The notes beneath the pieces were generated by a model. That model saw nothing but the letters and a program-made list of their open reading frames with translations. It ran no database searches and was not told where the DNA came from. A DNA stretch of 64,000 nt from Leucoraja erinacea (lineage: Eukaryota): assembly GCF_028641065.1 (NCBI RefSeq), contig NC_073377.1, forward strand, positions 151,714,001 to 151,778,000, given 5' to 3'. Made by a program: the position numbers and the translations under genes. Shown here one piece after another: positions 1 through 64,000 of this stretch (its first letter is position 1; the number at the start of each line of letters is the position of its first letter).

Positions 1-653
1 CCAAGGGTAGCTACCAGATGCAGAATAGCAGACAATATAAGAAGGATAAAAATCAAACTGATGCATCCTGCGGTTTTCCTAATTGCATCCTTTAGTACAG
101 TTGTAATTTCACAATGTGCAAAGCTCTTGTTTAACAATTGTAATGATATTTGCAAGACCAACTACAAAACAGCGGGTAATAAAGTGAATGAAGTACTACC
201 AGCATGTTCAATGCAAAACAGTGGTTATATAAAAATGACAAAAGTTGGCCTGACTTTATTTATTATTCAGGCCATCTGGTATCTGGTTTAATCTCTGTGC
301 TAATGTGCTCCAAAAGCAGTTGTTACATGTGACAATCTTCAGTTTTTAACATTAAATTCAATAGAGGTAAAAAAAATGTTTATAAAGCCAACACTAGTTA
401 TTTGGTCCATATGAATAGTAGGTTGAAGGAATGAAAAGTGTTTGCCGAGAAGGTCAGAGAGAAGCAGCGAGAGCGAGTATTGGCTGGAAGTAGGCGAGTC
501 AGAGGGAAAGAAGATTTAAAAAGAACACCAAAGGCCCAGGTTCAAGTAATTTACAAATTAGTCCTAAAGTAGTTGATTAAGTAACAGATAACGAAGTGCA
601 GCTGTAGCAGAGTGGCCTTGTTGAGGTGAAGTTCCTTGGTGAGTAAAATGTAA

Positions 654-859
654 TGCCCCTGTCCCACTTAGGAAACCTGAACGGAAACTTCTGGAGACTT
701 TGTGCCCCACCCAAGGTTTCCGTGCGGTTCCTGGAGGTTTTTGTCAGTCTCCCTACCTGCTTCCACTACCTGCAACCTCCGGGAACCGCCCGGAAACCTT
801 GGGTGGGGCGCAAAGTCTCCAGAGGTTTCCGTTCAGGTTTCCTAAGTGGGACAGGGGCA
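654..859. mobile_element. PIF/Harbinger-type palindromic MITE in the CR1 5'UTR
   Basis: Ends TGCCCCTGTCCCACTTAGGAAACCTGAACGGAAAC...GTTTCCGTTCAGGTTTCCTAAGTGGGACAGGGGCA with ~80-bp inverted arms; flanks TAA / TAT (TWA-like TSD). Confidence 0.8.
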
Positions 860-953
860 TATGTCTTTGGCTCAAGAGTCTTGGGTGAGGAGGCTGAGGC
901 AAGGAGGCTACTCTTGATTTGAAATTTGTGATTTTTTTTTGTCCACTGAAGAA

Positions 954-2155
954 ATGGCAGGCAAGTTGGTACAGTGTGTTTTCTGCAGGATGTGGGAAGT
1001 CAGGGTCACTGCTGGTGCTTCTGGAAACTACACCTGCAGAAATTGTGTCCAGGTGCAGCTCCTGAATAAATGTGCTGGAGCAGCAGTTGGATGACCTCAG
1101 GGCCATCCAGGAAAATGAGAGTTTCCAGGACAAGACCTACAGGGAGGTTGTCACACCAAGGATACAGGACGAGCAAAAGTGGGTGACTGTGAGAAAGAGA
1201 TGTAAATGTGGAGTGCTGGAGACCCCGGTGGCTGTACCTACTGAAAACAGGTACATCCTTGGGAGCGAATGACACAACATGATTGCGTGGTAGCCAGGGC
1301 TGTGATTCCAACCGTGGAGCCGAGCCAATTAAGGTACAGTGATATTTGAGTTACCATACAGCCATACCAAGAGAAAAAAGAACACAATACACACATAAAA
1401 TAAAAGTTAATCAACATTCCTGGAGGGGGGGGGGGGGGGGGGGGGGGGGAGAGATGCAACATGGAGGAAATCGCATCTCTGTCAAGATAAGTGACTGAAA
1501 TAAAGTATTCCACTATTCCCCTCGCCCCACATAGACTAACCAAGAAACAATGAAACATACATTTAAGACATACTTAAAACAGAGAACGGACGTGACAGAC
1601 TGTTGGCGAGGTGGCCATTACGGGCGCCACCTGTAATGACATTAGGCAGAGCCATAGTGGTGGGAGATTCCATCGTCAGAGGTGCGGACAGGAGATTCTG
1701 CAGCAGCAGGCGAGACTCCAGGATGGTGTGTTGCCTCCCTGATGCCAGGGTCCAGGACGTCTCGGAACGGCTGCACGGCATCCTCGAGTGAGGGGGAGCA
1801 GTTGGAGGTTGTTGTGCATGTTGGCACAAATTATATAGGTTGGAAGAGGAAGGAGGTTTTGCAAGAAGAATTCACGGAATTGGGTAGCATATTGAAAAGC
1901 AGGATCTGCAGGGTAGTGATCTCAGGATTGCTTCAAGTAACTAGTGCTAATGAAGGTAAGAATAGGAAGATTGAGGAAATGAATGTGTGGCTGAGGAGTT
2001 GGTGCAAGGGGCAAGGATTCATATTTCTGGATAATTGGGATCTCTTCTGGGGCAGGGGTGACCTGTATAAAAGGGACGGGTTGCACCTAAACTGGAGGGA
2101 GACCAACATCCTAGCGGGAAGGTTTACTAATGCTACAAGGGCGGGTTTAAACTAG
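954..2155 (+). pseudogene. CR1 ORF1 remnant: zinc finger + coiled coil + SGNH/GDSL esterase domain
   Basis: MAGKLVQCVFCRMW..CRNC, AIVVGDSIVRG, VVVHVGTN, DGLHLN; broken by frameshifts, a stop and an insertion at ~1325-1631. Confidence 0.85.
1325..1631 (-). mobile_element. Internally deleted copy of a non-coding SINE-like retroelement family (related copies at 11012-11797 and 18418-19215)
   Basis: Minus-strand head GGTGGCGCC.. and tail (tacagtgatatttgagttaccat) are homologous to 11012-11797; the GC-rich core is missing at a poly-G run; it interrupts CR1 ORF1. Confidence 0.6.
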
Positions 2156-2339
2156 ATTGGCGGGGGGGGGGGGGGGGGGGGGGGGGGATCTCGTGCGGGA
2201 CAGAGGCATGTGAGAGGCTAGAGGTGGAGGAGGGTGGTGTGGGAAAAGTTAGTGGACAGAATGGGTGAAAGGCGGAGAGCGAGGAAGAAGGATTAGTTTA
2301 AACTGCATGCTTTTTAATGCAAGGGGTCTGACGGGTAAG

Positions 2340-2895
2340 ATAGATAGATAGATATGCCATTTATTGTCACTATACATGTACAGTGAAATTGAAAGCTGCT
2401 CGTACTCAGTGCATACATATAATTTAGCACAAAAAACAAGAAACAGAAAAACAAAAAAACAGAAGGGAGAAGGGGGGGGGGGGGGGGGGGGATAGGTGCA
2501 CAATTCTGCAGCGCTATATACATATATACAGATGGAAGTCCGGGTGTTGGGCTGTGAAGTCAGTGCATGTGTGAATTTGAATTAAGAGTAGTTATAATTT
2601 TCGGAAAGCACCTATTTCTGAGTCTATTTGTCCTGGATTTGATGCACCTATAGCGCCTTCCAGAGGGCAGCAGGTCGAACAGTCCAAACGCAGGATGGGA
2701 CCTGTCTTTGATGATCTTCTTTGCCCTGCTAAGGCAGCGGGAGGTGTAGATATCCATCAGCGAGGGGAGAGGGCAACCAATGATTTTCTGCGCTGTCCTA
2801 GTTACCCTCTGAAGCCTCTCCCTGTCTGCCATGGTGCAGCTGCCATACCATGCTGTAATGCAGTATGTCAGCAGGCTCTCGATGGACGAGCGGTA
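2340..2895 (-). mobile_element. Rex1/Babar LINE 3' fragment inserted at the start of CR1 ORF2
   Basis: FYRSSIESLLTYCITAWYG...LFDLLPSGRRYR C-terminal RT motif and (ATCT)n tail at 2340-2353; CR1 sequence ggtaag..gcagatga resumes after it. Confidence 0.8.
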
Positions 2896-5179
2896 GAAGG
2901 CAGATGAGAACAAGACATGGATAGGTATGAGCGACTGGGATGTTGTAGCCATGACTGAAACCTGGTTAAGGGAGGGGCAGCTCAATGTTCTGGGGTACAG
3001 GTGCTTCAGGAGAGATAGGGGTGAGGGAAAATGAGGAGGGGGGGGGGGGTGTTGACTCTGTTGGTGAAGGGGGATATCACGTCTGTGTTCAGAGATGACA
3101 TTACGGATGGTTCGTCCAGTGAGGCTATATGGGTGGAGCTGAGGACTAAGAAACGGATGATCACCTTGTTGGGGGTGTACTGCAGACCCCCAAATAGTCA
3201 ACAGGAATTAGAAGAACAAATGTGCCGGGAGATTGCAGACAGCTGCAAGTCAAATAAGGTTGTTGGAGTAGGGGATTTTAACACCCAATATAGATTGGGA
3301 AAATCATAGAGTTAAGGGTTCAGATGGGGTGCAATTCCTCAAAAGTGTTCAGGAGAATTACCTTAAGCCATGTGTGGAAGCCCCCACACGTGAGAGGGCA
3401 ATGCTGGATCTAGTATTGGGAATTTGGGAAGGGCAAGTTAATGAAGTGGGTGTGGAGGAGCCTTTTGGGACCAGTGACCACAGTTCGATTAGGTTTAAGA
3501 TAGTTATGGATAGGGACAGAGAGGGTCCACGTGTTAAAATGCTCAACTGGGGTAATGCCAACTTTGAGGGTATGAGAGAAGGTCTCGCTCAAGTTGACTA
3601 GAGCAGGTTATTTGAGGAGAAATGAACATCAGCCAAGTGGGATTTTAAAAGTGTACTGAAGAAAACTCAGGATGTGTACATCCCCGTTAGAGTGAAGGAC
3701 AAAGCAGACAAACGTAAGGAAGCTTGGCTGACGAGGGAAATTGAGACGTTAGTCAAAAACAAGAATGATGCATGGGACAGGTATAGGCAGCTGGGATCAA
3801 GTGCATCCCTGGAGGAGTTTCATGTACTAAGTAAACTAAAAAAGGAAAGGGCAAAAAGGGGCCAGGAGATAGCTCTGGCGGGAAGCATTAAGAACAATCC
3901 CAAAAGATTTTATAAATGCATAAGGGGGAAAAGGATAACTAGAGAGTGAGTGGAACTTCTCAGGAATCAAAGAGGTCACCTCTGTGTGGAGCCACAGGAG
4001 ATGGGCAAGGTTCTAAATTAGTATGTCTCCTCTGTATTTACCGAGGAGAAAGACAGTAGGACGGAGGAAATTGGAGAGGGTTACTGTCAAAGTACTGAAG
4101 GTACTGTTGTGTTTGAAGGTAGACAAATCACCAGAGCCTTATCTGATATATCTGAGGACATTGTGGGAAACTAGAGTGGAAATTGCAGGAGCTCTGGTTG
4201 AAATTTACGAGTCGTCCTTAAATACAAGAGAGGTGCCGGAAGACTAGAGGGTGGCAAATGTTGTGCCTCTTTTCAAGAAGGGCTGCATGTAAAATGCTGG
4301 GAACTATAGGCCGGTGAGCTTAACATCTGTAGTTGGTAAGTTACTGTAAAGTATTCTGAGGGATAAGAGGCATTTGGATGGGCAAGGGCTAATTAGGGAT
4401 AGTCAGCATTGATTGATTTTTTTTTTTAAGACATGACCAAAGAGATTGATGAGGGCAGAGCTGTAGATGTTGTGTACATGGACTTCAGTAAGGTGTTCGC
4501 ATGGTAGGCTGCTCTGGAAGGTTAGATCGCATGGGATCCAAGGAGAGATAGCTGAATGGATAGCAATTTAGCTCCATGGAAGGGTGATGGTGGAAGGTTG
4601 CTTCTCAGACTGGAGGCCTGTGACTAATGGTGTGCATCAGGGTTCAGTGCTGTGCCCGTAACTGTTTGTCATCTACATCAATGATTTGGATGAGAACATA
4701 CATACAGGGCAAGATTAGCAAATTTGCTGATGATACTAAAGTTAATGGTTTTGCAAATAGTGAAGATGGTTGTGAACAATTGCAGTAGGATCTGGAACGA
4801 TTGGCCAGGTGGGCAGAGGAGAATGGTTGATGGAATTTAATACAGAGCAATGTGAGGTGTTGCATTTTGGGATGTCGAACAAGGGCAGGACCTGCACAGT
4901 AAATGGTAGGCCTCTGGGTAGTGTTGTGGAGCAGAGGGATCTCGGAGTACAGGTGCATGGTTCCTTGAAGGTCGAGTCGCAGGGAGATAAGGTGGTCAAG
5001 AAGGCTTTTGGTATTCATCAATCAGAGTTTTGAGTATAGAAGTTGGAATGTCATGTTGCAGTTCTATAAAGACGTTGGTGAGACCGCATTTAGAATATTG
5101 TGTTCAGTTATGGGCACCATGTTGTAGGAAAGATATTGTCAAGCTTGAAAGGGTTCAGAAAAGATTTACAAGGATGTTA

Positions 5180-5388
5180 AACATAGAAATATAGAAACAT
5201 AGAAATTAGGTGCAGGAGTAGGCCATTCGGCCCTTCGAGCCTGCACCGCCATTCAATATGATCATGGCTGATCATCCAACTCAGTATCCCGTACCTGCCT
5301 TCTCTCCATACCCTCTGATCCCCTTAGCCACAAGGGCCACATCTAACCCTCTTAAATATAGCCAATGAACTGGCCTCGACTACCCTCT
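5180..5388 (-). mobile_element. Young CR1 3' end, reverse orientation
   Basis: Near reverse complement of ~53800-54005, with (CATAGAAA)n tail and the GGCCATTCGGCC hairpin. Confidence 0.9.
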
Positions 5389-5389
5389 A

Positions 5390-5590
5390 GTATGGAACAC
5401 GTCATCGTGAGTGCAGTTGCAGCGTAGACGGAGGAATTGGGAGTAGGGGATAGAGTCTTTGCAGGAAGCAGGGTGGGGAAGAAGTGTAGTCAAGGTAGTT
5501 GTGGGAGTCAGTGTGTTTGTAATAGACGTTAGTTAATAGTCTATTTCTTGTAATAGACACTGAGATCAAGAAAGGGTAGGGCAGTGTCGT
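5390..5590 (-). mobile_element. Penelope-like RT fragment
   Basis: YYKHTDSHNYLDYTSS motif; homologous to 9070-9260. Confidence 0.75.
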
Positions 5591-5619
5591 AAGTTGTAGT
5601 GAGTTGTTTTTACAGTTTG

Positions 5620-6560
5620 GAAGCCTGTGATGTGCTCTCGCGATCTGTACTGGGTCCACAGTTGTTTATTATCTATATTAATAATTTATTTGACAATGCA
5701 GCTAATATGGTTAGACAATTTGTGAATGGCACCAAATTTGGTGGGAAAACGGACAGTGAGGAAGGCTATCTAAGTTTACAAAAGGATCTGGATCAACTGG
5801 ATCAGTGTGTTAAAGAATTGTAGTGGAATTTAGATTGGATAAACACGAGGTATTGCAATTTGCTAAATCAAACCAAGGCAGGACTTGGCAGGATCCTGGA
5901 GAGTGGCGTAGAGCAGAGACACCTAGGGTTCCAGTACGCAGCTCCCTATAAGTGATGACACGGGTGGACAGGGTAGTGAGGTGGGCGTTTGGCACGTTTG
6001 GCTTCATCAGTAAAGAGTTTGGCTTCATGAGGACAGGAGTTAGGATATCATGCTAAAGTAGTTCGAGACTTTGGGGAAGCCACATTTGAAGTACTGTGTG
6101 CAGTTTTGGTCATTTAGCTAAATGAAGAATACAGATAAACATTTACCAGGATATTGCCAGGACACAAGGGCATTAGTCGTAAAGAGAGGCTGGAAAGGGT
6201 GGGACATTGTTCCCTGGGGTGCAGGACGCTTAGGAGTTACCTTATAGAAAATCATGGGAGACATGAATAAGATAAATAGTTAGTCTTTTTCCCCATGTAA
6301 AAGAGTCCAGAACTAGAGGGCCGTGATATAAAGAGATTTAAAATAATCTGATGTTTAGTTTCTTCATGCAGAGATGGGAAACCTATATGAAATGAGCTGC
6401 CAGAATAAGGTGCAGAGAAGGGAACATTGGTGACATTTAGACATGTACAGTATGTGGACAGCAAATCTTGAAAGAGTTATCAAAGTACAGGACTAGCTCA
6501 GTTATAAAACCTGGTTGGCAAGGGCAAATTCTGTTAATGTGTCTGTGCTGTGTGACTCAA
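5620..6560 (+). mobile_element. Old CR1 RT / 3' fragment
   Basis: SVLGPQLFIIYINN, KFGGKTDSEEGYLSLQKDLDQL, PHLKYCVQFW; degenerate. Confidence 0.7.
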
Positions 6561-7739
6561 TGACTTTATAACTCTCAAATCCTGGCAGTCCTTTAATTTG
6601 GGCTTATTTTACATCACTAATTGGTATTGCTGTCTGCCATTGTGTTCTGTGATTTCGGTTTCCAGACTTATTGCCCTGGAATTCTCTCCCTAAACTTCTC
6701 AAGCTCTCAACCAATCTACCCCTCTTGCCTGAAGTCATTAATAGAACAGAGTGAGCTTTTGTCTCCGGACTCATGAGCATCATATGTGGGTAGGTGTCAA
6801 ATTATGATTCATCATGCCCCATAAAAGCATTTGGAGTCATTTTACAACTTCAAAGATGAACATTAATGTACAGGCACTTTACAAGAGTTGTCTGAAGAAA
6901 GGTGCAGACCCAAAACACCACTTGTCCAATTTCTCCTGAGATGCCGCCTGACTTGTTGAGTTACTCCAGCATTTTGTGTTTATCTTTTAGTGTAAACCAC
7001 CGTCTGCAGTTCCTTTTTATTACAAGAACAGAAGTTGCATTTATTTATAAGCCTGATGAAGTTTATTATTATTGTCATGTGTACCAAGATACAATGAAAA
7101 GCTTTTGTTTGCGTGCTATTCAGTCAAAGAAAACACTATACATGATTACAATCAAGCCGTTTACAGTAAACAGATGAAAGGTACAACATTTAGTGCAAGA
7201 TAAAGTCCGATTAAAGAAAGTTCAAAGGTCTCCATTGAGGTAGAGAGTAGGTCAGCCCTGCAATCTAGCCGATGACATTTGGCAGCAGTAAGCCGTTGCT
7301 TGCATTGTCTGAATTTGAATCGAATATTACATGAGTAAATTGTTCCGGGCATCATGTAGGACAATTTGGATCATTTGCAATGCTTCAATTGTTATTTTCT
7401 CACTTGAAGCAAGTACAGAAAAAATACTTTTGATATCAAACACCACCATTGAAGATCAAAGTCTGATTTTGGTTCCAGCTGTGTGCCTTGGCCAGTATTT
7501 CAAAGAGCCAACCCCAATGCATTTTTATTCATTTTTCTGTTCCCTCATTGTTACACTTTAACCTTGAATTACACACAAGCCAATAGCAAACTAACAACAG
7601 GTGAGGCAGGGCTTTTATTCCATCATTCTGGAACAACATATTTCCAGTAGGAAGTATTGTAGATTATGCTAATTGGGAATTTTTGATTTTAAGTTGCACT
7701 GTAGTGTTTCCAGCATCTGAAACTGGATGACCATTTAAT

Positions 7740-8035
7740 ATAGTCACACAGCATGGAAACGGGCCCTTTGGCCCAATTTTCTCATGCTGACCAAGATGCC
7801 CCATCTGCAGTCCCACCTGCCCACATTTGGCCCATATCCCTCTAAATTGTTCTAATCCATGTACCTGTCCAAATATTTTTTAAATGCTGTTATAGTGTCC
7901 GCCTCAACTACCCCCTCTGGCAGCTTGTTCCATATACCCACCACCATCTGTGTGGAAAAAAGTTGCCTCTCAGGTTCCTATTAAATAGTTCACCTCTCAC
8001 CTTAAACCTGGTTCTTGATTCTCCTACTCTGGGTA
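7740..8035 (-). mobile_element. CR1 3' fragment
   Basis: RVGESRTRFKVRGELFNRNLRGNFF homology and a CR1-type 3'UTR. Confidence 0.65.
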
Positions 8036-8170
8036 AAGATTTTGAGGTATTGGGAAGTGAGATACAAACTATAGGATACTCACTCTCTGATGCCAGTTTG
8101 GTTGAAGGTACACAAAAATGCTGGAGAAACTCAGCGGGTGCAGCAGCATTTATGGAGCGAAGGAAATGGG

Positions 8171-8201
8171 TGACGTTTCGGGCCAAAACCCTTCTTCAGA
8201 C
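8171..8201 (-). ncRNA. Minimal type-I hammerhead ribozyme core in the Penelope terminal repeat
   Basis: Minus strand reads GT-CTGAAGA-A-GGGT tttg GCCC-GAAA-CG-TC-AC: CUGANGA and GAAA boxes, 4-bp stem II, GUC triplet. Confidence 0.7.
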
Positions 8202-8327
8202 TGATAGGGGGTGGTGGGAGAAGGAAGGAAAAAGGGGAGGAGGAGGAGGAGGAGGAGGAAGAGCCCGAGGGCGGGGGGATGGGAGGAGACAGCTGGAGGG
8301 TTAAGGAAGGGGAGGAGACAGCAAGGG

Positions 8328-10270
8328 TTAGAAAAATTGGGAGAATTCAATGTTCATGCCCGCCGGCCGCAGGCTACCCAGGCAGAATATGAGGTGCTGT
8401 TCCTCCAATTTCCGGTGTTGCTCACTCTGGCAATGGAGGAGACCCAGGACAGAGAGGTCGGATTGGGAATGGGAGGGGGAGTTGAAGTGCTGAGCCACCA
8501 GGAGTTCAGGTAGGTTCTTGCGGACTGAGCGGAGGGGTTCGGCGAAACGTTCGCCCAACCTCCGCTTAGTCTCACCGATGTAAATCAGCTGGCATCTAGA
8601 GCAGCGGATGCAGTAGATGACGTTGGAGGAGATACAGGTGAACCTTTGTCGCACCTGGAACGACTGCTTGGGTCCTTGAATGGAGTCGAGGGGGGAGGTA
8701 AAGGGACAGGTGTTGCATTTCTTGCGGTTGCAACGGAAAGTGCCTGGGGAGGGGGTGGTACAGGAGGGAAGGGAAGAATTGACAAGGGAGTTGCGGAGGG
8801 AGCGGTCTTTGTGGAAGGCAGACATGGGGGGAGATGGGAAGATGTGGCGAGTGGTGGGGTCACGTTGGAGGTGGCGCAAATGGCGGAGGATGATTTGTTG
8901 TATTTGCCGGCTGGTGGGGTGAAAGGTGAGGACTAGTTGCGAGTGCAGGGATGGGGGGAGAGAGAGCAGTGTTGCGGGGTATGGAAGAGACCCTGGTGCG
9001 AGCCTCATCTATGGTGGAGAGGGGAATCTCCGTTCCCTGAAGAGCGAGGACATTTCCGATGCCCTGGTGTGGAACGTCTCATCCTGGGAGCAGATGCAGC
9101 GTAGGCGGAGGAATTGGGAGTAGGGGATGGAGTCCTTACAGGGGGCAGGGTGGGAAGACGTGTAGTCCAGATAGCCATGTGAGTCAGTGGGTTTGTAGTG
9201 TATGTCGGTCAGAAGTCTATCCCCTGCGATGAAGATGGTGAGGTCAAGGAATGGTAGGAAAGTGTCGGAAATGGTCCAGGTGTATTTGAGTGCCGGATGG
9301 AAGTTGGTGGTGAAGTGGATGAAGTCGGTCAGTTGTGTGTGGGTGCAGGAGGTGGCCCCAAAGCAGTTGTCAATGTAACGGAGGTAGAGGTCGGGGATGG
9401 GGCCCTGGTACGTATTGAACAAGGATTGTTCGACGTACCCGACAAAGAGGCAGGCGTAGCTGGGGCCCATGCGTGTGCCCATAGCTACGCCTTGTGTTTG
9501 GAGGAAATGGGAGGAGTCAAACGTAAAGTTGTTGAGGGTGAGTACCAACTCCGCTAGGTGGAGGAGAGTGTCAGTGGCTGGGTATAGGTTGCTCCTCTGG
9601 TCGAGGAAGAACCGGAGGGCTTTGAGGCCATCCTGGTGGGGGATGGAGGTGTAGAGTGACTGGACGTCCATGGTGAAGATGAGGGGGTGAGGGCCTAGAG
9701 AGTGGAATGTGCGGAGGCGGCAGAGAGTGTCTGAGGTGTCTAGAACATAGGTGGGAAGGGATTTGACCAAGGGGGATAGTATGGAGTCAAGGTATGTGGA
9801 GATGAGTTCGGTGGGGCACGAATAAGCAGAGACATTGGGTCTGCCGGGAGAGCCGGGTTTGTGGATTTTGGGGAGAAGGTAAAACCGGGCCGTGCGGGGC
9901 TGGGGAACGATGAGGTTGGAAGCTTGGTCGGGCAGGGCGTGGGAGTTGATGAAGTCGGTGATGGTGCTAGATATGGTGGCCTGGTGCTCGTCAGTGGGGT
10001 CATGGTCCAGGGGTAAGTAGGAGGAGGTGTCCGAGAGTTTGCGTGTGGCCTCAGCTTTGTAGAGATCGACGCGCCAAACTACCACGGCACCTCCCTTGTC
10101 GGCTGGTTTGATAACCCAATCTGGGTTTTTGCAGAGTGATTCAATGGCAGTGCGTTCAGGGGGGAGAGATTGGAGTGAGACAGGGGAGTGGAGAAGTTGA
10201 GGCGGTTGACGCCGCGGCAGCAGTTCACGAGGGGGGTTCCACGAGGAGGGGGTGCGTTGGAGGTTTGGTT
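8328..10270 (-). pseudogene. Penelope RT-GIY-YIG ORF with a frameshift at ~9015 and YIDD->YIDN
   Basis: Track ORFs 9009-10400 and 8328-9008 join into one protein if one base is restored in TTCCCCTC[-]TCCACC (FPSSTIDEA). Confidence 0.85.
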
Positions 10271-11011
10271 TGCGTTCAACCAGTTTGGTTGAGTTCAGTT
10301 TGGTTTCTGGTGCATTGTCAGTGTTGATCTCCAGAATACTTATGTTGACCACAGCAATGCCATTGAATGTCAGACTATATATTACTGTATAGAAAGCCAA
10401 TAGAAAGTTTTTGCTGTTTTGATATTTGAGTGCATGTGGTCTTTATTGCAGAATGCAAAGCTTAGTATGGAACTGATTCCTACTATGAATACCGAGACAA
10501 ATAATGCAGTGTAAAGGTGTTCAAATCCAATCATGAGATTGAATTTCTGAGAAATTAATTTAAAGAAAAATGTGCAAAAAGTTGAGTACAGAGAAAATGA
10601 AAATGAAAATATTGTCTTTAAAAACATTTTTCTGTAATGTCTTTTTGGGTACAAAATGTTCCTGTATATAATTCCTGTCCCACAACAATTTGGTTCATTT
10701 TCAACTGCTGTTTGAAAGCCTCTCAATTATGTTAAGCCAAAATGTATCAGGGCTGTTAGGTATGGCAACTAAACATATCGGGCAACTGGCACATTTTGTT
10801 TACTCTACATAGGTACTGGGAACGATCAACTCTAATTAGGGAGAATTAAACCATCTGCTCTTGTCATTCAATGACATTGCAGTTGCTGAGCTTCCAACGT
10901 CACCATTTAGTGTGTCACTAAAGCTCAACTGGTTCAGCACAAAAAATAACACTTACTGCACGGCCACGCCCTTAAAGCCTTTCTACCACCGGCAAGTTGG
11001 ACAAAAAGGAC

Positions 11012-11797
11012 AAGGGACAGAGCACATTTATTGTCACATACATCAATTGGTGCAGTGAAATTTGAGTTACCATGCAGCACACAAATAAGGTAAACACACT
11101 TTAGAATTTAACATAAAACATAAAAAAACATCCCCCCACAGCGGAATCAACGTTTCCCACTGTTAGGGAAGGCACCAAAGTCCAGTCCTCTTCCTCAGAT
11201 CACTAGTGGTTGGGGCCTATTGAGGCCTCCGCTAGGGGCCCGATGTTTCAAGCCCTCGAACACTCTCAGCAGCCCGGAGCCTCCGAATCGGCTGCTTCCT
11301 ACCGGTGACCACAGCTTCTGAAGTCCACAGGCCGAGCTGGGCGGAGATTCAACGCTGGCGACCTTGGCGAGAGATCCCAGGGCTCTGCGATGTTAAAGTC
11401 AGCGTCAGCTGGAAGCTCCGCAGACCACAGCTCCACGGTGTCAAAGTTGGCAGTCCCAGAACTCCGGAGCTCCAACACGGCGACCCCGGTAAGGCATCGC
11501 TCGCTCCGCGATGGAATCCAGTGCTGCGCCGCCGCTGCTGAGGCTCTGGCCGGTCTCCGCAGTAAAGGCCATACCAATCCAGGTGGCAGGCCGCGAGGAG
11601 GGGGGGAAGATGCGGCTCGGAGAATAGTCGCATTCTCGACCAGGAAGTGACCAAGAAAACAGTTTCCCACTCCCCCACATAAAAAAAGACTAAAAGATCT
11701 CCAGAAACAAACTTTAAAGCAGACTAAAAATAACAAAAAGAGAATGAAAGGACAGACAGTTGCAGGCTAGACAGCCACACTCGATGGTGCCACCACT
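11012..11797 (-). mobile_element. Non-coding GC-rich SINE-like retroelement
   Basis: Shares the core ggcgaccc(c)ggtaaggcatcgctcgctccg and the AT-rich LINE-like tail (acatttattgtcacata..cagtgaaatttgagttacc) with 18418-19215 and 1325-1631; no credible ORF. Confidence 0.7.
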
Positions 11798-11947
11798 TGA
11801 GCAGATCGTTGTAAGTCAAAAGTGCAATAAAATGCACTGTATTTGGTACAATACCTGTTGTTTCAACAACTTTTTACACCTTCCTTGACGAAGCAGCCTG
11901 TTGGAGTGGCACTCCTACCCCTGGCCTGAACACACATGTTCCCCAAC

Positions 11948-11986
11948 CAATACAATACAATACAATACAATACAATACAATACAAT
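11948..11986. repeat. (CAATA)n pentanucleotide microsatellite, probably a LINE tail
   Basis: About 7 units of caata followed by tttatttgtc. Confidence 0.85.
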
Positions 11987-12753
11987 TTTATTTGTCATGT
12001 GTACGCCATGGCAATGCTATCTACTAATTACAACATGCAGTGTCATTATTTGCCTGGGTTATTTTCTTTATTTAGTTTTGTCAGCAGAGCATGGCCATCA
12101 TTGATTGCCTATACTGAACTTGGCAGTAAGCTGCCTTCCAAAAGCGCTCCCGCAATGCTGATGCATGGGGATTTCAGGATTTAGATTTGGTGATGCTGAA
12201 CGATCTGCAATGTATTTCTAGTCAGGATGGGGTGCGACTTGAAAAGGAACCTGAACATGATGGCTTTCTATTTGCCTGCTGCCTTCCTCTATTTTGGCAG
12301 TGGAGGCCATGGTTTTGTGAGGTACTGTCAGAGTAGCCTGTAACTCCAATGCATTCTGCAAATGTCAAAGCTTGTAGCTGCAATGAATGGTTGGTTAAAG
12401 CAATGCTAATCAAATGGGTTGCTTCATCCTGAATGGTGTTGAGATATTTGAGAGTTGTTGATGCTGCACTTATTTGGGCAAGTGAAGAGTATTTTACCAC
12501 ACTTCTGACTTTTGCCATGAAGATTGTATGAACTTTTTTTCGCCTTCCATCACAGTGAGGAATGTGGAGGAGTCACTGTGGTGGATGTTTATGTTAAAAT
12601 GTATTTTATGTGTTCTGTTGCTTATTATTAGTATGACTATAGCAAATCAAATTCCTGTTATGTTGTGAAACATACTTGTTAATAAAGTGAATATGAGTAT
12701 GAGATTTTGGGGTATTGGGATGTGAATTATAAATACAAATATATCCACTCTCT

Positions 12754-12910
12754 GAAGATAGACACAAAAAGCTGGACTAATTCAGCAGGACAGGTAGCAT
12801 CTCTGGGAAGAAGGAATGGATGACGTTTCTTGTTGAGACCCTTCTTCAGACTGGTTAGGGATAAGGGAAACATGAGATATAGACGGTGATATGGAAAGAT
12901 AAAGATCACT
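12754..12910 (-). mobile_element. Penelope terminal-repeat fragment with degenerate hammerhead core (12821-12851)
   Basis: gaagatagacacaaaaagctgga...tgacgtttcttgttgagacccttcttcagac. Confidence 0.7.
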
Positions 12911-12976
12911 CCCTGATGCTTGTTGAGTTCAGCTTTAGGTTTGGTTCATTGGCAATGATGACCTCTAGAATACTTA

Positions 12977-14592
12977 CAGTGGCTTGCAAAAGTATTCATA
13001 CCCCTTGAACATTTCCACATTTTGTCACGTTACAACCACAAACGTAAATGTATTTTATTGAGATTTTATGTGATAGACAAACACAAAGTGGCGCATAATT
13101 GTGAAGTGGAAGGAAAATGATACATGGTTTTCAAATTTTTTTACAAATAAAAAACTGAAAAGTGTGGCGTACCAAAGTATTTAGCCCCCTTTACTCTGAT
13201 ACCCCTAAATAAAATCCAGTGCAACCAATTGCCTTCAGAAGTCACCTAATTAGTAAATAGAGTCCACTTGTGTGTAATCTAATCTCAGTATAAATACAGC
13301 TGTTCGGTGAAGGCCTCAGAGGTTTGTTAGAGAACATTAGTGAACAAACAGCATCATGAAGCCCAAGGAACACACCAGACAGGTCAGGGATAAAGTTGTG
13401 GAGAAGTTTAAAGCAGGGTTAGGTTATAAAAAAATAACCCAAGCTTTGAACATCTCACGGAGCACTGTTCAATCCATCATCCGAAAATGGAAAGAGTATG
13501 GCACAACTGCAAACCTACCAAGACATGGCCGCCCACCTAAACTGACAGGCCGGGCAAGGAGAGCATTGATCAGAGAAGCAGCCAAGAGGCCCATGGTAAC
13601 TCTGGAGGAGCTGCAGAGATCCACAGCTCAGGTGGGAGGATCTGTCCACAGGACAACTATTAGTCGTGCACTCCACAAATCGGGCCTTTATGGAAGAGTG
13701 GCAAGAAGAAAGCCATTGTTGAAAAAAAGCCATAAGAAGTCCCGTTTGCAGTTTGCCACAAGCCATGTGGGGGACACAGCAAACATGTGGAGGAAGGTGC
13801 TCTGGTCGGATGAGTACAAAATTGAAGTTTTTGGCCTAAATGCAAAATGCTATGTGTGGTGGAAAACTAACACTGCACATCACCCTGAACACACCATCCC
13901 CACTGTGAAACATGGTGGTGGCAGCATCATGCTGTGGGGATGCTTTTCTTCAGCAGGGACAGAGAAGCTGGTCAGAGTTGATGGGAAGATGGATGGAGTC
14001 AAATACAGGGCAATCTTGGAAGAAAACTTGTTAGAGTCTGCAAAAGACTTAAGACTGGGGCAGAGGTTCACCTTCCAGCAGGACAACGACCCTAAACATA
14101 CAGCCAGAGCTACGATGGAATGGTTTAGATCAAAACATATTCATGTGTTATAATGGCCCAGTCAAAGTCCAGACCTAAATCCAATTGAGAATCTCTGGCA
14201 AGACTTGAAAATTGCTGTTCACAGACGCTCTCCATCCAATCTGACTGAGCTTGAGCTATTTTGCAAAGAAGAATGGGCAAAAATTTCAGTCTCTAGATGT
14301 GCAAAGCTGGTAGAGACATACCCCAAAAGACTTGCAGCTGTAATTGCAGCGAAAGATGGTTCTACAAAGTATTGACTCGGGGGGGCTGAATACTTTTGCA
14401 CGCCACACTTTTCAGTTTTTTATTTGTAAAAAAATTTGAAAACCATGTATAATTTTCCTTCCACTTCACAATCATGCACCGCTTTGTGTTGGTCTATCAC
14501 ATAAAATCCCAATAAAATACATTTACGTTTGTGGTTGTAATGTGCAAAATGTGGAAAAGTTCAAGGGGTATGAAAACTTTTGCAAGCCACTG
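12977..14592 (+). mobile_element. Full-length Tc1 (DD34E) transposon, Passport-like, IR/DR ends
   Basis: TA|CAGTGGCTTGCAAAAGT...ACTTTTGCAAGCCACTG|TA; ~210-bp imperfect TIRs with an inner direct repeat (~13170-13189 and ~14381-14400); 1616 bp. Confidence 0.96.
13356..14375 (+). pseudogene. Tc1 transposase (339 codons) with one in-frame stop at 14151-14153
   Basis: Paired-like [34 protein letters not shown]. 34 residues between the second D and E; the frame continues to GSTKY-TGA at 14373-14375. Confidence 0.93.
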
Positions 14593-17494
14593 TATGTTGA
14601 CAGCACCAAATGCCATTGAGTGTCAGGAGCAAATGATTCGATTCTTACTGGGATGGCCAGTGCCAGACTCCTATATGGAATGAATGTTACTTGGCATTCA
14701 TTGACCTTTTATGAATGTTGTACAATCTTGCTGCAGGTATGGGCTGTTTAATTAGCTAAGAATTATGAATGGAATTGAATATTATGCAATAAGCAAGCCT
14801 TCACACTTCTGAGCTTGTGATTGCCATAAGATCATTGTTGCAGCAGCTAAAAATGGTTGGGCCTATATGGAGCCTGAGGCCCTAACATTCTATGGAGGAC
14901 CTACAGCAGTGATGTCAATAATTTCTACCATCGGCAAGGTGTAAGTCAAAAATGCAAAAAAAATGGTGCAGTACCTGCTGTAACCTATTACACCATCTTT
15001 GATGAAGCAGCCTGTTTGAGTGGCACTCCAACCCCCAGCCTGAACACATGTTCCCCCACCACGCCTACACCGTGGCAACGATATGTACAATACACCCAGG
15101 ATCTTTGACAACACAACTGTTTTTATGTCTTTACCACATGCATGCTTTCCCTTTGATGCCCCTTGACTTCTGATTGTGTCACTTGAAATCTGAGACTTTT
15201 GCGACCAAAGATTAGAGGCATTTTGGAGTACTACCATTTGCAAGTTTCCCTTCAATTTATGCGCACCATGCTACCATGAAATATAAATTGGTGTTGCTTT
15301 GTTCTCGTTGGCTCCATATATACCCTGGAACTTCATGCCCATCATGACAGTATATTTTTAGTGAAAGGGTTGCAGTGGGTTATTGTTAGGACTGGGTTGA
15401 CTGTTTAGTCGGCTTGACAGTAATGCTTGGCTTGACAGTAATGTCCGCTTTCTGTGAATTAAAAAAGATGGCCGACAACATCCATGACTTTTTAGTGAAT
15501 TATAAACACATGAGTGATACTTATATAAATGCAACATTCAATGCTTCTGATGAAAGATAATGCTAATTGAAATTAGAACGTGTTCAGTTTATCATAAATT
15601 TTGTAAAACTTGAAATATATTTTGTTCTCCCAACAGTCTGCCTACTCATTAGTGCACAGCCAGTGAAGTTGTTGGAAATGAACGAGGTTTCTGCTAGGTT
15701 TGGTAAAGTGTAAATAAATTTACACGGAAATATAGGAAAAATAATTTGTCACAGTTAGGGCAATTTGTGTCTGTAGTATTGCAATAATTTAAACAGGAGG
15801 GTGAAATTGTCAGTTAAATTGCATGGATGTTGCCAATTAATTGCCATAATAATGACAACAAATATAGATATGGCATTGGAATGTTCTGAGGTGTTGGATC
15901 TGTGGCCTCCTCTCTCACCAGTGCTGGATGTGAATGTTGGCTTTTGCTGATGCTCTGTACCCAGGAATTGGGTAGTAAGGTCCAAATGAGAAATAAAACT
16001 TGGTTGGTTGTTTATCAGTGCCCTGTCTGGAATATCCCTGAAAGACTGATGGTGGCAAAGCTGGAAATGTGGGGAGAATGTTTTGCTTTTTGTCAAATCT
16101 GTGCAGGTTTAAGGTTCTAATTGTCTTTGACATTTAAAGAGAGTATTAAAAAAGATGTATTAAAAACAAAGTTATAAAAAATGTTTTGGAAAAACTAAAA
16201 ATATGGCAACACAAATCATTAAAAACATTAGGTAGAAAATGACTTGATTAATCTTCCCTATTTGATAAGCTGAAGATCTCAAGTCAGATGAGAGGCAACC
16301 TTAGTATCCGTTGTAATGCTGGCCGAACCCATCATAGAGTCAAAGGTTCAAAAGTCAGTTTATTGTCACATGTACCAATTAAGGTACAGTGAAACTGGAA
16401 TTATCAGCTGACTCGAGTCAAGCAGCACAGAAACTGGTGCATCAGCTTAACGTGCATTCTGAACAAGATGCCCATCTCTCGTCCCATCTGCTCCTAATTG
16501 GACCATATCCTTCTAAACCCTTACTATTTACGTACCTGTCCAAATGTCCCCTAAATGTTGTTGTATATGCCTAAACTATTTCATCTGGCAACTTGTCCCA
16601 TATAGGGTCAATGCCCCATGTTACCCTTCATATTCATATTAAATCTTTCCTCTCTCGCTTTAAACCTGTGTTGTCTAGTTCCAGATTCTCCAAACCTGTG
16701 TAAAAAAAAAAAAAAAACTCTCTGTGCCTTCACCATCTGTGCCTTCTTGATTTTATACACCCTTATGATATCACCCTTCAGTCTCCTGCGTTCCAAAGAA
16801 TAAAGTCCTAGCCTGCCCAGCCTCCTCCTGTAGCCCTGGCCCTTGAGTCACGGTACATACTCGTAAATCTTTTCTGAATTCTTTCCAGCTTATTGATATA
16901 TTTCCTATAGCAGGGTGACTAAACCCAAACACAACACTCCCAAGTGCGGCCTCATCAACGTCTGATACAACTGCAACTGTGCCACTTTCAGGGAACAATA
17001 CAATTGTACTTTTTGGTCCTTCTGTTCTACAGTACTCCCCAGGGCCCTACCGTTCACTCTGAAAATCCTACTCTGGTTTGACTTCCCAAAATGTAACTTA
17101 CCCAAATTAAATTCTATTGACATTTCTTGGCCTACTCCCCCAGCTGATCAACATTTTGCTTTAATTCTTGATAATCGTCACTGTCTCAATGCCAACTACT
17201 TTTAGTGTCATCTGCAAACTTATGAACTTTGTACTATAATCCAAACATTATATAGATGACAACCAGCAAAATAGCCCAACACTGATCCCTGTGGCACGCC
17301 ACCAATCATGCACTTCCAATCCAAAAATAAACAACCTTTCACCATCACTCTTGGCTTCCTACCATCAAGCTAATTATATATTCAATAAGTTAGCTCTCCC
17401 TGGACATCATGCAATCTAACCGCCTGGAGTAACCTACCATATGGAACATATCAAAAGCCTTGCTGATGTATGTATGGACTACATACATGGACTG

Positions 17495-17974
17495 GCAGAC
17501 TGATTCCTGGGATGTCAGGACTGTCTTATGAAGAAAGACTGGATAGACTTGGTTTATACTCTCTAGAGTTTAGGCGATTGAGAGGGGATCTTATAGAAAC
17601 TTACAAAATTCTTAAGGGGTTGGACAGGCTAGATGCAGGAAGATTGTTTCCGATGTTGGGGAAGTCCAGGACAAGGGCTCACAGCTTAAGGATAAGGGGG
17701 AAATCCTTTAAAACCGAGATGAGGAGAACTTTTTTCACACAGAGAGTGGTGAATCTCTGGAACTCTCTGCCACAGAGGGTAGTTGAGGCCAGTTCATTGG
17801 CTATATTTAAGAGGGAGTTAGATGTGGCCCTTGTGGCCAAGGGGATCAGAGGGTATGGAGAGAAGGCAGGTCCGGGATACTGAGTTGGATGATCAGCCAT
17901 GATCATATTGAATGGCGGTGCAGGCTCGAAGGGCCGAATGGCCTACTCCTGCACCTATTTTCTATGTTTCTATG
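17495..17974 (+). mobile_element. Young CR1 3' fragment
   Basis: RLIPGMSGLSYEERLDRLGLYSLEFRRLRGDLIETYK, hairpin and TTTCTATG tail; nearly identical to 53535-54005. Confidence 0.92.
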
Positions 17975-18417
17975 GTTCTTTTGTGCCACAAGATGCATTT
18001 GAAAGTGTACTAACGATGATGCATATATCTCAGCCAGATCTCCTGTACTTTCTTCTTTAGCTTCCCACAGTATTGTAGGATATGACTGATCAAGTCCAGG
18101 TTATTTATCTCCCCATACATGCCTTATGACACCCAGTCTTTCTCCCGGATCGAAAACAGGAGAAATATTCGCTGAGAAGTTTGCCCATTTGGATCGATTA
18201 TATTATCTTTCTGCTAGCTGGTTAGCACGTAACTAAAGTTTTTCACTGTACCTTGGTACGTGTGACAATAAAGTAAACTGAACTAAACTGAAATCTGTGG
18301 CTCCAAACATAAGTTCCTGCATTGGTCTTTGAGGAAGCCTATTTTCTCCATAGTTACCATTTTCCCTTTAATGTACATAAAACTTTGGATTTTACTTTTA
18401 TTTTCTGCCTCTCATAG

Positions 18418-19215
18418 TAAGTAAGTACGTTTTATTTATATAGCACATTTTAAGTCAACTCGCATTGACACCAAAGTGCTTTACATAAATTAAATAATAA
18501 GTTCCATTACAAAGCATAGAAAAAGGTTAAAAAAAAAAAGAATAAAATGGACACAACACATAATAGAGTTCAACACAAAAGTCCCCCCCACAGCAGAATC
18601 AAAACTTTCCACTGTGGGGAAAGGCACCAGAAAGTTAAGTCCTCTTCCTCTGTGAAACACCCGAGGTCGGGGCCCATTTGTGGCCGTGCAGCCAGTCCGA
18701 TGATTTTCAGGGCCCTCTTGCCGTGAAGATGGAACTTCGGCGTCAGGTGAAACATTCCTCAGCGGCTTGGAAAAGTCTGGAGCGGCTGCCTCCTCCCTGG
18801 AGACCGGGGCACTCGTAGTCCTCAGGCCGCGCCGGCTGGAGCTCCGACCCCGGTGAACTCGATCCCTGGCTCTGCGGCGCTCCAAATCCAGTGCCGCCCG
18901 CGGCCGGACGCCCGCAGCCCCTGCTCCGCGATGTTGGGATCGATGGCCACAACGCTCCGGAGCCTACCGCACGGCGACCCGGCAAGGCATCGCTCGCTCC
19001 GTGTTGGCATCCCAGCGCTGCACCATCGCCGCCGAAGCTCTAGTCCCGGCCGGCCCCGACAGGAAACGCCGCTCCATTCTCGATGGTAGGCCGTGAGGAC
19101 GGGGCGAAGAAGCTGCTTGGAGAGATGCTGCCTCTCCGACCAGGTAGGTGACTAAGAAATGAAGTTTCTCCCTTCCCCACCCCCACCCCCCACATAGAAG
19201 ACCTCCACTAACATT
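18418..19215 (-). mobile_element. Non-coding GC-rich SINE-like retroelement
   Basis: (GTAA)n tail at 18416-18427; core homologous to 11012-11797. Confidence 0.7.
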
Positions 19216-19227
19216 TATACCTAAGAA

Positions 19228-19680
19228 TGATCCCAGGAATGAGTAGCTTAATCTATGATGAGCATTTGTTGGCACTGGGCCTGTATTCGCTGGAGTTTAG
19301 AAGAATGTGGGGGACCTCATTGAAACATATAGAATAGTGAACGGCTTGGATAGAGTGGATGTGGAGAGGATGTTTCCACTGGTGGGAGAGTCTAGGACGA
19401 GAGGTCATAGCCTCAGATTTAAAAGACGTTCTTTTAGAAAGGAGATGAGGAGATTTCTTTAATCAGGGGCTAGTGAATCTGTGGAATTATTTGCCACAGA
19501 AGGCGGCGGAGGCCAAGTCAGTGGATATTTTTAAGGCAGAGATAGATAGATTCTTGATTGTACTAGTGTCAGAGGTTATGGGGAGAAGGCATGAGAATGA
19601 GGTTAGGAGGGAGAGATTAGCCATGATTAAATGGCGGAGAAGACTTGATGACCTAATTCTATTCCTATTCATGCCCTTAT
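19228..19680 (+). mobile_element. CR1 3' fragment
   Basis: GLYSLEFRR..GESRTRGHSL..NLWNYLPQK homology and 3'UTR. Confidence 0.8.
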
Positions 19681-20070
19681 AATATTTCCCCCTTTTGACC
19701 TCCGGATTTCCTTCTTATGACTACAACTGCAATCCTCTGTACTTCTCCAAGGATTCACTTTATCTCAGATTCTTGTGGCTGATCCAAGCCTTGTTTTTTT
19801 TTCTGACCAGAGTCTCAATATAATTTGTCATCCAGGGTTCCCGACTCCTGCTGGCCTTGCCCTTCACTGGAACCGGAACATTCCGACCTTTAACTCCCAC
19901 TATTTCACTTTTAAAAGCCTCTGACTTACCAGGCATCCATTTGCCCACAAGCAACTTACTCCGATCAGTTTTTGTCTGATACTGCCAAAAATTCAACTTA
20001 CCCCAATATACTTGTGGAACAATCCTGTGCTTTTCCATAACTATTTAGAAACTAATAGAACAATGAATGG

Positions 20071-20585
20071 GTAAGTTTATTGGCCAAGTATATTCACATA
20101 CAAGGAATTTCCTTGGTGCTCCAGCCGCAAGTGACAACATGACATACTGTGACAGTTAGGAATGACACATAAAACATGAAACATTAATAATAAACCATTA
20201 TCGATTAAACATGTGAATTAAATAAAATACCATATCAGAGCAAAATGAGGCTACAGATTTTTGGTTATTGAGTAGAGCTACTACTCGTGTAAAAAAAATA
20301 CTGTTTTTATGTCTGGTTGTGGCAACTTTGACAGTCATAAGTCGCCTTGCAGAGGGAAGTGATTCAAAGAGTTTGGGGCCAGGGTGAGAGGGGTCAGAGA
20401 TAATCTAACCCGCTCGCTTCCTGGCCCTTGCAGTGTACAGTTTGTCAATGGAGAGAAGGTTGCAGCCAACAACCTTCTCAGCTGATCGAACAATTCACTG
20501 CAGCCTCCAGGTGTCGTGCTTGGTGGCTGAGCCAAACCAGACCATGATGGCGAAGGTGAGGACAGACTCTACGATGGCCATATAG
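20071..20585 (-). mobile_element. Rex1/Babar LINE 3' fragment
   Basis: Minus-strand AIVESVLTFAIMVWFGSA..RLQ; the tail ttggccaataaacttac also occurs at 51200-51260. Confidence 0.7.
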
Positions 20586-21849
20586 AATTGGTCACTGCTC
20601 CCAAAGTGCTTCCCTACTGACAAATCAGGCACTTGCCTGCCTTATGTCCCAATCATTAGGTCAAGCTTAGCTGTCACTTTAGTAGGGTCTTCCATTTATA
20701 TTGTGAGGATACTGTCCTGAATATGCTGAACAAATGCCACACATCTAAGCCTTGTGGCAGCCGCATTCTTTATTAGGAAAATTAAAATCTCCTACTATAG
20801 CCACTATTATTCTTGCAACTCTGCAATTTCCCAGCAAATTTATTCCTCTTGTCCTTCTTGACTATTTAGGGTCCCAACATTGTGATCAACCCCTTTTTAA
20901 AATTTCTCAATTCCTCCCATAACGCCTCCTAGATCACTGCCATGATGTTCTCCTTAATCAAAAACACAACCTCACTTCCTCCAGGCTTCTGATCTTCATG
21001 TCGACTCCAAGGGTACTCGGCTGTCACTGAGTAAGTCCCACACTTAAAGTGGCTGGGTACATTCCTAAGTAAGTAGGAATGGTTGAATGCTGATACTTCT
21101 CTATAGAACCGTTGGCCACAGCCAGGAAGATCTGGCTTATCATGTTGTTTTATGATTTGATGTAGAACAGAAGACATAATGTAACAATTTTGTTGCATTT
21201 AATTTGGTTTTAGAAAGTATTTAAACAACAATTCATCCCATTTACTTTAATTGTTTAAATTTAATGAATTTACTCAGTTCAGAATAATTGTAAAATGTTA
21301 TCAAATTTTATCTATTCAGATATATACTAATATCCATTTTCTGAAAATTGAATTAATTCATAAGAGTTAATTTGAAATATTATTTAATGACCATTGAAGC
21401 ACATTAAAAATAATTAACTTTATTCACTTGCATTTACCGATGCTAATCCAACTGAGATTGATTTTAAATTATCTCAATATAATTATTTTAGGGAAACCCA
21501 GTGATTAAGGAAGCAGTGACAGTGATTAAATTATTGGACTAGTAATCTTATGCACAGGCTTATAAATCACTCAGTTGCATAAGAATCACTATATTAAATA
21601 AAAATGAGACTGAAACTGAATGGACCACTGGGTAAATTGTGAGAACTATTTTACTGACTAGAAAAACACCAAGCATATTACCATAAAATCATACTACACA
21701 GCCAATGAGTCACAAACTGATGTTTTTGGCCTATTTCCTACACAGTGTTATGCATGTTGAAGGGAATTGCTCAGTGCATCTTCAGTCTTAACTTGAAATC
21801 TCTTTGCATCAGGACACTTACACCCATTGGGCAATAATTATTGTAGTCC

Positions 21850-21990
21850 TTCAGTTGATGAGTCAATACTCTGACCTCCTGTGCTGTAGTTGTGAAGTTT
21901 GCACATTTTCACTGTGCCATGTGGATTCCTCGTGGTTGGTAGTTTGTTAGTGTAAGTTACCTCTAGTGTATTTGGGAGTTGATGGTTCCA
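21850..21990 (+). mobile_element. Degenerate SINE remnant (V-SINE/HE1-like)
   Basis: gaagtttgcacattttcactgtgccatgtggattcctc resembles the V-domain (GGAGTTTGCAYGTTCTCCCYGTG..TGGGTTTCCTC); similar minus-strand remnants at ~23060-23170 and ~33100-33390. Confidence 0.4.
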
Positions 21991-22314
21991 TGTTGAACCA
22001 GAAATTAAGTTATTTGCAAGGACACAAAATGTAGTCTGGGAAATTTCTGAGCCATCATCAAGAGTATTTCACTCGCACCATTGCTGACCAGTTGAATTAA
22101 TCTTGAAGGATGAAGCTAGCAGACGGTGACTGTGAAGGAAACCATCATGAGGAACTGCAACTCCACCAATTCCTTGCATCAGCTTGCAAGGCAGCTGATA
22201 GATAGGAATCCTAAATATTCTCTTGGTCTCTATTATCAATAGAGATAAGGGCAGCAGAGAGAGGAGAAAAATACTGATTGTTAATTTACTGACAAATCAT
22301 ACTGGTTCAGAAAT

Positions 22315-22462
22315 ATAGAAACTCAGTGGGTCAGGCAGCATATCTGGACAACATGGATGGGTGATGGAGGGTCTGAAGAAGGGTCCTGACCCGAAATGTC
22401 AATAATCCATGTTCTCCAGAGATACTGCCTGACTGCAAATTTACTCCAGCACTTTGTGTCTA
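22315..22462. mobile_element. Fold-back Penelope-derived short element with + strand hammerhead core (22371-22401)
   Basis: Inverted arms caggcagcatatctggacaacatggat / atccatgttctccagagatactgcctg flank CTGAAGAAGGGTCCTGACCCGAAATGTC. Confidence 0.7.
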
Positions 22463-23600
22463 GCTCAGAAATGTATTGTTCCACATATTGTGGGAATGTC
22501 TACCATTTTCTTTCTCTATTATCCATTATTAATTTTAAGCTTTGTTTCTGGCCATGCCAAATTTACTCCCATTGTTGCATAGATAAAAGATAAAAGCACT
22601 TAAAGTTACTGAGCTGCCCAGTTCAAATCAGGCACTTCAGCCCACCTAGTCCATGCTAAACGGGTTTGCTTATTGGTCTAGTCCCATTGCCTATCCCATA
22701 CTTTCATCATTCTCAGCCTAACGTGTATGTTTTTATGCTAATAAGCAACCTGCAATATAAACTGCAGCTCGTTGCATGAATATATCTTGAGAGTACTTTG
22801 TAGTTCATTAAAAAAGTTTATAGAAGGTAAAATATTTCTGTAATTTGACTAACTAAAGGGCCTGTCCCACTTTCCCTGAGTTATTCACGAATGCATCAAG
22901 TATGAACCCATTCTCACTACCTTGGTTCTGAATCCGTTTTTTGCATTCTTTATGGCTTCGTGCGGGGGCCTTCAGTCATCAGATATAATAATGGCTCTCT
23001 GAGCATTTAATTCATTCGCATTCCCCCACTTGATTTACCTAGAAACCATTGTTCAATCATTTTTCTCTCCCTACCACCCCCATTCTTCTGCCACCCACAT
23101 ATATTTTGGATGTGGGAAGAAATAAGAATGGTCAAGGAAAACCCATACAATCGTGAAAACACAAACTATCGCAGTAATTTTGTGTCCAAATCTTGGAGTA
23201 CATTTGCAGATTTTCAGATATCAATTTGGGAAATCTTCAGAATATTTATGTAATGATTGATTGCAAACAAATATTTTTAAAAAAAACAGTAGGTACTGTA
23301 GTCTGCAAGTAAGATTGTGAAATCAGATAAGCCTGACTGCAGTTTCCACTTTCCCCCATCAACCTTGACGCAAGGCTTCCTTAGTTCCCAGTATTTTATA
23401 TGTTCAAATTGGCTACATTAAAATATGTGTTTTGCATTACTTGAATGAGTTATCTTCTCTAATGCAACAATTATTGCCAACATCATCTTTTAGTGTCAAT
23501 TTGTTTATATATCTTGATACAATCACCAACCCTTTTGACCACACATCACTGTTAAATCTGATTATGCCCACAAATGTATCTTTGAGCAAAAGGTGCCTTA

Positions 23601-23940
23601 AGGGCCCGTCCCACTTTCCCGAGTTATTCACAAATTCTCCCGCGTTTTCAAACTCGCAGAATGTTTGTAACGAGTCCGTAGGAGTCCGTGGATATATCGT
23701 AGCGGTTCGTTATGCCAGCTGTAGGTACTCGGGGCATCAGGTAAGTCGGGATGTTTTTTCAGCATGATGAAAAATGTCCACGATTAAAAAAATAGCCCCG
23801 ATTACCTACGGCTGGCATAACGAGCCGCTACGATATATCCACGGACTTCTACGGCCTCCTACGGACTCGTTACAAACATTCTGTGAGTTTGAAAACTCGG
23901 GGAAATTCGTGAATAACTCAGGGAAAGTGGGACAGGCCCT
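23601..23940. mobile_element. PIF/Harbinger MITE with TTA TSD
   Basis: TTA|AGGGCCCGTCCCACTTTCCC...GGGAAAGTGGGACAGGCCCT|TTA; long internal palindromic arms. Confidence 0.88.
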
Positions 23941-24275
23941 TTAGTTAGTCAGGCTCTTAATTTTATTCTGTTTGTTTAGCTTTCTTTGCTAGTTTTGGTG
24001 TAAAACCTTTGTTTTTATAAATGGGCCACTTTTTTCTGTGAACTAAATTGCCAAGTAACTGAGTTGAATTTGTTATTTTTAAACTTACTAAATTGTAATA
24101 TGGCTGCAGTCTTAAATGTAACAAGAAATATAAAAAAGATTGCAATCTCGCAGGCAGATTTTGTATTTCCATTTTCTACGATAAGTGCGTGTCAGCACTT
24201 TCATCATCACTTTTATTGCATTGTTTAAATGAATACATTTGTACATATTTCTGGTAACTGCAGTGCAACAATATA

Positions 24276-25025
24276 CAATGCCTCCATAATGTTTGGGACA
24301 AAGACCCATAATTTATTTATTTGCCTGCACTGCACAATTTGAGATTTGTAATAGCAAAAATCACTTGTTTAAAGTGCACATTGTCAGATTTTATTAAAGG
24401 GTGTTTTTATGCATTTTGGTTTCACCACGTAGAAATTACAGCTGTGTTTATACATAGTCCACCCATTTCAGGGCACCATAATGTTTGGGACACATGGCTT
24501 CACAGGTGTTTATAATTGCTCAGATGTGTTTAATGCCTCCTTAATACAGGTATAAGAGAGCTCTCAGCACCTCGTCTTTCCATCACTCTTGGAGGAGGAG
24601 GGGGGGGGGGGGGGGAGGGGGGGGGGGCGGCGGGAAGAAGAAAGGAAGAGGAGGAGCCAGAGGGCTGAGGGAGAGCTGAGAAAGGGGAGGAGACAGCAAG
24701 GGGTACCGGAAATTGGAGAATTCAATGTTCAAGCCCCCGGGGTGCAGACTGCCCAAGTGGAATATGAGACGGGGGGGGGGAGATGGGAAAATGTGGTGAG
24801 TGGTGGGGTCACATTGGAGGTGGCGAAAATGACGGAGGAATATTTGTTGTATGTGACGGCTGGTGGGGTGGAAGGTGAGGACTAGGGGGACTCTGCCCTT
24901 GTTCTGAGTGGGCGAATGGGGAGAGAGAGACCACATGTGATTTTTTTTTCTATTACAAATCTCAAATTGTCAGATTGATCCGAATAAATGATGGATCTTT
25001 GTCCCAAACATTATGGAGGGCACTG
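24276..25025. mobile_element. Internally deleted Tc1-like IR/DR element carrying a Penelope fragment (~24590-24930, minus)
   Basis: TA|CAATGCCTCCATAATGTTTGGGACAAAGA...TCTTTGTCCCAAACATTATGGAGGGCACTG; inner repeat ccataatgtttgggaca at ~24476; the insert encodes RVPLVLTFHPT. Confidence 0.75.
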
Positions 25026-25557
25026 AGTATTTGGGAAAACATTTCTGCAAATGGATGTGAATTGACCATTGAAAAATGAATGCCATGGGGTTATTGCATG
25101 CTCAACTTTATGTCCCCTTTAACATACAGTCAGCCCCCTGCTTGCACCAGGGTTTCATTCCATGGTTGGTTGGAGGGGTGGTACGTGAGTTTTAGGAGGT
25201 AATTGTGATCACTAAAAAACAAGTCTGACAACAATTGATCAACAGATTATGAAATGCGCTGTACATATGACTGTAAAATATCATTTAACTGAGGTAACCT
25301 TTAACAACATTACTTTAATAGGGTACACTAGGAATGTGGTGTAGTATTGTTTGGGACATGAATGCCATTGTAGAAAATTACACTAAGTTAAGAGAGCTAA
25401 AACAATTAGCATAAAACCTGGATAAGACTACATATGAGCTAATGTTTGACACACACACAGAGTTTGAAGTAGGGAAATATGAGGTTTCATCTGCATCTTT
25501 CTGTGCCATAGGTGCAGACACCATGAATTTAGTTTGGAATGATACATTGATTCGTAA

Positions 25558-25684
25558 GTCTGAAGAAGGGTCTCGACCCAAAACGTCACCCATTCCTTCG
25601 CTCCATAGGTGCTGCCTCACCCGCCGAGTTTCTACAGTTTTTTGTCTACCTTCGATTTTTCCAGCATCTGCAGTTCTTTCTCAA
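25558..25684 (+). mobile_element. Short Penelope terminal-repeat insertion beginning at the hammerhead core
   Basis: TSD ACATTGATTC(G/A)TAA at 25544-25557 and 25685-25698; starts GTCTGAAGAAGGGTCTCGACCCAAAACGTC (GAAA box mutated). Confidence 0.8.
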
Positions 25685-26269
25685 ACATTGATTCATAAAA
25701 TGGATTTTCCTACTCCAAAATGGAAAATGTTTGGATAACTGAAAATGGTGGAGGACACTAAAATTATGCCAACTATTGGTAACGTTAAAATATTCAGTTT
25801 TATTTCAACCAAAGAACAAAATACCAGAAAGAACCAACCATCTGCCCATCAAAGCCCCCTCTTCACATGTATCCACCTGTAACATGCCAGGTTTTGATCT
25901 GCCCTTCCTCTCTTTCAGCTCTCTTCTCTCCCGTCCCCCCCCCAATCAATTTGAAGAAGGATCCCGGCCCAAAACATCACATCCTTGTTCTCTAAGGATG
26001 CCTGCTGACCTGCTGAGTTACAGTATATTCTTCTGTAAACCAGCATATGCAGTTCCTTGTTTCTACAAACAACAAGTATTATTTATTTCAATAATTTGTT
26101 CATTACATCACAGAAAGTGATCCTTTTTGAATGCGACAAGAAAATTTCAGCTGAGATGAGTTACTTACCTTATTATTTCCCCAAACCTTTTACACTATAT
26201 AGTACCCACAAGTCATGAGCATAATGAATTTCTTTCCTCTTGCAGTTCTCATTGAAACCTAACAAATAA

Positions 26270-26625
26270 TGAAAGGCCGAGATAGAGTGGATGTAAAGAG
26301 AATGTTTCCAGTACTGGGAGAGTCTAGCAGCAGAAGGCACAGCCTCAGAATAAAAAGAAGCATCTTTTAGAATGGAAAATGAGAGGGAATTTCTGTAACC
26401 AGAGGATGGTGAATCTGTGGAATACTGTGTCTCGGACGACAGGGGAGGCCAGGTAATTGGATATTTTTTAAAGCAGAGATTGATGGGTTCTTGATTAGTA
26501 ACGGCTTTGAAGGTTATAGGAGAAGGCAGGACAATGGGGTTGAGAAGGAAAATAGATTACCCATGATTGAATGGCAGAATAGACTCAATGGATGAATGGC
26601 CTAATTCTGCTCCGATGTCTTGTGG
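26270..26625 (+). mobile_element. Old CR1 3' fragment
   Basis: Homology to the other CR1 3' ends (ggtgaatctgtggaat, tggcctaattctgctcc). Confidence 0.7.
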
Positions 26626-27344
26626 TGATGCCCAGATTATTTTGGTAAATTAAAGGAGATTTGTATATACAAACCCATAACTTTTTTCCTGTTTTTTTAA
26701 AGCTTTTATATATAGAATATGCAAGTTATTCTTTGTCATAGAACGTATTCCTTCATTTTTCATTGATTAGATATTTAATGAAAAGGAAAATAAATGGGAT
26801 AATCACTTAGAATTGGGAGATATGATCTTGCTGCAGACCTTTTTTTTCAGCTTGTTGATGTAACACAACATTTAACTGAGAAGTTTAGTTTAGAAGTATT
26901 TTATTGTCTAATTTTATCATCATTTTCATATATTTTATTAAATTAATTAGAAGAAAATCAGTTTAATTGTGCAGTTAACAAAATATCCAATGGAAGTATT
27001 TGTTCCTCCCTGAGTAAATGAGAACCTATTGCTCATTATTTCAATGCTTGTGGTCTCATTGAATAATATTTAGTGGTATGAAATGTTTCCCATGAATATG
27101 CACACTAAATGGGACAACATCAATTGTGCTCTGGCATATTCCTTGTTTGAATAATGATGCTGATAACAAATGGAAAATATTGAAACAAAAAAAGTTCGAA
27201 TTCAAGGAATGTTCATGCGATTCTAATGGAGTTGCAGATCAATTCCTATTAATTAAGTCATGAAGTTCTGATGTTAAAAGTTACGTCATTAAAAATAATA
27301 GGTTACAATAAGTCTCTATTTAAAGATGCAACAATATATTATTA

Positions 27345-28394
27345 CAGGTGCACAACCTTTTATCCGAAAGCCTTGGGACCAGACACTTGTCGGATTTCGG
27401 ACATTTTCGGATTTCCGAATGGAAGATTTTTAGCGTAGATTAGGTAGGTAGCGCGGGCGGCTTGAAAAGTCTGGAGCGGCTGCCTCCTCCCCGGAGAGCG
27501 GGGAATCATTGTAAATCATTGCATAAATGTTAGTCAGTTAGTTTGGAGGGATTTTATGTGGTGGTGGTGGGGTGAAGGGGGAAACTTTAATTCTTAGTCC
27601 CCTACCTGGTCGGCGACTCCCAACATCGCGGAGCTGGGGGCTCCGTCCGGCCGCGGGCGGCGCCGGTTGGAGCTCCGACCCCGGCAACTCTACCCCTGGC
27701 TGCGAGGCGCTCCAAATCCAGCGCCGCCCGCACGCCCGCAGTCCCAGCTCCGCGAATGTTGGGAGTCGGCGGCAACAGCGCTCCGGAGCTTACCGCACGG
27801 CGACCCGGTAAGGCATTGCCCGCTCCCCGGTGGTATCTCAGCGCTGCGACGCCGCCGACTCCCAACATTCGCGGAGCTGGGGCTGCGGGCGTCCGGCCGC
27901 GGGCGGTGGTGGATTTGGAGCGCCTCGCAGCCAGGGGTAGAGTTGCCGGGGTCGGAGCTACAACCGGCGCCGGCCGGACGCCCACAGCCCCAGCTGGGAG
28001 TTGGCGGCCACAGCGCTGCGGAGCTTACTGCACGGCGACCCGGTAAGCCGGAGACCACTCCCCGCCTCTCCGACCAGGTAGGGGACTAAGAATTAAAGTT
28101 TACCCCTTTCACCCCCTCACCTCACCCCCCCCCCCCCCCCCCCCTTTCACATAAAAGCCCTCCAAACTAACTGACTAACATTTAAGCAATGATTTACAGA
28201 TATTTAAGTGTCTCCCCGGTCTCCGGGGAGGAGGCAGCCGCTACAGTAGTACAGACCTGGGTTGACCGTGGGTCGTTTCGGGTCAAGTTTGGCGCCAAAC
28301 GTGAGCTTTGGTGTGCAGACGACATCCTGGAAAAAATGGCCGGTTTTCGGAGTTTTTCGGTTTCCGGAACACCGGATAAAAGGTTGTGCACCTG
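27345..28394. mobile_element. Non-autonomous Tc1/mariner-pogo type fold-back element with GC-rich palindromic interior
   Basis: Perfect 22-bp TIR CAGGTGCACAACCTTTTATCCG, TA on both sides; internal inverted arms ~27477-27612 / ~28070-28240. Confidence 0.9.
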
Positions 28395-29009
28395 TACTTT
28401 TAACCATTAATCTCAAAGAATTTGCAGAAGGGTTGTGTTCCTATGTTGTTTACTAGCTTTGAAAATCTGTGAATGAAATTCTTCCAGCTTGAAAGTTTGG
28501 GACAATTTTGTGTGGTCTTTTGGTGACATGAAAAATCTGCTCAATTTTTTAAACGGCAAGATAGAGATCTGCATATATATTTAAAAATAATGTGGTGGTA
28601 AGCTGATCACCTGATGTTCAACTGACGTGTGGAGCAGGTCATTTGGTTAATCCATGTGTTGTGGAAAAGGGTAAAGGAGGTACTCAGTTTGGGAATCTTC
28701 AATATTTGTTTAAAATGAAGACTCAATAAATAAGAATTATCTGTAAAGAGTGATTAGAATTCATTTTGGGACCAATTGTCATTAATTACAACCATTTTCA
28801 CTCAGAAATTGAGCTAATTTCATCCTTCCATGACCTTATTAATAAAACTTATGCAACTTTCTCATTTCGAATTCGCTCCTAAATATATTGAAAACTTTAT
28901 GTCTCAATTTCACAAATGTCGCCTCTTTGGGAGCCACATATTCCCCTCTTGCAATCTGAAATGTTCTATTCTACCAGATGTGCCACCTGTACCTTCCGAT
29001 TCTCAATTC

Positions 29010-29545
29010 TCAGTTTTGGTCTCCTAATTTGAGGAAGGACATTCTTGCTAGTGAGGGTGCAGCGTAGGTTCACGAGGTTAATTCCCGGGATGGCGGGATT
29101 GTCATATGATGAAAGAATGGAGCGACTGGGCTTGTATTCACTGGAATTTAGAAGGATGAGAGGAACATCTTATAGAAACATATACAATTTTTAAGGAATT
29201 GGACACGCTCGATGCAGGAAACATGTTCGATATATTAGGGGAGTCCAGAACCAGGGGCCACAGTTTAAGAATAAGGGGTAGGCTATTTAGAGCTAGGATG
29301 AGGAAAAACATTTTCCCACAGAGTTGTGAATTTATGGAATTCTCTGCCTCAGAAGGCAGTGGAGGCCTATTCACTGGATGCATTCAAAAGAGAGTTAGAT
29401 AGCGTGCTCGGCTTGCGGTATCAAGGGCTATGGGGAGAAAGCAGGATCGGGGTACTGTTTGTGAATGGTAAGCCATGATCACATTGAATGGTGGTGCTGC
29501 CTCGAAGGGCCGAATGGCACCGATTGTCTATGTATTTATGTATCT
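29010..29545 (+). mobile_element. CR1 3' fragment
   Basis: cagttttggtctcctaatttgaggaaggacattcttgc through to the 3' hairpin and tail. Confidence 0.85.
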
Positions 29546-31972
29546 AATTTGGACAGGATATTGTTTGGCTAGTAGTAATACTCTATTGCCCCTGGTGTTT
29601 TAATCATGGCATGCAGGAATATCAGAGATTCTGCACCAGGAGCCAATTCTGAAGGGGAAAGGGCAGAGATGGAATTGATGTTCATACCTTGGAGAGGGAT
29701 GAGGGAAGGGAAGTGAGGCAAGCTGCCAGTTGTACAAACCTATGACTTCATGTAAATGTGTGAAGGGAAAGTGGTGAAAATGAATCTAAGTTCTAAAAAC
29801 CGATTGACCAAGAGGTGAAAAAGTCCTGGTCCATTTATTATTAATTTCCTTCCTCCCGATGTGTTATGTGTTAACTACTGCTATAGTAGGTTATTCTGTC
29901 ATACCTAATTAAGGATAAAAGTTGGAAAGTTGTAATATGCTTGTGAAATTAATTCTGCAATACCCAGATGTGTTGCAACCAAGTTATCAATAAGATAGAC
30001 AAAGTATATTTATTAAGTTGTTCCAAAGCAATAGCCTTGATGGTATTAAATCTCGTTTTTACCCTCTCCAGTCACCTCCCTGTAACAGCAATTCATTCCA
30101 GTCCAATTTTAATTGCTGCCTGTGCAGCATCCAACGAAATGCATTATTGTAAATCTCGTTTGAATAAAAAATAAATAATAAGTGTCCGGGGAGGGGGTGA
30201 TTGGCAGTCACCGAGGTACGTTGTTTAGTAGAGTGACAGCCGCCGGAAAGAAGCTGTTCCTAATATGCTGACTAGAACATGCACTAACAGTCTAATTAGT
30301 GTTGTGACCTACTTGCTTTTATATTTTATCCCTTGTCTAACAAAGAATAACATCTCTTGACTTTGTACCATTTTAATTAGCTGTGCTGTTTTTTCCAAGG
30401 TTCCCTTGGTCCTCCACACAACTTGTAATTCTCCAATTTATCTTATATTACTCTGCATTGTTGCATCTCCCCAAATACATTTACTCACACTTTTCTGTTT
30501 ATTAATTTTGATGTGCCATTTTTATGCACAATTGACAAAACCATTTGTATATCTCTGCAGATTAAAGCTTCCCTCCCATTGTCAACCATATGGCCATTCA
30601 CAAAGCATACATAAGGCAGAACAGTTGGAGTTGAATGCAATCAACATGGATTTTGAAGCATGTACAAATGGGGTATGCCAACACAGGGTTTTTGCTGGGT
30701 TAGAAACTTAGAAAATTTGATCAATAACTCAAAACTTCATGACAGCTGTAAAATTTAAATTCATCTGGATGAATATTCTGCAATACAACATGTATCAGCA
30801 ATGGTGAGCATGCAAATATTGGATTGTTATAAAGAAGCATCAAGTTTGCCTGTCATTTTTAAGAAAGGAACCCATTTTAGCTGCACTGCTCTAAAAATGC
30901 AGTTTTCGCAAGCAATATCCACCTGAAATTAAAAAATTGATGTCCATTGATAATAATGACCGTATTACGACAGAAAAAGTGTGGATATTATTGATAGAGC
31001 GTTGGGGAACACGAGAGGCAATGGTACAGGCTTATGTTGAAGAGAATGGAGGAAGTCATTTTTTTTTTCATTCCATCATTTCCATGCTGAACATCAGTAG
31101 TCATCGACTCGTCTAATTTGCCATTACTTGATTGATCTTTAGCCTTCTCAGCCTTGGCAATTAAAGAACTCCTTAAATATTGTGACAGTCTGCCTCGACC
31201 ACCTACTTCAGCAATGAATTCCGGAGAAGAAAAAATCTTTTTCAAATCCGCCTTAAATCTTTTGCCCCTTTTGCATCCTAAACGTTTGTCTTCTAATTTT
31301 AAATATCACTGCAATGTTATAAGTGAAATATTTCTTCCCAGGCCTACCATAGCAGCCTGGAATACAACTCATCAGGTTTCAAGGAATTAGTCACTTTTAA
31401 GACACTAAAACATTTATTGCCATTTTTATATGATAAATGGATACACATTATTGTCCCCCTTTGCTGTGTTATTCAGCCACAATAACCTCAATGTATGCAG
31501 ATGAGAAATACTCCTTTAAAATCTCACCTACCTCCTGCTCCATGTGCCCTTTTGGACCCTAATGAGGTCTATTCTTTCCCTGGTTACCAGCTTGCCCTTA
31601 ATATGCTTTATACAACCCTCAATATCTCTTGACATTATGGGGAAAACCTTCTGTCCTTGCCTTTTTCCTTGCAGGAACATTTTGCCCCTGAAATCTCACA
31701 ATTTCACTTTTTAAATAATTCCATTTGCCAGACTTAATTGCAAGTAGCTGCTTCCAGTGCGCTTTTGCCAGGCCCTGGTGAATGTGATATTGATCAGCCT
31801 TCTCCTGATTTAGGTTCTTAATTTCTCGATTATTCTTGTCACTTTCCAGAAATACCTTGATACTTAGGCTGGTGGTTACTATCTACAATACATTCTTCCA
31901 TTAGTACTCTAATTATTTGCCCAGCTAGTCCAGTTTCACTCTTTCCTCTCGTAGAGCTATCTACAATGTAAA

Positions 31973-32077
31973 TAGATCCATTCAGTCTGAAGAAGGGTCT
32001 CGACCCAAAACATTGCCTATTCCTTCGCTCCATAGATGCTGCCTCACCCGCTGAGTTTCTCCAGCTTTTTTGACTAC
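31973..32077 (+). mobile_element. Short Penelope terminal-repeat insertion with degenerate hammerhead core
   Basis: TSD CTACAA(T/C)GTAAA at 31961-31972 and 32078-32089; an older Penelope GIY-YIG remnant follows (minus, ~32090-32410). Confidence 0.75.
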
Positions 32078-33699
32078 CTACAACGTAAAGGAGGTCACAT
32101 TTGCACACAGAATGCAGTAGATGCAGTTTGAGGATGTGTACGTGAACCTCTGTCTCACCTGGAAGGACTACTGGGATCCCTGGATGGATGTGATGGTGGA
32201 AGTAAAGAACAGGTGCTATATCTCCTGTGGTTGCAGGGGAAAGTACCTTGGAGGGGGCAGTTTATGTCAGAAAGGATAAGTAAACCAACAAGTAGTAGAG
32301 GGTGGAAGCTAAGGACCAGGAAAATATCCTTGTTCCACCTGGGGAGAGGGAGGAGGAGTGAGAGCAGAACTACTGGACGCAGAGGGGATGTGGGTGAAGG
32401 ATCCATCTTTCACAGCTGGGGGGTTTACCACGCTTGCTGTGCTTGGTAACAAAATACGTTTGGTTTAAAATATCTCTTGAACTAGGCACCAATAAAATTA
32501 TGTGTCTGATCTACACCAGTAACATGCCCTATGTTTACATGAGGCAGAAATTTCACTTGGTATATATATATACGCAAATGTCTCGTGGTCATTTCACTTT
32601 ACAAACCATTATCTCTCCTGTTGTCGACAGTAATTGTGTACATAGCTGTCATTCAATGTCAAAACTGATGACTGCATGTCATTTACATTTGAACAGTTTT
32701 TTGAACTGGTTCTCATTAGTATTAATGCTTACTGTCCACCTCAACCCATAACTTCTGAATAATCCTTAATAACAGAGCGGGTGCAGGCAAAGGTGTCAAG
32801 AACTAGGAGGCATAGTATTAGAGGCAAGTCTCGGGACTGAGAGGAGAAGAAATTTTGCCTAGAAGGTAATAGAGAATCAGGAATTCTCTATCCAAGAGTG
32901 GCCTGAAAATTCTATTATTGTGTTTAGTTAAGAAAGAGATTTTGAGATTTTAGATAATAAAAGAAGTGGGGGATTTCAAGTTGAGATAAGCGATTAGCAA
33001 TGATCTTATTAAATGGTGGATTCGACACCGATCTGAAAGGCGTATGCTTCCCAAAGTCATACAAAATGGAAATGGACCCTTTTAGGCCACTGGGTCTGTG
33101 CCATCATCAAGATGCTTTTACACGACAGGTCCATCACAAAGCCTATTTTATTCTCCCCACATTTCCATCACCCTCACTGATTCTGTCACTCAACTGCACA
33201 CTCAGGCGAATTTGTAGTGAGTAATTAATCTTCCAATCTCCACTTCTTGAGGTTATGTGAGGAAGCTTGAGTAACCGAAGCAAAACCATGGAAGGACATA
33301 TAAAGTCCACACAGACAGCTTTAGATGGCTTGGACTAAACCTGGCTAACAGAGCTATGAGGCAGAAATACTATCAGCTGTATTGCTGTGCTGCTTCAATG
33401 TCTTTGGTTGTCAAAATGATTTGTAGCCAATTAAGTAGTTTTGAGATCCAGTTAGTTAATCTTGTAAAATGGCAGTTAAAATCAGCACATGGACTACTAT
33501 TTATTTCTCAAATTAATGTCACTAAGTTTTCTTTGTTGATAAAGCTCCACAGTGCTTCCTCTGTACTAACCAGGTTATCAGGAATGGGATATTGATACAC
33601 CAGCTTCTGATTTAGGAGTGAGTGCTACCAAGTCAGAGGTACGTGCGACTGGGACGTTGTAGCCTTTAGCTTTAACATGGTTAAGAGAAGGGCTGGACT

Positions 33700-35359
33700 G
33701 ACCTTACAACATACAGTTGTTTCAGGAGAGACAGAAGTGAGGGTAAAAGAGGAGGGGGTATTACATTATTGGTAAAGGAAGATGTCAAGGCAGTGATCAG
33801 AGGTGACATTATGGACGGTTTGTCTGGTGATTCTATATGGTGGAGCTGAGGAAGAAGTAAGAGATGATCATTTTGTTGGTGTACTACAGGCTCCCAATTA
33901 GCCAATGGGAATAAAAAGAGCAAATATGCCAGGAGATGGCAGGCAGCAGTAGGTCTAATAAGGTTGTCGTAATAGGGGATTTTAACTTTACCAATGTTGA
34001 CTGGGAATGTCATAGTGCAAAAGGTTTAGACGGGGTGAAATGTGTCAATGTATCCAGGAGAGTTTTCTCCGTCAATATGTAGAGAGCCCCACACAGCAGA
34101 GGGCAATGCTTGATCTAGTCTTGGGAAATTAGATTGTATGGGGCAAGTGGATGAAGTGTTGGTGGATGAGCCTTTTGGGACAAGCAACCTTTGTTTAATT
34201 AGGTTTAAGATAGTTATGGATAGAGACGGAGAGGGCCCACAAGTTAAAATTCTAATTTTAAGGCTAACTTTGAGTGTATGAGACAGGAACTCATTCAAGT
34301 TGATTAGAGTATGTTATTTGAAGGAAAAGGAACGTCTGGAAAGTGGGATGTTTTCAAAAGTGTGCTGACAGAAGTCCAGGACATGTACGTTCCTGTTAGC
34401 AGGGCAAGGCAGGTGAGCATAAGGAAACTTTGATGATGAGGGAAATTGAAACTGGTCAAGAGTAAGAAGGAGGTATGGGGTAGATATAAGCAGCTGTAAT
34501 CAAGTATATTTCTGGAGGAGTTTCGGGAGAAAAGGAGCAAACTAAAAAAGGAAAGACAGATTATTATCTGAATGGTGTCAGATTAGGAAAAGGAGAGGTA
34601 CAAGAGACCTGGGGTGTGCTTGTATATCTGTCACTGAGAGTAAGCATTATCGTACAGCAGGCAGTGAAGAAAGCTAATGGCATGTTGGCCTTCATTGGGA
34701 GAGGATTTGATTTTAGGAGCAAGGACGTCCTACTGCAATTGTATAGGGCCCTGGTGAGACCACACCTGGAGTATTGTGTGCAGTTTTGGTCTCCTAATTT
34801 GAGGAAGGACATTGATATTGAGGGACTGCAGCGTAGGTTCATCACACTAATGGCGGGACTGACATATGATGACAGGATGGGTCGATCTTATAGAAACATA
34901 TAAAATTCTCAAAGGATTTGACAGGCTAGATGCAGGAAAAAAGTTCTTGATGTTGGGGGAGTCCAGAACCAGGGGTCACAGTTTGAGAATAATGGGTAGG
35001 CCATTTAGGACTGAGACGAGGAAAAACTTTTTCACCCAGAGAGTTGTGAATCTGTGGAATTCTCCGCCATAGAAGGCAGTGGAGGCCATTTTGCTGGATG
35101 TTTTCAAGTTAGATTTAGCTCTTGGGGCTAAAGGAATCAAGAGATATGGAGGAAAAGCAGGAACGGGGTACTGATTTTAGATACCATGATCATATTGAAT
35201 GGCAGTGCTGGCTCGAAAGGCCAAATGGCCAACTCCTGCACCTATTTTTCTATGTTTTTTTATGAAATCAGGGCAAAAGGGGGACAGGAGATAGTTTTGG
35301 CAGATAGCATTAAGGATAATCCCAAGAGATTTAATTACACAAAGCGAAAAAGGGTAACC

Positions 35360-35391
<32 letters not shown>

Positions 35392-36095
35392 TGAGACACC
35401 TCAGGATTGAAAGCGTTTAATTGTGCGTGGGAGCGCAGGTGATGGGCAAGGTCCTCAGAGTATTTATCCTCTGTTTTTACGGTATAGAAAGACATGACGT
35501 CTGGAGAACTAGGGGCAGTCAATGGAAACGTCGTGAGAGCAGTCAGTATTATGGTTGAAGAGGTGCTGAAGATCCTGACGATAGGTAGAAGGTAGACAAA
35601 TCTCCCGTGCCTGATCAGATATATCTGAAGACACTGGGAAGATGGAGAGAAAATTGCAGGTGCCCTGACTGAGATTTACGAGGCGTCATTAAATACAGGC
35701 AAGGTGCCGGAAGACTGGTACGTGGCAAATGCTGTGCCTCTATTCAAGAAAGGCTGCAGGGAATAGCCCAGTGAGCCTAACATCTGTGGTCGGAACATTA
35801 CTAGAGAGTATTCTGAGGGATAAGATATACATGAATTTAAATGGATAAGGACTGATTTAATTTTGTATGTTAGAGGTCATGTATCACAAATCTGATTTTG
35901 AAGATGTGACCAAAAAGATTGATGAGGGTAGAGCTGTAGACTTTGTATATGTGGATTTCAGCACGGTATTCAAAAAGGTTCCGCATGGTTGGCTGCTCTG
36001 TTAGATTAACTCACATGGGATCCAAGAAGAGATAACTGAATGGATAGAAAATTGGCTTCATGGAAGGAAGCAGAGAGTGATGATGGAAACCTGCA
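33700..36095 (+). mobile_element. Old CR1 ORF2 fragment (APE to RT), related to the 440-5178 element, with a younger CR1 nested at 34555-35263
   Basis: GDFN at ~33975; collinear with ~2990-4610; the nested copy is flanked by a GAAA duplication (34551-54 / 35264-67). Confidence 0.8.
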
Positions 36096-36112
36096 GGTGA
36101 TGATGGAAACTT

Positions 36113-37470
36113 GCAGACACAAAAAGTGGGAGTAACTCAGTGGGCCAGACAGCATCTCTGGAGAAAAGGAATAGATGATGTTTCGTGTCGATACCCTTCT
36201 TCAGACCGAGAATCAGGGGAAAGGGAAACGAGAGATATAGACAGTGATACAGAGATATAGAATAAATGAATGAAAGATATGCAAAAAGGTAACAATGATA
36301 AAGGAAGCAGTCCATTGTTAGCTGTGGGCTAGGTAAAAACGAGTTATACAGACAATGAAACTCACCAAGGAGACAGTGAAACTATTACAGTAACTACGGT
36401 GGGGTAGGGACAGAGAGAGAGAGAGAGGGGATGCAAGGGTTACCTGAAGTTAGAGGAACCTATTTTCATACTGCTGGGTTGTAAGCTGCTCAAACGAAAT
36501 ATGAGGTGCTGTTCATAGCAAAAGGATTTGAGTATAAGAGCAGGGAGGTTCTACTGTAGTTGTACAGGGTCTTGGTGAGACCACACCTGGAGTATTGCGT
36601 ACAGTTTTGGTCTCCTAATCTGAGGAAAGACATTCTTGCCATAGAGGGAGTACAGAGAAGGTTCACCAGACTGATCCCTGGGATGGCAGGACTTTCATAT
36701 GAAGAAAGACTGGATAGACTCGGCTTGTACACGCTAGAATTTAGAAGATTGAGGGGGGATCTTATAGAAACTTACAAAATTCTTAAGGGTTTGAATAGGC
36801 TAGATGCAGGAAGATTATTCCCGATGTTGGGGAAGTCCAGAACTAGGGCCACAGTTTAAGGATAAGAGGGAAATCTTTTAGGACTGAGATGAGAAAATCA
36901 TTTTTTACACAGAGAGTGGTGAATCTGTGGAATTCTCTGCCACAGAAGGTAGTTGAGGCCAGTTCATTGGCTATATTTAAGTTAGATGTGGCCCTTGCGG
37001 CTAAAGGGATCAGGAGGTATGGAGAGAAGGCAGGGATGGGATACCGAGTTGGATGATCAGCGATGATCATATCGAATGGCAGTGTAGGCTCGAAGGGCCG
37101 AATGGCCTACTCCTGCACCTATTTTCTATGTTCCTCCAATTTGCGTTTGGCCTCAATCTAACAATGGAGGAGGGCCAGGACAAAAAGGTCAGTGTGGGAA
37201 TGGGAAGGGGAATTAAAGTGTTTGGCAAATGGGAGTTCATGTAGGCCCAGGCCTGGCAAAAGTGTTCGGCGAAAAGATTGCCCAGTCGTTGTTTGGTCTC
37301 GCCGATCTATAAGAGTCCACACCTGGAACAACGGATACAGTAGATGAGGTTGGGTTAGGTGCAAATTCTGCCTAAGCTGAAAGGACTGTCGGGGTCTCTG
37401 TACAGAGTCGAGGGAGGAGGTATGGGGACAGGTATTGCATCTCCTGCGTTTGCAGGGGAAGGTACCTGCG
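36113..37470 (-). mobile_element. Penelope-like 3' fragment with hammerhead-like core (36176-36206), interrupted by a young CR1
   Basis: PLE sequence gaggtgctgttc|ctccaatttgcg is split by the CR1; GIY-YIG-region homology at 37134-37470. Confidence 0.75.
36515..37130 (+). mobile_element. Young CR1 3' fragment inserted in the Penelope element
   Basis: [23 protein letters not shown]..; short TGTTC duplication at the junctions. Confidence 0.88.
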
Positions 37471-38761
37471 GGATGAATTTGTTAATAAAGTCATCTGATG
37501 GATAGATTGATGTGGGCACTTGGGGAGAGGGAATGCAGACACAGTAATGTAAAAGTTGCAAATTTCCGGCTGAGAGGACGTTCTTAGCCTGTCTGGCTGC
37601 GTTAGTGTGGAGAGTGGAATACTGAGCCAATTATCACAGATGGATATCCTGGTCTGTTCTAGAAAGAAAATTAGTTGTTTGAATTTGTGTAGAATTTGAC
37701 AACGGGTCTAAGGTAGCTGCATGCCCGGACAGAAGGTGAGGCATTGTTCTTCAAGCCTCTGTTGAGCCTCATTGTAATAGTACAGCAAGCCCCCATTAAG
37801 TCAGAGTGGGGTAGAGAGTTAAAGTAACAAGCAACTGGAAACTCAGGGTTGCATCTTTGCATGAAACGCAGGTGCTCCACAAGGCACTAACCCATTCTGT
37901 GTTTGCTTTGAGAAAATCATGTTTTGAACAATGAAATGTTGCAACAGATTAACAATAGAATAAGGTTAAATGAATCATCTTTTTACATGGAAGGACCATT
38001 TGGATCTCTGAACCATAGGAAGGTTTGAGTACTGGTGATGCATCTCCTATAGTTGCGTGGAAGAGTGCCATAAAAAGGCAGACATTGGTTAGGATTGAAG
38101 AGCAGGCCAGAGAATTGCATAGGGAGCACTTTATGAAATGTGTAGGAAAGAACTGCAGATACTGGTTGAAATCAAAGGTAGACTCTCTATGAAATGCTGA
38201 AATAAGAGCTGAGGAAAATATGTTTTCTGCTCGTATAACCCCTTTAAAGGTGGAGGAAAGTTTATCAAGCTTGAGTAACAACACCTCATGTACCATCCAG
38301 AAATGTTGCAGCCCACCAGATATAATATTGTATTTTACAATGCAAGTTCACTTGCTTTCTCCTTCAGTGATATTGGTTACAGGGGATTTTTTCTCTCTCC
38401 TTCAGTACAACTTGGCCTCTGCTTTTGCTAATAATTTATATCTGTGGTCTTGGCCATTGATTTTTCAGTTGATACCCATTTATTTTTACATACTTAATTT
38501 AGGTCTTCATTATAATTAATACTTTTTATCAAATCTCCTTTTAGCACCCTCTGGCCCATTTCTTTCAAGGCTTCTGCGCCTGTTTAAAAGTGTCATACCC
38601 TGAATTATTTGTAAAACTCCAGAAGAGGATGGATGAATTAATGTTTTATTGTGAGCATAGATTCTTGGCATGTGTACTCTAATTTGAGGATATTTTTTTT
38701 AATTGCTTAGGTAAAATATCCTCTTGCTTTTAAAGACTTGTGCACAGTTGGACAGAACTAA

Positions 38762-39286
38762 AGCCCCTGCCCCACTTTCACGACCTAATTGGCGACCTCT
38801 GCCGAGTTTGCCTTTGACTCATACTCGCAGCATGGTCGCCAGAAGGTCGTAGGAGGTCTTTGTAACTCTTCCTCATGCTCGTGAGTGGTCCGCGTACTCG
38901 TGGCCTCAAGTAGGTTGCGGTGTTTTTTCCAGCCTGATAAAAAATGTCCACGACTAAAAAAAAAGGTCGGCATGGAAAAAATTGATACTTTTTACTCGTA
39001 GGTAGGTCGTAGTAGGTCGTGATGGTAGTCGTAGGCAGTCGTAGGGTCGGTAACTGGCCCGAGAAAAAAAATGCAAACATTACATCATTTTATCATTTTC
39101 CACTCGTAGCTAGTAGTAGTTGGTCTTAGATGTGGAAGACTGAGGTCGAGGGGGGTCGTAGGAGGTCGTAGACATAGTCGTAGGAGGTCCTTTACTTTGG
39201 CGAGTCAACACAACCTTGACATTTTTTTCAGCTCGTCTAGGTTCTTCTAAACTCGTGGATTAGGTCGTCCAAGTGGGACAAGCCCT
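38762..39286. mobile_element. PIF/Harbinger-type MITE
   Basis: Imperfect TIRs AGCCCCTGCCCCACTT / AAGTGGGACAAGCCCT; internal GTCGTAG repeats; shares aaaaatgtccacga with the 23601 element. Confidence 0.7.
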
Positions 39287-40789
39287 TACATTAATGTCAG
39301 TACAAGGAAATGACACTGTTCCGCTGCCTCATTTGCGGTACTATTTTCAGCAAATATTTTCATAAATGTTAAATAAATAAGTATGTGATTTTTTAAATAT
39401 CAAAGTGTGTAACTGGTTCAGATATTTACAATAAAATTCAGTTGATCCACTTTCTGACGATTTGGAAAGTCCTATGGTTTGGCATCTGGCTCGTCTGGCA
39501 ATCTTCCCCCATGATCCTTTCAACTCTCACTGGGCCTGTGCTCTTCTCCCTTGCCGAGTCTTATCATTCTACAGGTCCCGTGCCTCCCTGAAACATACCA
39601 AGTTCATTGGAGAATTTAACACAATACTGTGTGACATCATAAAAAACGAATTAAAAGTGGATTGGGAAATTAAATGAAAAACATTGAGTATTCTGGAAAA
39701 TGTACCAGCACCACCAAAGTCCCATGTGTGTCTAATTATAGGAGTATTACTGTATTGCTCTGCTTCACTGATCCATGCAAGGTTCTTGGGAATACCACCA
39801 CCTGCAGGTTTCCTTTGAATCAAGCACTATCGTGACTTGGAAATACAATGCTGTTCTTTCATTGTTTCAGTGTTGCTGGATCAAATCCTGGAGTGATCTA
39901 CACAGCATCATTTTGGGAGTGTCTCCACCCGAAGGACTGCAGCAGTTCAAGAATGTGGTTCAACAGCATAGTCTTGAGGGGAATAGGAGACGGACAATTA
40001 GTGTCATCAACAATGCCTGCTTACTGAAAATAATTCAAAAAATGATCACAGGTTGTAATCACTTCTGTCAAATATTCGAAAATAATCCCAAATCTGCATT
40101 TACTAACCATTTCTTCTTCTGCTATCCCTTCGCCCAACAAGGTGGACTTTCTCCATCACTAAAAATAAGATTAGCCTCCACTGGAATTGCCTCCACTGTA
40201 ATATTTTCTTCCCCAATTCACCAATCTTAGCATATCCCAAGGATATGCACATTTTTCTTTGGTTGTTTCTTCTCTCCTCTCTTATGTATACCTTAAATTC
40301 ATTTCATCAGTGGGATTTGTTGCTTATTCTCGTAATCCTATTACCTTCCAGCTGCTCAGCATTCAACTCCTTTTCTGTCTCTTGTGAGAGATAATATTTG
40401 TAGTGGAAGTCTGCTTCCCTGGTACTGATTTCTTCCCTTCCAAATCTACGGCAATACTAACTTTGAATAATGTTCTGAAATAGCCTGCTGAGGTTGTTGA
40501 TCATTTCCGGTGTAATTCTGTGCGTTCTGAGGTGGCTTTGAGTATCTCGTGCAAGATCTGGAAATTTTGCCATTAGTAGTTGAGGTGATGCTTGACAGGT
40601 CAGATTTAAGCAGTTCAGTGCCAGAAGATGTTGTAGTTTGTGAATGAAGTCTTTGAGAATTTCTTGAGCATTTTCCCTGTTGTTTTTTAATTTCTACATT
40701 TGAAGGATTTTAGTCCTTAATTTAATTATTTGATGCTTTGAAACTGGCTAACAGAACATGATCAGAACATCCATACAGGAGATGTTGGC

Positions 40790-41440
40790 TTAGAAACATA
40801 GAATAGAAACGTAGAAAATAGTTGCAGGAGTAGTCTTCGCACCAGCACCGCCATTCAATATGATCATGTCTGATCATCTAAAATCAGTACCCCATTCCTG
40901 CTTTCTCCCCATATCCCTTGATTCCGTTAGCCCTTAGAGCTATATCTAACTCTCTCTTGAAAACATTCAATGAATTGGCCTCCACTGCCTTCTGTGGCAG
41001 AAATTTCTACAGATTCACAACTCATAGAAAACGTTTTTCCTCATCTCAGTCCTAAATGTCCTACATCTTATTCTTACACTGTGAGCCCTGGTTCTGCACT
41101 CCCCCATCATCGGGAACATTTTTCCTGCATCTAGCCTGTCCAATCCCTTAGGAATTGTATATGTTTCTATTAGATCCCCTCTCATTCTTCTAAATTCCAG
41201 TGAATATAAGCCCAGTCGATCCATTCTTTCATCATATGTCAGTCCCGCCATCCTGGGAATTAACCTGGTGAATCTATACTGCATTTCCTCAATAGCAAGA
41301 ATGTCCTTCCTCAAATTAGGAGACCAAAAATGTACACAATACTCCAGATGTGGTCTCACCAGAGCCCAGTACAACTGCAATTGGATATCCTTGCTCCTAA
41401 ACTCAAATCCTCTCGCTATGAAGACCAACATGCCATTTGC
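40790..41440 (-). mobile_element. CR1 3' fragment, reverse orientation
   Basis: Track ORF 41015-41431 ([21 protein letters not shown]) and reversed tail at 40790-40815. Confidence 0.88.
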
Positions 41441-42239
41441 ATTAGGCTTGGGTTAAATGCAAATGTTGGTTTGAATACCCCACAGATGGTTTTAGAAGCT
41501 TTTGTCGATAAAGCATTGATGGTAAATCTCCTGTAGTTTGAGGGCTTGTTGTAGTTTGTCCATCTCTTTAAACTTATGGGAAGATCGGAATGTCAAATTG
41601 AGATTGTTGCTGAGCTTGAGGTCTTGTTTTCAAACATGTCAAGGATTTTAATTAATGGAGAGGACGGTGTAGGTGAGGTAAAGTTATAGAGATGTACAGT
41701 ACCGTGATGGACCCTTCAGCCCACAGAATCCATGGCGACCTGCTTGTCCGCCTACATTAATCCCATTTGTCTGCATTAAAATTGTATCCTTCTGTGTCTT
41801 GTCTATTTAAGTGTCTGTCAAAATGACACGAAAACCTAGTAATTGTATTTGATTCCACCACCTTCTTGGCAGAGAGTTCCAAATATCAACCACGCTCAGT
41901 GTAAAAATAAAATTTGTCCTCGGGTCCCTTTCAAAGTTACTTCAAAGTTATGCTCACTTGTTTTTAATGCCCGACTAGAGGAATATTTTGACTGCCCTTT
42001 GTTGCAGGGAAACAACCCCAACTTATTCAATCTCTCCCTTTATCTAAAGCGACCACATCCAGGCAAAGTCCTGATAAAACTCATCTGCGCTTGCTTCAGC
42101 CCTATCACATCTTTCTTTGGGGAGGTTGATGTGTTGGGCAACCGGGGGAGATCAGGTTGGTTAGTACGGACTGAGCGGAGGTGCTGGGCGAAGCGGTCGC
42201 CGAGACTACACTTGGTCTCGCTGATGTAGAGAAGGTGAC

Positions 42240-45222
42240 ATTTTGGAGGAGCTGCATGCCATGGTCAACAAGCACCAAACAGCATACCCCAAAGCCTTTA
42301 CCACCATAGCTGGGGACTTCAACAAAGCCAACCTGAAAACATCACTCCCATAACTACCACCAACATGTCACCTGCAGCATCAGAGGATTAAACACTCTTG
42401 ACCACTGCTATACAACCATCAAGGATGCCTATCGCTCCATCCTTTGTCCTCACTTCGGGAAATCTGAATATTCACCTGCTTCTTCCTGCATACAGGCAGC
42501 AACTGAAGAGCGCACCCCCTGAGGTGAGGACTGCACAGAGCTGGTCTGGGGAGATAGAGGAACAACTATGGGACTGCTTGGTGTCAGTAGATTGGGCAAT
42601 GTTCAAGTACTCGGCAATGGATCTAAATGAATACGCCACAGTCATCACAGACTTCATAAGGATATGTGTGGAGGACTGTGTTCCTACAAAAACCTTCCGA
42701 GTATTTCCCAACCAGAAGCCTTGGATGAACCAGGAGATCCGCATCCTTCAGAGGACCAGGTCCTGGGCATCAGATCTGGTGGCGCAGAGGTCTATAAGAA
42801 GTCTAGATACGACTTTGACAATGCCATCAAAAAGGCCAAAAGGGATTTCCGTTCAAAGCTGGAGGATGGGGCGGATGTTCGGCAACTGTGGCAGGGTCTG
42901 AATGGCTTCACCTCCTACAAAGCAAAATCAGGAGGCAGCTCAAGCGACAGCGAAGAATCACTCCCTCATGAGCTCAATGCGTTCAACATAGGCTTTGATA
43001 GGGAGAACACTGATGTGTCTTCCTGAGCCTCCATACGCCCTGATGGTATTAGTCACAGTCAGAAGATCCTATTTGGGGGCGGGGGAGGAACTCCAGGAAA
43101 GCATCTGGACCTCATGGTGTACCCAGTTGAATTCCCAAAACCTGTGCAGACCAACTGGCTGGGGTTTTTGCGGACATTTTCAACCTCCCACTACTGAGGT
43201 CTGAGGTTCTCACCTGCTTTAAGAGAGCATCTATAATACCGGTGCCCAAGAAGAGTAATGTGATGTGCCTCAATGACTGTCAACCAGTGACACTAACGTC
43301 AGTGCTTTGAGAGGTTGGTTATGGTGGATATCAACTCCGACCTCACCGAAAACCTCGACCCACTACAGTTTGCATACCGTCACAACAGGTCAACGGAGGA
43401 TGCAATCTCACTTGCTCTCCACTCTGCACTGGACCACTAGGACAATAAAAACATTTACGTCAGGCTGTTCTTGTAGACTACAGCTTGGCGTTCAATACCA
43501 TCATCCCCTCCAAGCTGGTTACCACCCCGGTGGGGGTCCCTCTATGCAGGGACTCTCGCCCTCTATGTCGGGGACCTGGGGTGGAGGGTACTGCACCAAG
43601 GAGTCCTTTGCAACCCCTTTCCCTCGCAGTTCACAGACTCACCAGCTGCCTGCCACTTTTGCGGGCTGGAAGAGTCTGTGTATTAAGTATATATGGAGTG
43701 TGTGAGGCTGCAGCCCCTGCTCCATTATCTAAAGGGGCTGCTCCTTGCCTTCTGGCTGCATTTCTCACCCACCATCCTCATCTTTGGACACCCTGTGTGT
43801 AGGGGAGAGGATAGGACTGAAGATGTCCTAGTTGGATTGCTCTTGGTCCAGGCCAAGCTGGCCATTGGCGAGTCACAGCGCCAGGTGGAAGAGGGCTCTG
43901 CCCGAACTGGCTGCCTGCCCCTTTTCCGGGGATACGTTCCTGTCCGGGTGGTGTCAGAAAGGGACTACTCATTGCCCACGGGCACCCTGGGGGATTTCCG
44001 GGACCGCTGGGCTCTGCAGGGGATTGAATGCATCCTTGACAAGGAGTGTTGTATAGTAGTTTATCGTTTGTCGTGTATTATGGTGGAGGGTTCTGCTTTG
44101 TTTTTTACTGTACTTTAATATTTGAATAAATATTTTTGATTAATTAAAAAAACAAACTGGATAGCAAGCTCACGGAACCTAGTCTCTGCGCATCCCTCTG
44201 CAATTAGATCCTCGACTTCCTCATCCACAGACCACAGTCTGTTTGAAATGGCAGAAATAGTTATTCCACATTAACACTCAGTACGGGAGCACCTCAAGGC
44301 TGCGTGCTCAGCCCCCTGCTCTATACTCATGACTGTGTAGCCGGACACAGTGTGAACTCCATCTTCAAGTTGGCCGATGTCACCACCGTTGGACGAATTA
44401 CAGATGGTAATGAGTCAGAGGATAGAAGTGAGATCAACCGATTGACCAAATGGTGTGAGCACAACAATCTTGCTTTCAATATCAGTAAAACCAATGAACT
44501 GATTGTGGACTTTGGAAGAGGAAGGATGAGGATTCATAGTCCTCTTTATGTCAACGGGACGATGGTGGAGAGAACGTCAAATTATTGTGCGTGCATATTT
44601 CTGAAGATCTTTCCTGGACCCAGCACTGATGCAATTATAAATAAAGCACATCAATGCCTCTGCTTCCTGACAAGATTAAGGATATTCGGTATGTCAATGA
44701 GGATTCTCTTGAACTTCTACAGATGTACAGTAGAGAACATATTGACTGATTACATCATGGCCTGGTTCGGCAACTTGAACGTCCAGAAGCGGAAAAGACT
44801 GAAAAAAGCTGTGAACACTGCCCAGTCCTCAGCTCTGATCTTCCCACCATCGAAGGGATTTATCAGAGTCACAGCCTCAAAAAGGCAGCCAACATCATCA
44901 GAGACCCACACTACCCTGGCCACACACTCATTTCACCACTGGCATCGGGAAGGAGATAAGGGAGCCTGAAAACTGTAACGTCTAGGAACAGCTTCTTCCC
45001 TACAGCCATCAGGCTATTAAACACTACAATCTCAAATAAGCTCTGAACTTCAATAGACATTATTATTATTGCACTACTATTGTTTTTTTGTGTATGTGTA
45101 AGTATATGTGTGTAAGTATAAGTATATGTATATGTATATATATGTGTGTGTGTGTACTTGTGAGTATGTGTGTGTATATTATACACTTTGAACTTTTTTT
45201 CACTCATTTATCATATTGTTTA
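42240..45222 (+). mobile_element. Degenerate Rex1/Babar LINE (end of APE + RT + 3'UTR with TG/TA microsatellite)
   Basis: [50 protein letters not shown]; interrupted at 43525-44152. Confidence 0.82.
43525..44152 (+). mobile_element. Tx1/L1-clade LINE 3' fragment nested in the Rex1 RT
   Basis: CHFCGLEESV..MEC zinc-knuckle-like motif, LLLVQAKLAI, AATAAA + poly(A); degenerate TSD caagctggttacca (43511-24) / caaactggatagca (44153-66). Confidence 0.65.
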
Positions 45223-46169
45223 CACATCCAGTAGGTCTTGGCGGACTGAGCGTAAGTGTTTGATGACATGGGTACCGAGATTATGCTTAGTCTTGCCGAT
45301 GTACAAGAGGGTACATTTGGAACATCAGATGTAGTTGGTAAGGTTAACAAAGGTGCATGTGAGGCTCTGTCTCATCTGGAAGGACTGCTGGGGTTTCTGG
45401 ATTTGTGGTACAACAAATTGTGGTTAGAATTCAGGCTCATTTGTCATAATGTAGAATGGTTACGAATTTCTCACCAAAACTTGACGTGGAAGATCCACAA
45501 TGGCCTACATGTTTGTGGGAGTTGGTGACTCACATGCACTGATTGGTGCTGCTCTCTGTTTTCCCAAATTTGTTAAGTGTTGGAGTTCATGTCCATTCTA
45601 TTCATTGACGGACATAATTTTGCTGCAAACTTTGCTGCAAATTTCTTTGTGACAGATTGCAGTTCATTTTTTTACACTTGGCACATTTAGACATCTCCTT
45701 TAAACACCGTTACTTGTACCCAATCATTGGTTCTCGGATCCCCTGACATACTCCTCGTTGCAGTTTTGGTCACACATCCTAGCCTGAGGTACTTTTCTGC
45801 CAGGTTTTAACATTTAAGTGGATATTTTGCCTGTTTTATAGGCCTTATTATTGTACAGTTGTTGAATGGCCTTTTCACCTCTTGCTGGTTGGAGCTGTGC
45901 TGTGATTGTATTGGATTATGTATGGCAGAATGGAGTTAAAGAATAGTCACATTGATGACAACATTTTGAGAGATGTTCGAAATACTTATTGTACTTGACA
46001 TTGACTGCTAATCTGTGTATTTAAATTTATTCCTGTACTGGATTGCAGGATAGTGGATTGTTGTTTGTTTCTTTGTGCTGTATATGTCTTCATGCTGCTG
46101 AGGGATCTATGCATTCTACAATTATCAGCTAATTGCTGTGTCTCCTCCATCCTTGCTATCCATATTTAA

Positions 46170-46352
46170 CTGTGTAGGAAAGAATTGCAGATGCTGGTTT
46201 AAATCGAAGATAGACACAAAATGCTGGAGTAACTCAGCAGGGCAGGCAGCATCTCTGGAGAGAAGAAGGGTCTTGACCTTAAAACGTCACCCATTCCTTC
46301 TCACCAGAGATGCTGCCTGTCCCGCTGCGTTGTTCCAAGATTTTGTGTCTAC
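46170..46352. mobile_element. Fold-back Penelope-derived short element
   Basis: TSD CCATATTTAA at 46160-46169 and 46353-46362; inverted arms tagacacaaaatgctgga / tccaagattttgtgtcta. Confidence 0.8.
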
Positions 46353-46562
46353 CCATATTTAATTATTAGAATGCAAGTTTTAAAAAAATTGGATCTTGTC
46401 CTTCATGTGTTTGTAGAGGAGGATTTAACTCCACGAGACACCATGATGTTTCTGGCCCAAGAATGTCTTGGGTTAACTATGAGTTAGTTCCTTGATCTTG
46501 GTCATTCGCATCAAACCATTCGCCATGATTACTAATTGAGAAACAAAGTGTCTCTACACAGG

Positions 46563-46663
46563 GTTTAAGAGGGAACTGCAGATGCTGGAGAACCGATTTC
46601 TATTTCCTTCGCTCCATAGATGCTGCTGCACCCGCTGAGTTTCTCCAGCTTTTTTGTGTAACC
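46563..46663 (+). mobile_element. Very short Penelope-derived insertion with inverted 5' segment
   Basis: Perfect 14-bp TSD TGTCTCTACACAGG at 46549-46562 and 46664-46677. Confidence 0.8.
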
Positions 46664-46690
46664 TGTCTCTACACAGGTGCTAGTTGTAAT

Positions 46691-48093
46691 TGTAATTGTA
46701 AATCTTTATTGTCATTTCCTGAGTATTCGCATACCCAGAGGAAACAAAAAAACGTTGCTCAACCAGTGTCCATTCAGTTTCCATTACAAAATAAATAGGA
46801 ATTAAAATTAAAAAATACATTTCATGAACAAATTTAACACTCTACTAAACATTCAACAGACGTTCCGACCGGCAGCGGCACAACAGTGGCTCTGCTGCAG
46901 TGTGGGGGGTTTGTGCGCGATACTTGGCAGGAGGGAAAGTGCATTTAACAGTCTTATAGCCTGTGGGAAGAAGCTGAGGAGCATCCTGCTGGTTTTGCAG
47001 CTAATGCTCCTGTACCTCTTCCCAGATGGGAGGATGGAGAAAAAGTCATGCGATGGGTGGTAAGGGTCTTTGATGATGGAGATGGCTCTGTTGATACATC
47101 TCTTCTTGTATATGTCCAGCAGGAAGGGGAGTGGAGCACCAATAATCCTGCTTGCGGTCTTCACTATCCTGTCCAGTTGGTGCCGTTCGTACGCCTTGCA
47201 GCTCCCGAACCAGGAAGTGATGCCGTATGTCAGTGTGCTCTCGACAGTCCCCCTATAAAAAGTCCGTAGATGTGTGGTGGGGAGGCCTGCTTTCCGTAGT
47301 CTTCGGAGAGGGTGAAGTCGCTGCTGGGCTCTCTTGACCAGAGCTGTGGTGTTGGCCGTGGACGTCAGGTCATCAGACAGATGTAGTCCTAAGAACTTCA
47401 TGCTGCTGACCCTTTCCACATCAGCTCCGTCGATGTGCAGAGGTGCATGGTGATGTTTCCCCGCCCTCCTGAAGTCAACCACCATCTCCTTAGTTTTTCC
47501 CACGTTAAGAATGAGGTTGTGGGATTTGCACCAACCTGTGAGCAGCTCCACCTCCATCCTGTACGCCGATTCATCGTTGTCACTGATGAGACCCACTACT
47601 GTTGTGTCATCAGCGAACTTGCTGATGAAGTTGTTATTGAGTCTGGCAGTACAGTCGTGTGTCAGCAGACTAAACAGAAGGGGGCTTAGGACACAGCCTT
47701 GGGGTGAGCCAGTGCTCACGGCTATGGTTTTTGATGTCCTACTGCCCACCCTGACTGTCTGCTGCCGCTGCGACAGGAAGTTCAGGACCCAGCTACATGT
47801 GCCAGCATCAACCCCCAACAGCTCCAACTTCTCCACCAGCTGCTGCGGGATGATTGTATTGAAAGCGGAGCTGAAGTCTATGAAGAGGATCCTGGCATAG
47901 GTGTTTTTCCGATCGAGATGTGACAACACGAGGTTCAGTGTTGTTGAGACTGCGTCCTCTGTGGATCGGTTGGCTCTGTAGGCGAACTGCAGTGGGTCCA
48001 GGTCGGCAGGTAGACTATTTTTGATGTGCTGCATAACTAGTCGCTCAAAACACTTCATTACAATGGGTGTTAGGGCCACTGGTCGAAAGTCGT
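46691..48093 (-). mobile_element. Young 5'-truncated Rex1/Babar LINE with an uninterrupted RT frame
   Basis: [44 protein letters not shown]; open to the stop at 46853; (TTACAA)n tail; possible TSD tagtt(g/a)t(a/g)at. Confidence 0.92.
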
Positions 48094-48654
48094 TAGTTAT
48101 GATATGCTTCACTTTAAACCAAGCACAGTGGATATTCTGCATGTCCTGATGGTTGGGGTGATCCAGGATGTCAGTGATATGCATACTGGAACCGCTTCAT
48201 TTTGGATCTTTCAGAAATTTGAAAATTATCTTGCCTGTGGCATTGTTAATGTTGCTGGGGCTAGCTTGATAAAGATAATGGATTTGGTAGTTGTTAGTCT
48301 TGTTGGCAAGCATTCGTGATGCCTTGCTGAGGTGGTGGTGTAAGTGTCAATGTTTTGATTAAAGTGGTTCATCAGGTTGTCTTCACTTCCCATTCACATC
48401 TCCAATTGCTCCAGCCGCTTAAGTAATCCACTATTGACATCCCCATTGTTGTAGGGCCCTGTTCTAAATTTCAGTCTCTCTCCGCTGTAAAATGCGTATC
48501 ATTGATTCTCTAATATGTAGCTTCTTTCTTGCAACATCATGTTTGAATGTCGAAAATCAGGCTTACGCTCAAGTAGCAACATTGAAACCATTTTGAGCAA
48601 AATGACAATCAGCATAGTTTGTGATTGTTGAGACGGTCCTCATCGACTTCAAAA

Positions 48655-49445
48655 AAGACATAAATTGCTGGAGTAACTCAGCAGGCAGCATCTCTGAAGA
48701 ACATTGATAGGTGACAGACGAAATGTGCAGGAAGGAACTGCAGTTGCTGGTTTAAATCAAAAATAGATGGTTTAAAATGAAGATAGACATTTGGGGTTGG
48801 GACTTCAGACTGATTGGGGGAGTGGTGGTAGTGGGTGGGGAAAAATTCTGGAAACGAGGATGGGCAGAACAAAACCTCACAAGACATACTAGATCACCCG
48901 GTTGCTAACCACTTTAACTCCCCTTTATATACTGACCTTTCTGTTCTGGGCTTCCTCCATTGCCAGAGTGAGGCCATGCACAAACTGGAGCAACACCTTG
49001 TATTTCACCTGGGTGTCTTATAACCCAATGGTATGAACATTTAATTCTCTAATTTTAAGTGAACTTATCAAAACACTCCTTCTCCCCTTTCTTCCATGTG
49101 CTCTACCTTAACTTGCACCTATTTCACCCCTCCCCCTTCCATCTACATTCCTACCTCTGGCTTCACGATTTGCACACTTTTGTTCTTATCTCACACCTTC
49201 AGTCTTTTCATGCTGGCCTTTGTCCAACCATCTGCTGATCCGAAACCCCCTTCACATGTATCCATCTATAACTTGACAGGCTTTAGTCTGTCAAACCAGT
49301 CTTTTCACCCTTCCCCATCACAATCAGTCTAAAGAAGGGTTCCAACCCAAAACGTCGCCTATCCATGTTCTCCAGAGATGCTGCTTGACCCGCTGAGTTA
49401 ATCCAGCACTATGTCTTTTTTTGTAAACCAGCATCTACAATTTCT
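48655..49445. mobile_element. Penelope 3' end with inverted terminal-repeat arrangement
   Basis: Minus-oriented terminal repeat at 48655-48870, followed by plus-oriented VANHFNSP..LGFLHCQSE and a terminal repeat with degenerate hammerhead (49328-49358). Confidence 0.65.
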
Positions 49446-52400
49446 TTTTTCTTCATCGCCTTCACTTGCTCTGAAACCTTTTGGTTGGTTGACCATATTA
49501 GTTTTCTACAATGCTGCTCTTCTGTAATTTTTTTTAAAGTTCAATAGACAATAGACAATCTCCGTCTCTTGGTTCCATTCTTATTAAAATCAAGTCAAAA
49601 AGTCACCTAAATGGCTTATTTGTCTACTGTCCAATATTATCTGCAGAATTCCACAGGAATTTAGTTTCAGCTTCTTTTCATTCCTGAGTTGGATCTTGGC
49701 AACCATAATGGAATAGGTACTGCTATGTGTGAAGGTTACAGTTCTAAATCATCACCATCTCTCTTGCATACTCTGTTTTCTGCATTTTTCCGGCTCCTTG
49801 CCACATTTTCAGACAGTGAGCTACAGTTTGAACTAATTAAATACTAAGGTGACGAAAGCTTTTGTTGGACCCTAGTGATTTATTCCAGTACCTCCCAGGA
49901 ACAAACTCCACCCACCCCATCTGCATGTGTTCTGTTTGTAGCCAAATCATATGCATTAGTCATTTTTGTTATTTTACACCCAAGCAAGTCTCCGGCTCCA
50001 TATTGTCTTCAGCCTCTTATTAAATGCCCCATTCCCACTCTATCAAACTATCATTCATGCTTTTGCTTCAATCACTGTTTTGTATTCAAATACTGTCCCA
50101 TTTGACCTTCCATTTTTCATTCTTAATAAATTTGAGTCTTCTAATTCTTTGTTATTCATGGCCTATTTTGACTTCCCATTTATCTATGAACCCTAGGTAG
50201 ACACAAAAAGCTGGATTAACTCAGCAGGACAATCAGCATCTCTGGAGAAAATGAATGGGTGACGTTACGGGCTGAGATCCTCCTTCAGCTGTCCTATTTT
50301 GGCCTCTGATCCACTGATGACTTAATTTTACAATTTGTTGATCAACCTCGTATCCTCTGAGAAATCTGCGTTTCTCAAATTCTGCCTTTGTTGTGCACTT
50401 CTCTGGTTTGATCTTCATTTAGTTCCTGAGCTCTTTATTTTTCTTTTTAAAGATGCTTTAAATCATATATTTGGTTACTTGTCCTAATGTCTCTTTCCTT
50501 AGCTGAGTGTGATTTGTTTTCTGATTGCGTGTCTGTGAAGATCCATAAGGTGTAATAAAATAAGGGCACTATACAAATGTTATTTGAAAGAGTTGAACTG
50601 TGAGATTAGTGGTTTAGGTGGTATCTAATGATATCTTGATGAATGACCAACCCATTTTAGTTTTATCTTATTAAAACTTTTTTAAATCGGAATTTATTAA
50701 AATGGTGCAGCTCAAAGTTTGATGTGTTGTAGTGAATATTATGTTGTCAGTAGGATTTTGTGATGCTGCACATTTGAACATTAAACAATACTTGAAATTT
50801 GAAGTGTTGCTGTAAATTTTTGATTAGCTTTTTTTGTATTGGAAGCAATCATAGATTTCTAGTATAATTAATGACTACGTGAATATGAAGGCGTTTAACT
50901 TGAAAACTAAGACTTGCTATGTTGGGCTCAGAGTTCAGTTGGGTGCTTGCAATAATGTTATTCTGTAGGCCAGGTGGTTGTGATGTAAAGCCTCTCGGCT
51001 TTAGTTTCAGGTACAAATTCCTCTCCTGAATAAAAAGGCTTTGTTCCTACAAGAATTATTCCCTTGTTTCAAACAACTACCTAGATTTCTGATGTGCTAG
51101 AACTCCTGAATTGCTGTTTTTCAGACTATTTCTTTATTTAGTCTTTGACGACGAAATGTGAAAATATGCAGATGTTGAATGCCTTGAGTTTATACATGAA
51201 AGCACCAAGGCAAATTCCTTGTATGTGAATACTTGGCCATTAAACTTACTTACTTACTTAAAGTAAGTCATTCCGTGATTCGTTACTCGCACCCTCTTTA
51301 TTTGAATAGCATTCTTCCCTCAAGACAGGTTTAATATCAGTTTTCTTAAATAGGATACAGTTAACCTATATCCACAAAAATATTTGAATATATTGTGTAA
51401 ATTCAAACGTGTTTATTTTTAAAGTATCTTCTATTGTTATATATATCTTCCAATTGTTTAGAATAGCTCAGAAACTAGTGGGATGCCAGATAGAGTTGCA
51501 GTTGTGAAAAACACAATGTTTGTTGACATGGTTATTTTATCAATTTCATTTAGTTATTTTTAAATAGTTCATAGTCATGTCTTTGCCGTGATGGGGTGTG
51601 ATGTGCTGGCTGTGGTTTGTGTGTTCCATAGGACATTCAGCCAATCACTGTGGACCAAGTTCTAGGCTTTTGGGAAGTTGCAGTGATTCCTGGGCTCATT
51701 TTATGACGGTGGTGCCACATCAGTCACTGTGCTGGGTCTCTGGATGCGGAGTATTGTAGCAAAGTCCAGGATTGCTGGGATTCCCCATCATTCTTGTTTT
51801 GAAAGTTTACATTGAAGATCCACATTTCCGACCATATAAAGCCACAAAAACATTTGCCCTTTCCTGATCCCATTCATTTTTTTTAAAAGTACACGTTGAA
51901 CATCCACATTTCCATATAAAGACATTAAAGCAATTGGCCTTTGGTAATCTATTCATTTAAATTACTTAAAAGAACATTTTCCTTGTGTTTGTTTTTAATG
52001 ATTACATAATATGCATTTTAATAAACTCTTATAGTTTTGCAGTTTTAGTTTCATTTTTAATAAAACACACAATTTTTGAATAATGTTTAAATATTTCAGA
52101 ACATTAGAACCAGTTAAAAACCTGTATTCCTTGGCAGTTTAGAGTGATGCTAAAACTCTGACACCAACTTTGCCACCTTTCAAAGCCTGAAGCCAATGTT
52201 CAGTCGAGGCCTTGAGAATCCAATGCCCTGCAAAAATCCACTTATGTATCTGTATTAAATAAGTGCAGGTCTGGGGAGAGCATATACAACACCTCTGATG
52301 GTGAAGGCTGGGTAACAACAAGATTTGACTGTTATCTTTGCTTCAAACTTCCCACCATTTCCATATACTAACCTTGGGACGATTCCTGGTATTTTTTATA

Positions 52401-52709
52401 AAATTCAAAAAGATTCTTGCAGTACTGGAAATATTTTGTTTCGAATGATCAAAGTAATGTAATTTATAGGAAAACATTTTCTAATCTTTTTTGTGGAGTA
52501 TAATTGTCCCTTGATTGTAGGAAATGTGGACATTCAATTGGAATTTTAAAAATAGTTAGAGTTCCATTTACTATGTAATTTTCCCAAAGTATAATCTCTT
52601 CATATCAACTTTTAATGAATGAATAATGCCAACACAATATTTTTCATGTAGCTCATGATATTTTGGTAAGATAATATTGAATAATTAATTTGTACTATTG
52701 TTCTTGCAG

Positions 52710-52780
52710 GATTTGGAGATAGTTTATTCGTATCTTCATGGAATGGAAGCACTGTCAAACTTGAGAGAACATCAATTGAG
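52710..52780 (+). CDS. RAPGEF2: RAPGEF2 (PDZ-GEF1) coding exon, 71 bp, phase 0->2 (probably exon 2): DLEIVYSYLHGMEALSNLREHQL(R)
   Basis: Acceptor ttcttgcag|GAT and donor TTGAG|gtaag. The translation matches the N-terminal cNMP-binding-like region of vertebrate RAPGEF2 as recalled, and it splices in frame to the next two exons. Missed by the ORF track because it is short. Confidence 0.95.
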
Positions 52781-52869
52781 GTAAGAATGTCATTTAAAGA
52801 TGATGTTTACTTTTTTTATCCACTGCAAGACTTTTTACCCATTTTACTGCAGTTCCTTCATCAATAAAG

Positions 52870-54005
52870 GAAAGAAACTTAAAGCACACGGCATTGGGGG
52901 TTCAGTATTGATGTGGATAGAGAACTGGCTGGCAAACAGGAAGCAAAGAGGAGTAAACGGGTCCTTTTCACAATGGCAGGCAGTGACTAGTGGGGTACCG
53001 CAAGGCTCAGTGCTGGGACCCCAGCTATTTACAATATATATATTAATGATCTGGATGAGGGAATTGAAGGCAATATCTCCAAGTTTGTGGATGACACTAA
53101 GCTTGGGGGCAGTGTTAGCTGTGAGGAGGATGCTAGGAGACTGCAAGGTGACTTGGATAGGCTGTGTGAGTGGGAAAATGTTTGGCAGATGCAGTATAAT
53201 TTGGATAAATGTGAGGTTATCCATTTTGGTGGCAAAAACAGGAAAGCAGACTATTATCTAAATGGTGGCCGACTAGGAAAAGGGGGAGATGCAGCGAGAC
53301 CTGGGTGTCATGGTACACCAGTCATTGAAAGTAGGCATGCAGGTGCAGCAGGCGGTGAAGAAAGCGAATGGTATGTTAGCTTTCATAGCAAAAGGATTTG
53401 AGTATAGCAGGGAGGTTCTACTTCAGTTGTACAGGGTCTTGGTGAGACCACACCTGGAGTATTGCATACAGTTTTGGACTCCAAATCTGAGGAAGGACAT
53501 TATTGCCATAGAGGGAGTGCAGAGAAGGTTCACCAGACTGATTCCTGGGATGTCAGGACTGTCTTATGAAGAAAGACTGGATAGACTTGGTTTATACTCT
53601 CTAGAATTTAGGAGATTGAGAGGGGATCTTATAGAAACTTACAAAATTCTTGGACAGGCTAGATGCAGGCAGATTGCTCCCGATGTTGGGGAAGTCCAGG
53701 ACAAGGGGTCACAGCGTAAGGATAAGGGGGAAATCCTTTAAAACCGAGATGAGAAAAACTTTTTTCATACAGAGAGTGGTGAATCTCTGGAACTCTCTGC
53801 CACAGAGGGTAGTTGAGGCCAGTTCATTGGCTATATTTAAGAGGGAGTTAGATGTGGCCCTTGTGGCTAAGGGGATCAGAGGGTATGGAGAGAAGGCAGG
53901 TACGGGATACTGAGTTGGATGATCAGCCATGATCATATTGAATGGCGGTGCAGGCTCGAAGGGCCGAATGGCCTACTCCTGCACCTAATTTCTATGTTTC
54001 TATGT
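52870..54005 (+). mobile_element. Young CR1 3' fragment (1.1 kb), ~90 bp downstream of the exon donor at 52780
   Basis: VTSGVPQGSVLGPQLF, KFVDDTK, RPHLEYC; tail TTTCTATGTTTCTATG; TSD AATAAAG at 52863-69 and 54006-12. Confidence 0.92.
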
Positions 54006-54295
54006 AATAAAGAAGCTGATTTTCCTCTTAAACATTTCAATAAATTGCTTTCTTGCGATGATATTCAAAAAATATTTAAGTGAAATGATATCTTGTACTG
54101 TTGTATTTTCTTAATACCACAAAGAACGCATATGAATTTTAGCATATGAAGCTTCTCAACAAGTTTTGTATCTGACATTGACTGTTGGAAGTTAGCCAGA
54201 TTTGGAAGCTGATATTTATGAAAATAGTTGTAGCTTGGCAACTATAAAATTATTGCATGTGTTGTGGAAGCTCTGTTCTTTTGGTGGCTGTAGAC

Positions 54296-55410
54296 CAGGC
54301 ACGTGCCGTGAGTAATTACTCAGGGTAGGCACTCAGTCGGCTTAAAAAAAAACTTTTAAACCGCGCATGCGCAGATTGCTCTCTCCGTAAAAATAAAAAA
54401 TAAAAACCAAAAACAGTAACAAATCAATTTGCCCAAGGCTTCCTAGTCTCCTTTATTCTGAATTACTGAATGGGTGGGTGGGGTAGATTAATGGCAGGTG
54501 GAGAGATGGTGGGAAAAACGGGAGTACAGGAAAAAGTTTAATCAGTTGTCATCTTATTGAAAGACAACACTTGTTCAAGGGACCAATTGGGGGGAGAGTT
54601 CCTTTCACAGCGTGTGGAGAGTCTGTGCCAGAGATAAAGTTGCGTGGAGAACAGGAATGTTGAGAAGGAGGGGTCAGGGATAATGCCAGTAACTCACTCA
54701 CTCACCGCTGCCGCAGCTCTCCGGGCGCGAAGCCACGCACTGTAGCCGGGGATAGAAGCAGCCCGGGGAGCTGCGAGCGGCCGCCGGGACCCGACAGCAG
54801 AACTGGCTGCCACTTCAGCGCCTTCTGCCGGCCTGCTCACCTTTGGCAGTGCTCTCCGTCTGAACACCTCTCACCTGTCGCTTGCTCATGTCAGCGGCTT
54901 CCTGCAAATCCTTAAATTCCTGAGTAACCTCAATCGCGCTGTCGGAATTTAAGGACATGAGTGGCAGGAGAGAGGTTTTTAAAAACATCACCAAGAAATG
55001 TACTTATCACATCATTGGTACACGAGCTCCATTCTTCTCTCCCTGTTTCCTTATACACTTAAAATAATGCCAATCCATAATTGAAAATCCCACCAAGAAA
55101 CTAGCGCTGCATTTGCGCAGTAGGATGCTGAGCATGCACAGTGCTGCAAAGGCAGAATTTCAGCTGCCTTCAGCCCCGATTGAAAGTGACGGCTTCCAGC
55201 AGCACTGACGACACGTGGGCTGCACAGACCTTCCCGTGTTACAAGCGCTGCGGATGAAAGGCATGGAGAATTATGCCTACTTTAGAGATCGATCCCTTAG
55301 ATATTCATAATTCTCCCATGCCTTTACTATTTATATTTAGTAATTACTATGTTATAATTTTAGTCGGGGTAGGCAGTGCCTACCTTTCCTATCCTGACAG
55401 CACGTGCCTG
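54296..55410. mobile_element. Non-autonomous hAT element
   Basis: TIR CAGGCACGTGC / GCACGTGCCTG and perfect 8-bp TSD CTGTAGAC (54288-95, 55411-18); subterminal GGGTAGGCA repeats; no transposase. Confidence 0.88.
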
Positions 55411-57532
55411 CTGTAGACGTATGGGATTTTCAGCATTTGCAGGTCACATTTTGTTATTAGCAAAACATCATGAAAAGAAAAAAATGGTGCTTCTGCAAAA
55501 CTCAATTTCCGCCTTTCCATGGTTCATAATCATTAGTTTCTTGATATATGGATTTTTTAAGCAATTTGGTGCAGTTCTTTTGATACAAATATCATTTCCC
55601 TTGTGTTTGTGTGTGTGTGTGTGTGTGCAGGGGCAAAAATAGCTTCAAATCTGGGGGACACACACAATTTCTTGGTGGCCCCACATGCTTGCACACGTTC
55701 GCACACACAAGGCTTTGGGTGGGCCCTGTGGACGGTAACATTGGGAGCTGACCTGCTTGGTGACCGACACCAAACTCCAGCAACAGCAGCTTCGTCTGCC
55801 CTGAATCGTGGGGCTTGAATCGGCCCGTTCGACGGCTTGGCTTAAAATCGTCCGTGGGATCTTCCATCGCCTGGCAGGGGCTTCAACACCGGGAGCCTCG
55901 ATTGCCTCGACACAGCAGTTTGACTGCCTGACCGAGGGTCGATGGAAGATCCTGAGGCCCACGCTGGTTGATGAAAGGCCCCACGAACGGGCCGATTCAC
56001 CCCTTAGAAAGCGTCTGATACCCACTTGAATCTTTCAAATGCTACAATGTGATAAATAACACTTAAACAAATAAAACTGAATCAAATAAAGGCAAACAGA
56101 AGAACCAACCTTGGAGGGGAGAGAGAGAGAAAGATGGGGAAAAAATACCAAATAAAGTGAGTGACCGTGAATGAGGGACTTACCTGCAAGCTAGCCTGTC
56201 AGCCCTTAATGACCTAACTCGTTTAAATCCAATGCCCGTTTAAATCTTTCCAATCCACCAATACATCCAATTAGCTCAAATGGTAATTGTACCCACAGAG
56301 AAATTCTTAAAACAGTCTGATGTGGGTACAATTGTGGGGCATCGTATTATCACATTGTGTTAATACGATGTTAAAAGTGACATTTAACAAACGCTTAACA
56401 GTGACCGAATCAAGTGATAAACGACTCCAATCGCTCGAGTATTGTATGTCTGTCGAATGTATGAGCATGGGGGGGGGGGGGTTTATCCCCCACCTCTCAA
56501 AACATGGGGGTTTTGTTCTCTCAATGTGTGGATTGTTTTCTTGCTGACATTGATATTGTCTCTCGGCTCAAGTCATCACTTTTAAAACATCGGGTGGGGA
56601 GACACAATTTCCTGGACTTTACTCACACTCGCCTTTACTCACACTCACAGGGACTATCACCTCTGCTCACTAGGGTTCTCACACACACACACACTCCCTC
56701 TACTTGCTTTAAAAACGCTATGGACACTGACAAGGCCCCGGCCCATTCAACTGCACCACTGATCAACATGATCTTAAATGATCATGCTCTGGCATCAATT
56801 TCCTCTTCTGTCCAGTTTCCCTTAACCACAAATTCCCCTATTTAAAAAAACAAATAATCTACTTGTTCTTTAAATTCATCCAATGACCTAGCCCCTGCAT
56901 TCCTCTGGAGTATTCTGGAGATATGCCACTCTGTGTAAGAATATGTTAAGTTTCAAATGAATGTCCCCTATCTAGTAACGATGTTGCTTTGTTCAATTTG
57001 ATACCGCCAGTGGAAATATCTTGACATCTACCCTTAGGATTCAATATGTTTCAATGGGAAGCACCCTCACTCTTCTGAATTCCAAAAAATATGCCCCTTC
57101 ATCTCAGAAGTTAACCAAGTGAATCTCTTTATGAATACCTCCAATACATTTTTTTTACATTTTTATATGGGGAAATCAAATCAGTGCACGTAACTCCATA
57201 CGTGACTGCACTAATACCTTTAACAATATTTCTGCATGCTTTTATCCTTATCTGCCTAATCTTTAACGAATTGTGAACATGGAACACTTAGATCCTCTTA
57301 ACTTTGCGTATGTGCAATATTTTCCCATTTAGATAATCTTTAGATTTCTCTTCCCTGGTACATGACCTCATGTTTTCCTATGTCAAATTCTCTTCAAATC
57401 CTTCCTTTTGCCTTTATGGCAAGAGCCATTTTCATTTAGTTGGAGAAAAATTTGTAATTAATGTTTTGACATGGTATCATAGTAGGTTTGTTCTATGTTA
57501 TTAAATTTGAATTGCATGTAATTATTCCCATG

Positions 57533-58706
57533 GTAGAGACAAAATGCTGGAGTAACTCAGTGGGACAGGCAGTATCTCTGGAGAGAAGGAATGGCCAACG
57601 TTTCGGGTCGAGACCCTTCTTCAGACTGATGTCAGGGGAGTGGGCGGGACAGAGATAGAATGTAGTTGTAGACAGTAAGTAGTGGGAGAACTGGGAAGTG
57701 GGAGGGGATGGAAAGAGAGGGAAAGCAAGGACTGTTTGAAGTTAGAGAAGTCAATGTTCATACTGCTGGGGTGCAAGCTAGCCAAGCAAAATATGAGGTG
57801 ATGTTTCTCCAACTTGCACTGGGCCTCACTCTGACAATGGAGGAGGCCCGGGATAGAAGGGTCAGATTGGGAATGGGAGGGGAAGTTAAAGTGCTGAGTA
57901 ACCAGGAGACCAGGTAACAATCGTTGAGCCTGCATTTGGTCTTGTCAATGTACAAGAGTTGACACCTGGAACAGGGGATATAGTAGATGAGGTTGGAAGA
58001 GGTGCAAGTGAACCCCTGCCTCACCTGAAAAGACAGTTGGGGTCCTTGCATGGAGTAGAGGGGGGGGAGGTAAAGAGACAGGTGTTGCATCTCCTGCAGT
58101 TGCAGGGAAAAGTACCTGGGGAGGGGGTGGTTTGGGTGGGAAGGGACCAGTTAACTAGGGAGTTGCGGAGGGAACGGTCTCTGCTGAAAGCAGAAAGGGG
58201 TGGAGATGGGAAGATGTGGCCAGTAGTAGGATCCTGTTGGAGGTGGCGAAAATGTTGGAGGATTATATGCTGTATGTGGCGGCTGATGGGGTGGAAGGTG
58301 GGGACAAGGGGGACTTTGACCTTGTTACGAATGGGGGAAGGGCCAGCAAGAGCGGAGCTGCGGGATATCGAGGAGACCTTAGTGAGAGCCTCATCTATAT
58401 TGGAAGAGGGGAACCTCCATTTCCTAAAGAATGAGAACATCTCCGATGCCCTCGTGTGGAAAACCTCATCCTGGTGCAGAAGCGTTGTAGACGAGGAATT
58501 GGAAGCTGGGGATAGAGTCCTTACAGGAAGCAGGGTGGGAAGAAGTGTAGTCTTATTAACTATGGGAGTCAGTGGGTTTGTAGTAGATGTCAGTCAATAG
58601 TCCGTCTCCTGTGATGGAGATGGTGAGATCTAGAAACGGTTGGGAGATGTCGGAGACGGTCCAAGTGAATATGAGTGCAGGATGGAAATTGGTGGTGAAG
58701 CTGAGA
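57533..58706 (-). mobile_element. 5'-truncated Penelope-like element with intact hammerhead core at 57596-57626
   Basis: KVPLVPTFHP, CNCRRCNTC, NLIYYIPCSRCQLLYI; TSD ATTCCCATG at 57524-32 and 58707-15. Confidence 0.88.
57596..57626 (-). ncRNA. Minimal hammerhead ribozyme core (antisense to RAPGEF2)
   Basis: Minus strand CTGAAGA-A-GGGT ctcg ACCC-GAAA-CG-TT (GUU triplet). Confidence 0.6.
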
Positions 58707-59751
58707 ATTCCCATGACAGGGTTTATTTAGAAGATCATGCAGGGCGTTTCTTGGTGTTTTCTTTCATTTAGCATTCTCTTTAGTGGAAATATAACTTTTT
58801 ACAGGTCTTGTAAATTGACTAATGAATGATCTGCAATTGTTGTTAAGTTTAAAACTTTACAATAGGGAGACATAAGAGACTGCAGAGGCGGTAATCTAGA
58901 GCAAAAACAATGCTGCTGAAGGAACATCCGTGGGTCAGGCAACATATGTGGAGGCAAAGGATTACTGGGTCCAGGTGGACATCCTGCATCAGGAGTTTGG
59001 TGTAGCTTGGGAGTAGGCTAGTATAACAGTATAAGGGAGGACTCCAAACAGAAGTTGGTGGTCTGAATATTTTGAGAATGTGGCATCATTCTATTGGTAT
59101 CTAAAGATGGGAAGGTAAATTATGACTTTTTTTGAATCTTTTGATGGGATAAAATGAGGTTTTATCCAGCTGGGCAAATGGTCTAATATGTTTTGTTTCT
59201 GGGATGTTTATTTCTTAGCTTAATTTTATGAAGTTGTCTGCTGTTATTTATTATGTTTCCTTGTCTTCAGTGTTTTCATATTTTCTGCTTGAGTATTTCA
59301 ATATTTTTGCATATGTTCTTTTAATTTATATTGACTCACTTGAATGATATTTTGTATTTTTTAATGTATTGTTCAATTTCTGTCTGTTACACAATCTAAC
59401 TATCAAGCATGTTTGATCTCTCAGCACACTTTCTGGAGTAGTTGTTCTTTCTGAGTTTTGTTTGTTCATTAATATAGATCGAGCATTATCTGTCTTAAAT
59501 AAATTAAACAAATAATCTTATTTAATCTTTGTTCATTTTTCCAGAAAGGGCATAAATCACAAATACAAAATAGTGATTAGTCTTTTGTAAATGTGATTGA
59601 TCTAAGTATTTGTACCTTTGTTTATTTGGGCCTCCAACTTTTACATTTTTATGTTTGGTAATTATTGCATGAGAAATTAATAAAAAATTAAAAAATCACT
59701 ATCAGTATTTGGCAAAGAAAAGGGACCAATGTGTTTATTTTTCTGTTACAG

Positions 59752-59808
59752 ATTAATGTGTGAAACTGTCAGATATGAACGGCATGAGGCAAATGAGGTC
59801 CTATACTA
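59752..59808 (+). CDS. RAPGEF2: RAPGEF2 coding exon, 57 bp, phase 2->2: (R)LMCETVRYERHEANEVLY(Y)
   Basis: Acceptor tttttctgttacag|ATT and donor TACTA|gtaagt. LMCETVRYERHEANEVLYY fits RAPGEF2 rather than the paralog RAPGEF6 (recalled sequence). Confidence 0.95.
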
Positions 59809-60000
59809 GTAAGTGAATGCATTTGTTTTTTCAAATATTAACATTAGATTGGTTGTCTGAGTAATGGAGAAAAATCCTCATGGTGCAGCAATATTCCATA
59901 AATAGAGCACAGATCTTCAATGTGATTGATGAAGCTCAGTTCTATCAGTTGAAATTGGTTTTTTTGGTCAAGAAAATTGTAATAGCAATGATAAAATAAA

Positions 60001-60657
60001 TAAAGAAAGTGAATGGCATGTTGGCCTTTATAACAAGAGGAATCGAATATAGGAGCAAAGAGGTCCTTCTGCAGTTGTACCGAGCCCTAGTGAGACCACA
60101 CCTGGAGTATTGTGTGCAGTTTTGGTCCCCTAATTTGAGGAAGGACATTCTTGCTATTGAGGAAGTGCAGCGTAGGTTTACAAGGTTAATTCCCGGGATG
60201 GCGGGACTGTCATATGCTGAAAGAATGGAGCAGCTGGGCTAGTACACTGGAGTTTGAAAGGATGAGAGGGGATCTTATTGAAACATAAGATTGTTAAGGG
60301 TTTGGACACGCTAGAGGCAGGAAACATGTTCCCGATGTTGGGGGAGTCCAGAACCAAGGGCCACAGTTTAAGAATAAGGAGTAACCCATTTAGAACGGAG
60401 ACAAGGAAACACTTTTTCTCACAGAGAGTGGTGAGTCTGTGGAATTCTCTGCCTCAGAGGGCAGGTTCTCTGGAGGCAGGTTCTCTGGATGCTTTCAAGA
60501 GAGAGCTAGATAGGGCTCTTAAAAATAGCGGAGTCAGGAGATATGGGGAGAGGGCAGGAACGGGGTACTGATTGGGGAATGATCAGCCATGATCACATTG
60601 AATGACGGCGCTGGCTCGAAGGGCCTACTCCTGCACCTATTGTCTATTGTCTATTGA
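60001..60657 (+). mobile_element. CR1 3' fragment ~190 bp downstream of the exon donor at 59808
   Basis: [34 protein letters not shown]; (CTATTGT)n tail. Confidence 0.9.
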
Positions 60658-60862
60658 GGTATTTTGTGCCATAAACAAAATCACCTATCTTCCCATCCAA
60701 AGTGTAGCGAGTGCCAAATAATCTAAATCTGAAAACAGATGTAGCATGTTTAACCCCAATTTATCCCTAATTATCTGTAGTTCATCTTTGCAGAGATTTT
60801 ATAATATACACGTTACTAAATTTATTTTAAAATAAATCTAGACATATTCAGGAAAGTTAACA

Positions 60863-61146
60863 CAGGTCCACCGTTGATTTTCTGGCGGCCGAGATACGGT
60901 CCTGCAAAGTCTGCCTTGGATGTCGGGCTATGGGAATGGATCTGCCGGCTCTGGTTGGGCCGGATTTTTATAGCCCGGGCTGCAGGGGGCAAATTTGACC
61001 TGCAGATCGGCCGCAGGTCCCGATGAGGTCTAGATCGGCTGCCTCACCCGGCCTAGGCGCCACATTTTTGGAGGGTGTGCTCGTAATTTTGTCTGGATTA
61101 AAGGAGGTTTCAGACCACCAGTTGCCAGAAAATCATGGTGGACCTG
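60863..61146. mobile_element. Tc1/pogo (Tigger-like) MITE
   Basis: CAGGTCCACCGTTGATTTTCTGGC...GCCAGAAAATCATGGTGGACCTG|TA; the left TA is mutated to CA. Confidence 0.75.
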
Positions 61147-62831
61147 TATAAAGTCAGGGAATTGGGGTTAAAGAGGAAAGTTGTTGGAGTCGGGTTGCAG
61201 TTGCAAGATGATCTTGATTTTTAATGCAAAGATTTTGTTCTTATGCAATTCTTAAATGTTATTTTTATTGTATGGTAATTACAAAAGATAGTCAAATTCA
61301 AGTCTGTAAGTGGAATTTGTTGAGTACGGTTATTTCTCTGATGTATGTTCAGTGGCCTAGATAGTGTGGCTCTCTAGTGCCATCATAGGTAGGTCAGTGT
61401 AATTGCAGCAATTTCATGAAAAAAATCATATGCTGGATGTGTTCCGAGGAATGAGATCAGTGATGGAATCAATGCTAAAAAGGCCCATTATAAAACTATA
61501 TTATATAAATGTGTTAATGACAGTGGCATAGTGTTGTGAATCTGGTACAAAACCTTGCCTTACCAACCGTGCTGCAGACCTGATGTGAACTCTAGCCTTT
61601 CCCCATCTGCTGCATGCAGCTGTGCCAAATCGCTGGTGCAGATTTTTGCCCTCTGCTGGTGCTCTTGCTGTAATGAAGAGCCCACTGCTTGGTATGGAGA
61701 AGATTGCTTGTGAGTGAGGGTGTTGGGTGGGTCAAGACAAGCTGAGCAGCAGCTTAGTGCAGCAAATACAGGCCAGGGGGTGCACTGCTGCCAAAGTGAG
61801 ACCTGTTGGAGGTGATAGAAGCTGCTTTTTTCTCCCTATTTGTTTGGTTACAAAGCTTTCCCTAGGCTTGAGTTTTCTCTGTGCTAACAAACATCCGTAA
61901 GAGTGGTTGCTGGGCATTGAACTTGTATTCATTGAGTGTAGCCAAACAAAGAGAAGTGGACATAGTAACTATACATAGTTACTATACACAGTATCTACAG
62001 GTATATTAATCTTCTAACGCATTGAACAGGAGGTACTGAGTGAAACTGCAGGATCTGGCTAGTCTGTCAAGGAGGGGCTGCTGGTTCCCAGTGATGTCCG
62101 GAATTAGTGTTGGTCAGGGTGCATTACTGAGCCCCACATCTGTAGCTCATCTATATCTCTCTCCGCCCAATACCAGTCCTCACAGGAAACATCTTGACAT
62201 TGAACATTGAACAGGGATTTGTGCCAAGGTCACAGCACAGCAACACCTATTGGCAGGAGTTCTTGTTAGGTTTACAGCAAAACCTGAGACTGGCTTGTTA
62301 AAAGTATAACTGGTGGGGAATGATGTGGAATGGCGGGGTATGACAGAATGCAAAGTATTTAACATTGATAAATATGATTCTTGCTATATTTATTGGCAAG
62401 CTGGGAATGTGTTTCATCAATTGCAAATTTGAAAGCAAAATATTGCAGATAATGTAAATCTGGTTAAAAAATGAAAATGCTGGAAATACTTGGTAAGTTA
62501 CGTATCATCTGTGAAAATTCCACAGATGCTTGGTCTACTGAATGTTTCCAACATTTTTTGTTTTTATAATGTTTTTATTTGTTTTAATTATGTTGTAAAT
62601 TGTTTATTTCATTAAAAAAATACTAATCATACATTATGCTAATTGATTAAAACACCAAATGCATTTAAAATAATTAGGCACGCTGTGTGATAATAATATA
62701 CAAAACCTTATGTAAATCCGTGTTAATAAACCTACAGAACCAATAAGTTTATATGTCGGTGCAGTTAATTTTGTTAGAGCATATTCCCATTGTGTGTTTA
62801 TGTGTTATTTTTTTTCTTCTCTCTATCCTAG

Positions 62832-62915
62832 CCCTGATGATATTGGAACCTGTTGGTACATACTCTTGTCTGGTTCCGTATTTATCAAAGAGTCTATGTT
62901 TCTTCCCAGAAGCAG
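62832..62915 (+). CDS. RAPGEF2: RAPGEF2 coding exon, 84 bp, phase 2->2: (Y)PDDIGTCWYILLSGSVFIKESMFLPRS(S)
   Basis: Long polypyrimidine tract ending ctatcctag|CCC and donor AGCAG|gtatg; in frame with the previous exon. Confidence 0.95.
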
Positions 62916-63433
62916 GTATGTTTTCAATAAACAAACTTGGATATGCATGTTTTATATAGAGCATTAGTTGTGTGAAATGTAATGTTATAATTGTTATGTA
63001 TGTTGTGACAATTAATCCTAACATCTGGGTTTTGTTGTGTACTTGCTCATTATGACAATGTGAGTGCCTACAGTAGGAATAATTTACAGTAGCCATTACC
63101 CTACAAACAAATATTTGGGATTGTTAGCCACTTAGCATCAACTTTCTCACAAGGACTATATTTAATTTTAGCACTTTATGTAAAACATAATTTCGGTAGA
63201 TTATTGGGCGGAGAATTTGACATACAGATTGCATATATGTAAGATATTATTTAAATTAATACACCCTGGCAAAAATAGTCTCAGAGTTGATAATGAACCC
63301 TTGGAAGAAAGTTTTAAAAGAATTATTGTTCATTCACTCTCAAAAGACCAACAGGGAGACAGAAGCACATATATACACTAGAAGTTTAAAACTATGTGAA
63401 TCAGGATTCTGCCACATCTACGCTATGAAAGGT

Positions 63434-63638
63434 GTAGGAAGGAACTGCAGGTGCTGGTTTAAACCGAAGATAGACACAAAAAGCTGGAGTAACTCAGCGG
63501 GTTAGGCAGCATATCTGGAGAAAAGGAGTAGGTGGCGTTTCGGGTCGAGACCCTTCTTCAGACCTGAAGAATTAGTGACACTGAAGAAGGGTCTCGACCC
63601 GAAACGTCACCTATTCCTTTTCTCCAGCTTTTTGCGTC
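63434..63638. mobile_element. Fold-back Penelope-derived element with hammerhead cores on both strands
   Basis: 47-bp inverted arms 63515-63561 / 63581-63627 (2 mismatches); TSD CTAC(G/T)CTATGAAAGGT at 63418-33 and 63639-54. Confidence 0.88.
63581..63610 (+). ncRNA. Minimal hammerhead ribozyme core, sense to the RAPGEF2 pre-mRNA
   Basis: CTGAAGA-A-GGGT ctcg ACCC-GAAA-CG-TC: intact boxes, perfect stem II, GUC triplet. Confidence 0.7.
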
Positions 63639-64000
63639 CTACTCTATGAAAGGTCTTGATTTCCAGAACTCTTTGAGGATGGTGTACCATTTAATTTATA
63701 AATTAATTTGCTAATGAGGACTAGGTTTGCCATTCTGCCAGTTAGTTAACAAATTTAATATCTTACATTTGAGCAAATAATGCTATATCCATAAAAGGTA
63801 GAGTGTTGCAATCTTTATTAAACATTATTGTGAAACAATTCCCCTGGATGACTCTACTACTTTCAATTAATGTTCCTTCACTGAAAAATAAACCAGGACA
63901 TTTGGGGAAATGTTTGAATGGGTACTCAGATGAGAGATGGCTAACTACCTGCAGAAAAAGAACAAATGCTGATTCACAGCTGTAATTTCATCTCAGCCAA

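Follow-up and report, generated by a model that had tools for sequence, protein, structure and literature searches.

The window analyzed here, a stretch of 64,000 nucleotides from the genome of Leucoraja erinacea, lies within RAPGEF2, which tblastn with shark RAPGEF2 proteins places on the plus strand. Exon 1 maps by tblastn 29 kb upstream of the window (+), and coding exons 2, 3 and 4 fall at 52707-52790 (+; a tblastn range with unrefined splice edges), 59750-59806 (+) and 62833-62919 (+; both likewise tblastn ranges). Consequently, all 14 copies of a short hammerhead ribozyme motif in the window are intronic for the long isoform. This bears out the original prediction, which had placed about a dozen minimal hammerheads in RAPGEF2 introns; every one of the 14 copies is present, eight on the plus strand, sense to RAPGEF2, and six on the minus strand.

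Motif coordinates are given from C3 through the cleavage nucleotide H17. Among the sense copies, the decayed motif at 6892-6919 carries G12>A and has lost its cleavage triplet, the copy at 25560-25587 carries G12>A, the copy at 31987-32014 carries G12>A and 16.2 G>A, and the decayed copy at 25951-25978 combines C3>U, G12>A and 16.2 G>A. G5>A and G12>A occur together at 49329-49356 (+), downstream of an endonuclease tail fragment near 49030, and a partial motif at ~46262-46288 (+), contained in an inverted terminal-repeat pair at 46182-46353, has lost its CUGA box. The two remaining sense copies had been put forward as having intact boxes. In the first, at 22373-22400 (predicted as 22371), the boxes and stem II are indeed intact, but 15.2 is changed from C to U and the second helix-I pair is broken; its inverted partner occupies 22317-22364. 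In the second, at 63581-63608, the core stands as claimed, but the copy starts at C3 and is missing the 5' strand of helix I. It forms part of a head-to-head inverted repeat pair at 63441-63627, whose antisense motif (63534-63561) carries U16.1>C. Core, stem II and helix I come together in none of the eight sense copies. The antisense copy at 8172-8199 is the sole one in the window to unite boxes, stem II, ACGU palindrome and a 2-bp helix I. Among the other antisense copies, stem II is broken at 12822-12849 and both palindrome and stem II at 36177-36204, with boxes intact in each; the latter follows an endonuclease tail fragment near 36500. The second helix-I pair is broken at 57597-57624, and both boxes are broken in the decayed copy at 50261-50288. 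No tandem same-strand array was found in the window.

The motif has an extra nucleotide after A9, a G10.1-C11.1 pair, and palindromic 15.2-16.2 positions with no loop III, in agreement with the minimal type-I hammerhead anatomy that had been proposed. A strict descriptor (both boxes, a 4-bp stem II closed by G-C, pairable 15.2/16.2, and NUH) is passed by four of the 14 window copies (22373+, 63581+, 8199- and 57624-) and by 74 matches in the 1.264 Mb examined, with none in any of 30 dinucleotide-shuffled versions of the window. No hammerhead family appears among the 18 Rfam matches of the window at E<=10. Rfam models apparently miss a loop-less helix III, and this blank is therefore not evidence against a hammerhead.

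A Penelope-like retrotransposon, which encodes a reverse transcriptase (RT) plus a GIY-YIG endonuclease, carries these minimal type-I hammerheads in its terminal repeats. A 5'-truncated, frameshifted copy at 8107-10163 (-) contains an RT with a DKG motif, a linker and GIY-YIG, followed by the terminal repeat with the hammerhead. Its Pfam matches (RVT_1, E 1.4e-4; GIY-YIG, E 0.011) both fall short of the cut-off, and 8334-10163 matches protein P0121 at 49.8% identity (tblastn, E 5e-180). The RT and C-terminal GIY-YIG of this frameshifted copy both align to one protein, P0121/P0122, and relatives of the element are single proteins with RVT_1 and GIY-YIG. Between RT and endonuclease (window 8331-9008), the linker has the form C-X4-C-X2-C, its three cysteines invariant in alignment A1. 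A second remnant at 57532-58717 (-) extends from the RT thumb to the endonuclease, and the terminal repeat at its end holds the 57597-57624 motif. Across 1.264 Mb, the repeat lies within 600 nt downstream, on the same strand, of 39 of 43 endonuclease C-terminal matches, which upholds the predicted Penelope origin.

The family is unusual only in abundance. One 30-mer of the motif repeat has 11,482 exact copies genome-wide, and its reversed control has none. In the 1.864 Mb examined there are 827 repeat matches, and extrapolation from the 74 strict matches in 1.264 Mb puts the genome's content on the order of 100,000 intact minimal hammerheads, many in sense introns. Subfamilies were compared by the majority letters of six clusters comprising 303 near-complete copies. 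In the five main clusters, the only differences within the motif concern the loop, H17 (C/U) and a single side of two pairs; both one-sided changes stay paired (U-A to U-G), and core box positions are identical. The sixth cluster (10 copies) is more decayed and also varies at L4 and 11.3. Helix-pair changes between subfamilies in this genome are one-sided only, and double-sided stem II changes number two to three per pair among about 400 copies from the same genome. The loop variants noted originally (ctcg, tttg, cctg and tcca) do occur, but they represent subfamily differences plus CpG decay rather than covariation. Helix I has two pairs in most copies, the third being A-C in 195 of about 270.

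Double-sided helix changes are found in distant relatives, for which a single-protein query returned four loci (L151-L154), and they occur in both of those with an intact motif. In L153, whose endonuclease is 54% identical, the motif lies ~80 nt behind the endonuclease, and stem II and helix I have changed on both sides with pairing compensated. L154 (33% endonuclease identity) has a variant motif 1.4 kb downstream, the copy in L151 is decayed, and the L152 sequence ends too early to reach the motif site.

The closest published counterparts are the minimal hammerheads of metazoan Penelope-like elements (Cervera and de la Pena 2014, PMC4209133). They share the type-I layout with CUGANGA and GAAA boxes, the extra nucleotide after A9, G10.1-C11.1, the palindromic 15.2-16.2 without loop III, and the position behind RT and GIY-YIG, mostly as single dispersed copies. 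The skate motif has a shorter stem II (4 bp) and helix I (about 2 bp) than the Schistosoma families (7-8 and 4-5 bp, respectively). A 2-bp helix I has been described for D. virilis elements (PMC4209133). The 11,482 copies of one exact 30-mer alone exceed the totals for Xenopus (~9,000) and coelacanth (~4,000) (PMC4209133). Two supplementary files of that study hold no shark or skate entry, and a search by title and abstract start, with subscription papers, Repbase and Dfam outside its scope, returned no published report of such motifs in sharks or skates. In domain features, the skate family resembles Neptune/Nematis-type EN+ elements (Craig et al., 10.1101/2021.04.23.441226), sharing the DKG RT, CX2-5CxxC linker, C-terminal GIY-YIG, 5' truncation, and inverted copies beside the terminal repeat. 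The Poseidon element of Anolis (PAc, PMC11167929) is likewise an EN+ element whose terminal repeat contains a hammerhead; however, it belongs to the Penelope/Poseidon clade, is described without a zinc-finger linker, and has been tested biochemically, whereas the skate family is known from sequence. Animal non-LTR retrozymes, reported in one chondrichthyan genome, also consist of hammerhead repeats derived from Penelope terminal repeats (10.64898/2026.07.22.740005). Retrozymes form tandem, non-coding arrays, whereas the copies here occur dispersed, singly or as inverted pairs, and some are joined to the element's open reading frame. At spacings of up to 300 nt, 606 repeat matches include 126 divergent inverted pairs against 37 same-strand neighbors, which speaks against a retrozyme identity.

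The G12>A change (GAAA>AAAA) runs at CpG-decay rates. Genome-wide single mutants, counted by subtraction and set against the 11,482 intact copies, comprise 3,230 with G12>A, 3,313 with 16.2 G>A, 2,618 with C11.1>T and 1,591 with a loop G>A. The rates bear out CpG decay as the origin of the GAAA>AAAA change, one of two explanations offered originally. G12>A is, however, roughly double the neutral loop change, a point against simple decay that CpG context may account for. Core conservation was examined in copies anchored on the endonuclease end (42 matches, of which 38 were used and four, with <70% identity downstream, were dropped). The core is no better kept than the rest of the repeat, with mismatches at 22/380 core positions (5.8%) versus 73/1368 elsewhere (5.3%; p=0.70); the excess conservation looked for as a check is not seen. 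An apparent core conservation (3.3% versus 6.0%, and 4.0% versus 6.5% divergence) is an artefact of how the copies were picked, namely with a local profile derived from copies having an exact core, and it disappears with endonuclease anchoring.

Taken together, the window most probably holds the hammerheads of an abundant Penelope-like element, inserted in both orientations in RAPGEF2 introns as likely inert relics undergoing CpG decay. In a working element, the motif's role would be to process RNA of the element itself, with helix III arising where two copies pair at the ACGU palindrome; judging from published studies of other Penelope elements, the element's protein likely assists folding. 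Insertion is mostly 5'-truncated, often with an added inverted copy, so that the terminal repeat is usually what remains. Copies in the pre-mRNA are single, far apart, mutated or predicted to fold on an inverted twin, making cleavage unlikely.

Structure prediction points the same way. Arms 63515-63561 and 63581-63627 are predicted to pair as a ~47-bp hairpin (-112.5 kcal/mol, z -13.1), with none of 200 shuffles as stable. The 22373 motif is predicted to fold back on its inverted partner (22290-22470, -61 kcal/mol), and the 46190-46360 inverted pair forms a predicted hairpin of -91 kcal/mol. The two named candidates, 63581 and 22373, would accordingly be locked in hairpins with their inverted twins. 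With helix I missing or broken in these two copies, the proposed self-cleavage of RAPGEF2 pre-mRNA by them finds no backing in these models. None of the RNA datasets listed contains window 59500-63440. In raw poly(A) reads of a relative (X22, ~6% of the run), the repeat is covered on both strands at a depth of 130-830, largely from other copies; the library is fragmented and RAPGEF2 exons have a depth <1, which makes the absence of an end pile-up at either cleavage site uninformative. A possible 3' splice site (pyrimidine tract, CAG) stands just before the motif; no recurrent spliced upstream sequence precedes it in 230 copies, and no spliced joint at this CAG is among the joints listed from X22 reads.

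It is improbable, though less so than the other alternatives, that some intact sense copies occasionally cut host pre-mRNA, as dimers or aided in trans by protein, slowly and harmlessly because exons are tethered during splicing. Such cutting would predict the absence of strand bias described below, and 38 of 154 sense copies in independent introns are fully formed. Cleavage by the Anolis hammerhead required added protein (PMC11167929), and slow hammerhead cleavage in an intron is reported to leave splicing intact, in work by others cited in PMC2995048; for this reason, absence of selection is not proof of no cleavage. Against this reading stand the 2-bp helix I of most copies, the lack of any fully formed sense copy in the window, and a predicted ACGU duplex worth just -1.7 kcal/mol. 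None of six isolated window copies gave a hammerhead fold. Unconstrained cofolding of a dimer gave other structures, which says little about the dimer fold itself. Schistosoma minimal hammerheads showed no cleavage as monomers and low cleavage as dimers (PMC4209133). Against the relic reading, five fully formed sense copies lie elsewhere in RAPGEF2, downstream of the window, in repeats that start near window-relative 91200, 93266, 118651, 172328 and 178332; the nearest two are 2.1 kb apart.

Harmful cutting of RAPGEF2 pre-mRNA, with sense copies selected to lose G12, was the other explanation originally offered for GAAA>AAAA, and it is very unlikely. In its favor, G12>A occurs in 5/7 sense versus 0/5 antisense window copies in which that site reads CG or CA (p=0.028), and across the whole of RAPGEF2 in 17/31 versus 5/23 (p=0.024, post-hoc and nominal). 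However, the window is the discovery set for this asymmetry, and the rest of RAPGEF2 gives 12/24 versus 5/18 (p=0.21). Intact boxes behave similarly (8/26 sense versus 15/23 antisense across RAPGEF2 including the window, p=0.023); without the window, the trend is the same and not significant (6/19 versus 11/17, p=0.093). Eight genes were tested in all, the others being two LamG-domain genes and five spectrin-repeat and BEACH genes, oriented by Pfam exon matches; the asymmetry was not replicated in these seven. In the independent introns of the eight genes, sense copies are not depleted (374 versus 364 antisense), and G12>A is strand-neutral (58/212 versus 59/213; pooled odds ratio 0.98, 0.64-1.50). 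Intact boxes (86/171 versus 87/171), a comparison of the kind proposed as a check, and fully formed copies (38/154 versus 41/154) are equally free of bias. A neutral downstream CpG reached p=0.045 as one of eight pooled CpG tests, indicating that such p values arise here by chance. Neither mark of a host-exapted intronic ribozyme, a core conserved above its surroundings or a sense-strand bias, was found, and a host-gene role for the motifs is not supported. That the hammerhead match is a coincidental part of the repeat is scarcely credible: the Rfam blank, the lack of double-sided stem II covariation within the genome and the unexceptional core of dead copies would fit, whereas the agreement of every core position with the published minimal hammerhead, alongside its other features (PMC4209133), and the compensated motif behind a distant relative's endonuclease would not.

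With this family, a class reported in 2014 is also found in a cartilaginous-fish genome; the family's copy number, far above published vertebrate totals, is of modest value. The clean sense/antisense null indicates that hundreds of intronic minimal hammerheads are tolerated. It is a long shot that the Penelope protein, for example in the germline, could trans-activate intact intronic hammerheads and nick thousands of host pre-mRNAs, including that of RAPGEF2; with exons tethered, most such cuts would do no harm, and the missing strand bias would then be accounted for. If true, protein-triggered cleavage of host introns would be a new retrotransposon action on host RNA.

All 14 named copies of the hammerhead motif predicted to recur across the window were found, 8 on the + strand and 6 on the − strand. 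The motif comprises CUGAAGA, an additional A, a GGGU/ACCC stem II with a 4-nt loop, GAAA, CG and UH, in that order. A strict descriptor (the CUGANGA and GAAA boxes, a 4-bp stem II closed by G-C, pairable 15.2/16.2 and NUH) is passed by four window copies, 22373+, 63581+, 8199− and 57624−, and finds 0 matches in 30 dinucleotide shuffles of the window. Rfam at E<=10 returns no hammerhead family among 18 window matches. The 30-mer at 63581 has 11,482 exact copies in the 2.19-Gb genome, and its reversed control has 0.

The motif shares with the minimal type-I hammerheads (min-HHRs) described in the accessible portion of PMC4209133 an extra nucleotide after A9, G10.1-C11.1 and a palindromic 15.2-16.2. 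Across the five main clusters of the terminal repeat that carries it, the motif differs only in the loop, at H17 or by a pair-keeping U-G; a sixth, decayed cluster (10 copies) has further differences at L4 and 11.3. Stem II displays no real covariation among copies within the L. erinacea genome, where helix I is 2 bp in most copies. Of four loci from distant relatives, L153 places the motif about 80 nt past the endonuclease and shows double-sided changes in both stem II and helix I. L154 carries a longer form of the motif, the copy in L151 is decayed, and L152 ends too early. A pyrimidine tract and CAG, resembling a 3' splice site, directly precede the motif (8200-8300 − and 57625-57700 −), and many repeat insertions start within a few bases of them. 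In D. virilis, the element contains an intron whose end lies at helix I (PMC4209133).

The proposed Penelope derivation is borne out by a 5'-truncated, frameshifted element (8107-10163, −) with an RT, a C-X4-C-X2-C linker and a GIY-YIG endonuclease. Its two Pfam matches fall below cut-off, but single proteins combining RT and GIY-YIG align with both parts (E 5e-180). The motif lies 130 nt behind the endonuclease end of this element, and across 1.264 Mb the repeat occurs within 600 nt after 39 of 43 endonuclease ends. Over the same span, the endonuclease is still upstream in only 47 of 327 repeat copies with a CUGA box, so most copies are truncated ends. Divergent inverted pairs are frequent (126 among 606 repeat matches). 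Truncation, inverted copies and linker are as in the Neptune/Nematis-type elements described in the available part of 10.1101/2021.04.23.441226. The RT (9012-10442, −) is 53-59% identical to environmental proteins and, among long relatives, 53% identical to sea-anemone (Actinostola) proteins, the length range of this search leaving out shorter fish proteins.

Other repeats share the window. A Tc1/mariner-type transposase ORF (13344-14150, +; Pfam HTH_Tnp_Tc3_2, E 2e-25) is flanked by 169-nt inverted repeats that are 93% complementary (13021-14549). A second, LINE-type retroelement has a 447-aa open frame (46856-48196, −; RVT_1, E 3e-31) and related fragments (2563-3207, 44247-44966). A further abundant LINE, probably CR1-like, is represented by many truncated 3' ends in both orientations at 17470-17980, 34670-35250, 36490-37135, 40835-41450, 52800-54000 and 60000-60650. 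The stretches 11300-11770, 18490-19300 and 27590-28090 belong to a dispersed, GC-rich repeat, both strands of which contain long but spurious open frames.

Shark RAPGEF2 proteins, found using an exon of the window as query, align to + strand exons at 93-100% identity: exon 1 lies 29 kb upstream of the window, further exons at ~52707, 59750 and 62833, and the final match at window-relative 246,079 (all +). The predicted intronic location holds for every motif copy, each within intron 1, 2 or 4 of the long isoform.

Selection against cleavage had been offered as one reading of GAAA->AAAA (G12>A) in sense (RAPGEF2 + strand) copies, and within the window the bias is visible (5/7 sense vs 0/5 antisense, p=0.028). 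It does not carry over to the rest of RAPGEF2 plus seven further genes whose strand was assigned from Pfam exon matches (1.4 Mb; 374 sense and 364 antisense copies without the window), where G12>A, after exclusion of copies with any other dinucleotide at this CpG, affects 58/212 sense vs 59/213 antisense copies (odds ratio 0.98, 0.64-1.50). In this set, intact boxes (86/171 vs 87/171) and fully formed motifs, in which core, stem II and helix I are all present (38/154 vs 41/154), are likewise free of strand bias. RAPGEF2 with the window retains 17/31 sense vs 5/23 antisense (p=0.024), which counts against a no-selection reading; without the window it gives 12/24 vs 5/18 (p=0.21). The other reading, CpG decay of CGAAA, is upheld: all four motif CpGs decay at 15-23% per side (606 repeat matches) vs 4-6% for non-CpG core guanines. 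Genome-wide counts of single mutants are 3,230 (G12>A), 3,313 (16.2 G>A), 2,618 (C11.1>T) and 1,591 (loop G>A). G12 decay is at the upper end of the four CpGs and twice the loop value, an excess that sequence context may explain. Extra core conservation, also considered, disappears once copies are anchored on the endonuclease (22/380 vs 73/1368, p=0.70).

Self-cleavage of RAPGEF2 pre-mRNA by the 63581 and 22373 copies, raised in the original note as something they could do, appears unlikely: helix I is defective in both, and both are predicted to fold onto inverted partners. The 63581 copy starts at C3, leaving helix I without its 5' strand, and is predicted to form a duplex of about 47 bp with the antisense copy next to it (-112.5 kcal/mol, z -13.1); the 22373 copy has a broken helix I and a predicted fold-back. 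The remaining sense window copies comprise five with G12>A and one without a CUGA box, and none of the eight is fully formed. Elsewhere, RAPGEF2 has five fully formed sense copies, out of 24 covered when those of the window are counted in; the nearest two are 2.1 kb apart, and two of the five have inverted partners. The min-HHR monomers of PMC4209133 remained uncleaved and the dimers showed weak cleavage, and in PMC11167929 the Anolis element ribozyme required protein for cleavage and no RNA-seq ends were seen at its cleavage site. RNA reads from a relative display no end pile-up at cleavage sites, a result given no weight because the library is fragmented and the reads originate from many copies.

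We infer that the intronic motif copies are inert. Host intron RNA might now and then be cut without harm, because slow intronic hammerhead cleavage is reported to leave splicing intact (PMC2995048, in a passage citing other work). By analogy with the literature, the element's own RNA would be cleaved as a dimer or with protein help.

The min-HHR class has been known since 2014 (reviewed in PMC6765202), and related tandem retrozymes are described in one chondrichthyan genome in the available part of 10.64898/2026.07.22.740005; the literature searches listed no paper on the present Penelope-like family in sharks or skates. At 3.4% non-CpG divergence, one subfamily, marked by a UUCG loop, is younger than the rest. 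At the 63441-63627 and 57532-57630 insertions, contigs of a relative (about 97% identical; sequencing run X19) break off after reaching into the edges, which suggests that both insertions are shared and predate the split. Repeat density is about one per 2.3 kb in the window and the further stretches examined. The unusual aspect of the present family is its abundance: 74 strict-descriptor matches in 1.264 Mb and 827 repeat matches in 1.864 Mb extrapolate to roughly 10^5 intact copies of the motif and 10^6 repeat fragments genome-wide.
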